Shown here: piece by piece, positions 1 through 64,000 of the stretch
How the letters are laid out: the number at the start of each line of letters is the position of its first letter
Position numbering within the stretch: the stretch's first letter is position 1
Source: Escherichia phage PSD2002
DNA: 64,000 nucleotides
Sequence record: OK335775.1
Strand: one strand, 5' to 3'
Notes under the pieces: model-generated
The model's input: the letters and a program-made list of their open reading frames with translations, nothing else
The model's database searches: none
What the model was told of the DNA's origin: nothing
Position numbers and translations under genes: made by a program

Positions 1-26
1 CTGTACAATTCAACTTTAACATTACA

Positions 27-569
27 ATGGACCCTGAAGTTCCTCGTTATTACATCGATGAGTTTATTGATACCGACGTGTCTTCAGTTGAACGTTCGAT
101 TTATACTACAGTCCTGAACCAATGCCAGAAAGACGTCCTGGTGTCACGAGGTGCGTCCTCTGATAAGATTTTTGTAGACCAAAAGGTAATTAATCCTGCA
201 GTAATTGAGCGTTACTCTGAAGGTCTAGCGCCTATTAAAATTGATGGTATTTTCCATCCATTCCGTATTTCAGATAAATGCTACCAATTCGAAAGAGTTG
301 TAGACCAAGCTGCGGCTGAAGGTTCTCGTCTTTACATCACCGACCCGAATGATTCATTTAAGCGTGAAGACTATCGTCCTGATGTAGAGATTATTAAATT
401 CAAACCGAGTAAGGTTGAATATTATCAGATTCTGAAATCAAGACCTCATATCATTTATCATGAGAATCCTGGTTTAGTATTCCATCCTGGTCTAGCTGAA
501 TTCATTTATTTCGGTGCCCACATCCATTCTGAGCACGAAATGCCAAGTTATGAGGACGTGGTCCTTTAA
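27..569 (+). CDS. Hypothetical protein; may be the 3' part of a gene that starts upstream of the window
   Basis: ORF on early-gene strand directly upstream of uvsX; no in-frame stop between window start and the ATG at 27, so the true start may lie outside the window. In T-even phages this position holds a glucosyltransferase gene, but no similarity was recognised. Confidence 0.3.
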   Translation: MDPEVPRYYIDEFIDTDVSSVERSIYTTVLNQCQKDVLVSRGASSDKIFVDQKVINPAVIERYSEGLAPIKIDGIFHPFRISDKCYQFERVVDQAAAEGSRLYITDPNDSFKREDYRPDVEIIKFKPSKVEYYQILKSRPHIIYHENPGLVFHPGLAEFIYFGAHIHSEHEMPSYEDVVL

Positions 570-646
570 CGCTGTAAATGTGAAGTGATATAATTACCCT
601 ATCTTAAAACGTGAGTAAAATATAATGATGCCTATGGAAAAATATA

Positions 647-1819
647 ATGTCTGATTTAAAATCCCGTTTGATTAAAGCTTCTACTTCTAAAATGACTGCC
701 GACCTGACCAAATCTAAATTGTTTAATGGTCGTGACGAAGTTCCTACTCGTATCCCTATGCTGAATATTGCATTAGGCGGTGCGTTGAATGCAGGCTTAC
801 AATCAGGTTTGACAATCTTTGCTGCTCCATCTAAACACTTTAAAACGTTGTTTGGACTTACCATGGTCGCGGCATATATGAAGAAATATCCAGACGCAAT
901 TTGTTTGTTCTATGACTCTGAGTTCGGTGCTTCAGAATCTTATTTCCGTTCGATGGGTGTTGATTTGGAACGTGTGGTTCATACCCCAATCCAGTCAGTC
1001 GAACAGCTTAAAGTTGATATGACCAACCAGTTAGAAGAAATTACTCGTGGCGAAAAGGTTATTATCTTTATCGACTCCATTGGTAACACCGCTTCTAAGA
1101 AAGAAACCGAAGATGCTTTGAACGAGAAAGTTGTAGGTGATATGACCCGTGCCAAGTCACTGAAATCTCTGTTCCGTATCGTAACGCCTTATCTGACCAT
1201 TAAGGATATTCCTTGCGTAGCAATTAACCATACGGCTATGGAAATTGGTGGAATGTATCCTAAAGAGATTATGGGTGGTGGTACTGGTATTCTGTACTCT
1301 GCTTCTACCGTGTTCTTTATCTCTAAACGTCAGGTTAAAGATGGTACCGAGCTCACGGGTTATGACTTCACACTGAAGGCTGAGAAATCTCGTACGGTTA
1401 AAGAGAAATCAACGTTCCCTATCACCGTTAACTTCGAAGGTGGTATCGACCCATTCAGTGGATTGCTTGAAATGGCTACTGATATTGGCTTTGTCGTGAA
1501 ACCTAAAGCTGGCTGGTATAATCGTGCATTCCTTGACGAAACCACGGGTGAAATGGTTCAAGAAGAAAAAGCATGGCGTGCTAAAGCTACTGATTGTGTT
1601 GAGTTCTGGGGACCGCTGTTTAAACATGCTCCGTTCCGTGAAGCAATCGAGAATAAGTATAAGCTTGGTGCAATTAATTCTATTAAAGAAGTTGACGATG
1701 CAGTGAACGACCTTATTAACTCTCGTGTCTCCAAGAACGTTGCTGTTAAATTAGGCGGAAATACCCAAAGCGCCGCTGATATCGAAAACGATTTAGAAGA
1801 GATGGATTTAGATGACTGA
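647..1819 (+). CDS. uvsX: UvsX RecA-like recombinase
   Basis: 390 aa; N-terminus MSDLKSRLIKASTSK and the RecA-type ATPase core closely match T4 UvsX as recalled; followed by genes 40 and 41 as in T4. Confidence 0.95.
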   Translation: MSDLKSRLIKASTSKMTADLTKSKLFNGRDEVPTRIPMLNIALGGALNAGLQSGLTIFAAPSKHFKTLFGLTMVAAYMKKYPDAICLFYDSEFGASESYFRSMGVDLERVVHTPIQSVEQLKVDMTNQLEEITRGEKVIIFIDSIGNTASKKETEDALNEKVVGDMTRAKSLKSLFRIVTPYLTIKDIPCVAINHTAMEIGGMYPKEIMGGGTGILYSASTVFFISKRQVKDGTELTGYDFTLKAEKSRTVKEKSTFPITVNFEGGIDPFSGLLEMATDIGFVVKPKAGWYNRAFLDETTGEMVQEEKAWRAKATDCVEFWGPLFKHAPFREAIENKYKLGAINSIKEVDDAVNDLINSRVSKNVAVKLGGNTQSAADIENDLEEMDLDD

Positions 1820-2141
1820 TTTATCTGATTTAGATAATTTTGTTAAAGATGCTGAAGAGGGCCCTAGTGACCCTCGTTATTATGAGAAATCATTAGATAT
1901 AATCCGTAAGTCAATGGGTTCTGTTAAGCAGGAAATTATGCTTACTTTACCCGATGGCACTGCTCACATCGTTTATGTGATGAATATTGTTATTGAGAAA
2001 GATGGAAAAGTGTCGGTTGATTTCGGAACACCTTCCGAAGACCGAAAAGAAGAGCTAGCGCTTCATGTAGAAAAATGTGTTACAATGCAAATACAAGAAG
2101 AACTGGATAAAATTAAATCTAAGAGGTGGTGGAAGTGGTAG
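1812..2141 (+). CDS. 40: Gene 40 head vertex assembly protein
   Basis: 109-aa ORF between uvsX and gene 41, overlapping both; assigned by position and size (T4 gp40 is of similar size). Confidence 0.65.
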   Translation: MTDLSDLDNFVKDAEEGPSDPRYYEKSLDIIRKSMGSVKQEIMLTLPDGTAHIVYVMNIVIEKDGKVSVDFGTPSEDRKEELALHVEKCVTMQIQEELDKIKSKRWWKW

Positions 2142-3565
2142 AAACTATTTTGGCTCAACTGCTAGGCAATAGTGATTATTTCACTAAGGTCTGGCCTTAT
2201 ATGAATGATTCTTATTTTGACCAGGGTCCTGCAAAGACCCTTTTCAAAGAAATTAAAAAACACGTCAATGAATATAATGCAGTGCCTTCTAAGAATGCAT
2301 TAAGCATTGCATTAGATAACAGTACGCTTTCAGAAGTTGAACATCAAGGCGCTAAAGAGCTTTTAAGTTCGCTGAACGCCGGGCCTGAAGACCAAGAATG
2401 GTTGGTTAAAGAGACGGAGAAATACGTTCAGAAAGCAGCGATGTATAATGCAACTTCAAAAATCATTGAAATCCAAACTAATGCCGACCTTCCGGTTGAG
2501 CAACAAAATAGAAAACTTCCAGGTATTGGTGCTATTCCAGATATCATGCGTGATGCATTATCGATTTGTTTCGATTCTGAATTAGGTCATGACTGGATGG
2601 ATGACTATGAAGAACGATTCAAAAGTTATTCCGATAAAGCACGTAAGGTTCCGTTCCGTCTTAATATTCTGAATAAGATTACTAAAGGTGGTGCCGAGTT
2701 TGGTACTGAAAACGTATTGTTGGCAGGAACAAACGTAGGTAAGTCTCTCGGTCTTTGTTCATTGGCTGCTGATTATCTTCAATCTGGTTACGATGTTCTT
2801 TATATCTCCATGGAGATGGCAGAGGAAGTATGTGCTAAGCGTATCGATGCCAACCTTCTGGATGTATCACTGGATGATATCGATGATGGCCACGTCTCGT
2901 GGCCTGAATATAAAGCTAAGATGGATAAATGGCGTTCAACTGCTACTTTAGGTCGTTTAAAGATTAAACAGTATCCTACTGGCGGTGCTAATGCCGATAC
3001 ATTCCGTGCATTATTAAACGAATACAAGCTCAAACAAAACTTTGTCCCACAGGTCGTTATCGTTGACTACTTGGCTATCTGTGCATCGTCTCGTACGAAA
3101 GTTTTCTCTGAAAACAGTTACGGATTGATTAAGATGGTTGCTGAAGAACTACGTGGACTTGCAGTAGAGAAGAAATTACTGTTGTGGACTGCAGCCCAGA
3201 CTACTCGTGGTGCGAACGTTGCAGCCGAAATCGATATGGCCGATATTGCTGAATCCTTTGGTATTGCACATACTGCAGACTTCATGTTGGGTGTGGTCGA
3301 GACAGAAGAGTTCGCTCAGATGGGTATGCAGATGGTTAAGCAGCTTAAATCTCGTTATGGCGATAAGAGCTACTACAACAAATTTAAGATTGGCGTTAAG
3401 AAAGGAAATCAACGTTGGTACGAAGTTGAAGATGATTCCAACCCAGGCCCAGTGAACACTGTTCGTGAGGCTACAGGTGAGATGAATCGCCAGGCCGAGG
3501 TCAATCGACAGACGCGTGTTAATAGAAGTGATTTGGACGATTTAGCAGCATCTATCAAATTTTAA
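2126..3565 (+). CDS. 41: Gp41 replicative DNA helicase (DnaB-like)
   Basis: 479 aa; Walker A GTNVGKS, DnaB-family architecture, N-terminal similarity to T4 gp41; position after 40. Confidence 0.95.
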   Translation: MVEVVETILAQLLGNSDYFTKVWPYMNDSYFDQGPAKTLFKEIKKHVNEYNAVPSKNALSIALDNSTLSEVEHQGAKELLSSLNAGPEDQEWLVKETEKYVQKAAMYNATSKIIEIQTNADLPVEQQNRKLPGIGAIPDIMRDALSICFDSELGHDWMDDYEERFKSYSDKARKVPFRLNILNKITKGGAEFGTENVLLAGTNVGKSLGLCSLAADYLQSGYDVLYISMEMAEEVCAKRIDANLLDVSLDDIDDGHVSWPEYKAKMDKWRSTATLGRLKIKQYPTGGANADTFRALLNEYKLKQNFVPQVVIVDYLAICASSRTKVFSENSYGLIKMVAEELRGLAVEKKLLLWTAAQTTRGANVAAEIDMADIAESFGIAHTADFMLGVVETEEFAQMGMQMVKQLKSRYGDKSYYNKFKIGVKKGNQRWYEVEDDSNPGPVNTVREATGEMNRQAEVNRQTRVNRSDLDDLAASIKF

Positions 3566-3591
3566 GGAGCTTCGGCTCCTTTTTTGTTTTT
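3566..3591 (+). terminator. Rho-independent terminator after gene 41
   Basis: GGAGC-TTCG-GCTCC hairpin followed by TTTTTTGTTTTT; immediately followed by an early promoter. Confidence 0.7.
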
Positions 3592-3595
3592 AAGG

Positions 3596-3624
3596 GTTTA
3601 CATCTCCTGTAGGCGTGATACTAT
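3596..3624 (+). promoter_or_regulatory. T-even early promoter (GTTTAC-N17-TACTAT)
   Basis: Match to the T4 early promoter consensus with sigma70-like spacing. Confidence 0.6.
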
Positions 3625-3648
3625 AGACCTATCAACTTGGAGAACAAA

Positions 3649-3966
3649 ATGAAAACCATCGACTGTAAAGCAGAATATAAAGTGTATTACCATGGAAGTT
3701 GTAGTGTCGCTAATATCGGTAATATGCTTTGTCCTCCTGAGGAAACAGGAGTTCTGTCTGAAACCGGTCGTAAGAAAAACCTAAATCGTGTGTTCTTTAC
3801 TGAAGATATCGGTTTGGCTAAGATTTATGCCGGACGTGCAGCTCGTTCAGTGGGAGGAGAACCCCGTCTTTATCGTGTAATTGCTCCGGTGGATGTGGTT
3901 TGTTTAAATGATACTAAAGGCGCTACGGTTTATCATGCTGAATGGGCCTTCTGCGAGGAAATCTAA
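3649..3966 (+). CDS. Hypothetical protein, possible minimal ART-like fold
   Basis: ATG at 3649 preceded by GGAGAA; ORF track start at 3637 is a TTG inside the 5' UTR. Contains YYHGS ... KIYAG ... EWAFCEE. Own early promoter upstream. Confidence 0.5.
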   Translation: MKTIDCKAEYKVYYHGSCSVANIGNMLCPPEETGVLSETGRKKNLNRVFFTEDIGLAKIYAGRAARSVGGEPRLYRVIAPVDVVCLNDTKGATVYHAEWAFCEEI

Positions 3967-4161
3967 ATGTCTGAATCAATTAAAGTAAAATTTGTCGGCC
4001 ATTTCGCCAACGGTGATACCGCTACCAAAGAAGCTTCAGTGCGTGAAAACGATATCGTGTGGGTGACTACCCAATTCGCTGAAGTAAATAATATTTTGGT
4101 TAAGGCGTATGTCGACGACGTAGAAGTTTATGAACATGATGCCCGTATTGAGGAAATCTAA
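3967..4161 (+). CDS. dmd: Candidate Dmd (discriminator of mRNA degradation; antitoxin against RnlA/LsoA)
   Basis: 64-aa ORF in the 41-61 interval where T4 encodes dmd; pattern VKVKFVGHF...WVTTQFAEVNNILVKAY resembles the remembered T4 Dmd sequence. Not verifiable without alignment. Confidence 0.4.
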   Translation: MSESIKVKFVGHFANGDTATKEASVRENDIVWVTTQFAEVNNILVKAYVDDVEVYEHDARIEEI

Positions 4162-4302
4162 ATGGAAGAATTTGAATGTGTAGTATGTGGTTGTTCGGTC
4201 TGTGAAGACCAGGCAGTATTTGATGCTTGGGACAACGCAACCTGTTTAGACTGTGACAGCGAATTCGAAGAAATTGCTCATAAACATGAAGGCGAGGAAT
4301 AA
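4162..4302 (+). CDS. Small Cys-rich (zinc-ribbon-like) protein
   Basis: 46-aa ORF with SD GAGGAA, fills the gap between neighbours; CVVCGC...C...CLDC cysteine pattern. Confidence 0.35.
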   Translation: MEEFECVVCGCSVCEDQAVFDAWDNATCLDCDSEFEEIAHKHEGEE

Positions 4303-4542
4303 ATGAATATCGTACTAATGAAACCAACTCCTAGCTCTTTTTGGAATAAATCTTTCGGTAAGCATAATATGTTTATCCAACGTACCGTAAACAACTGGGA
4401 ACTAGTTCTTTCAGTGGGCCACAACGATTATGAACAAGAATACGTAGAGTTCTTCGAATTTCCTGTGAAGCCCACTAAGCGTCAGATTCGTCAGACAAAA
4501 CGTAAATTCCGTAAAATTTCTTTGGAAGATTCATTAAAATAA
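4303..4542 (+). CDS. Hypothetical small protein with basic C-terminal tail
   Basis: 79 aa; SD GGCGAGGAA upstream; C-terminal PTKRQIRQTKRKFRK motif shared with ORF 5330..5551. Confidence 0.45.
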   Translation: MNIVLMKPTPSSFWNKSFGKHNMFIQRTVNNWELVLSVGHNDYEQEYVEFFEFPVKPTKRQIRQTKRKFRKISLEDSLK

Positions 4543-4543
4543 A

Positions 4544-4573
4544 GTTTACAACGGTCTATGGTAGTGATACTAT
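4544..4573 (+). promoter_or_regulatory. Early promoter upstream of spackle-like gene
   Basis: GTTTAC -35 and TACTAT -10. Confidence 0.55.
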
Positions 4574-4601
4574 GGACCTATCAACTAACGAGGAGATTGA
4601 A

Positions 4602-4895
4602 ATGAAAAAGTTATTAATCGCAGCAATTCTTACCGTAGCATCATGTGGCACAGCTCCGGTAACTGCCGGATTGGATAAAGACCTTTGTGAATGGTCTATG
4701 ACTGCAGACCAAGAATCAGTCGAACATCAGATTTATGCTGATATCATGAACATCACTAAACGTGACCGCCCTGATATGGTTAAAGAAGTGTCAGACCAAT
4801 TGGCTTCAGGTGGTGTTATGCAATATAACTATGTTTTGTATTGTGATGCCAATTTCGATAACAAAAATATCGTTAAAGAGGTGACAGGTGAATAA
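4602..4895 (+). CDS. sp: Spackle-like periplasmic protein (superinfection exclusion; inhibitor of gp5 lysozyme)
   Basis: 97 aa from ATG 4602 (SD AGGAG at 4591); N-terminal signal peptide MKKLLIAAILTVASCG; conserved DKDLCEWSMTADQ and GGVMQYNYVLYCD resemble T4 Sp as recalled; located in the 61.x cluster. Confidence 0.6.
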   Translation: MKKLLIAAILTVASCGTAPVTAGLDKDLCEWSMTADQESVEHQIYADIMNITKRDRPDMVKEVSDQLASGGVMQYNYVLYCDANFDNKNIVKEVTGE

Positions 4896-5328
4896 GATTA
4901 ACAGAAATTTAGTTATCAAAAAACTTTGTTGTAAAAATCCAAATGCACAAGCATACAGGATGTTTTGGAGCGACGACCACCAATACCTAGGTTATTTTCT
5001 TGTTGATAGCGATGATCGAATTACAATGGCTCATAAACTTCTTAACAGAGAATTAAACCATTGGCAAGAACTTATTGCGGTGAGGTCTAAATTATTTTCT
5101 CGCAATACAATGCACCAATTGGTTTATTTTTTCGCCGAAGGTATTCCTGACAAGGTTGAGTTTGATGGATTCGAATTTAAAGACATCCTCCCAGACAACG
5201 AATTGAACGACCGCGTTAATATGGACATCCCTAGCAAGTATATCAAAAACAGTCTGTTGAAAATTCTGGAAGCTCCGGTTTATTCAATAGATGACCAGAT
5301 TTTTAATGCCTTTATGAATCGAGGTTAA
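4888..5328 (+). CDS. Hypothetical protein
   Basis: 146-aa ORF beginning at GTG 4888 (start uncertain), SD AAGAGG upstream; no similarity recognised. Confidence 0.45.
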   Translation: MNKINRNLVIKKLCCKNPNAQAYRMFWSDDHQYLGYFLVDSDDRITMAHKLLNRELNHWQELIAVRSKLFSRNTMHQLVYFFAEGIPDKVEFDGFEFKDILPDNELNDRVNMDIPSKYIKNSLLKILEAPVYSIDDQIFNAFMNRG

Positions 5329-5329
5329 T

Positions 5330-5551
5330 ATGTTTGTCTTAACTCAATTCTCTAAAGCGGTGTATAGTTACTCTTGTCAGTGGGAAGTCTTTATCGATTC
5401 TCCTTCACCTAAGTACGGTGTTTTTGGTCGAGTAACTACTCAAGCTTATGTTGCACGGCCAACTAAGCGCCAGCTTCGTAAACTTAAAAAGGCCCATCGC
5501 CAACTGATTGAGAGAAGGGAACAATATGAGTGCAATGTGTACGGGCTCTAA
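5330..5551 (+). CDS. Hypothetical small protein with basic C-terminal tail
   Basis: 73 aa; PTKRQLRKLKK motif paralogous to the tail of ORF 4303..4542. Confidence 0.45.
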   Translation: MFVLTQFSKAVYSYSCQWEVFIDSPSPKYGVFGRVTTQAYVARPTKRQLRKLKKAHRQLIERREQYECNVYGL

Positions 5552-5717
5552 GATTTCTGTATTCGAATTATTCGAAGAGTATGAAATCGTATCAAAGGAC
5601 CAAGAAGCTATCCATATTATTGCCGGTGATGGTGTGACTTGGATTATCCCACTGTATCATGAAGATACCTATGAAGTCACTGATGCGAATGGTGATAAAG
5701 CTATTTTCGTAATATAA
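5526..5717 (+). CDS. Hypothetical small protein
   Basis: ATG at 5526 after GAAGGG; ORF track begins at TTG 5508. Overlaps the end of the preceding ORF. Confidence 0.35.
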   Translation: MSAMCTGSKISVFELFEEYEIVSKDQEAIHIIAGDGVTWIIPLYHEDTYEVTDANGDKAIFVI

Positions 5718-5720
5718 ATA
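5713..5720 (+). promoter_or_regulatory. Late promoter motif TATAAATA
   Basis: Exact TATAAATA upstream of the small ORF at 5735. Confidence 0.4.
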
Positions 5721-5734
5721 AGGCCAGGAGCCTA

Positions 5735-5895
5735 TGAAATCTTTTAAAGAAGTTATGAACGAAGATATGGTCGCAGGCGATGCAGGTGGTAACCCATCTA
5801 ATATTGCCTCCGGAACTACCTCAGGCGCAGTCGTCAATAAAGGGCCTGAACAAATCCCATCTAAAAAGCGTAAAGAAAAATCCGAAAACGAATGA
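5735..5895 (+). CDS. Hypothetical small protein, possibly late-expressed
   Basis: 53-aa ORF below the ORF-track cutoff; SD AGGAG at 5725 and TATAAATA at 5713-5720 directly upstream. Confidence 0.35.
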
Positions 5896-5933
5896 TATAA
5901 TGGCTCTATTAATTTAGAGCCCAAGGAAAAATA

Positions 5934-6962
5934 ATGTCATATGTCGATAGAGAATTTGCTGTACGTGCCTTGAATTACCAACCTAAATTCAGACAAGTAA
6001 CTGGTAGTGATTTTAAATTAAACTGTCGTTGTCGTGTATGTGGCGACTCCCAAAAAGATGAGAACAAAGCTCGTTTTTGGGCCTATCCGGCTAATGATGG
6101 CTCCGTAATGCTGCACTGTTTTAACTGCGACTATTCAGCAGGAATTAAGAAGTATCTATACGAATATGAGCCGGATTTATATCGAGAATATATTCTTGAG
6201 AAACATAAAGAGCAATCGTTCGGGAGACAAGCTGCACCTAAGGTGGAGATATCTGAAAAAATTAAAGCTAAGATGCCTGTCATCGAAAAGCTTAATTTCT
6301 GTGAACGATTAGATAGAATGCCGAAGGACCATCCTATTATCAAATATGTAACACTACGTTGCATTCCTGAAAACAAATGGAATCGCTTATGGTTTACTAA
6401 AGAATGGCCGGCATTGGTGAACTCTGTCAATCCAGGGACCTATTCTAAAGAAATGCCTGAGCCTCGTTTGGTTATTCCAATTTTCAATAAGAATAAACAA
6501 ATTGAAAGTTTTCAGGGTCGAGCCTTACGTAAAGATGCTCCACAAAAGTATATTACAATAAAAGCTCATGACCAAGCTACAAAAATATATGGAATGGATA
6601 CAGTTGACGAACGTCAGTTGGTGTGGGTAATGGAAGGTCCTATTGATTCATTATTCGTACCTAATGCAATAGCAATTACTGGCGGGTCGTTGGACTTGGC
6701 TATGGTTCCGTGCAAAGAAACTAGGGTTTGGGCCCTTGATAGCGAAAGCCGCCACCCAGATACTATTTCAAGAATGAAAAAGCTTATCGAGGCTGGTGAA
6801 AAAGTAGTGTTTTGGGATAAGGTCCCTTGGCCTTCTAAAGATATTAACGATATGATTAGAAAAGACGGGGCGTCGCCGGAAGCAATACTAGAATATATGA
6901 AAAGTAATTACAGTCAAGGATTAATGGCTAAATTGAGATTACAACGGTATGCTAAAATATGA
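5934..6962 (+). CDS. 61: Gp61 DNA primase
   Basis: 342 aa; N-terminal zinc-binding CRCRVCGD...CFNC and Toprim-like core; matches T4 gp61 in size and sequence as recalled. Confidence 0.95.
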   Translation: MSYVDREFAVRALNYQPKFRQVTGSDFKLNCRCRVCGDSQKDENKARFWAYPANDGSVMLHCFNCDYSAGIKKYLYEYEPDLYREYILEKHKEQSFGRQAAPKVEISEKIKAKMPVIEKLNFCERLDRMPKDHPIIKYVTLRCIPENKWNRLWFTKEWPALVNSVNPGTYSKEMPEPRLVIPIFNKNKQIESFQGRALRKDAPQKYITIKAHDQATKIYGMDTVDERQLVWVMEGPIDSLFVPNAIAITGGSLDLAMVPCKETRVWALDSESRHPDTISRMKKLIEAGEKVVFWDKVPWPSKDINDMIRKDGASPEAILEYMKSNYSQGLMAKLRLQRYAKI

Positions 6963-7714
6963 ATTATAATAAAATTTATGACGATTTGGTTAATAGGGCC
7001 CTTGAAAGGGGTCTTATTAAAGAAAATTTAAAATACTATACAGAATCTCATCATATTATACCTGAATGTATAGGTGGGCCTGATATAGATTCAAACAAAG
7101 TATTATTTACGGCAAGAGAGCATTTTATAGCTCACATATTATTGTATAAGATTTATAAGTTGCCTAAATTAATATATGCTGTGCATATGATGTGCAATTC
7201 TAGCGAAAAGCACCAAAGAAATTCTAAGATGTATGACTGGCTTAGAAAGGAGCATAAAGCAGCCTTAAGTAAGAAAATGACCGATGCTTGGAAAGCCCCT
7301 GAATTTAGGACCAAAATGGTGGCGGCCTTATACCAAAGGCACAAAGATAAGCCCGTCACAGAGGAGACTAGGGAAAAACAGTCTAATTCTCTAAAGAGGT
7401 ATTATAAAGAAAATCCTATCTCTGAAGAAGCAAAAAAGAAAAATTCAGAAGCCCAAAAACAAAGGTTTAAAGATAGGCCTCAAACAGAAGAAACAAAAAG
7501 ATTAAGGAAGGACTCATGCAGAAAAACCCAAGGCACCCCTATATGGTTATGTAATTCGAATGGGGTAGGAATAGAAAAGTTTTCTTCTGCGGCAGAAGCT
7601 AAAGAAATCTTAGGATTGTCCGGGCACACCCAAAATATATACACCGCTTGTAAGCGAAACAAAGAAACCGGGAGATTGTATAAATCCTCCGGTTTAATTT
7701 GGAAATATCAATAA
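6959..7714 (+). CDS. HNH-family homing endonuclease (Mob/I-Hmu-like)
   Basis: 251 aa; HNH core HHIIPECIGGPD...N...EHFIAH followed by a Lys/Glu-rich repeat region and a C-terminal DNA-binding-like module; start overlaps the gene 61 stop (ATGA); markedly AT-rich codon usage compared with flanking genes. Confidence 0.8.
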   Translation: MNYNKIYDDLVNRALERGLIKENLKYYTESHHIIPECIGGPDIDSNKVLFTAREHFIAHILLYKIYKLPKLIYAVHMMCNSSEKHQRNSKMYDWLRKEHKAALSKKMTDAWKAPEFRTKMVAALYQRHKDKPVTEETREKQSNSLKRYYKENPISEEAKKKNSEAQKQRFKDRPQTEETKRLRKDSCRKTQGTPIWLCNSNGVGIEKFSSAAEAKEILGLSGHTQNIYTACKRNKETGRLYKSSGLIWKYQ

Positions 7715-7720
7715 TGGCAT

Positions 7721-7921
7721 TTAAACCTGCATACCTGTAAAGAATCCAATGATGCTCAACACGTGTTCCATAGTAACCGCAGGGAGAGTAATACCCTGAC
7801 TAGCCGCAACAGGTACAACTAAAAGATTCCATAGGAACACATCTAAAGCAAGGAAGCCCATCATGAGCTTTTTATCTTTCTTGCTGGTTAATTTCCAAAT
7901 TTGGTAAAATATACTACCCAT
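7721..7921 (-). CDS. Small hydrophobic (membrane) protein, antisense to the early-gene block
   Basis: 66 aa on - strand, strong SD (AGGAGG 5 nt before ATG), TATAAATA late-promoter motif on - strand at 7943-7950; fills a 206-bp gap not covered by any + strand ORF. Confidence 0.45.
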   Translation of the reverse strand: MGSIFYQIWKLTSKKDKKLMMGFLALDVFLWNLLVVPVAASQGITLPAVTMEHVLSIIGFFTGMQV

Positions 7922-7942
7922 GTTATCCTCCTGTTAAATTAA

Positions 7943-7950
7943 TATTTATA
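7943..7950 (-). promoter_or_regulatory. Late promoter motif TATAAATA for antisense small ORF
   Basis: TATTTATA on + strand, i.e. TATAAATA on - strand, about 22 nt upstream of the - strand ATG at 7921. Confidence 0.45.
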
Positions 7951-7953
7951 TCT

Positions 7954-7977
7954 TGCTTTACAAATTAATGATATAAT
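7954..7977 (+). promoter_or_regulatory. Middle promoter (MotA box TGCTTTA + TATAAT) for gene 56
   Basis: TGCTTTA at 7954-7960, 11 bp spacer, TATAAT at 7972-7977. Confidence 0.55.
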
Positions 7978-8020
7978 TATCTAACTTATTACCTAATATG
8001 AATTGAAAAGGAAAAATATA

Positions 8021-8536
8021 ATGGCTCATTTTAACGAATGTAGTGGTTTGATTGCAGGTGTTGATAAAGCTGAGGAAGCTTATGTTAGTGCAATTACCAA
8101 AGGTATCGACCCACTGCAGGTTATGCTTGATATGCAGAAATCTTTACAGGTTCGTCTGGCTAATGACCGTGATTATTGTTACCACCCGGATAAACTGGCT
8201 ACTGCAGGTGATGTTGTTGGATGGATGCGCGAACAGAAAGACTGCATCGATGATGAATTCCGTGAACTTCTGACTTCACTTGGTGAAATGTCTAAAGGTG
8301 AGAAAGATGCTTCTGCCGTCTGGAAAAAATGGAAGGCACGTTACCCAGAAGCTCAGTCTAAACGTATTGATGAAATGAGCCCTGAAGACCAGTTGGAAAT
8401 TAAATTTGAACTTGTGGACATAATCCATTTCGTATTAAACATGGTTACAGGTCTTGGTATGACTTCTGAAGAATTGTTCAAACTTTATTATCTGAAAAAT
8501 CTTGAAAATTTCAAACGTCAGGACAATGGGTATTAA
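8021..8536 (+). CDS. 56: Gp56 dCTPase/dUTPase (dCTP pyrophosphatase)
   Basis: 171 aa from ATG 8021 (ORF track starts at TTG 8003); MAHFNEC... and long identical blocks match T4 gp56 as recalled. Confidence 0.9.
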   Translation: MAHFNECSGLIAGVDKAEEAYVSAITKGIDPLQVMLDMQKSLQVRLANDRDYCYHPDKLATAGDVVGWMREQKDCIDDEFRELLTSLGEMSKGEKDASAVWKKWKARYPEAQSKRIDEMSPEDQLEIKFELVDIIHFVLNMVTGLGMTSEELFKLYYLKNLENFKRQDNGY

Positions 8537-8540
8537 TCAG

Positions 8541-8548
8541 TATAAATA
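8541..8548 (+). promoter_or_regulatory. Late promoter TATAAATA for soc
   Basis: Exact TATAAATA about 30 nt upstream of the soc start; soc is a late gene in T4. Confidence 0.65.
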
Positions 8549-8579
8549 CACCTGTAATTAAACAACAAAGGAGTTAATT

Positions 8580-8813
8580 ATGGGTGGTTTCGTTAATATC
8601 AAAACCTTTACACATCCAGCTGGTGAAGGTAAAGAAGTTAAAGGTACTGAGGTTTCGGTCCCGTTTGAGATTTATTCAAACGAGCACCGTATTGCAGACT
8701 CTCATTATCAGACTTTCCCTTCGGCCGTTGCAGCCTATACTACTGTAGTGACTGATGCAGCCGATTGGCGAACTAAGAACGCAGCAATGTTCACGCCGAC
8801 CCCAGTAGTTTAA
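8580..8813 (+). CDS. soc: Soc small outer capsid protein
   Basis: 77 aa; VNIKTF...HYQTFPS..AAYTTV matches T4 Soc; TATAAATA late promoter at 8541-8548; terminator downstream. Confidence 0.85.
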   Translation: MGGFVNIKTFTHPAGEGKEVKGTEVSVPFEIYSNEHRIADSHYQTFPSAVAAYTTVVTDAADWRTKNAAMFTPTPVV

Positions 8814-8819
8814 TTATAA

Positions 8820-8842
8820 GGAACCTTCGGGTTCCTTTTTTG
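8820..8842 (+). terminator. Rho-independent terminator after soc
   Basis: GGAACC-TTCG-GGTTCC hairpin plus T-run. Confidence 0.7.
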
Positions 8843-8907
8843 GTTTTAAGGGTTTACTTTCTAAGAAGGTTATGTTAAGATGGTCTTATCTTATAGAGGA
8901 GAACACT

Positions 8908-9117
8908 ATGTTAAATCGTTGGATTAAACCAAATAAATCTTTGGATGAAATTATCGCTAATCATGTATTGAAAAAGTACTTTTATACTCCTTGGTATACC
9001 GAAGTTATTGTCCATTCATTTATGATGCATGAAGACGGTTCTATCGAATTTAATGCCGAAATCCGTCACGAGACTGATGATATCGATAAAGTTGAATTTA
9101 AACGAGGTTTCCTATGA
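8908..9117 (+). CDS. Hypothetical small protein
   Basis: ATG 8908 after AGAGGAG; the ORF-track start at 8872 lies in the promoter -10 region. Confidence 0.4.
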   Translation: MLNRWIKPNKSLDEIIANHVLKKYFYTPWYTEVIVHSFMMHEDGSIEFNAEIRHETDDIDKVEFKRGFL

Positions 9118-9437
9118 TTCGTTGGCTTAAGAATTTTTTCAAGACCAAACCTGGTGAAGGGGTGGTTCCTATCTCAGGTCTGAAGGAATATGTTTATGTG
9201 GGCGATGGTATGATGGAAGAAGTTATCCGTCAACCTGAAAAAGCAGGTAATGTAGGCCCGGGTGCCCTTCCTTTGAATTCTAAAAAGTTTAAAGAGCATC
9301 TAGAAGCTCGTCGCACAAGCCATATTGATACTACTCCTATTATGGTTGCGGCTGCTGTCAGTTCTTGGACTGGTGATTCTTCTTATTCGTCTTATGACTC
9401 AGGAAGCTGTGACTCATCGTCCGGCTCGTGTGATTAA
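9114..9437 (+). CDS. Hypothetical protein with Ser/Cys-rich C-terminal tail
   Basis: 107-aa ORF; C-terminus SSWTGDSSYSSYDSGSCDSSSGSCD. Confidence 0.45.
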   Translation: MIRWLKNFFKTKPGEGVVPISGLKEYVYVGDGMMEEVIRQPEKAGNVGPGALPLNSKKFKEHLEARRTSHIDTTPIMVAAAVSSWTGDSSYSSYDSGSCDSSSGSCD

Positions 9438-9637
9438 TGAAACCTTTATCATGGCTTAAAGATTGGCTGGACCGTCCTGGTGATTATCTTGATGACGGGT
9501 GGTTGGACCAAGCTAATGCAGAAATGAAACGCGAGTCCGAAGAATGGATTCTTAAAGGTATCCGTGAAGAACGCGAAAAGAAATTAGAACGCGAAGCTCT
9601 TAGAATTATGCGTGACATCTATGGGGATAAATCATGA
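9437..9637 (+). CDS. Hypothetical small protein
   Basis: 66-aa ORF in tight array with neighbours. Confidence 0.4.
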
Positions 9638-9801
9638 CTACTGAAGAGGCCGAAAAACAAGCTAAAGAGGCACTGGATTTGCTTCTTAAAATTGGTAGTA
9701 AAATGATGAAAGAAAACGAGAAATACATCCAAGAAAATAAAATTCCGGATGGTCCTTTAGTAGGTAAACTAAGAAGAGGAAATCATAATGAAAGTTTATG
9801 A
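9634..9801 (+). CDS. Hypothetical small protein
   Basis: 55-aa ORF below the track cutoff, start overlaps the previous stop; fills an otherwise non-coding interval. Confidence 0.3.
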
Positions 9802-10276
9802 ACTAGAATTCTTTGTTCGTGATTCTGCCGGACAAACGCGTCCTTATGATGCTACGGCGTGTCTTATCCTTGTCGATAATGGTACGAATTCTATAACCCA
9901 GCTAGAAACACGATTAAAAGATATTAAGCCACCAGAAAATATTCTAATGAAGGCATATCATAATAAAAATGTTGATGTTGCTGAGGGTTGTCCTTTTAGC
10001 CTGGCTGAAGCATTACATATCAAGGGTTATCGCCATCCGGACCCGTATGGCGAAGGAACAATGGACATTTTCTATAAAGATACCGATAGAATGTCCAACG
10101 AACGTCTTAAAGGTCGTACTTATCTTATTTCCGCTACCGAAGACCTTATTGAAGTTGAACGTCAGATTTGGAAGCACTTTGATATTGGATTGCGCTTTAC
10201 CATGACTGAAGACGCTATTCGTGATGCTAAGGTACGAGCTCGTATGTACGAGTACGGTCCTATCGGTGGTTACTAA
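9788..10276 (+). CDS. Hypothetical protein (occupies the mrh position of T4)
   Basis: 162-aa ORF with SD AGAGGA; assignment by position only. Confidence 0.45.
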
Positions 10277-10464
10277 TGGACTTATTTGATATGTTTGTCA
10301 TTCCGGACCCTGAGCCTGAAACAACTCAGGAGCCGCCTGTTGACCTTGTCAATGAACTTGATATGATTATACAGAAGCACGGTTTTAAGTTGCCTAAAGA
10401 TGCTCTTAGCGACCTTGCTTCTTATTACTTAGACCCTCCTCCATGGGCCCCTTGGGTAAAATAA
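10276..10464 (+). CDS. Hypothetical small acidic protein
   Basis: 62-aa ORF. Confidence 0.4.
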   Translation: MDLFDMFVIPDPEPETTQEPPVDLVNELDMIIQKHGFKLPKDALSDLASYYLDPPPWAPWVK

Positions 10465-10519
10465 AGTTTTACACCTCCTCCCTTCATGTTATAATGACCT
10501 CTAAATCACTGGAGGTCAT

Positions 10520-11089
10520 ATGAACATCGAACAAAAATGTCTTTATCAAGACCGAATCAATTCCAAATTCTCAAAACACGAACAGAATCTTTTAGAAAAA
10601 TGTCTAGATGCTAAAAAGGACCCTAACTTCCATTACGACCTTGATAAGCTAGTTCGTAAGCATGTTACTTCAGCGGTTCCGGTAGAGCTTTATCGTGGGA
10701 TTACCGCTATGGAACTTGAGCAACTTGAAGTTCTTTCTGTTGGGTGCCAGTGGTCTCCTGGCCGGGTTACTTCTTTTAGTACACAATACTCACAGGCTCG
10801 TCAGTTCGCAGGGGCATGGGAATATGGAACCAGAACCATTTTAAGTCTCAGGAATGCACCGTTCATTTTCGACTACTATAACCATGCTATCGACCTTGTT
10901 CTTGCAGGGAATGTGGATGAGCTTGAAATAGATGAAACCCGTATTGACCTCTATGATATGGTTGAAACTGAATGCGAGTTCATGGTCTCCAGCCAATCAC
11001 GATTTGAGATTGTGGAAATCGAAACCGTCAAAAGAGACCCGTACGAAATCGAGTATAAAACAATTCATTTAAAAATGTTGGATTTTTAG
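10520..11089 (+). CDS. ADP-ribosyltransferase, ModA/ModB-like
   Basis: 189 aa; R-S-E class ART signature LYRG ... SFSTQ ... ECEF in correct order and spacing; located between soc and dda where T4 encodes modA/modB. Confidence 0.6.
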   Translation: MNIEQKCLYQDRINSKFSKHEQNLLEKCLDAKKDPNFHYDLDKLVRKHVTSAVPVELYRGITAMELEQLEVLSVGCQWSPGRVTSFSTQYSQARQFAGAWEYGTRTILSLRNAPFIFDYYNHAIDLVLAGNVDELEIDETRIDLYDMVETECEFMVSSQSRFEIVEIETVKRDPYEIEYKTIHLKMLDF

Positions 11090-11143
11090 TTTACAGGCAA
11101 GGAAGCTTGTGGTACTATCTTTCTACCAACTGAGGAGAATAAT

Positions 11144-11758
11144 ATGTTATATCCGAGCCATAAATTAGCAGAATTTATCAACAACGCTAAATGCGATGAT
11201 TTCCGTGAGAATACTCAGATAGAAATTGATGAGGTGTATTCTGATTTAGAACAGAGTACCCTCTGGCAGTGCATGGAAAATAAACCAGATTGTATCCAGG
11301 AAACTCTGAACAAAATCATCCGTAAGAACCTGACTTCTGTAGTGCCTGATAAGCTCTATCGCGGCATATCTAAAAAGACTATGAAGTATCTAGAGTCCAC
11401 AATGTGTGTAGGTGCCGTAATTGAATTCGACCGAGTAATGAGCTTCTCTAAAGACTTCAACGTGGCAAGGAATTTTGCATCTTATAACTTCTATGGAACA
11501 TTTAATATCTTTTGTATTAATGATGCGCCATTTGTGTACAATTATCAGGAAGAAATCTTTAAAATGTTATGTGCTGCGCCCCCTGAAGAGTTCCCAGGCG
11601 CATTTCCTGAATCTACCCGTGTAGCAAACTTACAATTAATCAATGATGAAGATGAGATGATGTTCCCTGCGGGAACTACGCTGCGCGTAGACTCTATTGA
11701 GAGAAATCCTAAATGGAATAATTACACCATTTGGAATCTTTCCGTTCTTTCTTACTGA
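11144..11758 (+). CDS. ADP-ribosyltransferase, ModA/ModB-like paralog
   Basis: 204 aa; LYRGI ... MSFSKD ... DEDEMMF; shares the NAPF(I/V) and LYRGI blocks with the upstream ORF. Confidence 0.6.
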   Translation: MLYPSHKLAEFINNAKCDDFRENTQIEIDEVYSDLEQSTLWQCMENKPDCIQETLNKIIRKNLTSVVPDKLYRGISKKTMKYLESTMCVGAVIEFDRVMSFSKDFNVARNFASYNFYGTFNIFCINDAPFVYNYQEEIFKMLCAAPPEEFPGAFPESTRVANLQLINDEDEMMFPAGTTLRVDSIERNPKWNNYTIWNLSVLSY

Positions 11759-11827
11759 ACCACCCGGTTTAATTGAAAGGCAAAGTCCTTGATTCATTAT
11801 ACCGTCGAAAATTTAAAGCAAAAAAGT

Positions 11828-11856
11828 GTTTACTTTATCGAGTAACTTGATACTAT
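11828..11856 (+). promoter_or_regulatory. Early promoter
   Basis: GTTTAC-N17-TACTAT. Confidence 0.55.
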
Positions 11857-11882
11857 AGACATATCAACCAATCGTCCGTAAG

Positions 11883-12629
11883 ATGAGAAATATCATGACT
11901 ACTGAATTTGAGTTAAAGGTTTACAAACGTCGCGAACACACTAAAGCCTCTGCCAAAAAACGTGGTAAGGACTTTAACCTGTCTAGTAAGTATGTTCGTA
12001 GACTTCTTGAACAAAAAGTGTGTGCATATTCAGGCGAACGTTTTGATGAGAATTCAGTTAGTGATAAGATTTCATTTGAACGTTTTAATAATGATATTGG
12101 TTATATCGAAGGTAATGTAATCCCAGTTAAAGTCAAGTACAATAGCTTACGTGCTGATTTGTCTTTAGATGAATTGAAACGTGCACAGACTCGTTTAGCG
12201 TCCCGTATTTCAGGTGGTTCTAAAATGCCTAATAGTTTTAAAGTTACCCCAGATAATTATTATAAAATTCGTAAAATAGTTAAAAATATTAAAGATACCC
12301 AAAGAGGTCTTAAAAAGCGTGAAAAACGTCTTAAGGACCTTATTAAATCAGGAGCTACTGATAAGACCCCTTCCGTCATCGCGGTTAAAGCTCGTATCCA
12401 TGGTTCTAATGCTTCAATTGGTACTATGGAAAAAGGTCTTAAATCTTTAATCGGTGGGCCTGATTGGCGCGTCAAGTTTAAATTGTCTGAAGCAGAAACG
12501 CGTTACGATATGTATGATAAAATTATTCAAGGTCTGGAGCGTTTAGAACACCTTTCTTTTATTGACAAAATGAAGTTGAAAAAAGGTCTTCCACTGAATG
12601 CTTCAATTTTTTCACTGATTAGAGGTTAA
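11883..12629 (+). CDS. Hypothetical protein (srd position)
   Basis: 248-aa ORF between the ART pair and dda; own early promoter at 11828-11856; identity assigned by position only. Confidence 0.45.
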   Translation: MRNIMTTEFELKVYKRREHTKASAKKRGKDFNLSSKYVRRLLEQKVCAYSGERFDENSVSDKISFERFNNDIGYIEGNVIPVKVKYNSLRADLSLDELKRAQTRLASRISGGSKMPNSFKVTPDNYYKIRKIVKNIKDTQRGLKKREKRLKDLIKSGATDKTPSVIAVKARIHGSNASIGTMEKGLKSLIGGPDWRVKFKLSEAETRYDMYDKIIQGLERLEHLSFIDKMKLKKGLPLNASIFSLIRG

Positions 12630-12630
12630 C

Positions 12631-12930
12631 GTGATGTACTATGCATACGTATTAGTTCACAAGGACAAAGATGGATATGAAATTCCATTAGAAGAGGCAG
12701 GTGAAGTGACTTTGTATTCGACAAAGATCGGAGCCGACACAGCTCTATCTGATTATGAAATGACAACAAAAAGATATCTTCGGCTTGGACGCCTTGAAAC
12801 GGTGTGCACACCTAGAAAATGGTGGTTTGATAAGCGGGAAACTAAAACAGTATATCCTACCGAAGAACGAGCCCGAGAACTTAAATTAGTTTTAGACACT
12901 TTATATGTTAAGCGAGTAAAATTGGCATGA
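12631..12930 (+). CDS. Hypothetical protein (dda.1 position)
   Basis: 99-aa ORF immediately upstream of dda. Confidence 0.45.
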   Translation: MMYYAYVLVHKDKDGYEIPLEEAGEVTLYSTKIGADTALSDYEMTTKRYLRLGRLETVCTPRKWWFDKRETKTVYPTEERARELKLVLDTLYVKRVKLA

Positions 12931-14258
12931 TTACATTTGAAGACTTGAACATCGGCCAGAGGACGGCCTTTAAAGAAATCATTGAAGCTATTAAACGACG
13001 TAAGGGTGAATGGATTACATTGAACGGTCCAGCCGGTACAGGTAAAACAACCCTTACCAAATTTATTCTTGACCATCTAGTCAAGAATGGTGAACTCGGA
13101 GTTATTTTGACTGCACCCACTCATGCGGCCAAAAAGGTATTGTCGAAACTCGCAGGTCAAGAAGCATCAACAATCCATAGAATCTTAAAGATTAACCCTA
13201 CCACATACGAAGACCAGGACATCTTTGAACAACGCGAAGCTCCTGACTTGAGCAAATGTAACGTTCTGGTTGTTGATGAAGGCTCGATGATTGACGGTAA
13301 GCTGTTTAAGATTATCGAATCTTCAGTGCCACCATGGTGTACTGTATTAGGGATTGGCGACAGAGCTCAGCTACAGCCAGTGGAACCTGGAAGTGATGGT
13401 AGTCCACAGTTGTCTCCGTTCTTTACCCATCCAAAAATCAAGCAATTGCATTTGACCGAAGTAATGCGTAGCAATGCTCCAATCATTGAGGTTGCTACTG
13501 AAATCCGTAATGGCGGATGGTTTAGAGATTGTGTATTCGAAGGACATGGTGTCCATGGTTTTAAATCTCAAACTGCTTTAAAAGATTTTATGATGAATTA
13601 TTTTTCCATTGTAAAAGACGCGGATGCCTTATTTGAAAATAGGATGTTTGCTTATACAAATAAATCGGTTGAAAAGCTGAATAGCATTATTCGTAAAAAG
13701 CTTTATGAAACCGATGCACCTTATATCAAGGGTGAAATCCTGGTGATGCAAGAGCCTTTTATGAAGGAACTTGAATACGATGGTAAGAAATTCTCTGAAA
13801 CCATTTTTAATAACGGTCAAATGGTTCGTATTCTGGATGTGAACCACACCTCATTGTTCTTGTCTGCTAAGGATGTAGGCACTCGACAAATGATTAATTA
13901 CTGGGACCTGCAAGTAGAATCTATCGATGAAGATGATGAGTATTATGTAGAGCATTTAAAGGTTATCGATGAGGCTTCGGTTGAGAAGTTCCATTATTTC
14001 TTGGCTAGGGTTGCTACTGAATACAAAGCCATGCGTGGAACGGGTAAGAAACCTAAGTGGGCTGATTTTTGGAAAGCTAAGAGAATGTTTACTAAGGTTC
14101 GAGCTCTTCCTGTGAGCACTGTTCATAAATCCCAAGGACTTACAGTCCAAAACAGTTTCATCTATACTCCATGCATGCATATGGCTGATGCGAATTTAGC
14201 TTCACAGCTGGCTTATGTTAGTATTACTCGTGCTCGTACTGACGCCTACTACGTTTGA
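12927..14258 (+). CDS. dda: Dda SF1 DNA helicase
   Basis: 443 aa; Walker A GPAGTGKTT, helicase motifs; strong match to T4 Dda as recalled. Confidence 0.95.
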   Translation: MITFEDLNIGQRTAFKEIIEAIKRRKGEWITLNGPAGTGKTTLTKFILDHLVKNGELGVILTAPTHAAKKVLSKLAGQEASTIHRILKINPTTYEDQDIFEQREAPDLSKCNVLVVDEGSMIDGKLFKIIESSVPPWCTVLGIGDRAQLQPVEPGSDGSPQLSPFFTHPKIKQLHLTEVMRSNAPIIEVATEIRNGGWFRDCVFEGHGVHGFKSQTALKDFMMNYFSIVKDADALFENRMFAYTNKSVEKLNSIIRKKLYETDAPYIKGEILVMQEPFMKELEYDGKKFSETIFNNGQMVRILDVNHTSLFLSAKDVGTRQMINYWDLQVESIDEDDEYYVEHLKVIDEASVEKFHYFLARVATEYKAMRGTGKKPKWADFWKAKRMFTKVRALPVSTVHKSQGLTVQNSFIYTPCMHMADANLASQLAYVSITRARTDAYYV

Positions 14259-14265
14259 GGAAAAT

Positions 14266-14505
14266 ATGATTAAAGTAACTAAAGACCAATTTTATAAGTT
14301 GAAATTCGAAACCGAACATATTATTAAAGTCAACCAAAATAATATCAGCATTAGGCAAAAGGCCCATACTGTCCTGAACTCTCTTAAAGAGATTGAAAGT
14401 GATTTTATTGCAGTACAAAATCTGATGGACGACAATATCTCTTCGGTTTATATTGAAGACTACACCGTTGGCCAAATCCGAGACCTTATGAGGTACGTTA
14501 AATGA
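14266..14505 (+). CDS. Hypothetical small protein
   Basis: ATG 14266 after GAGGAAAA; the ORF-track N-terminal extension overlaps the dda C-terminus. Confidence 0.4.
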   Translation: MIKVTKDQFYKLKFETEHIIKVNQNNISIRQKAHTVLNSLKEIESDFIAVQNLMDDNISSVYIEDYTVGQIRDLMRYVK

Positions 14506-15176
14506 AAGATATAATTATTGACTTTGAAACCTTTGCCACTACTCAAAATGCAGCGGTTATCGACCTAGCCGTAATTGCTTACGACCCTAATCCAGAGGTT
14601 GTAGAAACGTTTGAAGAGCTTACTCAACGAGGCCTTCGTATTAAATTTGACCTCGCTTCTCAACGTGATAAACGACTGTTTTCTAAAAGCACGTTGCAGT
14701 GGTGGAAAGAGCAAGGGCCTGAAGCGCGTAAAAACCTGGCTCCATCTGAAATTGATGTGTCCACTTCTATTGGTCTCGGTAATTTCCTGGAATACTGCCG
14801 TAAAAACGAAGTAGACCAATGGAAATCCCAGATGTGGTGTCGTGGAATGTCCTTTGACTTTCCTATCTTAGTCGACCTTATTCGTGATGCTTATCGTTCT
14901 GAAGGGGTTCCTGAGAATGAAATCGATACCAGTAAATTAGAACCGGTTAAATTCTGGAACCAACGTGACATCCGTACAGCTATTGAAGCATATTCACTAA
15001 CTCGTGGATTGAGCATGTGTCCTCTGCCTAACGGAACATTGAACGGCTTTGTTGCTCATGACTCCATCCATGACTGTGCTAAGGATATCTTGATGCTGAA
15101 ATATGCCCAACGTTATGCCTTAGGCCTGGAAGATGTCCCTGAGAATCCGGACCCATTAAGTATAAAAAATCGATAA
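14502..15176 (+). CDS. dexA: DexA exonuclease A (DEDD family)
   Basis: 224 aa; N-terminal IIDFETFA exonuclease motif; size and position as T4 dexA. Confidence 0.8.
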   Translation: MKDIIIDFETFATTQNAAVIDLAVIAYDPNPEVVETFEELTQRGLRIKFDLASQRDKRLFSKSTLQWWKEQGPEARKNLAPSEIDVSTSIGLGNFLEYCRKNEVDQWKSQMWCRGMSFDFPILVDLIRDAYRSEGVPENEIDTSKLEPVKFWNQRDIRTAIEAYSLTRGLSMCPLPNGTLNGFVAHDSIHDCAKDILMLKYAQRYALGLEDVPENPDPLSIKNR

Positions 15177-15180
15177 AAGT

Positions 15181-15209
15181 GTTTACTTCTCCTCATGACA
15201 TGTTATTAT
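15181..15209 (+). promoter_or_regulatory. Early promoter embedded in a 10-bp inverted repeat
   Basis: GTTTAC-N17-TATTAT; arms TCTCCTCATG (15188-15197) and CATGAGGAGA (15222-15231). Confidence 0.6.
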
Positions 15210-15236
15210 CTACCCTATCAACATGAGGAGAACAAA

Positions 15237-15746
15237 ATGAAAATTTATCGAGTGGAGTCATCGTTCAGTATCTTAGATAACAGCGATGTTATAGCAATCA
15301 CTCACCAACAGTGCCGCCAATTAACACCGTATAGAGGCTCGTTTGATGAATGGAGCGAAGGTTGGTTATTAGAAGTAGGTTTCGACAAACCTAATTTTAG
15401 ACACCACCATACCAATAATAAAAATATTCCGCTACCAGGTCAAGACAAGTTGTTGGTGGAAAATTCTAATAAAAGCATTAGAACTAAGTGGAACCAGCCT
15501 GATTATGAAGGCTGTGATGATTGTATTCCAGGTTGGTTTGTTAATCTCTACCATTTTGCTTTTGCCAGCGAGTATGATATGATGCGCTGGTTCACTCGTG
15601 AAGAGCGTGAAGAATTATCTTCTAAAGGATTCTATCTTGCTGTTTACGAAATCCCTGAAGATGAGGTTGTCATTGGTAGCCGTCAATTAATGTTCCGCAA
15701 ATCCTATGCCGAACTCGTAGATTTTATTGAAATGAGAAAATTATGA
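15237..15746 (+). CDS. Hypothetical protein
   Basis: ATG 15237 after GAGGAG; early promoter 15181-15209 with flanking inverted repeat. Confidence 0.45.
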   Translation: MKIYRVESSFSILDNSDVIAITHQQCRQLTPYRGSFDEWSEGWLLEVGFDKPNFRHHHTNNKNIPLPGQDKLLVENSNKSIRTKWNQPDYEGCDDCIPGWFVNLYHFAFASEYDMMRWFTREEREELSSKGFYLAVYEIPEDEVVIGSRQLMFRKSYAELVDFIEMRKL

Positions 15747-16291
15747 AATTTAATTATAACCCTGAATATACACCAAATCCTGCAGCTAAACTGATTGATT
15801 TTGATGTTTTAAGCACTTATGTATGCCCTGTTAAACCACTGGAAATTAAGGAAACCACTATGACTACTCAGACTATCGAAATCGGCAAAACCTACAAACT
15901 GGTTGAACCTGAAATTAAAACTAAGGCCTTGATTTCCGGCCATAAAACCCTGACTGATGTTTTTGGTGAAGGCGAATTTATTGTTGAAGAATTTGCCAAA
16001 AGTGAGTGGTTCTCTAAAGCCTATATTCTCCACGGCCGTCGTTTAGACAATAACAAAATTGAGCAAACCCTGGTTTATGAAGATGAGTTCATCCTGTTCC
16101 AAGAAGTTGAAGAACAAGACCCTACCGACCTTCTGTGTGCTGCTGTGTCTATCCGTCGTCCTTTTGATAATCCTATCTGTGGTTGGGTAACAGACCAGTG
16201 GGTTGAAGACGGTGTTGAGCTGCTGAACGTTGTACATGCTGGTGATTTTAGCGTAGTACCTCGTAGTGCAGTGGTTAATGTATTGAATTAG
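15743..16291 (+). CDS. Hypothetical protein, paralog family A
   Basis: 182 aa; C-terminal block TDQWVEDGVELLNVVHAGDFSVVP shared with ORF 16365..16916. Confidence 0.5.
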   Translation: MKFNYNPEYTPNPAAKLIDFDVLSTYVCPVKPLEIKETTMTTQTIEIGKTYKLVEPEIKTKALISGHKTLTDVFGEGEFIVEEFAKSEWFSKAYILHGRRLDNNKIEQTLVYEDEFILFQEVEEQDPTDLLCAAVSIRRPFDNPICGWVTDQWVEDGVELLNVVHAGDFSVVPRSAVVNVLN

Positions 16292-16293
16292 TA

Positions 16294-16322
16294 GTTTACT
16301 TTATCGAGAGCCGTGTTATAAT
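16294..16322 (+). promoter_or_regulatory. Early promoter
   Basis: GTTTAC-N17-TATAAT with flanking inverted repeat GAGAGCC/GGCTCTC. Confidence 0.6.
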
Positions 16323-16364
16323 GGCTCTCATGGAGAATAAACTTATTAACCAAGAGAGAAAATT

Positions 16365-16916
16365 ATGATTACTATCGGTGAAATTGTTCGTGTATCCAAA
16401 GAATCTCGCTCAAAAGCCGCAGGTCGTTTTGTTGAAGTTGCTGGTATTCGTACTAATTTAGTAGGTGGAATTAAAGAAGTTAAAGTGCGTATTATTCCTA
16501 AAAATGGCCAGACTGAAACTCAATTCGCTTATGTGCATCCTAAATTCCTGGAATCAACTGAATTCACTGGACACATCGCTCCTGTAGTTGAAGAAGTTGA
16601 ATCCCATGATGGGTATGTATGTGAAAGCAATGATATCCGTGGCGTAGTAGCTCAAGACGTTGAAACTATTGACCAATCTCATGTTGGTGTTGATTTCAAA
16701 TGGAAATTAGGTAAAGGTGTCTTTTTCGTTTCACCTAAACCGTTTGAATACAATTGCAAGTATGGTCCGACTTATGAAACCACTAGTATGTCCGGTTACA
16801 TCACAGACCAATGGGTTGAAGAAGGTGTTAAGCTGTATAACATCGTGTTCCTTGGCACCTTTAAAGTAGTTCCTGAAAGTTTTATTGTTGAGTACGCTGA
16901 TATTCATTTTGCATAA
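16365..16916 (+). CDS. Hypothetical protein, paralog family A
   Basis: 183 aa; C-terminal block TDQWVEEGVKLYNIVFLGTFKVVP. Confidence 0.5.
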   Translation: MITIGEIVRVSKESRSKAAGRFVEVAGIRTNLVGGIKEVKVRIIPKNGQTETQFAYVHPKFLESTEFTGHIAPVVEEVESHDGYVCESNDIRGVVAQDVETIDQSHVGVDFKWKLGKGVFFVSPKPFEYNCKYGPTYETTSMSGYITDQWVEEGVKLYNIVFLGTFKVVPESFIVEYADIHFA

Positions 16917-16988
16917 AGTTTAAAAACAGTATACAACAGGGTAGTAGTGTGATACTATTACCCTATCAACAAATGAGAGGAAAATAAA

Positions 16989-17207
16989 ATGGCTAAAGTT
17001 ACTGTGAACTCGACTCGTGAAGAATTTGAAGATGTTCTGTTCAACCCTGATTTAATCGTGGTTCAAAAGGAACATTCTGATACGTTTTCTCATTTATCGT
17101 CGGTTTATGTATACGAAAACCAAGGTGATGAAAACCCTATCTATGCGGTGTTCCGTGAAATCACTGCTGAAGGCACCGACTTCTGGAAGGAAACTTATAA
17201 TGCTTAA
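16989..17207 (+). CDS. Hypothetical small protein
   Basis: 72-aa ORF after early promoter. Confidence 0.4.
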   Translation: MAKVTVNSTREEFEDVLFNPDLIVVQKEHSDTFSHLSSVYVYENQGDENPIYAVFREITAEGTDFWKETYNA

Positions 17208-17637
17208 TCAAGAACTTGAATTTGAAAAAGGTAAATGGTACTATTTTAAAGATGATGCGGCAGAAGCTGAATTCCGTAAGCTGAATTCCCATAATATTAG
17301 GAATCCTAATAATTCTTCTATAGCAGATATCATTGTCAATTCTGAAGGTTTTTGCCCTGTTAGATTAGCGGCAGGTTATGTGATGAACGTGGACTTGGCT
17401 TATGGTGATAACACTGATATGGTTTTATATCCAAGCGAGCGTAAATTCTTTACAGAAATGGTTGTAGTTGACAGTGAAGACGAATGGGCTGAAGATGGTT
17501 TCTCTGAAGACGAAGACCGGTCTGAAGATGCAGCTCCATTCGAACCGAGTGATTTTCCTTTAACTAAAATCACTATCTCTAATAATTCTGAAGCCTGGTC
17601 AGTTTTCCAGATGTTGAAAGCTCACTTTAAGGAATAA
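17200..17637 (+). CDS. Hypothetical protein with acidic C-terminal region
   Basis: 145 aa from ATG 17200; DSEDEWAEDGFSEDEDRSED acidic stretch. Confidence 0.45.
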   Translation: MLNQELEFEKGKWYYFKDDAAEAEFRKLNSHNIRNPNNSSIADIIVNSEGFCPVRLAAGYVMNVDLAYGDNTDMVLYPSERKFFTEMVVVDSEDEWAEDGFSEDEDRSEDAAPFEPSDFPLTKITISNNSEAWSVFQMLKAHFKE

Positions 17638-17638
17638 T

Positions 17639-17815
17639 ATGCCACTTTATGATTACAAATGCCAATCTGAAGACTGTGCAAAAGAATACGAAAAAATCAA
17701 GAAAATCTCTGAAAGAGATAATGATGTTTGTCCTGATTGCCATCGGCTGGCTGTTCGGTTAGTCTCGGCTCCTAAACATGTTAATGGCGGTTTTTACGAC
17801 CTGCTGACTAAGTGA
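17639..17815 (+). CDS. Small zinc-ribbon protein (FmdB-like CxxC...CxxC)
   Basis: 58 aa; MPLYDYKCQSEDC...CPDCH. Confidence 0.4.
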   Translation: MPLYDYKCQSEDCAKEYEKIKKISERDNDVCPDCHRLAVRLVSAPKHVNGGFYDLLTK

Positions 17816-17821
17816 GAAATT

Positions 17822-18082
17822 ATGAAATATATTAATCGTTCTATTGCAGCTCTCGTATTAGCAGTTTCTTTGGTTGGATGTACTGATGCCGATAATGCTA
17901 CCCGTGTATTGGATGCAAATGGCTACGAACAAATCCAAATCACAGGATACAACCTATTTGGCTGCTCTGAAGATGATTTCCAACGTACAGGCTTTATTGC
18001 TGTGGGTCCGACAGGTAAAAGGGTTGAAGGAACTGTTTGTTCTGGATTATTCTTTAAAAAGTCGACCATTCGATTTGATTAA
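17822..18082 (+). CDS. Putative lipoprotein
   Basis: 86 aa; signal peptide with lipobox LVGC; terminator follows. Confidence 0.5.
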   Translation: MKYINRSIAALVLAVSLVGCTDADNATRVLDANGYEQIQITGYNLFGCSEDDFQRTGFIAVGPTGKRVEGTVCSGLFFKKSTIRFD

Positions 18083-18100
18083 GGGCTTCGGCCCTTTTAT
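18083..18100 (+). terminator. Rho-independent terminator upstream of gene 39
   Basis: GGGC-TTCG-GCCC plus TTTTAT. Confidence 0.55.
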
Positions 18101-18124
18101 GCTTTAAGTGAAATGGGATAATAT
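18099..18124 (+). promoter_or_regulatory. Middle promoter (MotA box) for gene 39
   Basis: ATGCTTTA followed about 12 bp later by TAATAT. Confidence 0.5.
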
Positions 18125-18148
18125 TCTCCTACTACATGAGGAAATAAC

Positions 18149-19966
18149 ATGATTAAGAATGAAATTAAAGTACTGTCCGACATTGAACATATCAAAAAAC
18201 GTAGTGGGATGTATATTGGCTCCAGTGCTAATGAAGCTCACGGTCGATTCCTGTTTGGCAATTTTACACAGGTAAACTATGTTCCTGGACTGGTTAAATT
18301 AATTGATGAAATCATTGATAACTCTGTCGATGAAGCTATTCGTACCAATTTTAAATTCGCAAATAAAATTGATGTTCAAATTAAGAATAACCAGGTTTCA
18401 GTTTCTGATAATGGTCGTGGTATTCCACAAGCAATGGTCACAGACCAAAATGGTGAACAGATTCCAGGTCCTGTAGCTGCATGGACTATTCCAAAGGCAG
18501 GTGGTAACTTTGGAGATGACGCTGAGCGTAAGACAGGCGGCATGAATGGTGTCGGTAGTAGTTTAACTAATATCTTCTCTGTTTTGTTCACAGGCATCAC
18601 CTCTGATGGTGAGAATGAGATTACTGTTAACTGTTCAAACGGAATGGAAAACAAAGGTTGGTCTACTAAGAAATCTAAAGGTAAGGGTACTTCGGTTATA
18701 TTCACCCCAGACTTTAATCATTTCGAAGAAAATAGCCTGTCACAAATTTATCTGGATATTACATTAGACCGATTGCAAACTCTGGCCGTAGTTTATCCTG
18801 ATATTCAATTTACTTTTAATGGTAAAAAAGTAGATGGCAACTTTAAAAAGTATGCTAAGCAATTTGGTGAAGACTTTGTAATCCAAGAAACCGATAATGT
18901 TTCGATGGCGTTCACTCCTTCTCCGGATGGATTCCGTCAACTGACTTATGTAAACAATATCCACACCAAGAATGGTGGCCACCACGTTGAATGTGTATTC
19001 GATGATATTTGTGAACACCTTCTGCCAGGCATTAAAAAGAAATACCGTGGAATTGAAGTAACTAAAGCTCGTGTTAAAGAATGCCTTACGATGGTGATGT
19101 TCATTCGTGATATGAGCAACATGCGTTTTGATTCACAGACTAAAGAACGTTTGACCTCTCCTTTTGGTGAGATTCGCAATCATATCCAAATTGATGCTAA
19201 GAAAATTGCTCAAGCCATTCTTAAAGTTGATGGGTTGATTATGCCTATCGTTGAAGCTGCTTTAGCACGTAAATTAGCAGCTGAAAAGGCCGCTGAAACT
19301 AAAGCCGCTAAGAAAGCTTCTAAAGCCAAGGTCCATAAGCATATTAAAGCTAACTTATACGGCAAAGATGCTGATACAACCCTGTTCCTAACCGAAGGTG
19401 ATTCCGCTATGGGTCCTTTCATTGAAGTTCGTAATAAAGACCTTCAAGGTGGTTATCCATTACGTGGTAAGGTTATGAATACCTGGGGAATGACAGCAAC
19501 AGATATCATGAAGAACAAGGAGCTATTTGATATCTGTGCAATCACTGGATTGGTTATTGGTGAACCTGCAGAGAAAACCAACTATCGTAATATCGCCATC
19601 ATGACCGATGCCGATGTGGATGGTACTGGTTCGATTTATCCATCATTGCTAGCCTTCTTTAGTCAATGGCCTGAATTGTTCGAACAAGGCCGAGTACGTT
19701 TCTGTAAAACACCTGTAATTATTGCCCAGGTTGGTAAAGAACAGGAATGGTTCTATGATGTGCCTAGTTATACCAAAGCTAAGGACTCTCTACCAAAACA
19801 CTCCATTCGTTATATCAAAGGACTGGGTTCTCTTGAGAAGGCTGAATACCGTCGAATGATTCAAGACCCTAAATTTGATGTGGTTCAATTACCTGAAGAT
19901 TGGAAAGAACAGTTCGAAATGCTCCTTGGTAATGACCCACAACTCCGTAAGGCCTGGATGTCGTAA
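18149..19966 (+). CDS. 39: DNA topoisomerase II large (GyrB-like) subunit, fused gp39+gp60 form
   Basis: 605 aa single ORF; ATPase and Toprim regions; T4 splits this protein into 39 and 60 whereas T2-type phages encode one fused protein. Confidence 0.9.
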   Translation: MIKNEIKVLSDIEHIKKRSGMYIGSSANEAHGRFLFGNFTQVNYVPGLVKLIDEIIDNSVDEAIRTNFKFANKIDVQIKNNQVSVSDNGRGIPQAMVTDQNGEQIPGPVAAWTIPKAGGNFGDDAERKTGGMNGVGSSLTNIFSVLFTGITSDGENEITVNCSNGMENKGWSTKKSKGKGTSVIFTPDFNHFEENSLSQIYLDITLDRLQTLAVVYPDIQFTFNGKKVDGNFKKYAKQFGEDFVIQETDNVSMAFTPSPDGFRQLTYVNNIHTKNGGHHVECVFDDICEHLLPGIKKKYRGIEVTKARVKECLTMVMFIRDMSNMRFDSQTKERLTSPFGEIRNHIQIDAKKIAQAILKVDGLIMPIVEAALARKLAAEKAAETKAAKKASKAKVHKHIKANLYGKDADTTLFLTEGDSAMGPFIEVRNKDLQGGYPLRGKVMNTWGMTATDIMKNKELFDICAITGLVIGEPAEKTNYRNIAIMTDADVDGTGSIYPSLLAFFSQWPELFEQGRVRFCKTPVIIAQVGKEQEWFYDVPSYTKAKDSLPKHSIRYIKGLGSLEKAEYRRMIQDPKFDVVQLPEDWKEQFEMLLGNDPQLRKAWMS

Positions 19967-20010
19967 TAAATACGTATGGTACTAATTGGTGCCATACAAA
20001 AGGAGACTTT

Positions 20011-20172
20011 ATGAGAAAGTACTGGGTTACGCTCGTCACCGGTGAATACGGTTATATCTGGACTGATACTAGACCTCAGTTTGCAGAATACGTGACTATT
20101 ACAGTCGAGACATGGGACGGCGAAGTTTACCAAACCCGCGGACAAGTCTATAAGGTCGATTCAAGTAACTAA
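20011..20172 (+). CDS. Hypothetical small protein
   Basis: 53-aa ORF below cutoff, followed by terminator hairpin. Confidence 0.3.
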   Translation: MRKYWVTLVTGEYGYIWTDTRPQFAEYVTITVETWDGEVYQTRGQVYKVDSSN

Positions 20173-20175
20173 TAA

Positions 20176-20196
20176 GGGCCTTCGGGCCCTTTTCGG
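20176..20196 (+). terminator. Rho-independent terminator
   Basis: GGGCC-TTCG-GGCCC plus TTTTCGG. Confidence 0.6.
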
Positions 20197-20197
20197 G

Positions 20198-20221
20198 GTT
20201 TACAAAGACCCGTGGTTATGA
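20198..20221 (+). promoter_or_regulatory. Early promoter
   Basis: GTTTAC immediately after a terminator; -10-like TATGAT. Confidence 0.45.
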
Positions 20222-20244
20222 TAGGATTATCTAGAGGTGAGAAT

Positions 20245-20568
20245 ATGATTATGCAAGATAACAGTATAGTGAACACTGACAACCTGGCTCTATCCTTTAT
20301 GGAAACGGCCATTCGTAACTGTAAAGATGAAGGAGTAGTGACTACAAGCGGTAAGGGACTTGAATACCTTAAGGTTGTAAAATCTATTGCCTTAAAGATT
20401 AAAGATAACCAGGCGCTCTCTCCTGTGGTCCAGGAAAAGGTTTTAGAGATAATGTATCGCCACAGAGAGCACAAAAGTACAATGGGTTCTATGAGAAGAA
20501 TTCTGGCTGAACTAGGTTCTACCAGAGAATATGTTCAACATGAGGTAGTTAAAAATGACAAACTTTAA
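20245..20568 (+). CDS. Hypothetical protein
   Basis: ATG 20245 after AGAGGTGA. Confidence 0.45.
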   Translation: MIMQDNSIVNTDNLALSFMETAIRNCKDEGVVTTSGKGLEYLKVVKSIALKIKDNQALSPVVQEKVLEIMYRHREHKSTMGSMRRILAELGSTREYVQHEVVKNDKL

Positions 20569-20758
20569 AGTGAATATTGATTTGTTCGATAAAGCCGTCC
20601 ATAAAGAATTCCGGTTAATCCAACGATTTTTTGATATCAATGCGGCTGAGGATTTTAAAGAACGCTTTAAAGAAATCAGATATAAAATACTCAACGACAT
20701 CGCTACTAAGGACGAGCTCCTTGAAGTGGCAGACATTTTTAAACGTAACCTGAATTGA
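20555..20758 (+). CDS. Hypothetical small protein (rIIA.1 position)
   Basis: 67-aa ORF immediately upstream of rIIA. Confidence 0.4.
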   Translation: MTNFKVNIDLFDKAVHKEFRLIQRFFDINAAEDFKERFKEIRYKILNDIATKDELLEVADIFKRNLN

Positions 20759-20765
20759 GAAAAAT

Positions 20766-22976
20766 ATGATTATTGAAACCGAAAAAGAACAAATCATTGG
20801 TAATGGTGCTAAGTCCACAGGCTTTACTATTCAGGCATCGCCTAAGGTCTTTAAAATTTTGTCATCAGACCTTTATAGTAATAAAGTACGTGCCGTAGTT
20901 CGTGAACTAATTACCAACATGATTGATGCCCATATTCTAAATGGTAATAAAGAACGTTGGAAAGTACAGGTTCCTGGTAAACTGGACCCTCGCTTTGTAT
21001 GCCGTGACTTCGGGCCGGGTATGAGTGATTTCCAAATTCGTGGTGATGAAAACGAAACAGGTTTGTATAACTCTTATTTCGCGTCGTCCAAAACCGCTTC
21101 TAACGATTTCATCGGCGGCTTTGGCCTTGGTTCAAAATCTCCGTTCAGTTATACCGAAACGTTTAATATTACCTCATGGCACAATGGCGAAGTTCGCGGT
21201 TATGTAGCATATATGGATGGTGATGGCCCGCAGATTAAACCTACTTTCGTAGAACCTATGCAGCCAGGTGATAAAACAGGTATCGAAATCACGGTTCCTG
21301 TTGATGAAGAAGATTTCCGTAAGTTTGAAACTGAAGTTCGTTATATCATGCGGCCTTTCATTGGTCTTGGTGATGTAGACGGTGTTGAAGTTGATTATTT
21401 CCCTGAATTTGACGATTACCATCCTGTAACCACTACAAATTATGGCAGCTTCGAACGTTCAGGACTTTATGCAGTTTATGGTGGTATTGTTTATCCATTG
21501 GATTCCGCCTATAATAAAGGCACGTGGATGCGTACTCGCCATGATGTGGTTTATATTAAGTTCCCTATGGGTTCACTGGATATTGCTCCTTCTCGTGAAG
21601 TGATGTCTCTTGATAAACGTACGATGGAAAATATTGCAACCCGTATCGAAGCACTGGATGCAGTGGTCTTTAAAAACGATACACAGGAATGGGTTGAATC
21701 TGATAATCCACGCCATGTTTATCGTGACCTTTCTAACCTTGGTTACAGTGCTCGTGACTATCTTACCAAAAAAGGTGGAACTAGCCTGTTTACTACAGAA
21801 AAATTGACATATGAGAAATTATACCAGCGTTATACCCTTCAAAACGACCTTATTAATTTAGGTGTGGTTTACGAAGTCGTTTCAGACCCGCGTTTGAAAC
21901 GAATTAAGCCGAGTGGTAATACTTCTTCAGTAGCAGGACTTAGTAATTTATTAGGCATTAATAAGAAAGAAATCCATGTTGTTTATGATGATGAAAAAGG
22001 TCGTGTACCTCTGGTTCGAGGACTTTGGGCTCTAGCAATGGACAACAGTGCTTCGGCTAAGAAAATTGTTAAAGAGAACAATATTCCTAAATACGGAACT
22101 GACCTTATTTTTGTCGACCCAAATTCAATGTTGCAAATGCAACAACTTGAAAAGGTTAAAGAACTTTTTAAAGGTGACACAATTCATTTTTATAAAGTCT
22201 CTGAACTGAATAAAATTGTTAAGCCATGGATTCCGGTTACGGTTCGTTCGTCAGAACCGCGTCCTAAAACACCGAGTGCTTATCGTTGGTTCATTAAAGA
22301 CGGGCGCTGGCAACAAGAGACCATGTATTTGACTGCTGCCGAAGCAGAAGAAATTACAGGTTATGTTCTGTTTGGCAGTCGTTCTGATATTATGGGAATG
22401 GATGAAGCTTATGGTATCTTTGACATCAATACCACTACCATGTGTCGTATGGCTAATTTGATTGGTGCTACCGAATTCCATATCATTCGCCCTCAGATTG
22501 CCAAAAAGATTAAAAAGTTAGGCCAATGCGAATGCTTGATGGAAGCTACATTAGAAGCTTATGCTGAAGCCTTAGACGCGGTAGATGTTGATGACTACCT
22601 TGGTAGCAATACTCGAGCTCGGTATTACCTTGAAATCATTGCTAAGTTCCCTCAGCTTAATTTCATGACCAAGTATTTCAGTGATAAGCCGGTAACTGAA
22701 GCATATACTCGTCTGAGTAATTTCTATGATATATTCCGTTATATGAATTTCCATGGTTATATCACTGATGACAAGCTTTCCGTTATCAAGAAAATCTGTA
22801 ATACAACGTTTAATACGTTAACCAATAATGCTTCAAGCAACAATGATAAAATGACTGTACAGTTTGAATCTGATTACCATTTAGTTTCGGACTACATGTA
22901 TCGTCGTGGAACATCCATTACCGAGGCTTCTGTAGCTCAAATCGTTAAATTCATGAAAGCCGTGGAAGCGGCTTAA
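20766..22976 (+). CDS. rIIA: rIIA membrane-associated protein
   Basis: 736 aa; N-terminal ATPase-like region; strong match to T4 rIIA as recalled; followed by rIIB. Confidence 0.95.
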   Translation: MIIETEKEQIIGNGAKSTGFTIQASPKVFKILSSDLYSNKVRAVVRELITNMIDAHILNGNKERWKVQVPGKLDPRFVCRDFGPGMSDFQIRGDENETGLYNSYFASSKTASNDFIGGFGLGSKSPFSYTETFNITSWHNGEVRGYVAYMDGDGPQIKPTFVEPMQPGDKTGIEITVPVDEEDFRKFETEVRYIMRPFIGLGDVDGVEVDYFPEFDDYHPVTTTNYGSFERSGLYAVYGGIVYPLDSAYNKGTWMRTRHDVVYIKFPMGSLDIAPSREVMSLDKRTMENIATRIEALDAVVFKNDTQEWVESDNPRHVYRDLSNLGYSARDYLTKKGGTSLFTTEKLTYEKLYQRYTLQNDLINLGVVYEVVSDPRLKRIKPSGNTSSVAGLSNLLGINKKEIHVVYDDEKGRVPLVRGLWALAMDNSASAKKIVKENNIPKYGTDLIFVDPNSMLQMQQLEKVKELFKGDTIHFYKVSELNKIVKPWIPVTVRSSEPRPKTPSAYRWFIKDGRWQQETMYLTAAEAEEITGYVLFGSRSDIMGMDEAYGIFDINTTTMCRMANLIGATEFHIIRPQIAKKIKKLGQCECLMEATLEAYAEALDAVDVDDYLGSNTRARYYLEIIAKFPQLNFMTKYFSDKPVTEAYTRLSNFYDIFRYMNFHGYITDDKLSVIKKICNTTFNTLTNNASSNNDKMTVQFESDYHLVSDYMYRRGTSITEASVAQIVKFMKAVEAA

Positions 22977-22990
22977 TCTAAGGAAATATT

Positions 22991-23956
22991 ATGTACAATA
23001 TTAAATGTCTGGCTAAATCTGAACAAGAGAAAGTAGTTTCCCTCTATAAATCCGGTAATTATACTCAGCAAGAACTAGCTGACTGGTATGGTGTTTCGGT
23101 TGATACCATTCGTAAAGTTCTGAAAAATGATGAAGAAGCTAAACGTTCTCAAGTGGTTATTACCGGAAATGTTACGGTAACAGTTCCTAACCTGCTGGTT
23201 GTTCCTGTTGAAGCCACTATTGGCGGTTCTCGTCCTGAAATTATTTGGAATGCCAGTTCTAAATTCGTATCCATCACTGAAGGTCGTACAGTATGGAACA
23301 CTACTAATAAGAATAAACATTTCGATGCCATCGTACAGGCTCTTAAAGAATCCCGTTTCGATGATGCAATTAAACTGATTTCTATTAAAGAAGCTGTTAA
23401 AGCATTTGTTAAAGGTAACGTTCGTATTGAAGGTGGACGTCTGGTTTACCAAGGCATTGAATTGCGTTCAGGGCTGATTGACCGTATTATCACTTCAATG
23501 GAAAATGGTGAAGACTTCGAATTCTACCTGCCGTTCCTTGAAAACCTGTTAGAAAACCCAAGCGAAAAAGCTGTACAGCGTCTGTTCGACTTCCTGGTGG
23601 CAAACGACATCAAAATTACTGAAGATGGTCACTTTATTACGTGGAAGGTGGTTAACTCCGATTACACCGACTGCCGTACCGGTACGTTTGATAACTCACC
23701 AGGCAAACCGGTTAAAATGCCTCGTTCTCGTGTAAATGATGACGACGAAGTAACCTGTTCAAGTGGTCTGCACGTTTGCTCTCGTAGTTATATCAGTCAT
23801 TTTGGTAACTCAAGCTGTAAAGTGGTTTCATGTAAAGTTAACCCACGTGATGTTGTTAGTATTCCGGTCGATTACGGTGATGCTAAAATGCGTGTATGTT
23901 ATTATGAAGTTCTAGAAGACGTCACCGAACAGTTCGCAAACGAATACAAATACTAA
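22991..23956 (+). CDS. rIIB: rIIB protein
   Basis: 321 aa directly after rIIA; size and position as T4 rIIB. Confidence 0.9.
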   Translation: MYNIKCLAKSEQEKVVSLYKSGNYTQQELADWYGVSVDTIRKVLKNDEEAKRSQVVITGNVTVTVPNLLVVPVEATIGGSRPEIIWNASSKFVSITEGRTVWNTTNKNKHFDAIVQALKESRFDDAIKLISIKEAVKAFVKGNVRIEGGRLVYQGIELRSGLIDRIITSMENGEDFEFYLPFLENLLENPSEKAVQRLFDFLVANDIKITEDGHFITWKVVNSDYTDCRTGTFDNSPGKPVKMPRSRVNDDDEVTCSSGLHVCSRSYISHFGNSSCKVVSCKVNPRDVVSIPVDYGDAKMRVCYYEVLEDVTEQFANEYKY

Positions 23957-23965
23957 ATCAATAAC

Positions 23966-23981
23966 GGAGGCTTCGGCCTCC
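23966..23981 (+). other. GC hairpin with TTCG loop after rIIB (no U-tract)
   Basis: GGAGGC-TTCG-GCCTCC directly abutting the SD of the next ORF; similar hairpins at 27029-27046, 52620-52633 and 62345-62362. Confidence 0.5.
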
Positions 23982-23993
23982 TAATGAGGAATT

Positions 23994-24191
23994 ATGTTAG
24001 GTTACCAAGCACGTGTAGTTGAAGAATACGACCAGTTGGTTCTTAAAATTAACGCACTAGAAACCTTTATTGAAGGTGGTGTTTTTGAAACTCTTGATAT
24101 CCGTCAACAAGGGTTACTGATTGCACAACTGGACGCGATGGGTGCTTATGCTCATTGTTTAGAGGTTCGTATTTCTTATTTCGGTGAGTAA
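23994..24191 (+). CDS. Hypothetical small protein
   Basis: 65-aa ORF after GC hairpin and SD. Confidence 0.4.
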   Translation: MLGYQARVVEEYDQLVLKINALETFIEGGVFETLDIRQQGLLIAQLDAMGAYAHCLEVRISYFGE

Positions 24192-24192
24192 A

Positions 24193-24492
24193 ATGATTAA
24201 TTATATGAATGTCGGTGAACGCGATATCAAGATTTCTAATTTGCGTGGGTTCCATAAAGCAGGTACTGTTTATTGCGCTAAGCTCGTTAAACACCCGGGT
24301 GATGTTCATTACGCTTTTCTAGAATGCGATGAGGTGGTTGAAGGCGAGTTTCCTTTAGTAGATTCTGATACTTTAGAGCCTAACGACCGAATTTATTATG
24401 GCGAACTTCATATTCGAGGCATTTATGGTGAAGACGAACCCGGGGCTACTCCGATTGGCAGCGATGCCGACATTTACCCTGAAGACATCTGA
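24193..24492 (+). CDS. Hypothetical protein
   Basis: ATG 24193, 1 nt after the previous stop. Confidence 0.4.
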   Translation: MINYMNVGERDIKISNLRGFHKAGTVYCAKLVKHPGDVHYAFLECDEVVEGEFPLVDSDTLEPNDRIYYGELHIRGIYGEDEPGATPIGSDADIYPEDI

Positions 24493-24505
24493 TTTGACAG
24501 GTGAA

Positions 24506-24982
24506 ATGAAGGTTAAGATTAAGGATACCGTACTGTATTCCTTAAGCCAAGACCCGTCCCAAGATAAGAAAGAAGTATTGACTCGGTGTGTCATTGCAAC
24601 GTATGCCGAGTATATGGTTGCTGATTGGTTGAAAGGATATGTTAATAGTGGTCTAGAAGACCATGACGACCCTTATACCTATGCATGGGATGTTTTAGCT
24701 CATCCTATGTATTGTGGACTCCGTGTAGAGGTTAAGACCCATCAATCAGATTCTAAGTGGATTTCCTGTACTACAGGATACTCTGGTGACTTCCCTTATG
24801 GAACAGGGATTAACCTGGGTCCGCTCTTGAATCATAAAGTTGCAGACTGTATAATCATATTCGACACTTCAGTAAATGAGGCAGGCGATGTCCTGTTCAC
24901 TCCTAAGTTCTCTGGTGACAGAGAAGCCATCACAAAGCTAGTCCGTAAGAGTAATTACAACGGCTGGTATCTCGCCTTATAA
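24506..24982 (+). CDS. Hypothetical protein with D...EVK nuclease-like motif (denB position)
   Basis: 158 aa from ATG 24506 (SD AGGTGA); motif YAWDVLAH...LRVEVKTH resembles a PD-(D/E)xK core; lies where T4 has denB. Confidence 0.35.
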   Translation: MKVKIKDTVLYSLSQDPSQDKKEVLTRCVIATYAEYMVADWLKGYVNSGLEDHDDPYTYAWDVLAHPMYCGLRVEVKTHQSDSKWISCTTGYSGDFPYGTGINLGPLLNHKVADCIIIFDTSVNEAGDVLFTPKFSGDREAITKLVRKSNYNGWYLAL

Positions 24983-25058
24983 ATTTTTAAAATAAGTATT
25001 TACATACGCCATGGATGGTGTTACTATCTTCCTATCAACTACACGAGAGGAAAATATT

Positions 25059-25286
25059 ATGACTTCTATTACTTATGTTAAAGCAATCAATCGTAAAATC
25101 GAAGAATATAAATTTGAGAACGGTAAAGTGTTTCACAAGCTTACCAATATTAAAACGGGTAATGTTCAAAAAGATTGGACTGAAGTTACCACTCCTACAG
25201 TAATTAATCTTTACGGTTCTATCGAAAAGTATTGGGAATTTTTAGTAGGTTGGGCTAAACAGCATCCAAAACATTCTGTTGCTTAA
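25059..25286 (+). CDS. Hypothetical small protein
   Basis: ATG 25059 after GAGAGGAAAA; own promoter cassette. Confidence 0.4.
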   Translation: MTSITYVKAINRKIEEYKFENGKVFHKLTNIKTGNVQKDWTEVTTPTVINLYGSIEKYWEFLVGWAKQHPKHSVA

Positions 25287-25342
25287 GTTATAATGCCACG
25301 GATGGTGTTACTATCTTCCTATCAACTAATGAGGAGAACAAA

Positions 25343-25609
25343 ATGGATATCAAATTATATTACGCTAAACACAAAGTTACAGGTATGGTTGTTGCCGCTA
25401 TGTATGATGCATCAGGTGAAGGTGATGATGTTACTACAGAGTTATCTCTTTCTGAATGTAAATTTCTCCGTCCTTTAATCGCATCAAAGGAAGATTTACA
25501 AAAACTTATCGACGGTAAACTGGATAATGTTGACGGCATAGATATTCTTTATGACCTTCGTACTGCATTGCACAGGGGATTAATTGAGATAAAAGAGGTG
25601 GTGTTTTGA
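25343..25609 (+). CDS. Hypothetical small protein
   Basis: 88-aa ORF after GAGGAGAA; promoter cassette near-identical to the upstream one. Confidence 0.4.
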   Translation: MDIKLYYAKHKVTGMVVAAMYDASGEGDDVTTELSLSECKFLRPLIASKEDLQKLIDGKLDNVDGIDILYDLRTALHRGLIEIKEVVF

Positions 25610-25699
25610 GTAGCAAAATGTGGTGCCTTATTTGGATGGCCTGTATCCCAGTGATTTGCGTATGTTTTAGTTTATTGTTGTGGAAATTGGCATAAATCA

Positions 25700-25728
25700 G
25701 TATACATCTCCGTTAATCATGATACTAT
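25700..25728 (+). promoter_or_regulatory. Early promoter
   Basis: GTATAC-N17-TACTAT, with inverted repeat CATCTCC/GGAGATG. Confidence 0.5.
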
Positions 25729-25754
25729 AGACCTATCAACTAATGGAGATGATT

Positions 25755-25865
25755 ATGAAAAACTTACTTAAAGCAATTTGGAACATGTTTGTGTTGTTAA
25801 TGGTATTGAGCATTTTCCCAATCGTTTTTATGATTGACCATGTACGTGTATTCTTTAACTTCTGA
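25755..25865 (+). CDS. Hypothetical small membrane peptide
   Basis: 36-aa hydrophobic ORF after promoter 25700-25728. Confidence 0.3.
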   Translation: MKNLLKAIWNMFVLLMVLSIFPIVFMIDHVRVFFNF

Positions 25866-25875
25866 GGAAAATATT

Positions 25876-26088
25876 ATGAAACTTTTTAAAGATGTTGCAG
25901 TTGGCGAGAGCTTTGTATTACATAATGGTCAACAACTGATTCGTATTTCTCCTTTGCAAGTTGGGACCGAATTACAACCTGTTAATGCTACAGACCTTTA
26001 TGATTCAACTAAGCGCTTTTGTGTAGGACCCAGTGTACAGTGTCTTACCGTTGATGAACTGATGGCTATTTCTGTTGACGCTGAATAA
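25876..26088 (+). CDS. Hypothetical small protein
   Basis: ATG 25876 after GAGGAAAA. Confidence 0.4.
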   Translation: MKLFKDVAVGESFVLHNGQQLIRISPLQVGTELQPVNATDLYDSTKRFCVGPSVQCLTVDELMAISVDAE

Positions 26089-26098
26089 GGAAAATATT

Positions 26099-26443
26099 AT
26101 GTCTAAATTATTTTTTGGTAATCGCAACATTATGTTCTTTAAACAGATTAGCATGTCAGAAACATTTGATTTAAGTTATTCAGGCGACACAAAAGCTGTT
26201 AACCTTAAAAATTTAGCGTCTGCAGAATTTGCATTCTATCAGGACCCTGAAACTGGTTTCTACAAATTTATTAAGTTCCGCATGACTATGGACCGTGATT
26301 ATCGTGACGTTTATTATACAAGTTATGAAAGTGTTATCAATGCAATTCGTGAAGCTTATGGATTGGATTCATTATCTCTTGACCGCCTGTATAATGCAAG
26401 CCTTTACACCAGCGGATTTATTTTAGAACAGCTACAAAAATAG
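26099..26443 (+). CDS. Hypothetical protein
   Basis: 114-aa ORF after AAGGAAAA. Confidence 0.4.
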   Translation: MSKLFFGNRNIMFFKQISMSETFDLSYSGDTKAVNLKNLASAEFAFYQDPETGFYKFIKFRMTMDRDYRDVYYTSYESVINAIREAYGLDSLSLDRLYNASLYTSGFILEQLQK

Positions 26444-26471
26444 TTTACAACCTCGAGAATCATGTTATAAT
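26443..26471 (+). promoter_or_regulatory. Early promoter upstream of ndd
   Basis: GTTTAC-N17-TATAAT. Confidence 0.6.
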
Positions 26472-26520
26472 GGTTCTCGTTGACTGGATAACAAAACATT
26501 AATCTACTGAGGAAATTGAT

Positions 26521-26970
26521 ATGAATACTTATATGACTCGCCGTAACGTTCTGTCTGCTGGTGCTACTACTGTTGCTTATGTTAAGAACGGTGAATACCA
26601 AAATGGTAAACCTTCTAAAGAAATCTCTGCTCAGCCAGGCTTCTACTTCTTTGTTAAAGGCGGAGCTGATTCTCGTGTCGTAGCGGCTCGTTTTTATGTC
26701 GGTAATCAACGTTCGGCCCAAGGGCTCGACGGTATCATGGCTAACATTCGTAAGAAACGTTCTCAATCAGCTCGCACTATGGCAGTGAACGGTGTTGTGT
26801 ATGAAGTTCTTTATGTACCGGCTTCTAAGATGAAACCCCTGACTACAGGTTTTGGTAAGGGTCAAATTGCAATGGCTTTCACTCGTAATCATAGTTCCGA
26901 CCTCCAGACACTGGAAGAAATGAACCGTATGTTGGCTGATAACTTTAAATTCATCCTGCAGGCTTACTAA
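26521..26970 (+). CDS. ndd: Ndd nucleoid disruption protein
   Basis: 149 aa; C-terminal LTTGFGKGQ...[15 protein letters not shown] block matches T4 Ndd as recalled; located between rIIB and 52. Confidence 0.8.
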
Positions 26971-27057
26971 TGAGTAATTTCCATAACGAGCATGTGATGC
27001 AGTTCTATCGTAACAATCTTAAAACTAAAGGCGTCTTCGGACGCTAATGAGGAAAAT

Positions 27058-27219
27058 ATGGTTATCCTAGTTTTTATTGAACTTATTATGGCTATAGTCT
27101 GTTCAGTTTGCTTCTTTTTAGGTGTGTGGGCCCCTGGTCCGATATTCTTAAGTTTTCTGCTTATTGGTTGGGTTCTTTCTACTTTTGTCGGTTTACTTAA
27201 GACGATTAAAAATGATTAA
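27058..27219 (+). CDS. Small membrane protein
   Basis: 53-aa hydrophobic ORF after GAGGAAAA. Confidence 0.35.
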   Translation: MVILVFIELIMAIVCSVCFFLGVWAPGPIFLSFLLIGWVLSTFVGLLKTIKND

Positions 27220-27352
27220 TAAAATCCTGGGCTACTCGTTAGCCCTTGCTGCTTTATTAGTAGCGCTGTATTACGGAGTAATGTTCGGACTTATCCAAGT
27301 TGTGCTTTTTATTTCCGATGTTATTATGGCTATTCATTCACTAGTATGGTAA
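27212..27352 (+). CDS. Small membrane protein (ac-like position)
   Basis: 46-aa hydrophobic ORF immediately upstream of gene 52. Confidence 0.35.
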   Translation: MINKILGYSLALAALLVALYYGVMFGLIQVVLFISDVIMAIHSLVW

Positions 27353-27356
27353 AATT

Positions 27357-28736
27357 ATGGCTGATGTAATTGATACCCTTTTTAAACAGGCTTTAGATGT
27401 TTACGATGATTCTTTCACTCGTCGTGACTTAAAAAGTATTATCGACAACGAAGCATTGGCTTATGCAATGTATACTGTCGAAAACCGAGCCATTCCAAAT
27501 ATGATTGATGGCTTTAAACCTGTACAACGTTTTGTAGTGGCTCGTTGTCTTGATATGGCTCGTGGTAATAAAGAAAAATTCCACAAACTGGCTTCTATCG
27601 CTGGTGGTGTAGCCGACCTCGGATATCACCACGGTGAAGGTTCTGCTCAGGAAGCAGGGGCTTTGATGGCTAACACATGGAACAACAACTATCCATTGTT
27701 AGACGGCCAAGGTAACTTCGGTTCTCGATTGGTTCAAAAGGCTGCAGCCTCTCGTTATATTTTTGCTCGTATCGGAAGTAACTTTGCAAAAGTTTATAAG
27801 GACACAGAATATGCTCCGGTTCATGCGGATGTCGAACATAAGCCACCGGCTTTTTATCTGCCTATTATTCCTACTGTTCTTCTTAATGGCGTTTCCGGTA
27901 TTGCAACTGGTTATGCAACTAATATTCTTCCTCATAGTTTTGATTCTGTTAAGAAAGCTGTATTGCAAGTTCTTCAGGAAAAACGTGTAACCAAGCCTAA
28001 AGTGGCTTATCCTGAATTCCGTGGTGAAGTTGTTGAGATTGAGCCTGGTAGTTATGAGATTCGCGGAACGTATAAGTTCACATCCCGAACCCAAATGCAT
28101 ATCACGGAAATTCCATACAAATACGACCGTGAAACATATGTGGCTAAGGTATTAGACCCTCTGGAAGACAAAGGGTATATCACATATGATGACGATTGTG
28201 ATGAGAACGGTTTCGGCTTCAAGGTTAAGATTCGTAAAGAATATGAATTGCCCACTGATGAAGATAAGAAACACGAAAAACTCATGAAGGACTTCGGGTT
28301 AATTGAACGTCGTTCACAAAACCTGACTGTCATTAATGAGAAAGGTAAACTTAAGGTTTACGAAGATGCAGTTGAACTGATTCGTGATTTCGTTGAGGTC
28401 CGTAAGACCTTTGTACAGAAACGTATTGATGGTAAAATCATCGAAACCGAAGAAGCTTTCAAACTGGCACTGGCTAAAGCCACATTTATCAAAGATGTTA
28501 TTGATGGAATTGTAGTTATCCAAGGTAAGACTCGTAAGGTTTTAACCGAAGAATTGGCTGGTAATAAAGTCTACGGCGGATATGCCGATAAACTGGTTGC
28601 AATGAACATTTTCCATATCACTTCTGACGAAGCTAAGAAACTGGCTTTGGAAGCCAAGGCTAAGAAGGAAGAGCATCAATACTGGAAAACCACTGATGTT
28701 GTAACTGAGTATGTTAAAGATTTGGAGGCTCTATGA
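27357..28736 (+). CDS. 52: DNA topoisomerase II medium (GyrA-like) subunit
   Basis: 459 aa; GyrA N-terminal breakage-reunion motifs; matches T4 gp52. Confidence 0.95.
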   Translation: MADVIDTLFKQALDVYDDSFTRRDLKSIIDNEALAYAMYTVENRAIPNMIDGFKPVQRFVVARCLDMARGNKEKFHKLASIAGGVADLGYHHGEGSAQEAGALMANTWNNNYPLLDGQGNFGSRLVQKAAASRYIFARIGSNFAKVYKDTEYAPVHADVEHKPPAFYLPIIPTVLLNGVSGIATGYATNILPHSFDSVKKAVLQVLQEKRVTKPKVAYPEFRGEVVEIEPGSYEIRGTYKFTSRTQMHITEIPYKYDRETYVAKVLDPLEDKGYITYDDDCDENGFGFKVKIRKEYELPTDEDKKHEKLMKDFGLIERRSQNLTVINEKGKLKVYEDAVELIRDFVEVRKTFVQKRIDGKIIETEEAFKLALAKATFIKDVIDGIVVIQGKTRKVLTEELAGNKVYGGYADKLVAMNIFHITSDEAKKLALEAKAKKEEHQYWKTTDVVTEYVKDLEAL

Positions 28737-28837
28737 GCCTTGGAGTCGAGTTCTTATTACTCTGTATCTTTGCTGTTATTCTAGGCCTGGCGACAGGCTT
28801 AGCTATAGGTTTAATAGCAGCCCACTTTAAAAAGTAA
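28733..28837 (+). CDS. Small membrane peptide
   Basis: 34-aa hydrophobic ORF, start overlaps gene 52 stop (ATGA); terminator follows. Confidence 0.3.
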   Translation: MSLGVEFLLLCIFAVILGLATGLAIGLIAAHFKK

Positions 28838-28859
28838 GGAACCTTCGGGTTCCTTTTTT
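28838..28859 (+). terminator. Rho-independent terminator after gene 52
   Basis: GGAACC-TTCG-GGTTCC plus TTTTTT; same module as at 8820. Confidence 0.7.
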
Positions 28860-28875
28860 GGTTTAGCAAAAAAGT

Positions 28876-28904
28876 GTTTACATCTGCTTTAAACATGATA
28901 CTAT
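28876..28904 (+). promoter_or_regulatory. Early promoter upstream of motA
   Basis: GTTTAC-N17-TACTAT. Confidence 0.6.
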
Positions 28905-28939
28905 AGACCTATCAAATAAATGGTTATCGGAGATACAAA

Positions 28940-29575
28940 ATGTCTAAAATTACTTATATCATCAAAGCTTCTGAAGACGCCCTGAATGAAAAAACGGCTT
29001 CGATCTTAGTACATATCATCAAGCATAACTTCATCACTTCAGGCGAAGTCCGTGAAGCCCTGAGTGAGCAATTTAGTGCTGCGGTAGTTAACTCTAATAT
29101 CGGTGTATTAATTAAGAAAGGATTCATCGAAAAATCTGGTGACGGACTAGTGGCTACAGGTGAAGCAATGGACCTAGTTCAAAAAGCTGCTGACTTGTTC
29201 GCTTCTGAAAATGCTCCAGAGATGTTGGAAAAACGTAAAACGCGTAGTTCACGTGGTGTTACTCCTGAAATGGTAACACTGGCTGATGAAGTTAAAGCTT
29301 TATTAGAAGACCGTATCGAGATTCGTGAAATTGCTGAAAACCGTAGCAACCTTGAAGTTCGATTCGCCAAACGTACCAATGGTATTCGTCAAATTGAAGT
29401 CCGTCGTGACGGAATGATGCGCATCTTCGGTTATAATATGACCGATAAAGAAAAACAAGTGTTTACTTCCTTGAATCTTGATGTTAAGATTAAGACCGGT
29501 GGTAAGAATACTTATATCGACTTCCAAAATGTATCATCTGAAGTTATCAAAACCGTAACCAACGCAATTATCTGA
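28940..29575 (+). CDS. motA: MotA middle-transcription activator
   Basis: 211 aa; MSKITYIIKAS...NSNIGVLIKKG matches T4 MotA as recalled. Confidence 0.9.
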   Translation: MSKITYIIKASEDALNEKTASILVHIIKHNFITSGEVREALSEQFSAAVVNSNIGVLIKKGFIEKSGDGLVATGEAMDLVQKAADLFASENAPEMLEKRKTRSSRGVTPEMVTLADEVKALLEDRIEIREIAENRSNLEVRFAKRTNGIRQIEVRRDGMMRIFGYNMTDKEKQVFTSLNLDVKIKTGGKNTYIDFQNVSSEVIKTVTNAII

Positions 29576-29589
29576 CTGAGGAAATTATT

Positions 29590-29919
29590 ATGAACAAGTT
29601 TAATATTCTGTGTGAATTACAGCGTTGTAAAGAAAACACCCAAGAAGGTTGGGATATCTGGTATCACGGTGCTTATCTTGGAAGTATCATAAAGGTTAAA
29701 GTCGGTAAATACTTAATCGTCCGTAATGATTCAGGCGCTCCATACGGTTCTCGTGATACTTTTATGGCGGCATTAGGTTCTTTCGTTGATGCTGCTGGTG
29801 AGGTGTACCAAGCAGACTACAAAGAATACCAGGAATCACAACCTGTTATTCGTTCAATTGGTGTAAATAAAGCTCAACAGAAAACTTTATGGCAACGTGT
29901 TAAAGGATGGTTCAAATGA
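29590..29919 (+). CDS. Hypothetical protein
   Basis: 109-aa ORF after GAGGAAA. Confidence 0.45.
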   Translation: MNKFNILCELQRCKENTQEGWDIWYHGAYLGSIIKVKVGKYLIVRNDSGAPYGSRDTFMAALGSFVDAAGEVYQADYKEYQESQPVIRSIGVNKAQQKTLWQRVKGWFK

Positions 29920-30254
29920 TTCCGATGGAACTTAACTGGGACGGTGAAGGTCATTCCCTTAAATTGATTGAAGAACAACGTAATGATTGGGACGAGCGTG
30001 TAGCTTTGGTAAGCGGTATTAAGAAAATTTACCAACTCGATCTCCAGATTGATAACGTTTATCTTGAATTTGGTATGCAGTTATTACGATTTCTTGAGAT
30101 TATTTTTATTGAAAAGGTAAATATAACTTCGTATGGCGAGGGCCAAACAGTTAATATTAAATTATCATCCTATTATAAAGGTGATTTAATTGAAACTGCC
30201 ACCAAAATTCAAGAATTTGCTAAAGATAATGGTCATAAGGTGATTTTCAAATGA
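29907..30254 (+). CDS. Hypothetical protein
   Basis: 115-aa ORF, overlapping start. Confidence 0.45.
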
Positions 30255-30739
30255 ATCTATTAAAAGGTAAAGCATTATCCTTTAAAGACCGTATGGCTTT
30301 ATTAGATAAAGCTCTTTCTCGTGAGACGCCTGAAAGTCTAGCAGCTAAATTACGGGCTTATGGCGATTACACCGAATATACAGAAGAGGATGTTTTGGAA
30401 GAGGTTCCTGAAATCTGTTGGCAAATCGCTCATTGGTGCGAAGACCAAAAATTCCAGCGTCGAATTGTGTGTGCTGCAAACCGTTTTAAGTTAAAAGATG
30501 GTGGAACTCTGGTTATTCCTGCGACACGTCATTACTCTAAAGATATGGGTGCGGTTATCAAGGCGGTTGAAGATAAATTGGTAACACGATTTGTCTGTGA
30601 TGATGACCAAGGCTTTGTCGACCAATATGGTAATTATTGGACTCGCGAAGAAGCAATGATTATTGCGACTTATGCTAATCAAGTTCGTATTGAACGTGGT
30701 GGTAGTGAAAAAGAACTTTACTCTGAGGACCTTTACTAA
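30251..30739 (+). CDS. Hypothetical protein
   Basis: 162-aa ORF in the motA-asiA interval. Confidence 0.45.
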
Positions 30740-31020
30740 TGAATCTTAAACAACTCCAGATTGATGCAATCGAAGCCCATATTAATCATGTTAAACGACA
30801 GAATGTCACGGTGGAAGATAATTGGGGAACTTATGTAAACCAACCGGCTTGGGATGCCTTAGACCACGAATATATAAAGAATATTAGTTCTAAGACAATC
30901 CATGGTAATATGGAAGGGTTGAAGCCGTTCCTACGTGATATGTATATTGCAACTAATAAAGAAATTATCAGCTCTCTTGAATATCAATTAAGGAAATTAC
31001 GTGAACAATCTGGTAGCTAA
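30739..31020 (+). CDS. Hypothetical protein
   Basis: 93-aa ORF. Confidence 0.45.
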   Translation: MNLKQLQIDAIEAHINHVKRQNVTVEDNWGTYVNQPAWDALDHEYIKNISSKTIHGNMEGLKPFLRDMYIATNKEIISSLEYQLRKLREQSGS

Positions 31021-31109
31021 GCACGATTTCAATAAGGCTTCTGTCCATAAGGACAAGAAGAAAAATCTTAAAGAGTCTAAACGTAAGCAGAAACATAAGG
31101 GTAAAGGCT

Positions 31110-31268
31110 ATGAGTCATAACTTAGAGAATACCGTAACAGGCATGCGTACACGTGAGCAGGAGTGCTTTGAGGAATTCCTGGGAGCTGATTTTAAGTTCC
31201 AGGAACCAATAGAAGAGATGTATCAGGAATATGTTAAAAAGAACGAAGAACATGTTTACAATCCCTAA
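31110..31268 (+). CDS. Hypothetical small acidic protein
   Basis: 52-aa ORF below cutoff. Confidence 0.3.
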   Translation: MSHNLENTVTGMRTREQECFEEFLGADFKFQEPIEEMYQEYVKKNEEHVYNP

Positions 31269-31323
31269 GGATATGTTAGTATAGCCCTATCAGATAATGG
31301 CGTACTGAATTGAAGAGAATATT

Positions 31324-31599
31324 ATGACTAAAATTGAAATTGTTTCCGAAATTGCTACTATTGTTTCCATTTTGATTAAAACGGATTGTGAAGACATCAT
31401 GCAACGTCGTGATGAGTTTATTGCCTTTTTGAATGAGTTGGGTATTCGTAATGAACATGGAAAGGAACTTAATGGTTTGTCTTATAACAAATTATTTAAG
31501 TCATTAACTGAAGATGAACGTGACACTCTTATTGAGCAATTTAATGAAGGGTATGAAGATATACACCGTTACTTAATGATGTATACCTCCAATTTCTAA
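31324..31599 (+). CDS. asiA: AsiA anti-sigma70 factor
   Basis: 91 aa; ...VSILIK...FIAFLNE...NEGYEDIHRYLMMYT matches T4 AsiA as recalled; convergent with holin t. Confidence 0.85.
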   Translation: MTKIEIVSEIATIVSILIKTDCEDIMQRRDEFIAFLNELGIRNEHGKELNGLSYNKLFKSLTEDERDTLIEQFNEGYEDIHRYLMMYTSNF

Positions 31600-32249
31600 C
31601 GTGTTCGACCTAATGTCCTCCCAGCCTGACCGCACATAGACGAAAGTCTAGGAAATCCTAAATCCGGTTTGATATCATACCAGTACAACGATATCGAGCC
31701 GGCGTAGACGTTATCCAAATTAAAAAACGGGCACGAAAACATATACGTGAATTGTGTTTTCTTCTTTGTAGGAAGGAATACAGTTTCGGTACTTGATTCA
31801 AAATAGTTCCCGTTAACTCCCGCCATATATTCTACTGACGTTTTGTCAATTGGAAACCCTCCCGTATTTTTTGCGTCTACCGTTTCCGGTAATTTACCCT
31901 CGTAAGCAACCATATCCACAAAATAATTCATGTTGGTTGGTCTAAAAGAATATATTGCTGTGAAGTCTGCGCCTGAAGAAGAATGCACTATTCGGAGCTG
32001 CTCGATAGCCGCAATTTTAAATCTATTGTCCTGGTCTTGTCTAATCATTTCAGTATAAGAGGCATAAGTAGTCTCTTTATAAAAGTTTAGAATATACTCG
32101 CCTTTATACCAAACCAATGCCATAAAGAACAATAATACCACGACTAGGACCCGGGAAAAAACTACTTTCCCGGAAGAAGTATCTTTAAAAATTCTATCAA
32201 GAAGTCCAAAAAGTAGGTCTGATAATGATATTCCTACTTTTGGTTCCAT
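31596..32249 (-). CDS. t: Holin T
   Basis: 217 aa; single N-terminal TM segment with large periplasmic domain; size and position (after gene 38) as T4 t; late promoter upstream. Confidence 0.85.
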   Translation of the reverse strand: MEPKVGISLSDLLFGLLDRIFKDTSSGKVVFSRVLVVVLLFFMALVWYKGEYILNFYKETTYASYTEMIRQDQDNRFKIAAIEQLRIVHSSSGADFTAIYSFRPTNMNYFVDMVAYEGKLPETVDAKNTGGFPIDKTSVEYMAGVNGNYFESSTETVFLPTKKKTQFTYMFSCPFFNLDNVYAGSISLYWYDIKPDLGFPRLSSMCGQAGRTLGRTR

Positions 32250-32267
32250 ACTTTTCTCCTTTAAAGA

Positions 32268-32275
32268 TATTTATA
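32268..32275 (-). promoter_or_regulatory. Late promoter TATAAATA for holin t
   Basis: TATAAATA on - strand followed by SD AGGAG and the t start codon. Confidence 0.6.
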
Positions 32276-32286
32276 GCGCTTATGTA

Positions 32287-33081
32287 CTATAGCCAGGAAC
32301 CGTAGATAACACCTGTATTATGCCAAGTAGGAGAACTTCCAGCAACAGCAGCTCCTGCGCCGCCACCAGCGCCGACTTTTAGAACTTTACCACCATCAGA
32401 CCATGCATTCTGACCTGCGCCGCCAGCATCGCCACCCTGACCAGAGTGAGCATTTCCGTATTGATAACCACCTCCTGGACTATCCAAAGAAGCTCCGCCA
32501 CCTGAATATCCACCACCACCGCCTGGGCCAAATGGTCTTCCTCCACCACCGCCAATATCTTGCCAGTTTGCACCAGAGTGAGGACGATAAGCGATACCAC
32601 CGCCGCCACCGCCACCGCCGCAGATAACCCCACCATTATTAATTCTTAAACGACCGCCAATATCATTTACAATACAAGTTCCACCCAATTGGCCGTTGCC
32701 ATCGCCGCCCGAGTGGGTCCATCCACCTTGACCACCTCGGCCCCATATATGAACCCCACCACCAATATTCAATTGAACATATTCGTTTGGAGTATCCCCA
32801 TACATAAAGAACAATGGAACATCACGGGTATAAGATACTAATGTATCTGTAAGATTAAACACAATAGGCGCACTACCGGCTTCAAAGCAACGGTCGCGGA
32901 ACCATTGCCCATTAAAGTTATGGTCCCCACCTAAAGTATGAATTACTTCAACAGACCGACCGTTCATATTACTCATCCAAAACGGAATACCCATTCTCAA
33001 TCGCTGGGCGGCGCCGCCCATCCAATTTTGTCCTGTATTAGCTACTGCAGACGATCCTACCCACGGTCCTCCAACTGCCAT
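32287..33081 (-). CDS. 38: Gp38 tail-fibre adhesin, T2-type with glycine-rich motifs
   Basis: 264 aa from ATG 33081 (SD GGAGG; the ORF-track start is a TTG 12 nt upstream); conserved N-terminal domain and C-terminal polyglycine tracts (GGGGGGGG, GGGGG) separating variable segments. Confidence 0.85.
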
Positions 33082-33112
33082 ATAAACCTCCAAGGGGCCT
33101 AAGCCCCTCTTA

Positions 33113-36100
33113 TTATTTTAACAATGATTTAATTAGTGCTTTAAGTTCTTCAATCTCTGATTTCAATTCTGCTATTTCTGCAGTGTGCTCATTGATTGCA
33201 GCTGTATTTAAACCAATTACACCGTTATAGTTTAAACGAAGTAAAGCTTCACCGTCAGGGTCGCCTTCAACCAATTCAGGTAAAATAGCTTGAACTTCTT
33301 GAGCAATTAAACCAGCATTAGGTTCCCATTTCTGATTACCTTCTTCATCCAGGCCACGTTTCTGCATATAAGTGTAACCGTTAATTTTTGAAAGTGTTTG
33401 TGAAGCATTTTCAAATTTAACAAGGTCTTTTTTAACACGAATATCAGAACGAACATAAACATCACGAACAAATGTCGAATAGCTATCGTTTGCCTGAACT
33501 AAATGGCCGTGAGAAATAATTGCTCTGCCAACTTCTGTCCAAAAAGATCCATTTGAATCCCAAAGGCCCGGATGAGATTGATACATTGTACCCCAGCTTG
33601 CAATATGTACACTATTAGCAACCATATTGATTCGGCCGTCACCGCCGTGTGATAATCCTGTGTCGTTATCACCAATAGCAATACTAGGAGAGCCTAATCC
33701 ATTAACAGTACCAACACCAATTGCAGGAGTCTGGACTAAAGACGGGGCGTAAAATAAACCACTAGAGTGGAATTCGAAAATACCTACAGGACCGTTGCCA
33801 TTTTCCTGGTTACCAACACGAATTATAGCTTGTCCCCATGTTTGTGGAGTACGACGCATACCGAAATCAACACCTGATATGTATCCTTCGTTAGTAATAC
33901 CAGATTTTCCTTTGATAATCGGATAATAACTATCATTACCGACGTTGCCAAAATCCACAAATACAGGAGCTTCTAAACCCCATTGGTCACCCCATGCACC
34001 AGATTGATGAGCCACCCATTGTGCAGCCTTTATATAAAGTCGGTCCCTATTAAAATAAAAAGTATCCGACCCCTGAGGAGCTAAACCAACTTCTCCACTA
34101 TTATGAATATTAACGCCTGAATTAGTTTGGAAACTATAAAACGATAAGTTGTTATCAGCGCCGCCATTACCAACATACCAGTTATTAACGCCTGCTTTTT
34201 GTCCTTTCACATAACCAGATTCGGTTGCAGCACTGTTAATAACAATAGCATCCGAGTTTGCATTAAGAGTTAAGCGGCCTGTCATTGTGTCGCCTTCTTT
34301 AGAAACACGGCTATAGACAGCACCAAGAAGATTGGTTACATCACCGGCAGAAGTAAACGTTTTCCAGATATCAGACCAGATGTTACCATTTTTGGCAATA
34401 GTAGCTTCACCACCGCCAACCTGCACGTTATCCGGGAAATTAACTGTACCATCAGCATTAAATCTTGATGTATGACCTTGGGTCCCGTCTTCTTTGTAAT
34501 GATGCAAAACAAAAGTCCCGGAATTAATTTCAGTACCTAAAGACCAAACAGCTTTTCCTTGTAAGAATTTCTGCTTAACAATAGGATAATATTTACTTAC
34601 CGCGTCATCATCAATTTCTTGGAAAACAGGAGCTGCTTGTGCATATTGAATATCATAACCACCCGCACCGGCGCCGTGTCCACCGAATTTAATATAACCG
34701 TTTGCTGCAAAAGAAGCATAACTCAAATCTAAGTCAGGAATAACTACCTTACCATTACTTAAATCTATACTTAAAGGACGAAGTGGCCCTATATCGCCGG
34801 TTTTACCTTCACCAAAGGCGGTAGGAATAATATGTAGGCTTGTTTCTGAACGGCGGAAAATGGCGCCGTAGTCATCATTCCAAATTCTAAGAGCATTGAC
34901 AGCATTACCAGCAATAGTGCCGGAGGCGTTAACTTCTTTACCGACATTTATGCTTTCGTTTACATTCATGCCACCATTTAAATGGGCTTCAACTTTGTCA
35001 TCGGTTTTGCGCTGAATATACCACATCCAACTAGTGGCATCAGATATTTCCATTACGTTTTTGCGGTCACCAGCGACATTAGTAAAGGTATTACCCCAAA
35101 CGCTGATAGTCATATTATCAACTGAACTACTTCCTGTTGTATTTCCTCTGAACATAAGAGTCGAAGCGTTGTTGCGGCCATCAATATTAACCGAACCACC
35201 AACAACATCAATATTACCAGGAGTAACTAACAAACCACCAGCGGTGTTAACGTTTGTAGTACCCTTACCACGGAAATAGTGGTGATAATTGCCACCTTGA
35301 TAATAACCTAAAAGAGTTTGACCGTCACCATACGCGTTATTATCATGATAAGTGACAACCGTCGCCAAAGCATAGTTTTCCGACGGAGGAGTGGTTAAAT
35401 CGGTACCGTTTACAGAATAACCCATAACCATTTTTCTAAGACTGGTGGTTTCTGCAGGGCCGTACAGGAAAGTTCTCGTGCCGTTATTAACGCTGAAATA
35501 ATATCCATCCTGATGCCATTTTAACCCGGTGTCATTATCGCCAAGAGCAATTGAAGCCGTTCCTAATTCAGAATATCCTTTAGAGTCGCCTGGGGTGCCT
35601 ACAGAAATAGAATGACCAGCTTTCAATCCGCCAGACCAGGTAAACGACCAAAGATAAGCTTCTAAGCCATCTCCAGCATACCAGGTTATTCCATCACTAT
35701 CTTTAACTTCATGGAATATACGTGCTCCTACAGCATTTCGCATAACACGGAGGCGGTTAATAGCCGTTTCGCTTTCTGTCATTGGAGTGTTATTTGCTAA
35801 TGAATAGATATCATAATCGCCCGTCTTCTTCCCATTTGTAATAACTTTATCGGTCAAAATCTGAGGAGACGAAATAGATTTCCATGCTGATACTTCAGGT
35901 GAAGTAAATAGGCCACTGCCTGAAAATGCATAAGTGCTTTCGCTTGCAGTAGAATAATCCTGTACGCGAATATTAACTACTTGGTTAGTTGCTCCTGCAT
36001 TATTAGGAGAAAAAATAATACCACGCTCACGGTCATCGCCATCAAAGAAACGAAGATGAGAAGTTGAGGCACTCTTAGAAATAAGTTCACCACCGTGGGT

Positions 36101-36415
36101 CATAATCTGCCCGGCGGCAATAATATCGCGAGTTACTCGAGCAATACCATTGAGATTGAAATCACCAATTTGAGTAAATACACCATTAAGTGTATAATCA
36201 CCGGTTTGATTGTAGTTACCGGTATGAATAACATTGCCGTCAATATTACCACCTTTAGCAAAGCCAAGGTCAATGATGGCACCGGTGTCGTCTTTAGTAA
36301 AAAGTAAACGGTCCTTTAAGTTAATAGCCAGTTCGCCTTCAGCCAACTGGGCTGGTGCCGGACGTACACCAGCTACTTTACTTCTTTTAAATTGGATTTG
36401 CTTTAAAGTAGCCAT
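33113..36415 (-). CDS. 37: Gp37 long tail fibre distal subunit with C-terminal intramolecular chaperone domain
   Basis: 1100 aa; N-terminus [13 protein letters not shown] matches T4 gp37; C-terminal ~120 aa resemble the autoproteolytic intramolecular chaperone of T2-type fibres. Confidence 0.95.
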
Positions 36416-36423
36416 AATGCCTC

Positions 36424-37071
36424 TTAATAATAACCAAAATCTTGAATAGAATCTTTAATAACAATCTGGTCAAAACGAGGAACGTGTCCTGCGTCAGAGG
36501 CCGGATTCAGCGAAATAAAGTTAGGAGCAGCAAGTACTCCGGTCATTGTTTGCATGTTAGTATTATTTATTTGGACTTGTTTTGCGTTATCTACTAATGG
36601 CAATCCGACTTGGGCTTTAGTAGGGGTGTTGCCTGGGCTGAATACGCGGCCAGATTCATCGTATACCTGACGGAATAATGAATCACCCATTACGGTAAGT
36701 CGTTTAGCACCAACTGCTGTATTCGGGTCAAATATTATAAATGGAGTACCGTTTTCCGTTTCATATCCAAAAGCGCCTTTAATACGGAAAGAAGCCGTGA
36801 ACGGTGCTCCACCAGTTCTTGTTCCTAATTTAATACCGTATCCATTAGTATCATTAAAGGTCAGCCCTTTTTCAAAATACACGTTATTCTTATAATTGCC
36901 GCCGTTTGCTTTTGAAACAAAGTCGTTATCAGCGGCTTGTGGTTTATTATATTCGGTATAAACTTTATATGTTTTGTAAAGAAGGTCATTTGATACAGGC
37001 GTTAAGGGAAAATTACCTTGGTGCCATAATACTGAACCTCCTGCTGTAGAACCTAATTTTAAATCTGCCAT
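36424..37071 (-). CDS. 36: Gp36 long tail fibre distal connector
   Basis: 215 aa; N-terminus MADLKLGSTAGGSV.WHQGNFPL and C-terminus HVPRFDQIVIKDSIQDFGYY match T4 gp36. Confidence 0.85.
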   Translation of the reverse strand: MADLKLGSTAGGSVLWHQGNFPLTPVSNDLLYKTYKVYTEYNKPQAADNDFVSKANGGNYKNNVYFEKGLTFNDTNGYGIKLGTRTGGAPFTASFRIKGAFGYETENGTPFIIFDPNTAVGAKRLTVMGDSLFRQVYDESGRVFSPGNTPTKAQVGLPLVDNAKQVQINNTNMQTMTGVLAAPNFISLNPASDAGHVPRFDQIVIKDSIQDFGYY

Positions 37072-37118
37072 TTGAGTTTCCTTTGGGAGTTATAGCCTTT
37101 TATATATTTATGGCCGTA

Positions 37119-37146
37119 GAAAACGAAAAAGGAACCCGAAGGTTCC
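37119..37146 (-). terminator. Terminator between tail-fibre genes 35 and 36 (possibly bidirectional)
   Basis: GGAACC-CGAA-GGTTCC hairpin flanked by T/A runs on both sides, directly downstream of the gene 35 stop. Confidence 0.6.
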
Positions 37147-38268
37147 TTAATATTTTTCTCTAAATTCAGCGACCCAAACCTGACCAGGTTTAGTGCCTGT
37201 TTTATCATATAGCTGGGCTATGGTAGTACCCATATTTTTAGTTTCCGTACCAAAGTTCATACGAATACCGTTAACACCAAATTCAGCAGGTTTTGGCTGA
37301 GGTTCTGATTCAGATATCTCACCGAACATAACATTTCGAACTCCGCCTTGGCCAGCCGAAGCTGTTTTTCTGGCATAAAGAGTAAAGTCTGTAGTACCTT
37401 CAGGAACCATTACTACCCGTTCAAATGTCATCCATGCACCAGCAGGAACGTTGGAAGGAACGTCCATATTAACTGTCCCAGTTAAAGCACCTGAGGCATT
37501 AAAAAATCTAACAGACATCTGAGAGGTCCCGACGTCTTTTAAAGCTTGGTCATACATTAATTGAAACTTAAGGTAAAAGAATTCACCTGGCTTCATGTTA
37601 TAATCTGTTAATGGGGTGGTAGGAGATTCGGTAGGAAATCGCTTAATTTCATCTCCCTCATTGCTTAGATAAGTGCTTTCGTCTTCAACAATTCTGACAG
37701 GATATCCTGTACCACCGACGTCGCTGATATCATCAAATACCACTTCTAATGGAGTAGAAACATCTTCGACAAGCACCCCATCATTATAAAGCACATGTTC
37801 CATTACTATAGCATTCCTTCCTGAAACATAAAATGCAGAATAAGATGGCTCAAACCGGTCTATTAACCATTTAGTAGGGAATGCGGTACTTCCTGCTGCA
37901 CGGAACCAATCGATAAGTTTTTGTGAAGCATTTAATCTACCAGAAGATACTAAACAAACTATTCTATTGGCCGGTATAGAATTTATATACGTTATAAAAG
38001 CTTCAGAAATAACATCAAAATCTTTTGTAAAACTATAAGTTTTGTTAGCCACTATTTTAGGTTCAGCACTAACATCAATTTCTATAAGGTTTAATCCATT
38101 TTGAAAATTCTGGGAACCGAAGTTCCCATCTTGAAATTTAACATATGCTTTTGTGGTAGACTTAGTACAACTACCCGCTATACTAAGTTTATACCTTACA
38201 GCATTGTTTTCAGATAATGTAGGAACCTGGACATATCCTTGTCCAAATTCTGCCATAAATCTTTCCAT
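37147..38268 (-). CDS. 35: Gp35 long tail fibre hinge
   Basis: 373 aa between 34 and 36; size and position as T4 gp35. Confidence 0.8.
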   Translation of the reverse strand: MERFMAEFGQGYVQVPTLSENNAVRYKLSIAGSCTKSTTKAYVKFQDGNFGSQNFQNGLNLIEIDVSAEPKIVANKTYSFTKDFDVISEAFITYINSIPANRIVCLVSSGRLNASQKLIDWFRAAGSTAFPTKWLIDRFEPSYSAFYVSGRNAIVMEHVLYNDGVLVEDVSTPLEVVFDDISDVGGTGYPVRIVEDESTYLSNEGDEIKRFPTESPTTPLTDYNMKPGEFFYLKFQLMYDQALKDVGTSQMSVRFFNASGALTGTVNMDVPSNVPAGAWMTFERVVMVPEGTTDFTLYARKTASAGQGGVRNVMFGEISESEPQPKPAEFGVNGIRMNFGTETKNMGTTIAQLYDKTGTKPGQVWVAEFREKY

Positions 38269-38276
38269 AATACCTC

Positions 38277-41200
38277 TTATTCAATCCACTCAAACTTAAC
38301 GGATTTAGTGACCGGGTCAGGAATAATACGAACGTTACCAATACGTAACCAATCAAGGATTGTAATGTTACCCATTGTAGCGTTATCAGCAGGCAATGCA
38401 CCAACCTCTTCCGCAGAAGGAGGGTTATCTGCCGTATAGACCATAGAGAACGTAGTCCATGCGTTTTTATTTTTCTGCCAGGTACGTGTATAACGAATAG
38501 TACCACCATTCAGTCCTGTAGGATAGCACACCCAATCCTGATAACATGAATCCAATGTATTACCAAACTGAGTTAACGTACCAGGATATTTAACTTCCTT
38601 ATCACGAACAGAATAATCAAACCAAGTACCACGTAATTTCTGACCTGATGTACCGAGAACCTCGTCACCAAAACTACCGTCTTCGTTACGATAACGAATA
38701 GCCGGAGAACTAAATGCACCCGTTTCTGTCAACCAACCAGAAGCATTCCATATCTCATCAGAAACACCGGCAGGTTTAGTTTGGACCGTATCAATATTAA
38801 CCTGACGTTTAGTTTTCATCGTCCAATAACCAGGGAACAGGTTAAATGTAGCCGAATCATTGATATCGACAGACCAGAAGCCAACGGTTTCTGCAGTAGG
38901 GGCCTGCGATGCTAATGTAGGTTTAACACCAACAGAGCGGACGTATTTTTGAGCAACCAAACCATTATTTGCCGATACCTGTCCGGTGGAAACGATAGTA
39001 CCTGAAGTAGTTACGTTTTGCAATGAAGACAGAGCAGAAGCATTTAATGTAGTTGTAGAAACACCGTTAGAAGTGGTTATACCTGTGATATTAGCATTCT
39101 TAGAAATACTAATGGAACCACTATTAACAGCAAAGTCACCAGTCGTATTAAAGGTCCAGTAGAAAGATTCTAAAGAACCCGGCGATGGAAGATAATGTAT
39201 TTTAAAATCACGAGTTCCGTCGTTTACAGTGCCTAAAGAGAATGTACCTTGCCCTAAACGTTGTTTAACAATAGGATGGAACTTGGCATCCGGGGTCGAA
39301 TTTATCTCGGCAAAAATCGGAGCTAAAGTATCACCTTGAGAGTTCCAAGTACCTGCACCAGATTGGGGTCCTACAAATTTAATAGATTTACCTGAGCTAA
39401 CAGATACATCATTTTTAAAAGTAGAATTTCCAGTTACTTCTAGAGAACCTAAAATAGTGTTGCCGGTAATATTAGCCGTACTAGAAGACACTAGAGGAGC
39501 GGCCAGGTTCAATTGTTTTGTCAACGTTAAAGAACCATTAACCGTTTGGTCAACGTCTCTACGAATGAACTGGAGTGAATCTAGGCCATCCAATTTCTCG
39601 GAGTTCACAGCCGTAGCATTTATAGGTAAAAAGTTCTGTAAAGTTTTATTCATCTCGTAAGATGAAACCGCATAACCTGTTTTAGGGTAGTTAGCTGCGT
39701 TCAGAACAGTATCGTCGTTCTCATAAAGGCCTGTACCTGAGTTAAATTTAACACCAGAACCGGTAACTTTATTTCCTGAATAGGTTAAAGCACCTTCGGT
39801 TAATTTAACAAATCCACGACGAAGTGCAGTAGCTTCCCAAGTAGTTTCGGTCTGTACTACATATTTTAAACCAGAAGGGCTTACAGCCAAAACTTTAGAA
39901 GTTCCTGCGGTTGTTTCGGTATTGGTTGCAACACGAATAATACCTTCAGAACTTTCAGTAGATTTTTTAGAGTGTAATTTCAAAGGAGTGATGATGGTTT
40001 TGTCATCAGTACCAACGTTGACTTCGGTCTGGGTCGCCAGGCGAGCAGTACCACGTTGAGTCTCATTTGCTTCTCTAATATCTAGTGTATAATGGTTCCA
40101 TAAGGTTCCTGATTCAACCAAACCACTGGCTGCTGAGACAGAAGTTCTAGCAGTATCATTAAATCTTGTTTTAATTTTCAACGGAGTTGAAATAACATTA
40201 TCTAACGTACCTGCATCAAATTCTACCTGTGTTGCAATTCTAGCAATACCAGTCAATCCTTCCATAGCTTTCCTATCATTTAACGTCTTAGGCGTTACCG
40301 CACGAGTATAATCTGTTCCAGTATCAGTTTCCTGTTGCGTAGCAATTTCAATTAACCCTGTACGAGTATCAAGAGCCACACGAGCATGTAATGTTTCCGG
40401 AGAAACAGCACTGTTGGCAAATCCACTTGCCGATTGGCCTGCGTTAACTTCAGATTGGTTAGAAAGATATACCGTACCCTGTTGAACTTGGGTAGCTTTA
40501 TACTGGTCAAGAGCTTTAGGAGAAATAACCAAATTGCCTACGTTCTTATTATAAACGTTAGTACCTACGGTGTCCCTAGCAGTCGCAGGAGTGGTTCCTA
40601 CAGTAGAGGTATATGTTACAATACCTGAAAGACTTTCCGAACCCTGGCGCGCTTGTAGCTTCTTAGGAGTGATGATTGTAGTATCATCTATACCAGCATC
40701 AGTTTCAACTTGCGTAGCAATTTCAGCAACACCACGACGAGTTTCGGTTGCAGTACGTTCGTTTAATTTCTTAGGAGAAATAATCAAATCGTCCTGGAAT
40801 GCGAAGGTTGTGTCCTGGTTCACCTGAGCAGTAGTAGCAATACGAGCAATACCACGACGAGATTCAGTCGCCACACGATTAGCTAAAGTCTGCGGAGTAA
40901 TTGCCAGTTCTTTTTCAGGATTATTTTCATGGTCAACGTTTGCTTGAGTCTGGGACGCAAGGGCAATAACACCTAAACGAGCACGAGTTAAATCATCTTT
41001 AGAATCCACACGTTCTATAGTAGGAACGTTCTGGGCAACAACCCAATATTTGCCACCTGTAGTGGTGTCTTCGATATAACTCAGTTCAATAACCGGAGTA
41101 TAACTTATATCGCCATTAAAGGTCAGTACATCATTCAATACCCATTCGGTTTCTGGTGGATATTCTGAACGTTTAGGGAATTGAAGCAATTGAACAGAAG

Positions 41201-42326
41201 AAGCAATCTTATCTCCTACAGCAGCCTTAATATTTACCGTCTGAGCTTTACGGAGATAGTTCAGAGCAATCTTAACGACATCACCCTGGGCTACGCCTGT
41301 AGGTAATGTGATATTAATCGTCTGCGGCGTGGTGTTATTAGGACCAAAAACAATAACGCTTTCGTTAGCCAAGAGTTCAACATCATCGCGAATTACACGT
41401 AAGCGAGTTTGAAGGTCGCCGTCCCAAACATACCATAATTTTTCGTTAGAGTTATAAACGAAGAATCCATCGCCTGAGGTACGGAATTCCATGCTATGCT
41501 GATCAGGTTTACCTAATGCAGACGAAGCATCAAACGTTTCAACGATTAAGTGGAACTTACTTCCTAAACCATCGATATCAACGGTTTTAATCATATCACC
41601 TTGGTTCGCATACTTAGGAAGAGTAAACTTAATTACTGCACCTGAAGTATAACGACGGAGAACATTATCACCGGCTTGAGCTTGGAACTGAGCGGTGTTC
41701 GGTTCTACACGAATACCACGTTCTTCGTTACCAGCTTCCCAGAAATGCCAAAGACGGTTAGCAAAGATAAGCATGTTATAAGAAAAAGGCTTCGTAATTA
41801 AGGTCTCAGTAAACTGATTACCAAAACGAACAATTTTCTGGTTACCACCACCAGGAGCAGAACTAGACTGAACCTTTATTTCGTTATAACCAACACGTCC
41901 ACCGATATCTTTAATTACAACGGTATCGCCGTCTGTAGGGTTAGGAGGCAAGGTAAATGTAGTAAAGCTAGCAGCGGAATCCACCGCAATATATTCACCA
42001 GAAGCCAGTTGGCGTGTAGGAGATGCTACGGTAATCCATTTAGGGTCCGTACGGGTAGCGGTCCAATAACCAGGTACAAAGGTTCCTGCCGGAGCATCGA
42101 TATCGCGTTGAGCAACCCAGATACGTTGGTCATGGATTACGGCGAACCCTTTCTTATATCCACGCGTCTCGTCGTACGCCTGGATGGTGTTCTCATCTAT
42201 AAAGAATTCAACGTTGACGCCGTCGTCTAATACATTGTAATCGGCTTTGGCAACATTGATAACTTTCTCGCCTGCAGCATCGAGTCCGGATGTAGCACGG
42301 AAGGCAGGTTTTAAAATATCGGCCAT
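38277..42326 (-). CDS. 34: Gp34 long tail fibre proximal subunit
   Basis: 1349 aa; extensive identity to T4 gp34 as recalled (N-terminus, internal RGIARIATTAQVN repeats, C-terminus VKFEWIE); late promoter upstream. Confidence 0.95.
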   Translation of the reverse strand: MADILKPAFRATSGLDAAGEKVINVAKADYNVLDDGVNVEFFIDENTIQAYDETRGYKKGFAVIHDQRIWVAQRDIDAPAGTFVPGYWTATRTDPKWITVASPTRQLASGEYIAVDSAASFTTFTLPPNPTDGDTVVIKDIGGRVGYNEIKVQSSSAPGGGNQKIVRFGNQFTETLITKPFSYNMLIFANRLWHFWEAGNEERGIRVEPNTAQFQAQAGDNVLRRYTSGAVIKFTLPKYANQGDMIKTVDIDGLGSKFHLIVETFDASSALGKPDQHSMEFRTSGDGFFVYNSNEKLWYVWDGDLQTRLRVIRDDVELLANESVIVFGPNNTTPQTINITLPTGVAQGDVVKIALNYLRKAQTVNIKAAVGDKIASSVQLLQFPKRSEYPPETEWVLNDVLTFNGDISYTPVIELSYIEDTTTGGKYWVVAQNVPTIERVDSKDDLTRARLGVIALASQTQANVDHENNPEKELAITPQTLANRVATESRRGIARIATTAQVNQDTTFAFQDDLIISPKKLNERTATETRRGVAEIATQVETDAGIDDTTIITPKKLQARQGSESLSGIVTYTSTVGTTPATARDTVGTNVYNKNVGNLVISPKALDQYKATQVQQGTVYLSNQSEVNAGQSASGFANSAVSPETLHARVALDTRTGLIEIATQQETDTGTDYTRAVTPKTLNDRKAMEGLTGIARIATQVEFDAGTLDNVISTPLKIKTRFNDTARTSVSAASGLVESGTLWNHYTLDIREANETQRGTARLATQTEVNVGTDDKTIITPLKLHSKKSTESSEGIIRVATNTETTAGTSKVLAVSPSGLKYVVQTETTWEATALRRGFVKLTEGALTYSGNKVTGSGVKFNSGTGLYENDDTVLNAANYPKTGYAVSSYEMNKTLQNFLPINATAVNSEKLDGLDSLQFIRRDVDQTVNGSLTLTKQLNLAAPLVSSSTANITGNTILGSLEVTGNSTFKNDVSVSSGKSIKFVGPQSGAGTWNSQGDTLAPIFAEINSTPDAKFHPIVKQRLGQGTFSLGTVNDGTRDFKIHYLPSPGSLESFYWTFNTTGDFAVNSGSISISKNANITGITTSNGVSTTTLNASALSSLQNVTTSGTIVSTGQVSANNGLVAQKYVRSVGVKPTLASQAPTAETVGFWSVDINDSATFNLFPGYWTMKTKRQVNIDTVQTKPAGVSDEIWNASGWLTETGAFSSPAIRYRNEDGSFGDEVLGTSGQKLRGTWFDYSVRDKEVKYPGTLTQFGNTLDSCYQDWVCYPTGLNGGTIRYTRTWQKNKNAWTTFSMVYTADNPPSAEEVGALPADNATMGNITILDWLRIGNVRIIPDPVTKSVKFEWIE

Positions 42327-42358
42327 TTTATTTCCTTTTCGTTTTCAGGGTATAGAAC

Positions 42359-42366
42359 TATTTATA
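42359..42366 (-). promoter_or_regulatory. Late promoter TATAAATA for gene 34
   Basis: TATAAATA on - strand about 33 nt upstream of the gene 34 ATG. Confidence 0.6.
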
Positions 42367-42373
42367 GCAAGAT

Positions 42374-42402
42374 GTTTACTTCCTTAAAACCCGTGATATA
42401 AT
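42374..42402 (+). promoter_or_regulatory. Early promoter for rnh
   Basis: GTTTAC-N17-TATAAT; divergent from the gene 34 late promoter. Confidence 0.6.
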
Positions 42403-42433
42403 GGACCTCTCAACTACTTGAACAGAGGTTCAT

Positions 42434-43381
42434 ATGAACGATTTAGATTTTTTACTTCCTGAAGAAGACCAACAAAAAGATGGATTTTTACTCCTAGATT
42501 TCAGCCAAATCATTATGGCTGCAGCTTTCCAAGAGTTTGGTGAGAATGCTGGATTTCCTAAAGTAACTACAGCAATGCTTCGACACCTCGTGTTGAATTC
42601 AATTAAGAAAAATATTAAAGACTTTAAAAAACAGGGGTACAACCAACTGGTTATTTGTGTTGATAACTCTAAATCAGGTTATTGGCGTCGTCGCTATTCA
42701 CCTTATTATAAGAAAAACCGTGCTAAGGCTCGTGAAGAATCATTATTTGATTGGGAAGGCTTATTTACGGCAATGCATATTATTGTTGATGAGCTTGAAC
42801 ATAACATGCCTTATATTGTTATGAACATCGATACTGTCGAGGCCGATGACCATATTGCTGTTTTAACCCGTATCCTTACGGCTTTAGGCCATCCTGTTAT
42901 GATCGGTTCTTCGGATGGTGACTTTACCCAACTTCATAAATTCCCTGGGGTAAAACAATGGTCTCCAATGCAGAAAAAATTCGTCAAAACAAAATCTGGC
43001 GATTCATTATTGGATTGTGTAACCAAGGTTGTTAAAGGCGACCGTAAAGATAACGTTGCGAGTATTAAAGTTCGTGGTGATTACTGGTTGACAATGGTTG
43101 AAGGCGAACGTACTCCTAGCACTCGTGCCAAGGAACTTGAAGCAATTGCTCTTAATTATTACGACCATGATATAATTAAAACACTTCTTACTGAAGAACA
43201 ATATGAACGTTTCTGTGAAAACCAAATCTTAATTGATATGGACTTTATTCCAGATGATATTGTTGCTTTAATTACTGAAAGATATAATACGTATAACAAA
43301 CCTTCGAAATCTAAAGTTTATCCTTATTTCGTTAAATCTGGTTTGTCTAAACTAACCGCTACAGTAGCTGATTTTTATTAA
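42434..43381 (+). CDS. rnh: RNase H (5'-3' exonuclease, FEN-like)
   Basis: 315 aa; LLDFSQI, SGYWRR..YYKKNR.KAREES, EADDHIAVL, SSDGDFTQLHK motifs match T4 RNase H. Confidence 0.9.
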   Translation: MNDLDFLLPEEDQQKDGFLLLDFSQIIMAAAFQEFGENAGFPKVTTAMLRHLVLNSIKKNIKDFKKQGYNQLVICVDNSKSGYWRRRYSPYYKKNRAKAREESLFDWEGLFTAMHIIVDELEHNMPYIVMNIDTVEADDHIAVLTRILTALGHPVMIGSSDGDFTQLHKFPGVKQWSPMQKKFVKTKSGDSLLDCVTKVVKGDRKDNVASIKVRGDYWLTMVEGERTPSTRAKELEAIALNYYDHDIIKTLLTEEQYERFCENQILIDMDFIPDDIVALITERYNTYNKPSKSKVYPYFVKSGLSKLTATVADFY

Positions 43382-43391
43382 GGTGAATATA

Positions 43392-43661
43392 ATGGCTAAA
43401 GAAAAAGTGAAAGTTGAATTCAATCAAGAAGAACATGGTAACACATTGGCACAACTGATTAAGTCGGCTTCTGATACTAAATTAAAAATGGAAGCTTACG
43501 GTGACGAAATTAAAGATATCAAAGACCGTGCTAAGACTGAACTTGGTGTAGACGGTAAAATGTTTAACCAACTGTTTTCCCTGTACCATAAAGGCACTCG
43601 TGAACGTTTCGAAGACGAAAAAACTGAAGTGGTAGAACTGTATGACACAATCTTTGAATGA
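43392..43661 (+). CDS. dsbA: DsbA double-stranded DNA-binding protein (late transcription)
   Basis: 89 aa from ATG 43392; position and size as T4 dsbA. Confidence 0.75.
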   Translation: MAKEKVKVEFNQEEHGNTLAQLIKSASDTKLKMEAYGDEIKDIKDRAKTELGVDGKMFNQLFSLYHKGTRERFEDEKTEVVELYDTIFE

Positions 43662-43944
43662 TTTTGATGGAGCGGTTAATACCGCTTCCGAACCTGTCCA
43701 TGTATTGGTAAATAAACAACAGAATGGTCTCGATATTGAGGCCTTTGTTGAGGCTGAAGGTTGTAGCTACCTCGAAGCGGCTACCGCATGGTTGGAAGAG
43801 AACAGCATCCCTGAAGGTAACTTTGCTCGTTATTTGCCTGCAGGAATTATTGATAAAATTATGAACGAAGCCATTGATGATAACTTGCTTCGACCTTCAA
43901 TGGCTCGAACGCAAAAAACTAATACTCTGGATTTCTTGTTATGA
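43642..43944 (+). CDS. 33: Gp33 late-transcription co-activator
   Basis: 100 aa; SYLEA.TA.LEENSIPE...LLRPS....KTNTLDFLL matches T4 gp33 C-terminal half. Confidence 0.8.
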   Translation: MTQSLNDFDGAVNTASEPVHVLVNKQQNGLDIEAFVEAEGCSYLEAATAWLEENSIPEGNFARYLPAGIIDKIMNEAIDDNLLRPSMARTQKTNTLDFLL

Positions 43945-44594
43945 TTAAGATTCGCATGCCACCAAACAATAACCGTATGGTGAATGGTAAGAGCGTATAT
44001 TCACTATACTTAATGCTCAAACATCACTTCAATGCCAAATACGACGTTATAAAATATAACTGGGTCATGCGAATCTCTGATACGGCTTATCAAAAACGTC
44101 GTGACAAATATTTCTTTGAGAAATTGAGTGATAAATACACTTTGAAAGAGCTTGCTCTTATCTTCATGAGTAACTTGGTGGCTAACCAAGACGCATGGAT
44201 TGGCGACATCAGTGATGCTGACGCCTTAGTCTTTTACCGAGAATATATCGGTAGACTTAAAAGAATAAAACAAGTTTTTGAGGATGATATCAAAAACATC
44301 TATTATTTCAGTAAGAAAGTGGAAGTTAAAGCGCTTTCTGAAATTTTTGATTATAATAAAAAAGTTAACTCGAGCTATATTTTTAAGCTCCTTCAATCGA
44401 ATGTTATTTCATTCGAAACGTTTATTTTGCTTGATTCATTTATGGATATAATTGATAAACATGATGAACAGACCAACGATTTAGTGTGGTCTAAGTATTC
44501 GACTAAATTAAATGCTTACAAAAAAATTCTTATAGTAGATTCTATTGAGGCTCGTAAATTGTTCATTGAAACAATTAAGGGTTGTAAATTTTGA
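43941..44594 (+). CDS. 59: Gp59 helicase loader
   Basis: 217 aa between 33 and 32; size and position as T4 gp59. Confidence 0.8.
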   Translation: MIKIRMPPNNNRMVNGKSVYSLYLMLKHHFNAKYDVIKYNWVMRISDTAYQKRRDKYFFEKLSDKYTLKELALIFMSNLVANQDAWIGDISDADALVFYREYIGRLKRIKQVFEDDIKNIYYFSKKVEVKALSEIFDYNKKVNSSYIFKLLQSNVISFETFILLDSFMDIIDKHDEQTNDLVWSKYSTKLNAYKKILIVDSIEARKLFIETIKGCKF

Positions 44595-45226
44595 ATATAG
44601 TTTATAAAATGACTTGGCTTAATCGTCAGGCTAATAATATTAAGCCGTTTTCGTACATAGGTTCTAAAACTAATTGTACTTTTGAAAATGGCGTGATTAT
44701 TGACTGTAAAGGTAAAGAGTATTGGACCTCTTGCGAGCAATCAAGATTTAAAGAGGCCATCGAAGAAGAAAAACCTATTGTTGAAATTTTGGCTATAACG
44801 CCATTTGATATTGTTATTAATATTGAACGTTCAGAACAATTGGAAGTTCAAGCTAGAGATAATGATGATTATTTTAATTTGGTTTATGCCGGTGGCGGAT
44901 TTGGAGTCTTTGGATGCACTCACCCAGCCAAACGTCCTGAAGTTAGAGCCCATATGAAAGCTGCTAACTATATGAATCAACCCGATTACCGTCCTTGGAA
45001 AACTTCTAGAGCAAACCCTTTAGATTGGATGCTTAGTGATATTGCTTATACTAATTATTGTATAATTAATTCTAGTGGAAGAGCTTGTGGATGGAGGCGT
45101 CTCATTAACTCTGGTATAAATGTTAGTGAAACTACATCAAAGAGTATGATTAAACAATTTAATGAGGGTTGGATTCCTAATGATGACCCTGAATTCATTA
45201 AGTTAAAAATGCTTTATTCGAAGTGA
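44591..45226 (+). CDS. Putative GIY-YIG-like (Seg-type) homing endonuclease, possibly degenerate
   Basis: ORF between 59 and 32, where T4 carries segG; N-terminal IVYK...(15 aa)...YIGSK pattern if TTG 44591 is the start (alternative ATG 44609); AT-rich; canonical downstream Arg/His/Glu catalytic residues not clearly seen. Confidence 0.4.
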   Translation: MNIVYKMTWLNRQANNIKPFSYIGSKTNCTFENGVIIDCKGKEYWTSCEQSRFKEAIEEEKPIVEILAITPFDIVINIERSEQLEVQARDNDDYFNLVYAGGGFGVFGCTHPAKRPEVRAHMKAANYMNQPDYRPWKTSRANPLDWMLSDIAYTNYCIINSSGRACGWRRLINSGINVSETTSKSMIKQFNEGWIPNDDPEFIKLKMLYSK

Positions 45227-45234
45227 TATATAAT
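45210..45234 (+). promoter_or_regulatory. Middle promoter (MotA box) for gene 32
   Basis: TGCTTTA at 45210-45216, 12 bp spacer, TATAAT at 45229-45234; lies within the 3' end of the GIY-YIG-like ORF. Confidence 0.55.
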
Positions 45235-45324
45235 TACTTCATCTTCAAAACCTAGTTATCAAGGTAAACGTGATAACAACAACTGTTAATAAATTTATTA
45301 AATATATCAAATAAGGTAAATAAT
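45235..45324 (+). promoter_or_regulatory. Gene 32 5' leader (candidate autoregulatory translational operator)
   Basis: Extremely A/U-rich, apparently unstructured leader preceding gene 32; in T4 gp32 represses its own translation by binding such a leader. Confidence 0.45.
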
Positions 45325-46236
45325 ATGTCTATGTTTAAACGCCGTAATCCTGCTGAACTTGCTGCTCAACTGTCTGCAATGAAAGGTGGCTCTTCTTTCT
45401 CGTCTGATGACAAATCCGAATGGAAATTGAAAGATGACAATGGCGTAGGAACCGCAGTTATTCGATTCCTTCCTTCGAAAAACGAAGCTAATCCATCCCC
45501 ATTCGTTAAGCTTGTTAACCATGGTTTTAAGAAAAATGGTCAGTGGTATATCGAATCATGTACGTCTACTCATGGTGATTTCGATTCATGTCCTGTATGT
45601 AAATACATGAACCAGAATGATACCTTTAATACTAATAATGCCGAATACAAACTGATGAAACGTAAAACTTCCTTCTGGGCTAACATCCTTGTTATTAAGG
45701 ATAGTGCAGTGCCTGCTAACGAAGGTAAAGTGTTTAAATTCCGTTTCGGTCAGAAAATTATGGATAAAATCAACCAGATGGTTGAAGTTGATACCGATAT
45801 TGGTGAAGTGCCGGTTGACGTAACATGTCCGTTTGATGGTGCGAACTTCGTACTGAAATCTAAGAAAGTTGGCGACTTCAAGAACTATGACGATTCCAAA
45901 TTCATGGGTCAGTCTGAAATTCCTAACATCAATGATGAAGCTTACCAAGCTAAATTGATGGAAGAAATGCACGACCTTTCTAAACTGCTCGATTTCAAAT
46001 CATTCGAAACTAACGAAGCCAAGTTTAAGAAAGTTGTTGGTACAGCTGCTCTTGGTGGTGCTGCCGCTAAAGCTTCTGCAGCCGCTGATAAGATTGGTGA
46101 TGACCTGGACGCATTCAGTGCAGACCTTGATGCATATGATTCTAAACCATCTACACCGACTCGTTCCACTACTCCTGAGCCGTCAGTAAGTCCTTCTGAT
46201 GACGATGGTCTGGACGACCTGTTAGCTGGTCTATAA
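45325..46236 (+). CDS. 32: Gp32 single-stranded DNA-binding protein
   Basis: 303 aa; MFKRR..AELAAQ, zinc-binding C...H...C..C region, acidic C-terminal tail ending DDLLAGL; strong match to T4 gp32. Confidence 0.95.
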
Positions 46237-46252
46237 GTTATTGATTTATAAT

Positions 46253-46279
46253 GGGAAGACTTCGGTCTTCCCTTTTTGG
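46253..46279 (+). terminator. Rho-independent terminator after gene 32
   Basis: 8-bp stem GGGAAGAC-TTCG-GTCTTCCC plus TTTTTGG. Confidence 0.75.
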
Positions 46280-46288
46280 CATTTAATG

Positions 46289-46317
46289 GTTTACAACGCC
46301 TTTAAACATGATACTAT
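46289..46317 (+). promoter_or_regulatory. Early promoter cassette
   Basis: GTTTACAACGCCTTTAAACATGATACTATAGACCTATCAACTA; an identical copy begins at 46995. Confidence 0.6.
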
Positions 46318-46346
46318 AGACCTATCAACTACATGAGGAAATAAAA

Positions 46347-46730
46347 ATGGAAATCGGTAAAAAATACGAACTTCGTCCTGAGCGTATCAAAGCTTTTATT
46401 AATATCACCCCTATCAATAATAACGATATGGTGGATATTATCCAAGACAATGGTGGTTGGTTTGAAGTAAAGGATACGATGACCTCGGATGGGGATAAAT
46501 TTGTAACTAAAATCAAATGTGCGAATGGTAAGATTTTTAGTGCAGACGGGACACTAGAGGAATATTTTGAATTGCATGAAGATGAGTTCTATTGCTTCCG
46601 TGAATGTGCTGAACAAGACGAAGTTGACGAACCCGTTACTAAGGTGGGCGTGACTCAAATCCATTGCATTGTTACCGAACAGAACGTTGACCAAATCATT
46701 GAACTTTTGCAAAAAACTTTTAAGGCCTAA
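46347..46730 (+). CDS. Hypothetical protein
   Basis: 127-aa ORF after promoter cassette and GAGGAAA. Confidence 0.45.
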   Translation: MEIGKKYELRPERIKAFINITPINNNDMVDIIQDNGGWFEVKDTMTSDGDKFVTKIKCANGKIFSADGTLEEYFELHEDEFYCFRECAEQDEVDEPVTKVGVTQIHCIVTEQNVDQIIELLQKTFKA

Positions 46731-46731
46731 T

Positions 46732-46992
46732 ATGACTAAAGATGATTTCCTGGATGCAGTAGAAAAAGCCAGTGAGAAATTTGAAGTGATGGGTGTACGA
46801 GTTCATAAAGACCGAAATTACGGGCTCGATATCCAAACTTATTCATTATGGCTTGTAGGTGAACATAGTCTTGTAACCACCTTAGTTATGGGTGTTGATG
46901 CCCAACCTTTACTGGTTAAATTTAGAAGTATGGAAAAAGCTACCAAAGAAATGATTAAACTTGGTAAATGGCTTGATAAAATTCAAAAATAA
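46732..46992 (+). CDS. Hypothetical protein
   Basis: ATG 46732; the ORF-track extension overlaps the previous gene. Confidence 0.4.
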   Translation: MTKDDFLDAVEKASEKFEVMGVRVHKDRNYGLDIQTYSLWLVGEHSLVTTLVMGVDAQPLLVKFRSMEKATKEMIKLGKWLDKIQK

Positions 46993-46994
46993 AT

Positions 46995-47023
46995 GTTTAC
47001 AACGCCTTTAAACATGATACTAT
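46995..47023 (+). promoter_or_regulatory. Early promoter cassette (duplicate)
   Basis: Same sequence as the 46289 cassette. Confidence 0.6.
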
Positions 47024-47055
47024 AGACCTATCAACTAATGAGTGAGGAAAATAAA

Positions 47056-47283
47056 ATGGCTAAGGTTAATATTGATATCGTTGATTTTGAATACACTTAC
47101 GAAGTTATCCGTAATCGTTATCCTTCTTTAGTTATGACCCATATTAAAGATACCCAATTCTGTAGTATGCAAATTGAAGTCCAAGGTCCTCTTGAAGACC
47201 TTACCCGCTTTATGGCTGACGAGTATTGTGACGGTATGCACCCGGAAGACACTAAATTTTATATGGGCTTAATTCAAAAATAA
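47056..47283 (+). CDS. Hypothetical small protein
   Basis: ATG 47056 after GAGGAAA. Confidence 0.4.
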
Positions 47284-47284
47284 G

Positions 47285-47314
47285 TTTACACCAGGCTATG
47301 GTAGTGATACTATA
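47285..47314 (+). promoter_or_regulatory. Early promoter
   Basis: GTTTAC ... TACTAT with inverted repeat GGCTAT/ATAGCC. Confidence 0.55.
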
Positions 47315-47338
47315 GCCTTATCAACTAAGGAGAATAAA

Positions 47339-49037
<1,699 letters not shown>

Positions 49038-49095
49038 AAATTCAAATAATCTGTACTCTGTTTTTGGTTATTATGGTCGGACTGAATTTCATTCT

Positions 49096-49135
49096 ATAAA
49101 TATCAGTCCATGCTTAACAGGTTCTATGATAGAAT
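49096..49135 (+). promoter_or_regulatory. Promoter region for nrdA (late-like TATAAATA plus MotA-box middle promoter)
   Basis: TATAAATA at 49096-49103; TGCTTAA at 49111-49117, 12 bp, TAGAAT; inverted repeat GGTTCTAT/ATAGAACC flanks the -10. Confidence 0.5.
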
Positions 49136-49165
49136 AATTATAGAACCTAACATATTGAGGAAATT

Positions 49166-51421
49166 ATGCAAGTACAAAAAAGTAGTGGTGTATCCCAAGA
49201 TTTTGACGCACAAAAAATTATTAAAGTTCTGACTTGGGGCTGTGAAGGAACCCAAATCGACCCCTATGAATTATACGAAGAAATCAAATCCCATCTTCGT
49301 GACGGTATGACTACCAAAGATATCCAAAATCTGACTGTTAAGGTAGCAGCCAACCTTATTTCGGTTGAAGAACCTGATTACCAATATGTTGCTGCAAAGC
49401 AATTGATGTTTGCACTGCGTAAAGAAGTTTACGGCCAGTTTGAACCGCGTAGTTTTATCGACCATATTTCCTATTGCGTTAACGAAGGTAAATATGACCC
49501 CGAATTGTTGTCTCGATATTCTGCAGAAGAAATTACTTTCTTAGAATCTCATATCAAGCATGAACGTGACTTTGAATTAACCTATGCGGGTGCAATGCAG
49601 CTGAAAGAGAAATATCTGGTTAAAGATAAAACAACCGGTAAAATCTACGAAACCCCTCAGTTCGCTATCATGTGTATTGGTATGGCCTTACACCAAGACG
49701 AGCCAGGTAATCGTTTAGCACATATTATTCGTTTTTATGATGCCGTAAGTACTCGTCAGGTTTCATTACCAACTCCTATTATGGCTGGAGCACGTACACC
49801 AACCCGTCAATTTAGTTCTTGTGTGGTTATTGAAGCAGGCGACTCACTGAAATCTATTAACAAAACTGCTAGCTCAATAATTGAATACATTTCTAAACGT
49901 GCCGGTATTGGTATCAACGTTGGTATGATTCGTGCTGAAGGTTCTCGTATTGGCATGGGTGAAGTCAAACATACAGGCGTTATTCCATTCTGGAAACATT
50001 TCCAGACTGCTGTTAAATCATGTTCACAAGGTGGAATCCGTGGCGGCGCTGCTACTGCTTATTATCCTATTTGGCATTTGGAAGTTGAAAATCTGCTCGT
50101 TCTGAAAAACAACAAAGGCGTAGATGAGAACCGTATTCGTCATATGGACTACGGAATCCAGATGAACGACCTTATGATGGAACGTTTCGGTAAAAATGAT
50201 TACATCACGCTGTTTAGTCCTCATGAAATGGGTGGTGAGCTTTATTATTCTTATTTCGAAGACCAAGACCGTTTCCGTGAATTGTATGAAGCAGCTGAAA
50301 AAGACCCTAGTATTCGTAAGAAACGTATTAAAGCACGTGACCTCTTCGAATTGTTCATGACCGAACGTTCAGGCACTGCACGAATTTATCCTCAGTTCGT
50401 TGATAACACTAACAACTTCACACCATTTATTCGTGAAAAAGCTCCTATTCGACAGAGCAACTTGTGTTGTGAAATTGCTATCCCGACTACTGATGTAAAT
50501 AGTCCTGATGCTGAGGTAGGCTTGTGTACTTTGGCAGCATTCGTATTGGATAACTTCGATTGGCAGGACCAAGACAAAATCAACGAGCTCGCTGAAGTCC
50601 AGGTACGTGCACTAGATAACCTGTTGGACTACCAAGATTATCCTGTTCCTGAAGCTCTGAAGGCCAAGAAACGTCGTAACCTGGGTGTTGGTGTTACTAA
50701 CTACGCCGCTTGGTTGGCAAGCAACTTTGCTTCTTATGAAGACGCTAACGATTTAACTCACGAACTGTTTGAGAGATTACAATATGGACTTATCCGAGCA
50801 TCAATCAAGTTGGCCGAAGAAAAAGGACATTGCGAGTATTATTCAGACACTAAATGGTCTCGAGGCGAATTACCTATCGACTGGTACAATAAAAAGATTG
50901 ACCAAATCGCAGCCCCTAACTATGTTTGTGACTGGGCGTCGTTGCGGGAAGACTTGGCTAAACATGGCATCCGTAATAGCACATTATCAGCACTTATGCC
51001 GTGTGAATCAAGCAGCCAGGTTTCCAACTCTACAAACGGTATCGAACCTCCACGTGGTCCGGTAAGTATTAAAGAATCTAAAGAAGGTAACTTCCGTCAG
51101 GTAGTTCCTAATGTAGAACATAACCAAGGGCTCTACGATTACGCTTGGACCCTCGCTAAGAAAGGTAATAAACCTTATCTTACCCAAGTGGCGATTATGT
51201 TGAAATGGGTGTGTCAATCGGCATCAGCTAACACGTATTATGACCCACAGATTTTTCCAAAAGGAAAAGTTCCGATGTCTGTAATGCTTGATGACCTGCT
51301 ATATTTCTGGTATTATGGCGGAAAAAATCTCTATTATCACAATACCCGTGATGGCTCTGGTACTGATGACTATGAAATCGAAACTCCTAAAGCCGACGAT
51401 TGTGCAGCTTGTAAGCTTTAA
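49166..51421 (+). CDS. nrdA: Aerobic ribonucleotide reductase large subunit
   Basis: 751 aa; class I RNR alpha architecture; size and position as T4 nrdA. Confidence 0.95.
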   Translation: MQVQKSSGVSQDFDAQKIIKVLTWGCEGTQIDPYELYEEIKSHLRDGMTTKDIQNLTVKVAANLISVEEPDYQYVAAKQLMFALRKEVYGQFEPRSFIDHISYCVNEGKYDPELLSRYSAEEITFLESHIKHERDFELTYAGAMQLKEKYLVKDKTTGKIYETPQFAIMCIGMALHQDEPGNRLAHIIRFYDAVSTRQVSLPTPIMAGARTPTRQFSSCVVIEAGDSLKSINKTASSIIEYISKRAGIGINVGMIRAEGSRIGMGEVKHTGVIPFWKHFQTAVKSCSQGGIRGGAATAYYPIWHLEVENLLVLKNNKGVDENRIRHMDYGIQMNDLMMERFGKNDYITLFSPHEMGGELYYSYFEDQDRFRELYEAAEKDPSIRKKRIKARDLFELFMTERSGTARIYPQFVDNTNNFTPFIREKAPIRQSNLCCEIAIPTTDVNSPDAEVGLCTLAAFVLDNFDWQDQDKINELAEVQVRALDNLLDYQDYPVPEALKAKKRRNLGVGVTNYAAWLASNFASYEDANDLTHELFERLQYGLIRASIKLAEEKGHCEYYSDTKWSRGELPIDWYNKKIDQIAAPNYVCDWASLREDLAKHGIRNSTLSALMPCESSSQVSNSTNGIEPPRGPVSIKESKEGNFRQVVPNVEHNQGLYDYAWTLAKKGNKPYLTQVAIMLKWVCQSASANTYYDPQIFPKGKVPMSVMLDDLLYFWYYGGKNLYYHNTRDGSGTDDYEIETPKADDCAACKL

Positions 51422-51474
51422 TAAAATCTGATTATAATTGACTCATGGATGAGTCACTAACAAATGAGAATAAT

Positions 51475-52614
51475 ATGTCTACAGTTTTTAATACCACCCC
51501 AGTTGATGTTTTAGTCGAGCCGATGTTCTTTGGTTCAGGATTGGGTATTGCCCGTTATGATATCCAACGTCATAAAGTATTCGAAGAGCTTTGTGAAAAG
51601 CAGTTGAGTTTTTTCTGGCGTCCAGAAGAAGTCAACTTGATGATGGATGCTGCTCAATTTAATAAGCTTCCACAATTCCAACAAAATATTTTTACCAATA
51701 ACCTGAAGTATCAATCACTTCTGGATAGTATCCAAGGACGTGCTCCTTCTGCTGCACTTCAAGCCTTGATTTCAGACCCTAGCCTTGATACATGGGTGGC
51801 TACATGGACCTTTAGTGAGACTATTCACTCTCGTTCATATACCCATATCATGCGTAACCTCTATACAGACCCGTCAAAGGTATTTGATGAAATTCTGTTA
51901 GATGACGCTATTATGAAACGTGCTGAATCTATTGGACGTTATTATGATGACGTTATTAAGAAAACTCGCTATTGGCAGAATGCTTTAGAAGAATATCATG
52001 AGTTTAGCGAAGGCGTAAAACAGGCTAAATACGAACTAATGCGTTCTCTTTACCTCTGTCTGCACGTAATCAACGCCCTGGAAGCTATTCGTTTTTACGT
52101 ATCTTTCGCATGCACCTTTAACTTCCATAAAAACATGGAAATCATGGAAGGTAATGCTAAGATTATGAAGTTCATTGCACGTGATGAACAGCTTCACCTT
52201 AAAGGTACTCAGTACATTATTCGTCAACTCCAACTTGGTACTGATGGCGACGAATGGGTTAAAATTGCTCAAGAGTGCGAACAAGAAGCAGTTGATATTT
52301 TCATGGAAGTTAACCGTCAAGAAAAAGAATGGGCTGCTCACCTGTTCAAAGATGGTACTTGCCCTGGATTAAATACTCAGAACATGGGTGCTTTTGTAGA
52401 TTACCTGACAGTTTCTCGTATGAAGCAATGTGGCTTACCGTGTCCTATTACTGATGCTCCTACTCGCCATCCGTATCCTTGGATTCGCGAATACCTGAAC
52501 TCTGATTCAGTGCAGGCTGCTCCTCAGGAAGTGGAAATCAGTTCTTATCTTGTAGCACAAATTGATAACGATGTCGATGAAAAAGTAATGGCATCGTACA
52601 AGAAATATTTTTAA
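51475..52614 (+). CDS. nrdB: Aerobic ribonucleotide reductase small subunit (intron-less)
   Basis: ATG 51475 (MSTVFNTTPVDV matches T4 NrdB N-terminus; the ORF track begins at an upstream ATG 51445); uninterrupted ORF. Confidence 0.95.
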   Translation: MSTVFNTTPVDVLVEPMFFGSGLGIARYDIQRHKVFEELCEKQLSFFWRPEEVNLMMDAAQFNKLPQFQQNIFTNNLKYQSLLDSIQGRAPSAALQALISDPSLDTWVATWTFSETIHSRSYTHIMRNLYTDPSKVFDEILLDDAIMKRAESIGRYYDDVIKKTRYWQNALEEYHEFSEGVKQAKYELMRSLYLCLHVINALEAIRFYVSFACTFNFHKNMEIMEGNAKIMKFIARDEQLHLKGTQYIIRQLQLGTDGDEWVKIAQECEQEAVDIFMEVNRQEKEWAAHLFKDGTCPGLNTQNMGAFVDYLTVSRMKQCGLPCPITDAPTRHPYPWIREYLNSDSVQAAPQEVEISSYLVAQIDNDVDEKVMASYKKYF

Positions 52615-52641
52615 GGAATGGGGCTTCGGCCCCTTATTGCT

Positions 52642-53055
52642 ATGAAAGAAATCGCAGACGAATTTAGCTTTATCAAGTACGTCACCCTAGAACTCCAAGA
52701 TGACGCCAGCATTGCTCCACTCACAGTACCAAATAAACAAAATGTCATATATGCTATAGCGGTTGATGATATACTAGTCTACATCGGGAAGACTAAAAAT
52801 CTTCGTAAGCGCATCAACTACTACCGAACCGCTATTAATCGTAAGGACCAAACGTCAGATTCGACCAAGTCCATTCTGATTCATGAAGCACTAATGGCAG
52901 GTAAAAAGGTAGAGTTCTATGCACGGCAGTGCTTTAATCTGTCGATGACTAACGAACTTGGAACTATGTCAGTTGAGACCATGTCTCTTGAAGAGCCAAT
53001 GTTCATAAAGAAATTTAATCCACCTTGGAATACCCAACACCGATTAAAAGGATAA
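52642..53055 (+). CDS. denA: DenA endonuclease II (GIY-YIG family)
   Basis: ATG 52642 (MKEIADEFSFIKY); VIYAIA...YIGKTKNLRKRINYY block matches T4 endonuclease II. Confidence 0.85.
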   Translation: MKEIADEFSFIKYVTLELQDDASIAPLTVPNKQNVIYAIAVDDILVYIGKTKNLRKRINYYRTAINRKDQTSDSTKSILIHEALMAGKKVEFYARQCFNLSMTNELGTMSVETMSLEEPMFIKKFNPPWNTQHRLKG

Positions 53056-53059
53056 AGCA

Positions 53060-54208
53060 ATGATTGAATTATATGATAACTTGATGGCCCTGGTTAAAAA
53101 CTCGACTAAATCTAAGTTCTTCTTTAAAGACTTTCAGAGTGCGCTAGGAGTCAACTATCGCATCTTTAGTTATAACTATGCATCGTACAGTGATTGGTTG
53201 GAAGACGGCGCACTAGAGTGCCGAGGCATTATGTTTGAAATGGACGAGAACGGTCCAGTACGTATTGCTGCTCGTCCTATGCAAAAGTTCTTTAACCTTG
53301 ACGAAAACCCTCTGACCATCGGTCTAGATTTGTCACCAGAAAATATTGACCTCGTAATGGCTAAGGAAGATGGTTCTCTGATTTCTACATTCATGGACCG
53401 ACAGTATCTTTCTGTTAAATCTAAAGGCTCTATCCATTCATCAATGGTGCATGATTCTTTACGGTTCCTTCGTCTCCCTGAGAACGAGGCCTTTGCCGCA
53501 CGTCTAGAAGAAATCACTAAAGCTGGGTATACCTGCAACCTTGAATATGTAGCACCTACCAACCGTATCGTTCTGGCTTACCAAGAAACAAACCTCATCC
53601 TGTTGAACGTTCGTAATAATGAAACAGGTGAATATATTCCGTATGCTGAATTGTTTAAAGATGGTGCCCTGCGTAAGCATTTGGTTGAAAGTTATGAGCT
53701 CGCTGAGGGCGATTTCGTAGAAAACATCCGTAAGCAGGAAGGCATTGAAGGTTTCATCTTTGTACTGAAAGATGGTACGTTCTTTAAACTCAAAACCGCC
53801 TGGTACAGTGCACTGCATCATACCAAAGATTCCATTAACAATAACGAACGTTTGTTTGAAGTTGTAGTGGCTGGTGGTACTGATGACCTTCGTGGTCTGT
53901 TCAGTACGGATTCGTTTGCTATCGAGAAAATCGATGCCTTTGAACGTATCCATTTAGATTACTTAGAACAATCATTAGCCTTGTTAGAAGCAGCGTACTC
54001 CCAACTTAAGGGTCGCGACCGTAAGGACTACGCCGTTACTGGTCAACTAATCCTTAAGGACTTTCCAGGGTTGTTCTCTATTCTTATGCAGGCGTACGTA
54101 GGCGGCATTAATTATGATACGGTCATGGACCAGATTAACTCTGTGTTCTTGAAAAACCATAAAGCCCAAATCCCTGAAAAATATTTGAAAGAAATTGTGG
54201 TAGAGTAG
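53060..54208 (+). CDS. rnlA: RNA ligase 1
   Basis: 382 aa; YRIFSYNYASYSDW, ECRGIMFEMD, IVLAYQE, LLNVRNNETGEYI match T4 gene 63 RNA ligase. Confidence 0.85.
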   Translation: MIELYDNLMALVKNSTKSKFFFKDFQSALGVNYRIFSYNYASYSDWLEDGALECRGIMFEMDENGPVRIAARPMQKFFNLDENPLTIGLDLSPENIDLVMAKEDGSLISTFMDRQYLSVKSKGSIHSSMVHDSLRFLRLPENEAFAARLEEITKAGYTCNLEYVAPTNRIVLAYQETNLILLNVRNNETGEYIPYAELFKDGALRKHLVESYELAEGDFVENIRKQEGIEGFIFVLKDGTFFKLKTAWYSALHHTKDSINNNERLFEVVVAGGTDDLRGLFSTDSFAIEKIDAFERIHLDYLEQSLALLEAAYSQLKGRDRKDYAVTGQLILKDFPGLFSILMQAYVGGINYDTVMDQINSVFLKNHKAQIPEKYLKEIVVE

Positions 54209-54236
54209 TTTACATCTCCTCATGATGTGTTAGTAT
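54208..54236 (+). promoter_or_regulatory. Early promoter embedded in a 9-bp inverted repeat
   Basis: GTTTAC-N17-TAGTAT; arms TCTCCTCAT / ATGAGGAGA, the downstream arm being the SD. Confidence 0.6.
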
Positions 54237-54266
54237 AGACTTACCAACTAATGAGGAGAAAACAAA

Positions 54267-54767
54267 ATGAATATGCAAATGATTACTAACGAAATGGTTG
54301 TTAAGGCTTTTGGTGATTCTACTGACGGTATCCAAGTTTTTAAAGGTTCTCGTGCAGTAGGTTACCTGACCGATCTTCGTGTTACTTTAGCTAAAAATGC
54401 TAAAAAGAAAATCAAGCAAAAAGAATACTCTACCCGTTACGCTGAAGAAAAGCGTGAAGCCATGCCCGAAGCTGTTAACTCTATGGTTGAGTTTCTCCGA
54501 AACAACCTTTCCAAATACGATGCCGAGGTGTTTATTAATATTAGCCAACCTAATGTTAAAATCTCAGGCATCACTTTCTATTTGATTTGTGACCCATTAA
54601 GCGACAAGTTTAATCGCCTTGGCATTTCAAGTCCTTACCATACTGCTGAAGAATTATGTTTTATGTTTGAAACGTATAAAATTCAGTGTGAAAATCCTAA
54701 AACGGTTCTTATTAATTCCCTGTCACGTGATGACATCATCGAGATTATTACCAAATGTCTAAATTAA
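54267..54767 (+). CDS. Hypothetical protein (alc position)
   Basis: 166 aa; size and position correspond to T4 alc but similarity could not be confirmed from memory. Confidence 0.4.
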   Translation: MNMQMITNEMVVKAFGDSTDGIQVFKGSRAVGYLTDLRVTLAKNAKKKIKQKEYSTRYAEEKREAMPEAVNSMVEFLRNNLSKYDAEVFINISQPNVKISGITFYLICDPLSDKFNRLGISSPYHTAEELCFMFETYKIQCENPKTVLINSLSRDDIIEIITKCLN

Positions 54768-55108
54768 GTATTTACCTTTTAGCTGGAGCCATTGCAGTAG
54801 GTGCTTATGGTTTTATTTCGTATCAATCAAGCCGTATTGATACCCTTACCGAAGAACTGAAAACAACCCAGCAAACAGCTAAACAGAACGCTGAAGCTGT
54901 AGAGGACCTTCGTGGTCAATACTCTGATATTGAATTCCGTACTACTGAAATGAATGCCCGAATGGATAAAATTAAGGTAGAAAATGAAAAGCTCCGTAAA
55001 GATTCGAAGAAGGCGCACGTGGTGGCAAGTAAGCCAGGATTGGTCGAAAAACAAATCAACAAGTCCTTCGATTCCTTTACAGAAGACTTCAGGAGCATTA
55101 CAGAATGA
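54755..55108 (+). CDS. Putative i-spanin (Rz-like; pseT.3 position)
   Basis: 117 aa; N-terminal TM anchor followed by a coiled-coil-prone periplasmic domain; adjacent to a lipoprotein ORF. Confidence 0.55.
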   Translation: MSKLSIYLLAGAIAVGAYGFISYQSSRIDTLTEELKTTQQTAKQNAEAVEDLRGQYSDIEFRTTEMNARMDKIKVENEKLRKDSKKAHVVASKPGLVEKQINKSFDSFTEDFRSITE

Positions 55109-55395
55109 TTAAATTATCTGTAGTAGTATTATCTATTGGCTTGTTAGTTGGATGTGCCCAGGACATCCCTGTAGTGCCTAAGCAACAACTACATCCTTCG
55201 TGGCCACAACCTATCGCCGAACATAATGTTAAATGGCAGGTTAAGGTAATCGACGGTAAGGCCTGGGTTGGAATGCCATTTGAAGATTCCCAAGAACATC
55301 GTATTTGGTTGAACGACGTAAAAAGATATGTACAAGACCAGAAATCCATGTTATGTTATTATCGTTCCGGTCTAAAAGAGGAGAAGTGCAAATGA
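55105..55395 (+). CDS. Putative o-spanin lipoprotein (Rz1-like; pseT.2 position)
   Basis: 96 aa; signal peptide with lipobox LVGC. Confidence 0.55.
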   Translation: MIKLSVVVLSIGLLVGCAQDIPVVPKQQLHPSWPQPIAEHNVKWQVKVIDGKAWVGMPFEDSQEHRIWLNDVKRYVQDQKSMLCYYRSGLKEEKCK

Positions 55396-55499
55396 TTGAA
55401 GCGTGTACTGATGGATGGGATATTGTTAGATTTGGTTTTGTCTGCTTTTGTTTTGGAATTCTGATTAGTATATGTATTGGCGGTCTTTTCGGAAAGTAG
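55392..55499 (+). CDS. Small membrane peptide
   Basis: 35-aa hydrophobic ORF. Confidence 0.3.
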   Translation: MIEACTDGWDIVRFGFVCFCFGILISICIGGLFGK

Positions 55500-55528
55500 T
55501 TTACAAACTCTTGGGAGCAGAGTATAAT
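55499..55528 (+). promoter_or_regulatory. Early promoter
   Basis: GTTTAC ... TATAAT. Confidence 0.55.
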
Positions 55529-55562
55529 GCTCCTACGGATTATAAAATTTGAGGAAATTATT

Positions 55563-56041
55563 ATGACTTTACGTGATAACAGTTTTGTGGCTAAGCCTGA
55601 ATACATTTCAGGCGTTAAATCTCCTGTATTACAAAAGCTCTTAAAATTAGGGTCCTGTGCAAGTACACCGCTTGAAAAGAAGGCAACTTTCAATTTTGCT
55701 TGGGCTATTGTGGACGGTATTGATGTAGTAAGACAGGTAACTTTTTATGCTCCAGGGTCTATTGAGCCTTCGCAGATTATTAATTTGAATGGAAGTAATT
55801 ATATCACCATCCAACAATGGTATCGTATGATGCGCCCGGTTTGGGAATACCCTGAATTCATTGAAGAGTACAATGAAAAAGAACGTATTCGCGAGCTAGT
55901 AAAAAGTTTTGAATATGCGGCTAAACGCCATGGACAAATGCAATCCGCAGTAACCCTCGGTGATGTTCCTGAAAGTGTTGCTTACGAATCAGGTAAAACC
56001 CTTAAAACTTGCCGTGAAGAACTTTATAAGGAACTTGGTGT

Positions 56042-56045
<4 letters not shown>
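55563..56045 (+). CDS. Hypothetical protein
   Basis: ATG 55563 after GAGGAAA; promoter 55499-55528. Confidence 0.45.
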
Positions 56046-57245
<1,200 letters not shown>

Positions 57246-57246
<1 letters not shown>

Positions 57247-57443
57247 TGAATAATATCGAAAAGATTTTTCGTACAATCGAAGAAATTGAAAAACGTAAAT
57301 GCTTTTTCTTCGGCGTATGGCCTTTAACTGATGGACGTATTGGCCTGGATGTTATGGACTATAAAGATGAAGACAAGGTCGATGGTGGTATTTTTAAATC
57401 CGCTCCTGAACTCCTTGCCTTCTTGGAAGAACATTATGTATAA
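57246..57443 (+). CDS. Hypothetical small protein
   Basis: ATG 57246 overlapping the pseT stop. Confidence 0.4.
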
Positions 57444-57651
57444 CAAACACCACGAAGTTGAAGAAGAAGCTTATAAAGAGCTTCAGAAACTGGTAGGTCA
57501 GAATATGTCTCCTACCCTCATTAACTCACTAGCAGCCCTTCGTAATGACCTCAATGAACGTTACAAAGGCGAGTACTATGTTGAGTTCGTTCCTCTGACT
57601 GAAGTCGTTGACCGGTTTATTGTTAACGTGAAGGTCCATACTGTACACTGA
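57436..57651 (+). CDS. Hypothetical small protein
   Basis: 71-aa ORF from ATG 57436. Confidence 0.4.
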   Translation: MYNKHHEVEEEAYKELQKLVGQNMSPTLINSLAALRNDLNERYKGEYYVEFVPLTEVVDRFIVNVKVHTVH

Positions 57652-57658
57652 GGTAATT

Positions 57659-57937
57659 ATGTTCCCTACTTATTCTGAAATTGTTAAAGTAGTTTTTAGT
57701 CAGATTGTATCTGATTACCTATACGAACCTGTCAACACGTCGACTGAACTAAAGGTGCATGGTCGTTTGTCTGCTATTCTGGAAATCATGTTCCCGGATG
57801 CAGTTGATGCAATCACTGTTCAACTCACGCCTGGTGCAGCAATTGCAATTGTCCCATTTAAAATTGATAACCACATTTTGGCTATTTCATGCAAAATGGA
57901 CTTCCAGAAACAAACGGTAGTTGTCGAAGCAATTTAA
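57659..57937 (+). CDS. Hypothetical protein
   Basis: 92-aa ORF. Confidence 0.4.
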   Translation: MFPTYSEIVKVVFSQIVSDYLYEPVNTSTELKVHGRLSAILEIMFPDAVDAITVQLTPGAAIAIVPFKIDNHILAISCKMDFQKQTVVVEAI

Positions 57938-58000
57938 GTGTTTACACTATGGTAGGACTGTGGTATAGTAGTCCTACCGAAACAAATGAGGAAATCGAAA

Positions 58001-58554
58001 TGAGCCAGTTCTTTGAAGAGCGTAAGTTTTATAAGTTCGTTGGTGAATACACTAAAAACAAATTCACTAATAACGGTGCTTATGGCCTCAATACAGCTTT
58101 TGCTAAGTATGTGGGTATGAATCCGTTTGAAGTTGAAATTGATTACCATAACGGGAAGCCACGTGTAAGCCGAATTCGTGTATATGACGAGATGATGTTT
58201 GTCGACCCGAGCAAAATGACAGGTAATCCTAATGATGCAAATAGTGTTCTTTTTAATTCATCAGGCTTTTTTAGCCATGAATTCGAATACTTTATCGAAG
58301 TGGTAGACCCTAAAGAACTGCAGTTAGTTTTCCAGAACCCTGAAATCAAACCTATTAAAACTCCGGCCGATTGGAAAGTGCTTATTGTTAAAAATGGTAA
58401 GATTGAAGTTCATTCTCGCCATAACACAAAGGAACAAGCCGATCGTCAGGCTGAAGAGCTTTTGACCAGTTCGTTCCAACAAGTGTGTTATATTGTTAAA
58501 GGCGACGTTACCCAAGCTACCACTACCAAACAACTTAAGTTGGAGACCATCTAA
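58001..58554 (+). CDS. Hypothetical protein
   Basis: 184 aa from ATG 58001 after GAGGAAA; promoter 57940 upstream. Confidence 0.45.
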
Positions 58555-58787
58555 TGCTGAGCGAACAACCTATTACTGTAGAGCAGTTCCAAGTTAAAGT
58601 TAAAGAATTTGCTCAGGCCCTGATTAATAAGGTTTCTGTACGTTTTCCTGACGCAACTCTGCGAGTAATTCAGGAATCACCACGTGCGGTATTGGTTATC
58701 GTTAATCCTAAAAATGGCGGCCAGATTACCCAGTTGAAACTTGGTTCTGATGGTCTGGTCGAAGCGCAGCGAGTGTTCATAGAATGA
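58554..58787 (+). CDS. Hypothetical small protein
   Basis: 77-aa ORF, overlapping start. Confidence 0.4.
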   Translation: MLSEQPITVEQFQVKVKEFAQALINKVSVRFPDATLRVIQESPRAVLVIVNPKNGGQITQLKLGSDGLVEAQRVFIE

Positions 58788-59329
58788 AAGCAAGCACATA
58801 CCTTCAGATTGCATATCTGATTTCTCAAGAATCAAAATGTTGTTCATGGAAAGTGGGTGCGGTTATCGAAAAGAATGGTCGCATTATCTCTACAGGTTAT
58901 AACGGTTCGCCTTCCGGTGGTGTTAACTGTTGTGACCATGCTGTAGAACAGGACTGGACCCGTGTTGTGTATGACCCGACGCGAATGTCGCATAAATCCG
59001 TTCTTCTTAAAGAACACCGAATGGCTCACGCTGCATGGTCATCTAAAAATGAAATCCATGCCGAACTGAATGCTATTTTGTTTGCAGCTCGTACCGGAAG
59101 TTCTATTGATGGCGCTACGATGTACGTGACATTATCTCCGTGCGCCGATTGTGCTAAGTCTATTGCGCAGTCTGGAATTAAAACATTGGTTTATGCTGAG
59201 CTCTATGACCGAAATCCTGAAGGGTGGGACGATATCCTCCGTGAATCAGGCATCGAAGTTATCCAGTATAATCGTACAGGTCTCCGTTCTTTGAACTGGG
59301 AATCAATTCAAAACTATTGCGGTGAATAA
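58784..59329 (+). CDS. cd: dCMP deaminase
   Basis: 181 aa; cytidine/dCMP deaminase zinc motifs HAELNAI and SPCADCAK. Confidence 0.9.
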   Translation: MKASTYLQIAYLISQESKCCSWKVGAVIEKNGRIISTGYNGSPSGGVNCCDHAVEQDWTRVVYDPTRMSHKSVLLKEHRMAHAAWSSKNEIHAELNAILFAARTGSSIDGATMYVTLSPCADCAKSIAQSGIKTLVYAELYDRNPEGWDDILRESGIEVIQYNRTGLRSLNWESIQNYCGE

Positions 59330-59634
59330 TGAATATTTTATTTGAAAAACCTAAACAAGTGGTTACTGTTGATTACACAGATACATTTATTGATGCTCTT
59401 CTCCAAAAAGGTATCAAATCTATTAAAGTAGGTCCACTTTATGTTATTGAACAGCTTAAAGGCAATTCTACTGGCGAAATTTCGACTCATTCTACTAGTG
59501 ATATCGAATATGTTATCGACCAATTGGTAAATGTAAACCCAGAATTGGTATTAGTCCGTGAAGTTCGTAAAGAAACTCGTGGCGGCGAAACCAAGTATAT
59601 TGTCCGCATTGATTATATAAAAATCGAAGGCTAA
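59329..59634 (+). CDS. Hypothetical protein
   Basis: 101-aa ORF. Confidence 0.4.
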   Translation: MNILFEKPKQVVTVDYTDTFIDALLQKGIKSIKVGPLYVIEQLKGNSTGEISTHSTSDIEYVIDQLVNVNPELVLVREVRKETRGGETKYIVRIDYIKIEG

Positions 59635-59657
59635 GCATCCTAATTGAAGGAAACAAA

Positions 59658-59891
59658 ATGAAATTTCGTTTAGTTAAGTTTTCAGGTCTGAACTCAAAAG
59701 GTGAAAACCTGATAGCTTATTCAGTAGAATATAAAAAGTACTTTTTCTCTCGTTGGAAATCGTACTATAAATCCGAGTGGGTTCGCGCTGAAATGAAATA
59801 TAAAACGGTGCCTATTCTTGATAATTGCCATAGCCTATTAAGAGCTCTAAAAGAGCGTAATGCAACCACTATCAAAACTATTCTGGAATAA
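59658..59891 (+). CDS. Hypothetical small protein
   Basis: 77-aa ORF. Confidence 0.4.
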   Translation: MKFRLVKFSGLNSKGENLIAYSVEYKKYFFSRWKSYYKSEWVRAEMKYKTVPILDNCHSLLRALKERNATTIKTILE

Positions 59892-59893
59892 TT

Positions 59894-60193
59894 ATGATTT
59901 TAACCGAACAAGAAACTATTCGTCTCCGTGAAAAAGTCAAGACTATTTTGTCTGTTGGTTTTCACGAAGTCCTGTTTGAAAAAGCTGATGGTAGTGCCCG
60001 TCGTATGACTTGTACTCGCGACTTAGACCTGCTGCCGTATAAAGAAGTCCAGGCCCCTGGGCCAGAAGCCAATAAAGAATCTGTTAATTATATCAGAGTA
60101 TTTGATACCAAGGTTAATGATTGGCGCTCATTCCGTTTCGATAAGCTGATTTCTATTAACGGCCTTCAGACTGAAACTCTGCTTGTCCTGTAA
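59894..60193 (+). CDS. Hypothetical protein
   Basis: 99-aa ORF. Confidence 0.4.
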   Translation: MILTEQETIRLREKVKTILSVGFHEVLFEKADGSARRMTCTRDLDLLPYKEVQAPGPEANKESVNYIRVFDTKVNDWRSFRFDKLISINGLQTETLLVL

Positions 60194-60251
60194 TATGCTT
60201 TAAGAATAGCGTGTTATTATTAATCTATCAACAAAACAATATGGATTAAAT

Positions 60252-60575
60252 ATGGAACTTCCTATTAAAGCGGTCGGAGAATATGTTATTCTCGTTTCCG
60301 AACCAAAACAAGCCGGTGATGAAGAAACTACTGCATCTGGTATCGTTATTGGCAAACTTCATCAAGGTGAAATCCCTGAACTTTGTGAAATTTATTCTGT
60401 AGGACCTGATGTCCCTGAAGATTTTTGTGAAGTAGGCGATTTGACTCCACTTCCTGTTGGTAAGATTGCTAACGTGCCTCATCCGTTGGTTGCATTGGGT
60501 ATTAAACAACCTAAAGAAATTAAACAAAAATTCGTTACCTGTCACTATAAAGCTATTCCTTGCCTTTATAAGTGA
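60252..60575 (+). CDS. 31: Gp31 co-chaperonin (GroES analogue)
   Basis: 107 aa; [48 protein letters not shown] match T4 gp31. Confidence 0.9.
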
Positions 60576-60583
60576 TATAAATA
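60576..60583 (+). promoter_or_regulatory. Late-promoter-like TATAAATA downstream of gene 31
   Basis: Exact TATAAATA 140 nt upstream of rIII, at the start of an ORF-free structured interval. Confidence 0.35.
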
Positions 60584-60721
60584 ATAATATGGATTGGCTG
60601 CCGGACTAGTTAGTTAACCGGAGAATCCTAAGCGGTGGACTACAACTGAGAGACTTGCCGAAAGGAAGTGAAATTCAGAAGAACGTGTCCACCAATCTTT
60701 ATCTCGAATTGAGAAACTAAA

Positions 60722-60970
60722 ATGAACAAACAATTGAATCACGCTCTTGAACTGCAACGCAACGCTTGGAACAACGGTCACGAAAACTACGGCGCATCTA
60801 TTGATGTTGAGGCCGAAGCACTGGAAATCCTGCGTTATTTCAAACATCTGAATCCTGCTCAGGCTACTCTGGCTGCTGAACTGGAAGCTAAAGATGAACT
60901 GAAATTTGCTAAGCCTTTGGCTTCAGCAGCTCGTAAAGCAGTACGTCATTTTATTATTACCCTGAAGTAA
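60722..60970 (+). CDS. rIII: rIII lysis-inhibition accessory protein
   Basis: 82 aa after gene 31; size and position as T4 rIII. Confidence 0.8.
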   Translation: MNKQLNHALELQRNAWNNGHENYGASIDVEAEALEILRYFKHLNPAQATLAAELEAKDELKFAKPLASAARKAVRHFIITLK

Positions 60971-61232
60971 GTTAAATCGAGGAGCCGTCGAACTGTTTGA
61001 TTAATGATTTGCGAATCATTATAGTTTTAAGACCCCAACAGTTTTACGGTGTACCTCTTGAATGTATTTTGTACTATCACGCGTCAGAAAAAGGTTATCT
61101 GTCTAAGTCGTGGTTGGTATGATGACGAGGTTTATGGTTATCCTGTCGTTAAATATCCTAAACCTATGTTCCCCTTGAGGGCTTGCGCAGGCAACGCCAA
61201 TAAGTCCTGCATCCTAATTTAAGAGATTTAAA

Positions 61233-61394
61233 ATGGCTAAGAAAGAAGTTAAAGTAGTTGACGGTACCTCTAAACGCGCTGGTTACAAGCGTGCGTCCAA
61301 CAAGCGTATCAATCAGGTAGTTGATAAGCTTCAAGCTCGTGCTCGTGCAGTATTGCGTGCAGATGCTGCTTGCTTTGGTAAGCCTCAGGCATAA
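61233..61394 (+). CDS. Hypothetical small basic protein
   Basis: 53-aa ORF below cutoff, Lys/Arg-rich, followed by a strong terminator. Confidence 0.35.
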   Translation: MAKKEVKVVDGTSKRAGYKRASNKRINQVVDKLQARARAVLRADAACFGKPQA

Positions 61395-61399
61395 GTTAT

Positions 61400-61428
61400 G
61401 GGACTCCGAAGAGTCCCATTTTTGTTTC
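61400..61428 (+). terminator. Rho-independent terminator
   Basis: GGGACTC-CGAA-GAGTCCC plus ATTTTTGTTTC. Confidence 0.7.
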
Positions 61429-61445
61429 TAAATCTTTAAAAAAAT

Positions 61446-61474
61446 GGTGTACATCTCCGGTAGGCATGATACTA
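61446..61474 (+). promoter_or_regulatory. Early promoter cassette
   Basis: GTGTAC ... TACTAT followed by the leader ACCAAATAATACGAAAACAAACT, which is repeated at 61925. Confidence 0.5.
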
Positions 61475-61516
61475 TAGACATGTACCAAATAATACGAAAA
61501 CAAACTGGAGAATAAA

Positions 61517-61885
61517 ATGAAAATCAATCTTAACTCATATATCAAATGTAAAGACCACGACGGTTACAAAGCAATCGAAACTAAAGAAATGCAATGGCAC
61601 TTGTACAAAGAACAATTTGAATTTGTAGGTTGCATGACTCCGGAAGGTCCTTCTGATGACTTCTCTTGGAAAATTATGGTAACAAACTTTTTTACCGGTG
61701 ATACCTACGAACTGAAAACTATCATAACCGGTAAGATTCGTTGTAAGACCTATGAAGATGAAGAAACCGGTTATTCTGAAGATGTTACATGGTATCAAAA
61801 TGGTCGCACTACTGCTGATGAGTTGATTGAAAAAATGAAAGCCAAAGGTGAATTAAATTTAGATAATTGGATTAAAGTTGCATAA
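61517..61885 (+). CDS. Hypothetical protein
   Basis: 122-aa ORF after promoter 61446-61474 and GGAGAA. Confidence 0.45.
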   Translation: MKINLNSYIKCKDHDGYKAIETKEMQWHLYKEQFEFVGCMTPEGPSDDFSWKIMVTNFFTGDTYELKTIITGKIRCKTYEDEETGYSEDVTWYQNGRTTADELIEKMKAKGELNLDNWIKVA

Positions 61886-61889
61886 AACA

Positions 61890-61919
61890 GTTTACTTTGG
61901 TACAGGTTGTGTTATTATA
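61890..61919 (+). promoter_or_regulatory. Early promoter cassette
   Basis: GTTTAC ... TATTAT flanked by inverted repeat GGTACAGG/CCTGTACC, then the same leader as at 61475. Confidence 0.55.
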
Positions 61920-61967
61920 GACCTGTACCAAATAATACGAAAACAAACTAAACCAAAGGATAATAAA

Positions 61968-62333
61968 ATGAACTACATCAACTTCGAACGTAAATATGTT
62001 TCTATCGGTGCGGTTGGTTCTAACGAATACATGTGTTTATGGGAGCATAAAAACGGTTCAGTTTGCGAAATCGACCATTGGGTTTCTCCTGATTATGTTT
62101 ATATGCGATTTGAAAATGGTATCACTCTTTCAATCACTAAAGAAGGTTCTTCTTTTAAAATAGCTTTAGATGATGATTTCCGTCAACGTGATTTAGGTAC
62201 TCATCCTTGCTGGAACGGCGTTAATCGTAAGCTTCTGGTTAAAACCTGGATTCGTCACATCCTGAGCAACCGAGCTAAACCTGAACACCTGGAAGCAATC
62301 TTTGATGTAGTTCTGAACGAATTCGATATCTAA
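61968..62333 (+). CDS. Hypothetical protein
   Basis: ATG 61968 after AAGGA; promoter 61890-61919. Confidence 0.45.
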   Translation: MNYINFERKYVSIGAVGSNEYMCLWEHKNGSVCEIDHWVSPDYVYMRFENGITLSITKEGSSFKIALDDDFRQRDLGTHPCWNGVNRKLLVKTWIRHILSNRAKPEHLEAIFDVVLNEFDI

Positions 62334-62375
62334 TCTTAAAAATGGAGGCTTCGGCCTCCTTTGAGGAAAATATTA

Positions 62376-62662
62376 TGTTTATGACCACTTATTTCGATAC
62401 TCGTAAAAATTTCTGTGAAGTTGTTTTCTCTAAAGCAGGTAAAGACGTTCCTGCCGACAAACAACCTACTCGTGAATCTATTAAGGCCTATGCTGATGTT
62501 GTATGCCCTGTAGAATTCCGTACTGTTAATGGTCGTGATACCTTAGCAATCACTAAGCTCAACCGTGATATCAATATCGACCCTAGTGCCGCCCGTGAAG
62601 TCAATACCTCTGACATCTATGGTGGTAATGTTAAATCACACGGCTTTCAGATGAGGTTCTAA
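62376..62662 (+). CDS. Hypothetical protein
   Basis: ATG 62376 after GAGGAAAA. Confidence 0.4.
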
Positions 62663-62856
62663 TGCAACTATTTTTATCGCAAACAGTCCAGTTAAAAGGC
62701 GTAGGTATTCCTGGAATGATTTCCAAGGTTCTACCTGCTTTTAAATTAGGTAATGTTATTATTAAAGAAGCCTACACCGTCTTATGGGTCGATGGAACTG
62801 AAGACGTTCGCATGGGCGGTGAACTGTCTGTAATCAAATGTTTAAAGCGAGGATAA
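62662..62856 (+). CDS. Hypothetical small protein
   Basis: 64-aa ORF. Confidence 0.4.
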   Translation: MQLFLSQTVQLKGVGIPGMISKVLPAFKLGNVIIKEAYTVLWVDGTEDVRMGGELSVIKCLKRG

Positions 62857-62857
62857 T

Positions 62858-63070
62858 ATGTTTAAGAAATTGATTCAGAAATTATTAGGTACGGAAATGG
62901 TCGAAGTGACTTATCGTGTAACTGATTTATCTCCTGTGCATCCACAAGATGAACCATATACTAAAACAATTAAAATGCTGAAATCTGACGGCGGATTATC
63001 TATTAAAGACCGTCTACCTTGTTATGGTCATTGGGCTGATGTAGAGATTATCAGTGTCAAAGATATTTAA
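62858..63070 (+). CDS. Hypothetical small protein, tandem paralog 1
   Basis: 70 aa; shares EVTYRV.DLSP ... SIK(D/E)RLP ... IISVKD with the next ORF. Confidence 0.5.
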   Translation: MFKKLIQKLLGTEMVEVTYRVTDLSPVHPQDEPYTKTIKMLKSDGGLSIKDRLPCYGHWADVEIISVKDI

Positions 63071-63079
63071 GGAGTCTTC

Positions 63080-63292
63080 ATGATTAAGAAATTATTTAAA
63101 AAGCTGTTTGGCTTGGAACTGGTTGAAGTGACTTATCGTGTTATTGATTTATCACCGCCATATGCTTGCGATGAAGATGCTATTAAAACTGTTGTTATGC
63201 GAAAAACATATCGCGGGCAGTCAATTAAAGAAAGATTGCCAGATCATGGCATGTGGTATGCAACCAAGATTATCAGTGTCAAAGATGTCTGA
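63080..63292 (+). CDS. Hypothetical small protein, tandem paralog 2
   Basis: 70 aa; same conserved blocks as the preceding ORF. Confidence 0.5.
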   Translation: MIKKLFKKLFGLELVEVTYRVIDLSPPYACDEDAIKTVVMRKTYRGQSIKERLPDHGMWYATKIISVKDV

Positions 63293-63743
63293 GTTAGAAA
63301 TCAGAAGTAATTTTCCGTGGCCATCGTGTGCATTAAGTAACTTTGCTAAATGGCCTTTCGTTATGGATGGTATCCAATTTGGAGGGCTCGAAGGATTCCT
63401 CCAAGGGTGTAAGGTGAGAAATCATGAACAACAAAAACGTATATTTGGGATGTCCGGTCTGGCCGCACAACAAACTGGAAGAGCTTATGCAAGAGCTGCG
63501 GACCGTGGGACGCTTTTCTGGCTTGGAATTCCCTTTTCAAGATACTCTACATCATGGAAAGAGTTGTATACAAATGCATATTTTGAAGCAGCGCTCCAAA
63601 ACAAAGGATTCCGCGACGCATTACAAGCTACAAAGGGCAAAGTTTTAAAGCATTCGATGGCGAGTCACCTTACAGAATGTGATACAATACTAACTGAAAA
63701 AGAGTTTATCGACATCCTAAACAAATTGAGAGATTTATTATGA
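63285..63743 (+). CDS. NADAR/YbiA-like domain protein (putative N-glycosidase or ADP-ribosyl hydrolase)
   Basis: 152 aa from ATG 63285; N-terminal F.W.S.ALSNFA...F...G..F...E motif typical of NADAR/DUF1768. Confidence 0.45.
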   Translation: MSELEIRSNFPWPSCALSNFAKWPFVMDGIQFGGLEGFLQGCKVRNHEQQKRIFGMSGLAAQQTGRAYARAADRGTLFWLGIPFSRYSTSWKELYTNAYFEAALQNKGFRDALQATKGKVLKHSMASHLTECDTILTEKEFIDILNKLRDLL

Positions 63744-64000
63744 AACCAGTTATCTTAACAGATATCGATGGAGTATGTTTAAGTTGGCAGTCCGGCTTGC
63801 CTTATTTCGCACAGAAATATAATTTGCCTTTAGAACATATTTTGAATATGATTCAGGACGAACGTTTCTTATCTCCTGGTGAGCTGTTTAATTGTGATAA
63901 TGAATTAGGCGCTCGTTTAATCGAGAAGTACAATCAGTCAGATTTTATTCGTTATCTGTCTCCTTACATGGACGCATTAAAACATATCAACAAGCTCAAA
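63743..64000 (+). CDS. Hypothetical protein, 3'-truncated by window end (HAD-like N-terminus)
   Basis: ORF beginning MKPVILTDIDGV (HAD phosphatase-like DxDG motif); runs off the window. Confidence 0.4.

Follow-up and report, generated by a model that had tools for sequence, protein, structure and literature searches.

A family of early promoters on the early-transcribed strand

The DNA analysed here, a 64,000-nt stretch of Escherichia phage PSD2002 (OK335775.1; the window), comes from a Dhakavirus of the JS98/Bp7 group, a T4-like phage with 94-96% identity to known phages. An extended T4-type early promoter occurs 24 times in the window, always on the + strand, which is the early-transcribed strand, and always correctly oriented with respect to the downstream gene. 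Positions below refer to the window and, unless stated otherwise, to its + strand. The promoter consists of an A-rich UP element, GTTTAC, a spacer of 17-18 nt, TGnTACTAT, CCTATCAAC and a GGAG Shine-Dalgarno sequence (SD). The sites were defined by a family-specific PWM with a cut-off of ≥22 bits; the best minus-strand score was 15.2 and the top score over 10 random sequences was 10.8, and although the scores are inflated, because the PWM was trained on the same 24 sites, the strand asymmetry and the separation from background are clear. The -35 element is an exact GTTTAC in 18 promoters, the spacer is 17 nt in 16 and 18 nt in 8, and the -10 box reads TACTAT in 13, TATAAT in 5 and another TAnnnT in 6, with TGn fitting all 24; every site thus has the T4-type early form (GTTTAC-like, 17 ± 1, TGn, TAnnnT) and the upstream consensus is A-rich. 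Only the extended family motif exceeds background, unlike the generic sigma-70 consensus, which showed no enrichment when scanned across the window (63 found versus 56 expected, and 60 versus 58). The 32-42 kb interval, occupied by late tail-fibre genes on the minus strand, contains no cassette.

In the left part of the window, promoters precede a 105-aa ORF followed by dmd (3596-3648), sp (spackle; 4544-4601), mrh.2 (8852-8907), modB (10467-10519), modA (11089-11143), srd (11828-11894), motB.2 (15181-15236), motB (16294-16364) and cef (16929-16988). Four more lie at the plastic denB-ndd locus and before it: the left copy of a 34-nt repeat (24998-25058), its right copy, which is partial, without a good -35 element, and precedes an 88-aa ORF (25286-25342), a third promoter at 25700-25754, and that of ndd (26443-26520). 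These are followed by the promoters of motA (28876-28939), asiA (31254-31323), rnh (42374-42433), frd.2 (46289-46346), a second copy of the frd.2 promoter (46995-47055), and the promoters of frd.1 (47284-47338) and alc (54208-54266). The remaining promoters are located at 55499-55562, 57940-57999, 61447-61516, where the downstream ORF belongs to the gp30.8 family, and 61890-61967. An earlier note on this DNA had placed a small ORF of unknown function behind each cassette, which does not hold: 11 of the 24 promoters precede known genes (sp, modB, modA, srd, motB, cef, ndd, motA, asiA, rnh and alc), a further 6 precede conserved T4 orthologues, and orthologues of T4 early genes are among the genes served.

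The same note had described near-identical regulatory modules recurring across the window, and every element it quoted was found within 1-2 nt of the position it gave. The 43-bp copies at 46289 and 46995 are indeed identical, and the leader pairs near 25000/25287 and 61446/61890 align over 34 nt at 97% identity (25008/25295) and over 40 nt at 93% (61467/61910). The leader GATACTATAGACCTATCAACTA gives 8 matches allowing ≤3 mismatches, compared with 0 expected in 100 shuffles, and occurs additionally at 11849 and 47306, beyond the sites of the note. The promoter-plus-leader sites are present as described, but what was called a leader consists for the most part of the -10/+1 consensus of the promoter itself, is common to T4 and does not form an element of its own. 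In a direct scan of T4, the extended motif of the window, with CTATCAACTA included, precedes ndd.6, ndd.4, motA and asiA, and the +1 motif CTATCAAC is found as well. Since T4 has both the motif and this leader at the orthologous positions, the repeats are first of all promoters. A MotA-type middle promoter at 60193-60235 (TGCTTTA N12 TATTAT) has the CTATCAAC element too.

Predicted terminators, hairpins and candidate RegB sites

On its + strand, the window has ten sense-oriented C(UUCG)G hairpins, of which only the 5 or 6 followed by a T-run resemble intrinsic terminators, judging by sequence. A C(UUCG)G terminator hairpin stands directly upstream in 5 of the 24 promoters, the order hairpin, T-run, promoter being found at 3564-3624, 8818-8881 and 28836-28904 and also at 46253/46289 and 61398/61447. 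The first three had been reported before and all are present, although the promoter at 8852 has N18 and TAAGAT in place of the N17-TACTAT ascribed to it. The hairpins themselves follow gene 41 (3564-3581, then a T-run), soc (8818-8837), gene 52 (28836-28855) and gene 32 (46253-46272); the 20-mer of the hairpin after soc is identical at 28836 and, on the minus strand, at 37148. The terminator hairpin at 61398-61419 has a CGAA loop in the window and TTCG in 6/6 relatives. Two other UUCG hairpins flank gene 39, one followed by the gene's MotA-type middle promoter TGCTTTA N12 TAATAT (18081-18124) and one after the gene with a weak promoter-like site next to it at 20198 (20174-20191).

A second arrangement places the hairpin inside the promoter. 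In at least 9 promoters, an internal hairpin covers the -10 box or the ribosome site, with z-values of -2.9 to -6.1 for nine, the lowest at motB, where the -10 box lies within the hairpin (z -6.1). Hairpins also span the -10 box at ndd, 55499, 57940 and 61890, the last with 12 bp. Counting both arrangements, about 15 of the 24 promoters have an associated stem-loop and about 9 are without a convincing one, e.g. those at 11828, 24998, 31254 and 46995. The arms of cognate hairpins are more complementary than non-cognate ones (p<5e-5). A search of the window against Rfam gave no match at gathering score.

Strong sites of the RegB endoribonuclease have the form GGAGRAYARAA and lie where translation of early mRNAs is initiated (PMC3014915). 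This consensus has 5 exact matches in the window versus 0.3 expected, all at promoter-proximal SDs on the + strand, such as those of the promoters at 3596 and 47284, which makes these SDs candidate cleavage sites.

Rearrangements between promoter copies

We aligned the window with six relatives, making seven genomes in total, and recorded about 26 indels and replacements. The positions of 21 of the 24 promoters are conserved in 6/6 relatives. About 5-6 of the events run from promoter to promoter, with junction homology of 30-76 nt; five have both junctions inside promoter copies (25041|25295, 25695-25724, 28867-28942, 46350|46995 and 61552|61891), and a sixth, 61493|62362 in AnYang, is probable. 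ORFs are inserted, deleted or replaced exactly between promoter copies, and cassette-flanked ORFs are thus not invariant among the relatives.

Between the repeat copies at 24998 and 25286 lies a 75-aa ORFan (25059-25286) which is missing in 6/6 relatives compared. In other phages it occurs at one locus only, the same as here, and there is consequently no sign of its moving between loci. The event at 25695-25724 is found in CLB_P2, which has a duplicate of the 25700 promoter around an extra ORF. At 28867-28942, the motA promoter is duplicated around three different inserted ORFs in four relatives (Bp7/CLB_P2, MN04 and AnYang). AnYang lacks the 46350-46995 interval and retains one hybrid promoter, and relatives' versions of the promoter at the orthologous 46995 site match paralogous promoters elsewhere in the genome. 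The gp30.8 allele at 61517-61885 has a 39%-identical substitute in Bp7, ABTNLS3 and MN04, located between conserved promoters. The leader of motA is chimeric in PSD9, and so is that of the denB-proximal promoter in MN04; past deletions could explain both, with these sequences as their footprints.

Taken together, the aligned junctions show several cassettes as crossover points for the gain, loss or swap of small genes. Most other ORF indels involve homing endonucleases or 4-10 nt of microhomology. Promoter-flanked single-gene units make up about 7% of genes, and the enrichment of promoter-to-promoter indels over that is modest. The promoter clusters at 24998-26443, 46289-47284 and 61447-61890 overlap the most variable loci, yet the conservation of most promoter positions and the many known genes they drive speak against the proposal that cassettes simply mark the plastic part of the genome.

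Discussion

We consider it highly probable that the repeats are sigma-70-dependent early promoters that double as homology for gene exchange. Judging from sequence and T4 orthology, they would primarily let host RNA polymerase transcribe the leftward and rightward early gene blocks in the immediate-early phase. Each promoter would be bundled with a hairpin, either internal or in the form of a C(UUCG)G intrinsic terminator upstream, and with a short leader and a GGAG SD that often fits the RegB cleavage consensus. As the copies are 40-75 nt long, near-identical and in the same orientation, they provide portable homology for the phage recombination or replication machinery. A crossover between two copies would lead to loss of the intervening ORF and the reciprocal event to its gain, while crossovers in two conserved cassettes flanking a gene would swap in a divergent allele; deletion, insertion and allele-swap outcomes are all seen in the relatives' junction sequences. 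We infer the enzymology and any circular intermediate from the papers on promoter-early-stem-loop elements (PeSLs; PMC2839356, PMC4122927), which supply their definition and the minicircle evidence. The match to PeSLs suggested by the earlier note stands for the early promoter, the A-rich upstream segment, the stem-loop of about 15 of the 24 copies, the SD and ATG, and the exchange between copies, and the alignments support it for a minority of the rearrangements.

If the repeats were promoters only, selection for RNA polymerase binding would keep them alike and their overlap with indels would be incidental, since viable indels must be intergenic. A consensus common to T4 and the synteny of 21 of the 24 sites in all relatives are what such an explanation predicts, and at least one breakpoint lies near a promoter in 12 of 26 events; with promoters at 23% of junctions, about 41% would be expected for indels of a single ORF. 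We nevertheless judge it unlikely, because it does not account for overlaps of 30-76 nt falling exactly on promoter copies compared with 4-10 nt at other indels, for three different ORFs within one duplicated motA promoter, for the hybrid promoters and leaders in AnYang, PSD9 and MN04, or for paralogue-like promoter alleles at one orthologous site. Less probable still are autonomous mobile elements moved by a dedicated site-specific recombinase or a stem-loop-recognising homing endonuclease. A stem-loop-recognising helper protein was raised as a possibility in PMC2839356, and homing endonuclease genes are plentiful and variable in the region; however, the crossover point varies by event, falling in the -35 region, the spacer, the -10/+1 region or the SD, which favours general homology-driven exchange over a fixed site. 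Endonuclease-associated indels occur at other junctions without promoter duplication, and the events show neither terminal inverted repeats nor target duplications.

A different main role for the hairpins would be that of a translational gate, as in T4, in which late promoters gate translation of genes e, soc and 49. In an early-gene analogue, an anti-SD upstream of +1, in the spacer or discriminator, would hide the SD in read-through RNA, and only transcripts from the gene's own promoter would be translated. For modB, motB.2, the 25755 ORF, rnh and alc, the predicted probability of an unpaired SD is ≤0.09 in read-through RNA versus 0.45-0.81 in the own transcript, and the cognate upstream segment ranks 1-2 of 24; the modB discriminator arm and the spacer-SD stems of 11 bp at 15181 and 9 bp at 54208 are predicted to make such pairings. 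As a general explanation the gate is rather doubtful: cognate and non-cognate upstream segments do not differ (permutation p 0.94), 7 promoters are the least sequestering among 24 upstreams for their own SD, many hairpins enclose the -10 box alone and leave the SD free, and the support is wholly predicted. The cognate-upstream ranks are bimodal, with 8 of 24 at rank ≤4 and 7 at rank ≥21, and we suggest, tentatively and with limited credence, that the promoters contain two opposite hairpin classes, one pairing the SD and one freeing it. In the first (modB, motB.2, the 25755 ORF, rnh and alc), the pre-+1 segment would pair with the SD and restrict translation to own-promoter transcripts; in the second (motB, 55499, 57940 and others), the -10-box hairpin would tie up an anti-SD-like spacer, leaving the SD open in read-through RNA. 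If this two-class reading were true, promoter choice would be a general translational switch for early genes.

Returning to the promoters as homology for exchange, the findings add Dhakavirus as a fourth T4-type lineage to those covered by the PeSL model of modular shuffling; members of this genus have been explored for phage therapy. The junction evidence is unusually clean, with three ORFs in one duplicated promoter, hybrid promoters and deletion footprints. Promoter-mediated exchange accounts for only about one fifth of indels, and homing endonucleases and microhomology for most of the remainder. We predict spontaneous deletions at the cassette pairs 24998/25286, 46289/46995 and 61447/61890, which may also serve as natural landing pads for engineering.

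Comparison with known systems

Gene shuffling at early promoter cassettes is already described in other T4-type phages. The PeSLs of T4/PST and nt-1/KVP40 (Comeau, Arbiol & Krisch 2014, PMC4122927) share with the present cassettes the form TTTACW N17 TAYWAT, in part of the copies a stem-loop just upstream of the promoter, an SD and ATG at the 3' end, clustering at hyperplastic loci and a position at the boundaries of indels and replacements; the denB-ndd locus, plastic here, is the T4/PST example (ndd.4/.5) in that work. The differences are the genus, the loop of the upstream hairpins, which is almost always a C(UUCG)G tetraloop, the position of many stem-loops, which as in RB49 cover the -10 box or pair with the SD and do not precede the promoter, and the fact that about half of the promoters here drive conserved named early genes. 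The PeSLs of RB49/phi1 (Arbiol et al. 2010, PMC2839356) are likewise composites of promoter, stem-loop and SD, with the stem-loop often between -35 and -10 or over the -10 box, ORFans lost or gained via flanking copies and crossovers scattered over the cassette. The RB49 promoters differ in their near-perfect TTGACA/TATAAT and polyG/polyC stems, and minicircles and terminator/promoter activity were determined experimentally there and are predicted here.

The early promoters of T4 (Hinton 2010, PMC2988021; Nolan et al. 2006, PMC1524935) resemble those of the window in GTTTAC, the A-rich UP element and TGn, in having further conserved positions outside the sigma-70 elements, and in their orthologous genomic positions. 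There is no substantial difference between the two sets, and TACTAT is found rather than TATAAT at 3 of the 4 T4 sites scanned, too. Lambdoid morons, discussed in PMC2839356, are similarly single genes carrying their own promoter and terminator; their insertion is thought to be independent of conserved flanks, whereas here the flanks supply the homology.

Layout of the region and detection of the promoter family

Bases 1-25000 of the window matched Dhakavirus phages of the JS98/Bp7 group with 94-96% identity in a megablast search, the query coverage being at least 80% in 41 records. In the gene order annotated for Bp7 and a further five relatives, a first + strand block (uvsX, 40, 41, dmd, sp, 61, 56, soc, mrh, modB, modA, srd, dda, dexA, motB, cef, 39, rIIA, rIIB, denB, ndd, 52, motA, arn, asiA) is followed by a minus-strand block at ~31.6-42.3 kb (t, 38, 37, 36, 35, 34) and a second + strand block (rnh, dsbA, 33, 59, 32, frd, td, nrdA, nrdB, denA, rnlA, alc, pseT, cd, 31, rIII and the 30.x genes); hence the + strand is the one transcribed early in the two early regions that lie on either side of the late tail-fibre block. 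Within minus-strand gene 34, a degenerate repeat of ~68 nt occurs four times (40231-40901, 60-71% identity) and probably encodes a structural motif that recurs in gp34.

A scan of the window for generic sigma-70 promoters (TTGACA/TATAAT) and terminators showed no enrichment over shuffles; because it was unable to single out the family, we used a family PWM instead. The iterated two-block PWM identified 24 sites of at least 22 bits, all on the + strand, compared with top scores elsewhere of 15.2 on the minus strand and 10.8 in random sequence; training on the same 24 sites inflates the absolute scores, while the score separation and the strand bias hold regardless and are not in doubt. The recurring extended motif comprises an A-rich UP element, GTTTAC(ATCTCC), 17 or 18 nt, and (G)TGA-TACTAT-AGACCTATCAACTAATGAGG. 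All elements quoted in an earlier note on this DNA were found in the window: its 22-nt "leader" at the promoter -10/+1 matched eight times with at most three mismatches (0 expected), and a repeat search recovered the promoter families, including the pairs 46289/46995 (43 nt identical), 25008/25295 (34 nt) and 61467/61910 (40 nt). An Rfam scan of the whole window gave no matches.

Relation to T4 promoters and RegB sites

In sequence, the repeats match the literature description of the T4-type early promoter, with UP, -35 GTTTAC, TGn, -10 and extra conserved positions (PMC2988021, PMC1524935). As the T4 GenBank record has no promoter features, we scanned the T4 denB-asiA region directly with the window PWM, finding the same motif, with CTATCAACTA after the -10, ahead of ndd.6, ndd.4, motA and asiA. 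Most of the "conserved leader" of the earlier note therefore belongs to the T-even early promoter consensus, at its -10/+1 end. MotA-type middle promoters at 18119 and 60215 (TGCTTTA-N12-TAnnAT) have -10/+1 features in common with the early family, and -10-plus-leader-like sequences without a GTTTAC -35 occur at 589-594 before uvsX and 5896-5901 before gene 61. The latter two are probably middle promoters, since T4 has the middle promoters PuvsX and P61 (PMC2988021); no clear MotA box TGCTT was seen at 5896. In its Shine-Dalgarno (SD) part, GGAGAAYAAAATG, the repeat conforms to the consensus for strong RegB/S1 cleavage, GGAGRAYARAA (PMC3014915), which occurs five times, in promoter-proximal SDs only, against 0.3 expected.

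Hairpins upstream of and within the promoters

Ten C(UUCG)G hairpins lie in sense orientation on the + strand of the window, and the late region has two more on the minus strand. Hairpins of the CUUCGG type were originally described from intercistronic regions of T4. Hairpins with a T-run stand 15-30 nt 5' of an early promoter in five cases (3564, 8818, 28836, 46253 and 61398), and the + strand hairpins at 18081 and 20174 precede the gene 39 middle promoter and a weak promoter-like site, respectively. The 20-nt hairpin AAGGAACCTTCGGGTTCCTT is identical at 8818-8837 (+), 28836-28855 (+) and 37148-37129 (-), with UUCG in the transcribed sense in all three copies, one of them within the late tail-fibre operon. 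Two intercistronic positions, 23966-23981 and 62344-62359, share an identical GGAGGCTTCGGCCTCC, directly followed by an SD and without a T-run. The terminator hairpin at 61398-61419 (ATGGGACTC-loop-GAGTCCCAT) has the loop CGAA in the window and TTCG in all six relatives, and reads as a 4-nt loop inversion within a perfect inverted repeat, a flip that takes the UUCG tetraloop out of the sense RNA.

In many promoters, the spacer and the sequence 3' of the -10 also form the arms of an inverted repeat. Cognate arm pairs have a mean longest perfect stem of 5.67 bp and a mean duplex energy of -9.6 kcal/mol, compared with 4.49 bp and -6.9 kcal/mol for non-cognate pairs (permutation p <5e-5 each). Predicted folding z ranges from -2.9 to -6.1 in nine promoter regions, and low values were absent in all three tested promoters with an upstream terminator. 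In orthologous variants, pairing is mostly preserved by transitions that are G-U-compatible, and a stem over the -10 is again present in independent promoter alleles, which hints at an RNA-level role of the internal hairpins, with the caveat that transitions are common anyway. Counting upstream and internal hairpins, ~15 of the 24 promoters have a stem-loop at a position of the kind that defines subclasses of PeSLs, the promoter-early stem-loop units (PMC2839356). An association of upstream terminators with absent internal hairpins is suggestive, an internal hairpin being found in 1 of 5 promoters with an upstream terminator versus 10 of 19 without, a sample too small for significance.

For modB, motB.2, the 25755 ORF, rnh and alc, the arm 5' of +1 is predicted to pair with the SD, the predicted accessibility of which is at most 0.09 in read-through RNA versus 0.45-0.81 in promoter-initiated RNA. 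Family-wide SD sequestration by the cognate upstream region was rejected, as non-cognate swaps gave a permutation p of 0.94. The cognate-upstream ranks are bimodal (8 at rank ≤4 and 7 at rank ≥21), and we hypothesize that SD gating may operate in a subset of promoters only.

Probable recombination between promoter copies

The homologous region, 64-68 kb long, was assembled for six relatives (Bp7, ABTNLS3, PSD9, AnYang, MN04 and CLB_P2). Chaining of the blastn HSPs between these and the window gave ~26 distinct indel or replacement events outside the tail-fibre genes. In five events both junctions lie within promoter copies, with an overlap of 30-76 nt. At 25041|25295, a 75-aa ORFan (25059-25286) lies between two copies of one promoter, the right one lacking a -35, and all six relatives have a single promoter copy and no ORFan. 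At 25695-25724, CLB_P2 has an extra 63-aa ORF flanked by two copies of the 25700 promoter. Between two motA promoter copies at 28867-28942, three unrelated ORFs are found in Bp7/CLB_P2, MN04 and AnYang; the site is empty in the window, ABTNLS3 and PSD9, and in PSD9 the left-copy leader is fused to motA, apparently as a deletion footprint. AnYang has lost the interval between the 43-nt identical promoters (46350|46995, 63 nt overlap), leaving one hybrid promoter and leader. At 61552|61891, a gp30.8-family ORF is swapped for an allele with 39% protein identity in Bp7, ABTNLS3 and MN04, the exchange extending exactly from ATG+7 to the -35 of the next promoter. The AnYang deletion 61493|62362 makes a sixth event: one of its junctions falls in the -10/+1 region, and a typical leader stands on the other side.

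The chimeric leader at the denB-proximal promoter of MN04 can be read as a second deletion footprint. At the site orthologous to 46995, the relatives have three promoter alleles, each resembling a promoter paralogue at another place in the genome (one like 46289, one like the motA promoter and one of the hairpin type), which suggests conversion among cassettes. The ORFan was found in six records, representing five other Dhakavirus phages, with no matches outside the genus, and in UGJNEcP3, the one phage whose coordinates were compared, it occupies the same locus; thus nothing in these records suggests movement between loci.

Crossover points vary by event among the -35 region, spacer, -10/+1 region and SD, fitting homology-driven exchange and not a site-specific enzyme. 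Events with both breakpoints in promoters are about three times as frequent as the ~7% expected, a modest statistical support; those among the ~26 with at least one breakpoint near a promoter are not clearly above expectation. The case for recombination rests on the anatomy of the junctions.

Events of other kinds

Homing endonucleases or introns account for 7-8 of the ~26 events, including the Bp7 HNH endonuclease 5' of gene 39 and the nrdB intron. Homing-endonuclease ORFs (window 6959-7714 and 44591-45226; Bp7 sequences L001 17863-18543 and L002 2883-3689; AnYang between genes 33 and 59 and between 56 and soc) differ in their presence/absence combinations among the seven genomes and represent about a quarter of the indels of the region. 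A 2.4-kb insertion in PSD9 between genes 61 and 56 (7686-10095, reverse complement of L006+L005) starts with a strong early promoter followed by three ORFs. Its first ORF (499 aa) has an N-terminal GIY-YIG (LEM-3-like) domain, for which reason the insertion was dropped as cassette-borne and counted as a homing-endonuclease-type event; the NPPF motif of the same protein suggests a methyltransferase, and the 160-aa and 122-aa ORFs had no Pfam matches.

A further ~9 events are ORF-precise indels with microhomology of 4-10 nt only (5332|5523, 17203|17639, 47569-75, 48176-83, 49094-99, 55566|56041, 57248, 58776 and 59338|59657). At 49094-49099, the 287-nt segment nrdA.1 is missing from the window alone, occurring in all five relatives for which the locus could be read (all but AnYang), the junction having 6 nt of microhomology and no promoter. 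At 55566|56041, 474 nt are missing in Bp7 and AnYang, so that the 55527/55563 ORF runs in frame from its first ~13 codons into the next ORF, 56042, and CLB_P2 has a replacement there. In two events the exchange took place in repeats of 20-28 nt that span the RBS and the ORF start. Another event is an unequal crossover of tandem paralogues: the 70-aa ORFs 62858-63070 and 63080-63292, 78% identical over their initial 77 nt, have just one counterpart in Bp7, MN04 and CLB_P2, where the junction overlap is 18 nt, consistent with such a crossover, and AnYang lacks a bigger block (62816|63297). In MN04 (L009, ~17073-17178, corresponding to window 16977-16993), the cef leader contains an inserted mini-ORF, MFAPYIMITVIVICLYLLIKAC, of 22 codons, hydrophobic and preceded by a GGAG SD of its own, immediately 3' of the promoter.

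Conserved positions and comparison with known PeSL systems

Known early functions lie downstream of 11 of the 24 promoters (sp, modB, modA, srd, motB, cef, ndd, motA, asiA, rnh and alc), the others preceding six conserved T4 orthologues without assigned function and seven hypothetical genes, and 21 of the 24 promoter positions are occupied in all six relatives. The earlier note, which placed a small ORF of unknown function after each cassette and took the cassettes together to mark the plastic part of the genome, overreaches on both counts. Its observation of repeats is confirmed, and its interpretation finds partial support, the idea of PeSL shuffling at its centre being right; most of the ~26 events are of other kinds.

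PeSLs were described in RB49/phi1 by Arbiol et al. 2010 (PMC2839356), who also mentioned PeSL-like sequences near gene 43 of JS98, and in T4/PST and nt-1/KVP40 by Comeau et al. 2014 (PMC4122927); a systematic description for Dhakavirus was not found in the literature. For RB49, circles or deletion junctions were reported at roughly 1e-5. Minicircles and promoter/terminator activity are predicted for the window cassettes. Judged by their sequence, the window repeats represent the PeSL phenomenon of RB49/phi1, T4/PST and nt-1/KVP40, and both the T-even form TTTACW-N17-TAYWAT and the denB-ndd example of Comeau et al. 2014 match the window.

Follow-up and report, generated by a model that had tools for sequence, protein, structure and literature searches.

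The T4 proteins Alt, ModA, and ModB are NAD+-dependent ADP-ribosyltransferases (ARTs) of T-even phages and act early in infection (PMC5512222, PMC9503650). The rifampin ADP-ribosyltransferase Arr is recognized by an HGT motif, a tyrosine at position 49, the catalytic residue D84 within a DPN[VL] motif, and C-terminal contacts with rifampin that include V140 and the motif M[RK][DE]xL (PMC6092378). KptA has been assigned to the H-H-h clade (PMC9503650), whose ARTs lack the acidic residue of strand 5. Finally, it is predicted that the polyvalent proteins are delivered along with the DNA of the invader and work against host systems at an early stage (PMC5512222). Here, we present a computational analysis of a 105-residue protein encoded by Escherichia phage PSD2002, which is a minimal variant within the known ART superfamily. 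The sequence analyzed, hereafter the window, is a stretch of 64,000 nucleotides from record OK335775.1. A preliminary description, made from the letters of the window alone, had pointed to an accessory open reading frame (ORF) between the helicase gene 41 and dmd, whose product has a weak H-Y-E pattern that recalls ARTs and could be an effector.

Genomic context and expression signals

The window corresponds to a JS98-like T-even phage (Dhakavirus). Its positions 3400 to 4400 are 99.5% identical to Escherichia phage QL01, where the ORF is annotated as "hypothetical protein" between "DNA primase-helicase subunit" and "discriminator of mRNA degradation." The ORF is on the forward strand, as are all the features of the window described below, and spans positions 3649 to 3966, with an ATG at 3649 and the stop codon at 3964 to 3966. 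We propose that its 105-residue product (11.6 kDa) is a cytoplasmic, immediate-early protein. The location between gene 41 and dmd is borne out by the coordinates and by the matches of the neighbors, and the three motifs quoted in the preliminary description are all present: YYHGS at residues 13 to 17, KIYAG at residues 58 to 62, and EWAFCEE at residues 98 to 104.

Gene 41 (2126 to 3565, annotated as the helicase gene in QL01) lies upstream and ends in a hairpin resembling an intrinsic terminator (3564 to 3581), which consists of AAGGAGCTTCGGCTCCTT followed by the T run TTTTGTTTTT and could end the gene 41 transcript. The early promoter and the canonical Shine-Dalgarno sequence that had been noted for the ORF were both found. 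A promoter scan gave a T4-early-type element, (G)TTTACA-16-TACTAT with an upstream TG extension, at 3597 to 3624, and the sequence reads GGAG at 3639 to 3642. Because this GGAG is spaced 6 nt from the ATG at 3649, an alternative TTG start at 3637, which would give a protein of 109 residues, is less likely. The same type of promoter stands immediately 5' of dmd in T4, and the same early element (GTTTAC followed by a TG-extended -10) stands directly 5' of the homologous gene in RB69, phiR1-RT, 44RR, and AM101.

The stop codon of the ORF abuts the start of dmd in a TAAATG junction, so the two genes are predicted to be co-transcribed. Dmd is the antitoxin against RnlA and LsoA, and its gene lies at 3967 to 4161 (Pfam Dmd, E 1.5e-16). 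It is abutted in turn by an ORF for a cysteine-rich protein of 46 residues (4162 to 4302; phrog_13952, E 4.6e-31), which is followed by an ORF of the gp61.4/TifA family (4303 to 4542; Pfam DUF7279, E 3.9e-19), the Pfam family to which T4 gp61.4 also belongs. T4 TifA (gp61.4) counters the ToxIN system (PMC9391042, PMC10853763). The promoter scan placed the next early promoter, GTTTACA-17-TACTAT with a TG extension, at 4545 to 4573, just 5' of spackle. Given the promoter at 3597 to 3624, the abutting ORFs, and the position of this next promoter, we conclude that the ART-like gene heads a predicted early unit of four genes, composed of the ART-like gene, dmd, the 46-residue ORF, and the TifA-family gene, which comes last.

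The surroundings of this unit have several features of their own. The 46-residue ORF (CVVCGCSVC...CLDC) has stop/start junctions on both sides, with dmd and with the TifA-like gene, and may encode a zinc-binding mini-protein. The promoter 5' of spackle is nearly identical in type to that of the ART-like gene and marks the next early transcription unit. Further downstream, at 5330 to 5551, there is a second paralogue of the TifA/gp61.4 family (73 residues; Pfam DUF7279, E 4.5e-19), which is unannotated in QL01. The position of adfA (61.2) of T4 is occupied by an ORF of 146 residues (4888 to 5328; phrog_8539). The AdfA model matches only the last 14 residues of this ORF (E 0.0069), and the anti-DarT gene appears to have been replaced here by another ORF that keeps the same 3' end. 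A gene for a homing endonuclease of 251 residues (6959 to 7714; phrog_655, E 3.6e-52) overlaps the end of the primase gene 61 and is missing at that position in QL01. RB69 has an additional ORF of 124 residues, RB69ORF041c (L011, 2072 to 2446), between gene 41 and the ART-like gene, and its absence from the window reveals further plasticity at this junction.

Conservation and distribution of the gene

The 105-residue protein is matched from end to end by phrog_2110, a family of "unknown function" (E 1.5e-60), and has 122 close homologues of 96 to 112 residues in a large protein database. Using tblastn, we found homologues in 609 of the 50,697 phage records searched. These include RB69 (where the orthologue is RB69ORF040c), JS98, RB16, RB43, 44RR2.8t, and phiR1-RT, as well as many T4-like phages of Klebsiella, Acinetobacter, Aeromonas, Cronobacter, and Vibrio. 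The ORF has a dN/dS of 0.10 relative to RB69 and of 0.15 relative to phiR1-RT. Rather than a chance reading frame, it represents a genuine gene that is under purifying selection.

Its place in the genome differs between phages. Dhakavirus and Mosigvirus have the gene between gene 41 and dmd, and Acinetobacter phage AM101 has it at another place within the 41-61 region; RB16 and 44RR carry it in their hoc-srd region. T4 has the promoter and dmd directly after gene 41, and the ART-like gene is absent at this syntenic site. Since the position varies and yet the early promoter is kept, the gene behaves as a promoter-equipped early cassette of hyperplastic regions. No conserved partner gene, be it a hydrolase, an immunity protein, or a target, was found around the homologues in RB16, 44RR, AM101, a Vibrio phage, and metagenomic contigs, and the PADLOC defense models gave no match.

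The ART nature of the protein has already been guessed by some annotators: most records name the homologues as hypothetical, a few as "putative ADP-ribosyl transferase," and one as "rifampin ADP-ribosyl transferase." Our survey of the literature on RB69ORF040c, on Arr-like phage proteins, and on the dmd/tifA/adfA locus found no paper on the 105-residue protein. The absence of the gene at the syntenic site of T4 may help explain this lack of studies.

Predicted fold and relationship to Arr

The AlphaFold2 model of the protein, based on a 40-sequence alignment, has a pLDDT of 85.6 and a pTM of 0.77. It consists of six strands and one long helix, with low confidence only in the loop of residues 34 to 47, which holds the invariant E38 and R41. 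The predicted fold is that of the ART superfamily. Arr and KptA/Tpt1 are its two closest structural relatives, followed at lower ranks by PARPs, pertussis-like toxins, DarT, ParT/RES, Rhs ART toxins, and a cyanophage ejectosome protein, with almost no non-ART family among the top matches. When Foldseek was run against the PDB, the same families came on top with weak E-values (0.014 at best). Run against viral models, it retrieved the orthologues, a siphovirus protein of 94 residues named "Rifampin ADP-ribosyl transferase," a PcfJ-like polyvalent protein, and ART-PolyVal proteins. The ART-type fold anticipated in the preliminary description is thus supported by the structure prediction and by the ranking of ART families in Foldseek, even if the E-values of the latter are weak.

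The relationship was also sought by sequence, using a T-even-only alignment and its profile (A1) and a second alignment of 45 diverse members of the family (A2). An exhaustive profile search identified 245 cluster representatives, many of which are stand-alone proteins of 90 to 150 residues. By itself, the window protein matches the Pfam family Arr-ms below the threshold (E 0.026, 15.1 bits for a cutoff of 25, residues 13 to 77), and phmmer found nothing among PDB sequences with the single protein, nor did the A1 profile. The diverse set extends further: 23 of the 45 A2 members are matched by Arr-ms, and by no other Pfam family, and the A2 profile retrieves only Arr chains from the PDB sequences (2HW2 and 9IAF with an E-value of 0.001, Arr-2 with 0.25). 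The profile-profile comparison that had been proposed as a check points in the same direction, with a probability of 96.2% for A2 against the Arr alignment (hhalign, E 2e-9, residues 9 to 84). The T-even-only profile reaches a probability of just 48%, so the link to Arr depends on the wider family.

Profile alignments place H15 opposite H19 of Arr, E38 opposite E40, R41 opposite R43, and F49 opposite Y49. They indicate homology between the NAD+-binding half of Arr and the N-terminal three quarters of the protein, which comprise strand 1 with HG[ST], the E-x-x-R loop, strand 2 with [FY]-x-T, and the next helix. We regard it as very likely that the 105-residue protein has an ART fold and is related to Arr. 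The original ART reading consequently holds for the fold and for the superfamily, within which Arr is the specific relative, and has to be revised in its assignment of the H-Y-E residues, as detailed in the next section.

Comparison with known families

Arr (PF12120, NF033144; 2HW2, 9IAF) is the sole family with detectable sequence homology to the phage protein. The two have in common that they are small single-domain ARTs with HG[TS], an E-x-x-R loop, [FY]-x-T, and the helix that follows, and the HGT and Y49 of Arr are found in the phage protein as HGS and F49. They differ in length, with 105 residues in the phage protein against approximately 140 to 150 in Arr, and both the HMMER and the hhalign alignments end just before the EDDPN of Arr, which holds the catalytic D84. 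The phage protein reads VVCLNDTKG in this region, with no DPN, and its N87 and D88 vary within the family. With its last residue at position 105, it has no equivalent of the C-terminal segment by which Arr binds rifampin (M[RK][DE]xL, V140). Its score with the Arr equivalog of NCBIfam, NF033144, is 12.9 for a cutoff of 130. Unlike Arr, it is encoded by an early gene of virulent T4-like phages, and its domain recurs in polyvalent proteins.

Other known ARTs also differ from the phage protein. The KptA/Tpt1 enzymes depend on a winged-helix lobe at the N terminus and on an R-H-R-R tetrad. Relative to them (9LD3, 6EDE), the phage protein lacks the N-terminal RNA-binding lobe, a Pfam match, and detectable sequence homology; 75 of its residues align to a chain of 179, and only the ART lobe is present. 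AcrIF11 (PDB 6KYF), whose target is a subunit of Csy/Cascade, has 19% sequence identity with the phage protein and no profile-level link to it, and nothing suggests a counterpart of this target for the phage protein. Alt, ModA, and ModB are larger and belong to the R-S-E clade, whereas the motif of the phage protein is of the His type: neither Pfam nor PHROG matches it to these families, and it lacks their pattern of Arg, Ser-x-Ser, and Glu-x-Glu.

Phages and conjugative elements also have this domain as part of giant polyvalent proteins. There, it occurs within proteins of 870 to 3924 residues that also carry ART-PolyVal, NUDIX, GNAT, Toprim, or PcfJ domains, and several of these large members reach the gathering score of Arr-ms (27.5 bits for P0124, 29.4 bits for P0148). 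ART-PolyVal (PF18760, of the H-Y-D type) is likewise an ART-fold domain of giant delivered proteins, but a separate domain family, and it does not match the window protein. P0137 and P0149 have the Arr-like domain next to ART-PolyVal, in separate regions, and P0149 also has a NUDIX domain; two ART lineages are thus found within one polypeptide.

Conserved residues and the catalytic triad

The strand-1 NAD-binding motif H15-G16-S17 (codons at 3691 to 3699) aligns with the HGT of Arr (H19 to T21). The histidine is present in 255 of 256 aligned sequences and the glycine in all 256, and the motif has the HGT form in 139. This histidine, the first residue of the triad proposed initially, therefore holds as an invariant residue with a counterpart in Arr. 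The second one calls for a correction. In F49-F50-T51 (3793 to 3801), F49 aligns with Y49 of Arr and takes the canonical "Y" position, where 260 of 269 sequences have F and 9 have Y; T51 is found in 264. Y60 (3826 to 3828) is the second conserved aromatic, 11 residues past F49, with Y in 264 of 268 sequences and F in 4. The tyrosine of KIYAG is almost invariant, but the canonical triad residue is F49 of VFFT. The spacing of F49 and Y60 resembles Y-X10-Y in diphtheria toxin (Y54/Y65) and in PARP1 (Y896/Y907), with Y60 as the second aromatic. E38 is found in 264 and R41 in 265 of 267 sequences, and A57, A61, G69, and G70 are also invariant, or nearly so, over 270 aligned sequences. Judging from the sequences, these conserved positions (H15, G16, E38, R41, F49, T51, A57, Y60, A61, G69, and G70) would fit an NAD pocket.

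The third residue of the triad also calls for a correction. T93 (3925 to 3927) stands immediately before the predicted strand 94-97, at a position where family members with GTEV or NEYI have Glu. Among the 122 representatives at 50% identity with an intact C terminus, 38 have Glu at this position, 70 have Thr or Ser, and 14 have another residue. It is T or S throughout the T-even clade. The giant polyvalent members have Glu here (G-T-E-V), as does a distant group of stand-alone proteins, whose N-E-Y-I is reminiscent of the N-E-Y-I-V of PARPs. We infer that position 93 is the canonical acidic position of strand 5, from which Glu was lost in the T-even clade. Regarding the residues that characterize ARTs, the window protein thus has the strand-1 His with a small/hydroxyl residue and an aromatic on the next core strand (Phe for Tyr, a conservative replacement), and it has T93 where E, D, or Q is expected at the start of strand 5. 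Since the H-H-h ARTs also lack the strand-5 acidic residue, its absence here does not bar membership of the ART superfamily.

The acid of the triad had instead been sought in the C-terminal Glu, E103 (3955 to 3957), at the end of the last strand. This assignment needs to be revised: no clade other than the T-even one conserves E103, and the canonical position is T93. Conservation of E103 is at least 90% within the T-even clade (A1). Across the family, 135 of 237 aligned sequences have this Glu, as do a minority of the representatives at 50% identity; 46 of the 70 with Thr or Ser at position 93 lack E103 as well. A family-wide "Glu migration," with E103 replacing the strand-5 Glu, was rejected (E or D at position 103 in 13/70 representatives with T/S93 against 4/38; Fisher, p = 0.41). 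It is possible that E103 stands in for this Glu in the T-even clade alone. The alignments and the predicted secondary structure leave as candidates for the third catalytic function an assistance by the substrate, E103 in the T-even clade, or the invariant E38 on its flexible loop.

Discussion

The explanation that we favor overall, with modest confidence, is that the gene encodes an immediate-early, NAD+-using, Arr-like ART effector that acts on a host or defense target. The protein would be a minimal ART domain, distantly homologous to Arr and expressed at the very start of infection. NAD+ would be bound via H15/G16/S17, F49, and Y60, and a single ADP-ribose would be transferred early in infection to a target in the host or in its defenses. 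Such ADP-ribosylation would aid takeover or counter-defense. We also lean slightly toward a catalytically active transferase. We are more tentative about its role. The preliminary description had deduced an effector from the context; the idea was reasonable and is strengthened by the early unit shared with dmd and a TifA-family gene, and a function in host takeover or anti-defense is in our view plausible rather than probable. The target should not be rifampin, because the drug-binding C-terminal part of Arr and the DPN motif with D84 are missing. As Arr and KptA modify a hydroxyl or a phosphate, and Glu has given way to Thr, a protein side chain is no more likely to be the target than a non-protein or substrate-assisted one. 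With Thr or Ser at position 93, and with E103 missing from most such representatives, catalysis would need help from the substrate or from a different residue; alternatively, the protein may do no more than bind NAD+ or ADP-ribose.

Binding without transfer is at the heart of the main rival explanation. The ART fold could be that of a pseudo-enzyme or sponge, which would bind NAD+ or a molecule derived from ADP-ribose, e.g., a defense second messenger, and would either sequester this ligand or work as a regulatory binding protein. Known phage sponge proteins are very small and expressed early, and this protein resembles them in both respects. The Thr or Ser of T-even phages at the canonical Glu position, together with the frequent lack of E103 among such representatives, also favors this explanation, as does the invariance of the pocket residues H15, F49, and Y60. 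However, the enzymes of the PARP family with an H-Y-hydrophobic triad are active mono-ARTs. About a third of the representatives of the present family have kept Glu93, and the invariant E38 and R41 of the flexible loop fit catalysis or the handling of a substrate. Moreover, Arr and KptA/Tpt1 are active without a Glu at this position, the former using D84 (PMC6092378) and the latter being of the H-H-h type (PMC9503650). We therefore consider a pseudo-enzyme unlikely.

Other explanations retain catalysis and change the reaction. A KptA/Tpt1-like enzyme would ADP-ribosylate or remove a terminal phosphate (2'-, 5'-, or 3'-) of RNA or DNA, perhaps in connection with the damage caused to RNA by host RNase toxins, which would fit the place of the gene before dmd. 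The conserved basic loop GRKKN (R41, K42, K43), the predicted co-transcription with the anti-RNase-toxin genes dmd and that of the TifA family, and the position of the RB16 gene four genes upstream of rnlB are consistent with this activity. Yet, the protein amounts to the ART lobe only, with 105 residues against approximately 180, it has no match to the KptA family of Pfam, its sequence homology favors Arr, and the linkage to dmd varies across genera, all of which make such an enzyme improbable. An NAD+ glycohydrolase that depletes or reshapes the NAD+ pool of the host early in infection is harder still to reconcile with the biology of T4-like phages, which depend on NAD+ themselves, e.g., for the Alt and Mod enzymes and for ligases. 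The neighborhoods examined include no immunity partner, and the nearest relatives are transferases. We thus give little credit to this activity, even though the ART fold has an intact nicotinamide-side motif and some members of the superfamily are NADases or NAD+ phosphorylases (PMC9503650). The least credible of these explanations is that of a true rifamycin ADP-ribosyltransferase, shielding the host RNA polymerase that the phage requires from rifamycin-type antibiotics. The Arr enzymes are the only relatives of known function detectable by sequence, one homologue is already annotated accordingly, and Arr-family genes of Microbacterium, Gordonia, and Sinorhizobium phages have been interpreted as rifamycin protection (PMC9503650). 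Nevertheless, the scores are far from those of Arr in NCBIfam (12.9 against 130) and below the Pfam cutoff (15.1 against 25), and the alignment stops before the catalytic EDDPN, leaving neither a DPN nor the C-terminal rifampin contacts. The Arr-like effector acting on a host or defense target remains the explanation that we prefer.

These results have implications for the ARTs of T-even phages, for which the literature names Alt, ModA, and ModB. The gene described here would add an unrelated lineage, of the His type and related to Arr. Automatic labels of "rifampin resistance" on phage genes should be interpreted with caution, since the drug-binding part of Arr is missing here. The ART-like gene is a well-defined candidate for a new host-takeover or anti-defense activity, because it shares an early unit with two known counter-defense functions and its domain is found in delivered polyvalent proteins. 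A bolder and rather unlikely version of this idea would have an ART of approximately 95 residues, the smallest known, lacking the classical Glu and modifying a non-protein target as a means of counter-defense, both from the early cassette and from the injected polyvalent proteins. The target could then be a nucleic-acid end or an immune signal in the form of a small molecule or nucleotide. If this were true, such ARTs would found a functional class of phage anti-defense enzymes distinct from Alt and Mod, a counter-defense cassette that is carried by hundreds of T4-like phages and also inside injected polyvalent proteins.

Follow-up and report, generated by a model that had tools for sequence, protein, structure and literature searches.

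Two diverged TifA-family (DUF7279) genes in the 41–61 cluster of Escherichia phage PSD2002

Two small basic proteins encoded between genes 41 and 61 of Escherichia phage PSD2002 (sequence record OK335775.1) belong, with near certainty, to the TifA family (Pfam DUF7279, PF23945), and, judged from their sequences, they are paralogous over a domain of ~50 residues rather than over a basic tail alone. The window, as we call the whole 64,000-nt stretch that was analyzed, comes from a T-even Dhakavirus. We regard the two proteins, termed here ORF A and ORF B, as very probably diverged TifA paralogs of the class of ~9-kDa early T-even proteins, in which an RNA-binding helix is combined with a sheet and loop directed against host RNase toxins. 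ORF A is the positional ortholog of T4 tifA (gene 61.4), and ORF B represents a second paralog, of older origin. Publications of 2022–2023 had already described the motif, the family, and the mechanism, and the locus holds no new kind of element.

Two genes with a common small domain

Both reading frames were found exactly where the earlier note had placed them, quoted peptides included, and both are genuine genes, as their dN/dS values (0.05–0.32) and strong Shine–Dalgarno sites attest. Against orthologs, dN/dS is 0.06–0.32 for ORF A and 0.05–0.19 for ORF B; the Shine–Dalgarno sequences (GAGGA at 4294–4298 and GAGG at 5321–5324, respectively) lie 4–5 nt upstream of the ATG. Each start codon abuts the stop codon of the preceding gene, and at its 3′ end ORF B overlaps the next gene by its last 26 nt (Table 1). 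The encoded proteins, with an overall pI of ~9.9, are 100% identical to their counterparts in Shigella phage PSD9, and hundreds of phage genomes contain orthologs. Conservation within each type is tight in the C-terminal two-thirds and looser in the N-terminal strand region, which drifts.

Table 1. Features of the 41–61 region of the window, with the evidence for each
Feature	Position	Strand	Evidence or remark
Gene 41 (helicase)	2126–3565		
Terminator-like hairpin and T-run directly after gene 41	3564–3581	+	7-bp stem with 4 G-C pairs, tail TTTTTGTTTTT
Early-type promoter-like site P1, TTTACA-16-TGATACTAT, extended -10	3597–3624	+	Consensus match only
phrog_2110 gene	3649–3966	same strand	
dmd, antitoxin against RnlA/LsoA	3967–4161	+	Pfam PF17587, E = 1.5e-16; phrog_2102; annotated dmd in IME08 and JS98
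46-aa Cys-rich ORF	4162–4302	same strand	
ORF A, positional ortholog of tifA (T4 gene 61.4), JS98 type	4303–4542	+	79 aa
ORF A Pro-Thr cap (P57 T58) and predicted basic helix (residues 59–78)	4471–4536	+	Motif scan, AF2
Early-type promoter-like site P2, second copy, TTTACA-17-TGATACTAT type, extended -10	4545–4573	+	Consensus match only
sp (spackle), between the two paralogs	4602–4895	+	PF25676, E = 1.1e-42
146-aa gene in the position of T4 adfA (61.2)	4888–5328	+	phrog_8539, E = 5e-93
ORF B, second TifA-family paralog, vB_EcoM_005 type	5330–5551	+	73 aa
ORF B Pro-Thr cap (P44 T45) and predicted basic helix (residues 46–61)	5459–5512	+	Motif scan, AF2
63-aa ORF	5526–5717	same strand	
61.1	5734–5895	same strand	
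Gene 61 (primase)	5934–6962		

The pair had been singled out for a conserved basic motif, PTKRQ(I/L)R..K, said to form the tail of two proteins with unrelated N-terminal parts. PTKRQ(I/L)R with a K/R-rich run after it is indeed common to both (VKPTKRQIRQTKRKFRK, residues 55–71 of ORF A; ARPTKRQLRKLKKAHRQ, residues 42–58 of ORF B), and a six-frame scan of the whole 64-kb window for P[TS][KR][KR]Q[ILVM]R returned only 4471–4491 and 5459–5479. The run is not terminal, however, with 8 more residues to follow in ORF A and 15 more in ORF B, and the N-terminal parts proved to be related. The same Pfam domain, DUF7279, spans residues 23–71 of ORF A (68.7 bits, E = 3.9e-19) and residues 9–59 of ORF B (68.6 bits, E = 4.5e-19; gathering score 24.5), an invariant Trp-Glu strand is common to both proteins (W32 in ORF A, W18 in ORF B), and the predicted structural elements follow one another in the same order. 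What was described as a tail is predicted to form the C-terminal helix of a single small domain that ORF A and ORF B share.

Membership in the TifA family is supported by several further searches. An HMM built from the TifA proteins of T4, T6, and RB69 only, whose activity has been validated experimentally, and thus containing neither ORF, was run on 1246 six-frame segments of the window; its sole matches were ORF A (E = 3.9e-15) and ORF B (E = 1.4e-9), and no further copy of the family was found in the 64-kb window by six-frame regular expression or by two HMMs. In pairwise alignment with T4 TifA (gp61.4), ORF A shows 47% identity over 73 aligned residues (E = 2e-16) and ORF B 34% identity over 62 aa (E = 1.7e-11). 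The two match the related PHROGs 2375 and 3272, each cross-matching the family of the other, and the ORF A ortholog is annotated gp61.4 in JS98 and IME08. An exhaustive profile search of 1.8 billion sequences yielded 34 clusters at E ≤ 1e-3, a small number that is due in part to the low scores of short proteins against a database of that size, and a word-indexed protein search returned close relatives only. NCBIfam holds no model for ORF A, ORF B, or their neighbors.

The shared heptamer corresponds to P53-T54-K55-R56-Q57-I58-R59 of T4 TifA. All five positions mutated in the literature are kept in both proteins (P57, T58, K59, R60, and R63 in ORF A; P44, T45, K46, R47, and R50 in ORF B). Across 36 family representatives, the second-strand Trp, the Thr, and the residue equivalent to R59 are invariant, with the Pro and Gln nearly so. 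The pattern PT[KR][KR]Q[ILVM]R is present in 29 of these 36 sequences.

Models of both proteins were predicted by AF2 with 10 sequences as input. In ORF A, strands are placed at residues 2–6, 32–40, and 44–53 and a helix at 59–78, with a modest mean pLDDT of 69 and values of 86–88 in the blocks of residues 51–70. In ORF B, strands are placed at residues 2–9, 16–23, and 39–41 and a helix at 46–61, with a low mean pLDDT of 59 and values of 70–72 in the helix blocks. The predicted order is strand–strand–loop–strand–helix in both, the helix beginning right after Pro-Thr and carrying 8 K/R (ORF A) or 7 K/R (ORF B) in its first 16 residues. At this modest to low confidence, the topology agrees with the published prediction for TifA, a three-stranded sheet with a ~20-residue loop packed on a C-terminal helix (PMC10853763, Guegler et al. 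2023 NAR). The ORF A model resembles the BFVD model of VR7-type TifA (TM 0.77) and the BFVD model D7RM43, which represents the IME08 ortholog of ORF B (probability 1.00, rmsd 1.9 Å over 49 columns). A Foldseek search of the PDB with the models had no match at E < 4, and a profile search of PDB sequences had none at E ≤ 1.

Gene neighborhood and relatives

ORF A and dmd belong to one operon, in which a 46-aa ORF separates dmd from ORF A downstream, an arrangement much like that in T4, where tifA adjoins dmd. ORF B lies 0.8 kb further on in the same 41–61 cluster, not adjacent to dmd. The earlier note described the two as flanking a spackle-like gene; ORF A does abut spackle, but a 146-aa gene intervenes between spackle and ORF B. 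This gene sits where T4 has adfA. Only its last 14 residues resemble AdfA (PF23813, E = 0.007, below the cutoff).

The ORF A operon is flanked by a 23-nt direct repeat (3615–3637 and 4564–4586, 96% identical). P1 would drive an operon comprising orf3649, dmd, orf4162, and ORF A, and transcription from P2 would cover sp, orf4888, ORF B, and the genes beyond. From these consensus promoter-like sites, we infer early expression of both operons; in T4, an early promoter drives expression of the dmd–tifA pair (PMC9391042, Srikant et al. 2022 eLife).

In the 41–61 region, the window shares 98.7% identity with Escherichia phage vB_EcoM_FB and 91–98% with QL01, WG01, IME08, and JS98. Family copies were counted in related genomes within ±4 kb of the gene. 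The ORF A and ORF B types occur together in the Dhakaviruses JS98, IME08, QL01, vB_EcoM_005, IME341, and VR5; two relatives (IME281 and one IMG/VR genome) combine the B type with a 98-aa VR7-type copy; and the B type alone is found in VR26, one further genome, and one metagenomic relative. One copy is present within this distance in T4, RB69, and the Kanagawavirus CIP9; T4 and RB69 carry one copy in the cluster against two in PSD2002. Single-protein scans of IMG/VR yielded nine isolate genomes per protein, a small census.

The two slots differ in their constancy. Every relative whose locus extended over the B slot, immediately upstream of the phrog_3249 gene, 61.1, and 61, has a gene there. 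In close relatives, the dmd-proximal slot holds a JS98-type copy, a VR7-type copy, or none, and so represents a variable cassette site. This pattern of one slot always occupied and another swapped or empty offers a concrete lead to the targets of those TifA homologs that do not inhibit ToxN. A recent tandem duplication was considered as the origin of the pair and rejected: DNA similarity between the paralogs is limited to a 22-nt stretch at the motif (86% identity), and ORF A and ORF B are each closer to T4 TifA than to one another.

A third DUF7279 gene resides in the part of the PSD9 genome that lies outside the window. It encodes 61 aa, among them TRPTKKMIRQFKRLHR (PF23945, 59 bits), and adjoins pin. 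This pin-adjacent copy is found in 340 phage records, including many Tequatroviruses, but the pin region of T4 GT7 lacks it. A single Dhakavirus genome can thus hold three family members, and what have been published as homologs from different phages are in fact co-resident paralogs. A word search of the main texts of PMC9391042 and PMC10853763 found neither "paralog" nor "two copies".

Probable RNA binding and possible host targets

[quoted passage not shown] The C-terminal helix of TifA is solvent-exposed, with a conserved Pro-Thr cap and a conserved basic cluster, and RB69 TifA binds RNA with a KD of 0.36–2.3 μM; binding to RNA, and in vitro to DNA, shows no evident sequence specificity (PMC10853763). 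The substitutions P53A/T54A and K55A/R56A/R59A in T4/RB69 TifA abolish RNA co-purification, neutralization of ToxN, and co-immunoprecipitation of ToxN alike (PMC10853763). The ToxN–TifA complex co-purifies with 16S rRNA, ToxN being trapped with TifA on RNA (PMC10853763), and F41 of T4 TifA tunes the affinity for ToxN. The literature search found no newer mechanistic work on T4-type TifA, and the term "DUF7279" returned no papers.

By analogy with these proteins, ORF A and ORF B likely bind RNA through the basic helix. The earlier suggestion that such tails typify nucleic-acid- or ribosome-binding peptides was therefore right by homology to the RNA-binding helix of TifA and incomplete rather than wrong, as the known role of the family is counter-defense against a toxin–antitoxin RNase and not a general ribosomal function. 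In the mechanism that we propose, transcription of the two operons would start from the two early-type promoter-like sites after injection. The N-terminal part of each protein would fold into a small three-stranded β-sheet with a variable loop, and the C-terminal part into a Lys/Arg-studded α-helix N-capped by Pro-Thr, with PTKRQ(I/L)R as the start of the helix. The helix, as in T4 and RB69 TifA, would bind abundant RNA with little sequence specificity, and the sheet and loop would recognize a particular host RNase toxin. Held inactive in an RNA–protein complex on an abundant RNA, for example 16S rRNA, the toxin would leave phage transcripts intact.

Published assays bear directly on the toxin partner. 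Only the proteins of T2, T4, T6, and RB69 neutralized ToxN (main text of PMC10853763), and the additional TifA homologs cloned in that study included tifA_JS98 and tifA_vB_EcoM_005 (Supplementary Table S2). According to the JS98 genome sequence, the former and ORF A have different residues at 3 of 79 positions (96% identity); for the latter and ORF B this holds at 2 of 73 (97% identity). Neither rescued cells from any of the seven toxins in the screen, namely the ToxN homologs of E. coli, Pectobacterium, Klebsiella, Shigella, Vibrio, and Serratia, and TenpN (PMC10853763). Expression was verified for two of the non-neutralizing homologs, one of which was the vB_EcoM_005 protein, and this was well expressed (PMC10853763). 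Since orthologs of both types failed against all seven toxins, the name-giving inhibition of ToxN is unsupported for either type, while family membership holds for both. That ORF A and ORF B act as inhibitors of some other host RNase toxin or defense effector is suggested by analogy with the family, a plausible role that we assign tentatively.

The same failures lend some weight to an alternative in which both proteins are general RNA-binding or ribosome-associated factors (RNA chaperones, mRNA protectors, or translation modulators) that have no specific toxin partner, ToxN inhibition being a specialization of the T4/RB69 branch. This reading would also accommodate the nonspecific binding of TifA to RNA and, in vitro, DNA, and the observation that the RNA-binding helix is the only element conserved across the family. 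We consider it unlikely, given that both genes lie in a dmd-bearing accessory cluster, the T4 version of which also includes adfA and has been described as an "anti-TA island" (PMC9391042), and that the content of the dmd-proximal slot varies among close relatives, as is typical of arms-race cargo and not of housekeeping genes. Moreover, each type has its own conserved version of the variable loop, which suggests partner-specific recognition.

The loops themselves are unlike: that of ORF A, SVGHNDYEQEY, is shorter and acidic, and that of ORF B reads DSPSPKYGVFGRV. With the same helix but unlike loops, different host targets for ORF A and ORF B are favored and are the most likely arrangement. 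Different targets for the two copies would widen the range of hosts that can be infected. Redundancy, with both copies doing the same job against the same target for a gene-dosage effect as in the dmd–tifA amplification of T4, is very improbable. Dosage does matter in T4, which overcomes plasmid-borne toxIN by amplifying tifA (PMC9391042), and the direct repeat around the ORF A operon would fit such a history. However, outside the helix the two proteins are only ~20–30% identical, each resembles T4 TifA more than it does its paralog, purifying selection acts on each type separately, and the genes occupy distinct, non-tandem slots with different neighbors. Low identity, separate selection, and distinct slots point to an old divergence and not to a recent dosage duplication.

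Chance resemblance between unrelated small basic ORFs with low-complexity K/R tails, or the possibility that one ORF is not a gene, can be practically dismissed: sharing of 6 of 7 residues in a heptamer is common in the window (75 ORF pairs versus 46 ± 8 in residue shuffles of 106 non-overlapping ORFs) and pairwise BLASTP of ORF A with ORF B aligns only 20 residues (E = 1e-4 for this single comparison), but the independent PF23945 matches (E ~4e-19 each, ~50 residues), the TifA HMM that finds both ORFs and nothing else in the window, and the dN/dS of 0.05–0.32, with orthologs in hundreds of phage genomes, refute it. The short motif alone, without the profiles, is not beyond chance, and the significance of the homology comes from the profile matches.

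Returning to diverged paralogs with separate targets, a broader formulation is possible, if speculative: DUF7279 may be a modular "RNA-tethered inhibitor" platform kept by T-even phages in several diverged copies, of which the present Dhakavirus lineage would carry three (dmd-adjacent, 61.1/61-adjacent, and pin-adjacent), with the same helix and different heads against different RNases or effectors, none of them a tested ToxN. Were this so, the published negative results for the JS98 and vB_EcoM_005 types would reflect targets outside the panel and not inactive proteins.

Likenesses to known systems and annotation

With T4-type TifA, ORF A and ORF B have in common the Pfam family, size class, Pro-Thr cap, K-R-x-x-R helix residues, and location in the 41–61 accessory cluster; the sheet-plus-helix fold predicted for them at modest to low confidence would be a further likeness. 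ORF A departs from T4 TifA in that its N-terminal segment is longer and its loop differs. The loop of ORF B preserves an FGRV element like that of T4 TifA, to which F41 of the T4 protein belongs. Its gene sits in another slot, just upstream of 61.1/61, and the protein shares a C-terminal C-N-V-Y-G-L tail with Kanagawavirus-type homologs. In activity, T4-type TifA neutralizes ToxN, whereas the orthologs of ORF A and ORF B did not.

Arginine-rich-motif peptides such as lambda N and HIV Tat/Rev, the class implied by the earlier note, also bind RNA through a short K/R-rich helical segment. They show no homology to the present proteins, in which the basic helix belongs to a folded domain of ~50 residues with a conserved Trp-containing sheet. 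The helix of the TifA family, furthermore, tethers a partner protein to RNA, and its binding is reported to be largely sequence-nonspecific. Dmd (T4 61.5) is likewise a small early protein from the same operon with a counter-defense role against a host RNase toxin. It belongs to an unrelated family (PF17587) and inhibits by direct protein–protein contact with no need for RNA binding (family literature via PMC9391042).

For annotation, the assignment has practical value: public records list these genes as "hypothetical protein" or, wrongly, as "DNA polymerase" or "nucleotidyltransferase", where TifA-family (DUF7279) RNA-binding protein would be appropriate. The name itself calls for care, as the "tifA" of an enterococcal phage (type IV restriction inhibiting factor A, PMC11322646) is likewise a small anti-defense protein but a different one, with a different target.

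The dmd operon, its repeats and its cassette slot

The operon that runs from orf3649 through dmd and orf4162 to ORF A is bracketed by two copies of a 23-nt direct repeat, which is part of an early-promoter-like/5′-leader sequence. In T4, dmd-tifA is flanked by short repeats, and recombination there yields segmental amplifications that overcome toxIN (PMC9391042). By analogy, the repeat in PSD2002 could permit T4-like amplification of the dmd-tifA segment.

Whereas dmd and tifA of T4 have no gene between them, dmd and ORF A are separated here by the gene for a small protein with two CxxC pairs. A second dmd-like gene occupies the slot downstream of dmd in some relatives, replacing or accompanying the TifA-type gene (the annotation of fDHCT2 names dmd_1 and dmd_2), a further sign of the variability of this cassette site. 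The first gene of the operon bears a weak, sub-threshold resemblance to the rifampin ADP-ribosyltransferase family Arr-ms (PF12120), scoring 15 bits where 25 are required (E 0.029), which serves as a lead only.

Coordinates of the features discussed (L014 and L016, loci from related phage genomes; L029, a locus of Shigella phage PSD9 outside the window)
Feature	Location	Strand	Family or content
Direct repeat, 23 nt, 96% identical	window 3615-3637 and 4564-4586
First gene of dmd operon	window 3649-3966	+	phrog_2110, RB69 orf040c-like
46-aa protein	window 4162-4302	+	phrog_13952; CVVCGCSVC ... CLDC
146-aa gene	window 4888-5328	+	phrog_8539
Gene following ORF B	window 5526-5717		phrog_3249
motB-like paralogs, ~182 aa, neighbouring	window 15743-16291 and 16365-16916	+	Pfam motB
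Second dmd-like gene, 113 aa	L014:2510-2848, L016:2211-2549		contains ALVEAFVDDKLIH
Third DUF7279/TifA-family paralog, 61 aa	PSD9 MZ561532.1 97095-97277 = L029:20093-20278	-	PF23945, 59 bits

The adfA position and the end of ORF B

The position held in T4 and RB69 by adfA (61.2, anti-DarT factor) is taken here by the 146-aa gene, whose product resembles AdfA only over the C-terminal ~14 residues, with a sub-cutoff match to PF23813 (E 0.007). This gene may represent a cassette with an exchanged N-terminal domain. ORF B overlaps the gene that follows it by 26 nt (window 5526-5551). The overlapped C-terminal residues, …ECNVYGL, conform to a terminal pattern, C-[DN]-x-[IVY]-x-G-L, common to ORF B and its B-type relatives, such as that of Kanagawavirus CIP9 (…HCDIIGL).

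Paralogs elsewhere and public annotation

The third TifA-family paralog, from PSD9 of the same phage lineage, contains VWKLLIKGSPTDQFMATCVGLYTRPTKKMIRQFKRLHR and adjoins pin, the Lon protease inhibitor gene, outside the window. Orthologs are present in 340 records from phages, among them many Tequatroviruses, in which they share ~78% identity and lie between pin and gene 49; the region scanned in T4 GT7 lacks a pin-adjacent TifA-family paralog. Within the window, the two motB-like (modifier of transcription) paralogs match the Pfam family with E 8e-9 and 1e-51, respectively, and share the peptide TDQWVE[DE]GV.

The TifA name has not been taken up in GenBank records of ORF A and ORF B orthologs, most of which read "hypothetical protein". 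A-type orthologs are labelled "DNA polymerase" in Yersinia phage vB_YenM_P8 and Salmonella phage SHP1, B-type orthologs are labelled "nucleotidyltransferase" in vB_EcoM_005, AnYang, IME540, and UPEC01, and the "gp61.4" label of VR7 sits on the B-type protein.

Follow-up and report, generated by a model that had tools for sequence, protein, structure and literature searches.

[quoted passage not shown] It occupies positions 5734-5895 of the window, by which the whole analysed stretch of 64,000 nucleotides (record OK335775.1) is meant, and it corresponds to gene 61.1 of phage T4. Because the product copies the stretch of gp23 around the maturation cut, it may well act in head assembly. The reading favoured here, with a probability of roughly 0.45, is that gp61.1 is a late-made accessory in head assembly or maturation that would be targeted to the prohead and cut by the prohead protease gp21. 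Three observations converge on head assembly, namely the copy of the gp23 maturation site and N-fist, a start that resembles those of the internal proteins, and a putative late promoter that is present in many lineages. The features on which the argument draws are the following (positions in the window, strand):

5526-5717, plus: upstream ORF of 63 aa (phrog_3249), similar to RB69 orf033c
5592-5924, minus: antisense "shadow" ORF of 110 aa, starting with TTG and lacking a ribosome-binding site, not a gene
5713-5720, plus: T4-type late promoter motif, exact TATAAATA, 21 nt before the ATG of 61.1
5726-5730, plus: Shine-Dalgarno sequence AGGAG, separated from the ATG by 3 nt; the late transcript is predicted to begin here, at ~5726
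5734-5895, plus: gene 61.1 ortholog, 53 codons from the ATG at 5734 and a TGA stop (5893-5895)
5734-5763, plus: codons 1-10 of 61.1, MKSFKEVMNE, capsid-targeting-like leader with predicted gp21 cleavage after Glu10
5764-5850, plus: codons 11-39 of 61.1, DMVAGDAGGNPSNIASGTTSGAVVNKGPE, paralog of the gp23* N-fist (gp23 66-94)
5851-5892, plus: codons 40-53 of 61.1, QIPSKKRKEKSENE, charged tail in which a KK(R)K patch is conserved
5893-5921, plus: TGATATAAT followed by the hairpin GGCTCTA-ttaatt-TAGAGCC (fold z-score -3.7)
5934-6962, plus: DNA primase gene 61 (342 aa), the downstream neighbour

Gene 61.1, its relatives and the antisense ORF

The region is 99.3-99.6 % identical to those of Dhakavirus WG01, PSD9, and Salmonella phage ABTNLS3, which are T4-like Straboviridae. 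The ORF at 5734-5895 is annotated as gene 61.1, "hypothetical protein", in the records of IME08 and WG01, in which the gene order is uvsX-40-41-dmd-61.4-sp-...-61.1-61(primase)-56-soc; that of T4 is likewise. The window gene holds the position of the family, directly 5' of primase gene 61 and 3' of dmd/sp/61.2. Its 53-aa product, MKSFKEVMNEDMVAGDAGGNPSNIASGTTSGAVVNKGPEQIPSKKRKEKSENE, contains 6 Gly and 6 Ser residues and has a tail rich in Lys, Arg, and Glu. It matches the profile of phrog_1823, a family labelled "unknown function", with an E-value of 5.1e-32, residues 1-53 falling on positions 1-53 of the 54 in the profile. By these comparisons, the ORF is the Dhakavirus ortholog of T4 gene 61.1, already annotated and without an assigned function; both this identity and its status as a real gene are held with high confidence. 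An earlier note, made from the letters of the window alone, had drawn attention to a Gly/Ser-rich 53-aa ORF with a basic C-terminus. That the ORF is real is borne out by the annotation, the phrog_1823 match, and purifying selection; it is not new, having been annotated before.

Conservation of the ORF in relatives, which had been named as a check, was seen both by tblastn and by codon comparison. The tblastn search matched 1517 phage records, among them records that match at gp23 only, and the matches span phages of Escherichia, Klebsiella, Aeromonas, Acinetobacter, and Vibrio as well as other phages. Against relatives at 100-73 % protein identity, the pN/pS of the plus frame is 0.09-0.31 and the differences lie mainly at third codon positions (for example, 4/0/22 and 7/3/22 by position). 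The core AGD.GG..NIA.GTTSGAVVNKGP is almost invariant in the alignment of the family, K44 is fully so, and every form, short or long, has the basic patch.

At this locus, the longest ORF lies on the other strand, an annotation lesson in itself, as it is a shadow ORF. The 110-aa antisense frame (5592-5924, minus) is free of stops in 13 of the 14 short-form relatives checked, which together with its length could be taken to favour a true gene. An open frame also fits, however, a sense gene without TTA, CTA, or TCA codons, which read as stops on the opposite strand; the 53-aa product contains no Leu. The absence of a ribosome-binding site, remarked upon in the earlier note, was seen again: the ORF has a TTG start and no Shine-Dalgarno sequence. 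Substitutions concentrate on the third positions of the plus frame, where changes would alter the antisense amino acids, the family matches belong to the plus frame, and the ORF is absent from both feature tables compared (WG01 and IME08). It was rejected as a gene on its start, its missing ribosome-binding site, and the pattern of substitutions, and the chance that it is one after all is considered negligible.

T4 gp61.1 (NP_049649, T4p034; phrog_1823), MKTFKEFIKEDMVAGDSGGNPENISIGTTSGAVVNKGPEQIPKKKKEESKEKEE, is 54 aa long as compared with the 53 aa of the window protein, is 77 % identical to it in the family alignment, and has the same core motif; its gene, too, lies directly upstream of primase gene 61. 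In T4, 61.1 adjoins 61.2 with a gap of 1 nt and has no late motif, whereas the window carries two extra small ORFs between the 61.2-like gene and 61.1 as well as the exact late motif. Long forms of 121-177 aa (phrog_2086), with the same module at their C-terminal end, occur in RB69-like, S16-like, RB43-like, Acinetobacter, Aeromonas, and Vibrio phages; that of the KVP40-like Vibrio phage phi-pp2 is annotated as a 159-aa gp61.1. They share with the short form this module, the site before (D/E)MVAGD, the place 5' of the primase gene and, often, an xATAAATA upstream, but a helical N-terminal domain of ~105 residues replaces the leader of 10 residues. The domain is predicted to be helical with a pLDDT of 80-91 over residues 11-70, and the 61.1-like module is predicted to be disordered in the model of the long form. 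The domain recurs in about 2000 protein clusters, joined to C-terminal parts of various kinds, and its fold had no match among solved structures.

Gene 61.1 has been of unknown function since it was listed among the conserved T4-like ORFs without one (Nolan et al. 2006, PMC1524935). It still is in the annotation of a 2025 CRISPRi-ART screen, in which its knock-down was scored "Not Fit", that is, the gene is dispensable on the laboratory host (PMC11879866). The published mentions found for gp61.1, including those sought together with capsid targeting, virion, or mass spectrometry, were annotation tables only.

A late-promoter motif in front of gene 61.1

Gene 61.1 sits within a co-directional string of early genes, dmd-sp-61.2-61, without a terminator upstream, so that early read-through into the gene is likely. 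It is also preceded by an exact TATAAATA at 5713-5720 and by AGGAG at 5726-5730, both of which the earlier note had reported. The TATAAATA overlaps the TAA stop (5715-5717) of the upstream 63-aa ORF. In T4 late promoters, the motif usually lies at -13 to -6; when this geometry is applied to the motif at 5713-5720, the late transcript is predicted to start at ~5726 and would have a leader of 8 nt that begins with AGGAG. Both the predicted leader of 8 nt and the spacing of 3 nt between the Shine-Dalgarno sequence and the ATG are unusually short.

The mere number of TATAAATA sequences in the window (7, with 6.5 expected from shuffles) equals chance expectation and was discarded as evidence; placement and conservation were used instead. 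Six of the seven stand 21-71 nt 5' of a start codon on the same strand, known late genes among them, the starts being those of 61.1 (21 nt), holin t (26 nt), a 66-aa minus-strand ORF (29 nt), soc (39 nt), tail-fibre gene 34 (40 nt), and a 751-aa nrdA-like gene. As to conservation, 62 loci encoding relatives were fetched and grouped into 32 clusters with distinct upstream sequence, and the region from -45 to -14 was compared with the same region of 261 other co-directional gene starts in these loci. TATAAATA was present in 7 of the 32 clusters (expected from base frequency, 0.09; controls, 3/261; Fisher 9e-6), NATAAATA/ATAAATA in 13 (expected, 0.16; controls, 5/261; Fisher 1.5e-10), and TAAATA in 23 (expected, 0.53; controls, 5/261; Fisher 3e-22), the p-values being rough because the clusters are not phylogenetically independent. 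The late-type promoter suggested in the earlier note gains from this comparison, as TATAAATA or NATAAATA stands at the same place in 13/32 lineages versus 5/261 starts.

Every Dhakavirus locus has the exact motif, as do loci of other genera, at a distance of 21-35 nt ahead of the 61.1-family start codon, and it stays with this gene despite differing upstream neighbours. It is absent before 61.1 in T4, T2, T6, and the RB43 group; upstream of T4 61.1, no TATAAATA is found within 130 nt. Conservation of the motif, another check named in the earlier note, thus holds for the former phages and fails for the latter. The T4 61.1 transcript has been classed as early, as have those of ipII, ipIII, and gene 40 in the same study (PMC9697503 Table S2), and T4 gp61.1 went undetected in the time-course proteome (PMC9697503).

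The earlier note had also proposed that late small genes are interleaved with early ones in this part of the genome. Two other units share the layout of 61.1 and fit this view, soc (TATAAATA at 8541) and the 66-aa minus-strand ORF, which is preceded by TATAAATA at 7943-7950 and then by AGGAGG. Like 61.1, soc is a small gene on the same strand with its own TATAAATA in the early region, 2.6 kb downstream of 61.1. It differs in the distance of 39 nt between promoter and ATG and in the hairpin over its ribosome-binding site, whereas for 61.1 no significant hairpin of the soc/e type was found, only a 4-bp stem with a z-score of -0.15.

At the 3' end of gene 61.1, TGATATAAT, an extended -10-like sequence that overlaps the stop codon, is followed by a hairpin at 5902-5921. 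The combination of TATAATGG and a GC hairpin recurs in many genera with compensatory changes in the stem. A T-run comes after the hairpin in two loci of relatives, L015 and L016, and there is none in the window. This element possibly marks where the 61.1 unit ends, or supplies primase gene 61 with a promoter or a 5' hairpin, or does both; an Rfam search of 5000-6600 gave no relevant match.

On its placement and conservation, the TATAAATA in front of 61.1 is probably a functional late promoter. It could instead be a by-product of the TAA stop in an A+T-rich junction, with 61.1 being expressed only by early or middle read-through. This would agree with its overlap with the stop codon, with the shuffle expectation for the window as a whole, with the early class of the T4 61.1 mRNA, and with the fact that T4, T2, and T6 keep 61.1 without the motif. 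A chance product of this kind would not, however, be expected to recur behind different upstream genes, nor would it account for 7/32 and 13/32 in the 61.1 family when the controls give 3/261 for TATAAATA and 5/261 for ATAAATA, and this explanation is considered very improbable. A working promoter might also serve mainly the late transcription of primase gene 61, 56, and soc, with 61.1 merely being the first ORF on the transcript. Same-strand genes do follow 61.1 directly and, as the hairpin in the window has no T-run, read-through into gene 61 is plausible. Yet the motif accompanies the 61.1-family gene irrespective of the upstream neighbour, the hairpin with its T-run in L015 and L016 is terminator-like, and soc has a TATAAATA of its own; moreover, we know of no need for late primase synthesis. 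A promoter meant for the downstream genes is therefore thought unlikely, and a late promoter for 61.1 itself is preferred. No earlier description of a late motif before 61.1 was found in a literature search.

Likeness to the gp23 maturation site and to internal-protein leaders

The likeness of gp61.1 to gp23 was obtained in several ways. BLASTP aligned residues 2-46 of the 53-mer without gaps with residues 55-99 of WG01 gp23 (E 1e-8), hhalign aligned the 61.1 family profile with gp23 55-95 (probability 95.5 %, E 1.5e-8), and phmmer aligned residues 3-39 of T4 gp61.1 with gp23 58-94 of PDB 6uzc. In most genomes, tblastn gave two matching places, the second of which is gene 23. The alignment of 61.1 residues 3-39 with gp23 58-94 is ungapped, which puts Glu10|Asp11 of gp61.1 in register with the maturation cut Glu65|Ala66 of gp23, where the prohead protease cleaves (PMC7136217; PMC9546572). 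At this site, FLTE|AEIGGDHGYDATNIAAGQTSGAVTQIGP in gp23 is aligned with VMNE|DMVAGDAGGNPSNIASGTTSGAVVNKGP in gp61.1; the likeness extends over 37-41 residues without gaps (FLTE|AEIGGDHGY.ATNIAAGQTSGAVTQIGP in gp23). Mature gp23* begins with a 25-residue "N-fist" (PMC9958956) and, by its position in the alignment, the copied segment thus runs from the last residues of the propeptide across the cut site and through this N-fist. In the unexpanded head, residues 66-105 of gp23 are disordered and are thought to be inside, probably touching the scaffolding core, while upon expansion they become the N-arm and N-fist and contribute to the Soc site; A66D, A94V, and G97S, which are head-length mutations, fall within the same region (PMC9546572).

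The HK97-fold body of gp23 (A, P, and I domains) is absent from 61.1, of which only residues 3-39 match gp23 58-94, and Pfam gave no match for the short or the long forms. The automatic database name "major capsid domain-containing protein", which is the sole trace found of the likeness to gp23, consequently overstates a match of 37 residues. Both proteins have their own signature, MVAGDSGG in 61.1 and (I/V)xGDHGYD in gp23, as compared in Escherichia, Aeromonas, and Vibrio phages. Their separate conservation means that the duplication is old and that both copies are constrained. A literature search found no earlier description of the mimicry of the gp23 maturation site or of the leader of 61.1 that resembles a capsid targeting sequence (CTS).

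The first ten residues of gp61.1 were scored with six annotated leaders of WG01 internal proteins as the reference, with the following results:

41-44: nine CTS-type starts of WG01 (six of them the references), MKTYKEFIAE, MKSYQEFINE, MKSYQEFIAE, MKAYQEFITE, and others
40: 61.1 of T2/T6, MKTYKEFIKE
36: 61.1 of T4, MKTFKEFIKE
29: UvsW.1 of WG01, MKTFKEVIQE, not known as a head protein
26.5: 61.1 of the window, MKSFKEVMNE

The window leader ranks first among the 648 Met starts in the window and stays well below the true leaders; since UvsW.1 scores higher, resemblance of the leader alone is not decisive. According to work from the Black laboratory, residues 4 and 7 of the CTS drive targeting and residues 8 and 10 processing, and gp21 cuts after L/I-X-E (PMC9026906). 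All four residues are retained in the T2/T6 leader, whereas in that of the window the Tyr, Phe, and Ile/Leu of the internal proteins are replaced by Phe4, Val7, and Met8. The site is I-K-E in T4 and M-N-E, with Met at P3, in the window. A hydrophobic-x-Glu sequence, itself a very short motif, stands directly before (D/E)MVAGD in every short and long form inspected (examples are IKE|D, MNE|D, LFE|D, MNE|E, IIE|E, LSE|M, LQE|M, and VDE|D). At the DNA level, 19-26 of the first 30 nt of 61.1 are identical to those of internal-protein genes; phrog_5341, "internal virion protein", matched 61.1 weakly (E 0.31).

Like gp61.1, the internal proteins (IPI, IPII, and IPIII of T4; Ip7, Ip9, and relatives of Dhakavirus) are small and start with M-K-[STA]-[YF]-x-E-[FV]-[ILM]-x-E, and Glu10, the position at which gp21 cuts them, is present in 61.1 as well. 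The internal proteins are non-essential. T4 61.1 is likewise dispensable on knock-down (PMC11879866). The differences are that 61.1 lies outside the internal-protein gene clusters, that its mature part is highly conserved, in contrast to the hypervariable internal proteins, that the leader of the window protein is more diverged, and that its presence in heads is only proposed. The T4 head literature examined, including the SPN3US/T4 head paper, does not mention 61.1.

A proposed role in head assembly

In the proposed mechanism, the gp55-RNA polymerase would transcribe 61.1 late from ~5726, besides the early read-through, and a late mRNA with a short leader would cause the protein to accumulate together with the head proteins. 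The leader MKSFKEVMNE would act as a capsid targeting sequence, or in the manner of the end of the gp23 propeptide, and bring 61.1 to the scaffolding core of the prohead. There, gp21 would cut after Glu10 of the hydrophobic-x-Glu site and release a peptide of 43 residues consisting of the N-fist-like segment and the Lys-rich tail. The predicted peptide, with Asp11 at its N-terminus, is DMVAGDAGGNPSNIASGTTSGAVVNK, its T4 counterpart being DMVAGDSGGNPENISIGTTSGAVVNK. It might stay in the head or compete for the partners of the gp23 N-terminus, candidates for which are the scaffold or the protease inside the prohead and, after expansion, the N-fist pockets. A partner specific to Soc was considered and set aside, since the 61.1 family is wider, being present in Aeromonas, Acinetobacter, and Vibrio phages also, and soc is annotated in only a few T4 relatives. 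On this reading, 61.1 is a candidate new member of the gp21-processed prohead proteins, among which are the internal proteins, Alt, gp67, and gp68; prohead targeting and gp21 cleavage, taken as steps in themselves, are put forward tentatively, at somewhat less than even odds. Among the points against a role in the head is that many genera have the helical domain of ~105 residues instead of the leader.

The main rival to a function in head assembly is that gp61.1 remains cytoplasmic and serves as a decoy or competitor for a factor recognising the N-terminal portion of gp23 as it is newly made. It would be made late to coincide with gp23 and would never be packaged; its partner could be a host capsid-sensing defence, EF-Tu/Lit, or a chaperone or protease. 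Mimicry of a gp23 segment fits such a decoy, and the neighbourhood contains the counter-defence genes dmd, sp, and 61.2 (= tifA). The dispensability of 61.1 on the laboratory host (PMC11879866), the failure to detect gp61.1 in the T4 proteome time course (PMC9697503), and the observation that EF-Tu is bound more stably by ~100 residues of the first quarter of gp23 than by just the 29-residue Gol peptide (PMC3014915) are also in its favour. A decoy would, however, leave the in-register hydrophobic-x-Glu site and the targeting-like leader without a role, and the conservation of the family from Vibrio to Acinetobacter phages is easier to reconcile with a phage-internal partner than with a host-specific sensor. 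In addition, the copied segment presumably ends just before the conserved Gol core (MVRRAIPNLIAFD...), and we know of no defence system that senses gp23 residues 55-95, both of which count against a decoy. A cytoplasmic decoy is thus regarded as rather unlikely, and head assembly remains the preferred reading.

A bolder version of the head-assembly reading, which is worth stating although it is doubtful, is that gp61.1 and its long-form relatives represent an unrecognised and nearly universal component of T4-like head assembly, a free N-fist peptide released by gp21. The propeptide would then be either the CTS-like leader of 10 residues or the helical domain of ~105 residues, and the peptide would fill sites for the gp23 N-terminus on the scaffold, the protease, or the expanded lattice. 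The N-fist of gp23 may be absent next to the gp24 vertices or the portal, which are examples of such sites.

In conclusion, the head-assembly hypothesis is concrete and can be tested with the standard tools available for T4. The N-terminal domain of the long forms is flagged as a candidate protein-packaging tag; if the bolder version were true, this widespread domain would be a second, undescribed capsid-targeting module with variable cargo. If the proposed role in the head holds true, gp61.1 would be a new component in one of the best-studied virus assembly pathways.

Hairpins at 61.1 and soc

Downstream of 61.1, the ortholog of T4 gene 61.1 that precedes the primase gene 61, GGCTCTA/ttaatt/TAGAGCC, a GC-rich hairpin with a fold z-score of -3.7, follows TGATATAAT:

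5893-5921, plus strand: TGATATAAT, immediately 3' of the 61.1 stop codon and extended -10-like, with the hairpin
8541-8548: TATAAATA, the exact T4-type late promoter motif, of soc

In many genera, TATAATGG and a hairpin likewise lie between 61.1 and the primase gene, with compensatory changes in the stem (GGCCTTA/TAAGGCC, GGCTCTC/GAGAGCC, and GGAACCA/TGGTTCC) and, in some relatives, a T-run 3' of the hairpin. The structure could terminate the 61.1 unit, form a 5' hairpin on a gene 61 transcript, or do both.

A further hairpin is predicted at soc (8541-8600; z -2.4), in which the stretch just 3' of the promoter is paired with the start codon and ribosome-binding site of the gene. The predicted fold resembles a known arrangement of T4, where transcripts from early read-through are translated poorly.

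Other late motifs and a homing endonuclease

Features downstream of the primase gene and near the gene 31-like ORF are the following:

6959-7714: homing endonuclease gene, 251 aa (phrog_655)
7721-7921, minus strand: 66-aa ORF (phrog_2024, annotated as unknown function), corresponding to WG01 ORF29
7943-7950, minus strand: exact TATAAATA of the 66-aa ORF
60576-60583: seventh TATAAATA, immediately 3' of the gene 31-like ORF (60252-60575)
60584-60721: gap after the seventh motif

The endonuclease gene overlaps the primase stop codon. Since the relative WG01 lacks the gene at this position, and a mobE-type endonuclease is found near the corresponding position in IME08, the primase end appears from these comparisons to be a variable homing site. 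The 66-aa ORF, located between primase/endonuclease and gene 56 and antisense to early genes, encodes a product with a hydrophobic stretch and has its own TATAAATA 29 nt upstream, as well as AGGAGG. The seventh motif lies 146 nt ahead of an rIII-like ORF (60722-60970); in the region scanned, neither a tRNA nor an Rfam family was detected.

N-terminal domains and leaders

The helical N-domain (~105 residues) of the long-form 61.1 proteins defines a very large phage protein family (1955 cluster representatives; examples at loci L019, L026, L045, and others, proteins P0024-P0282), the members of which differ in their C-terminal parts. That of P0236 carries a ParB-like DGHH segment, and on an environmental contig (L068) one member adjoins a ribonucleotide reductase small-subunit gene.

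In WG01 (L005, 48-98 kb), nine ORFs have near-identical N-termini of the capsid targeting sequence (CTS) type. Their clusters lie upstream of 57B and around denV/e, and for several the only annotation is hypothetical protein. The N-terminus of WG01 UvsW.1 (L004, 14681-14908), MKTFKEVIQE, outscores the 61.1 leader of the window against capsid-targeting leaders. Either genomes of this kind may readily give rise to CTS-like starts, or UvsW.1 may itself be of interest.
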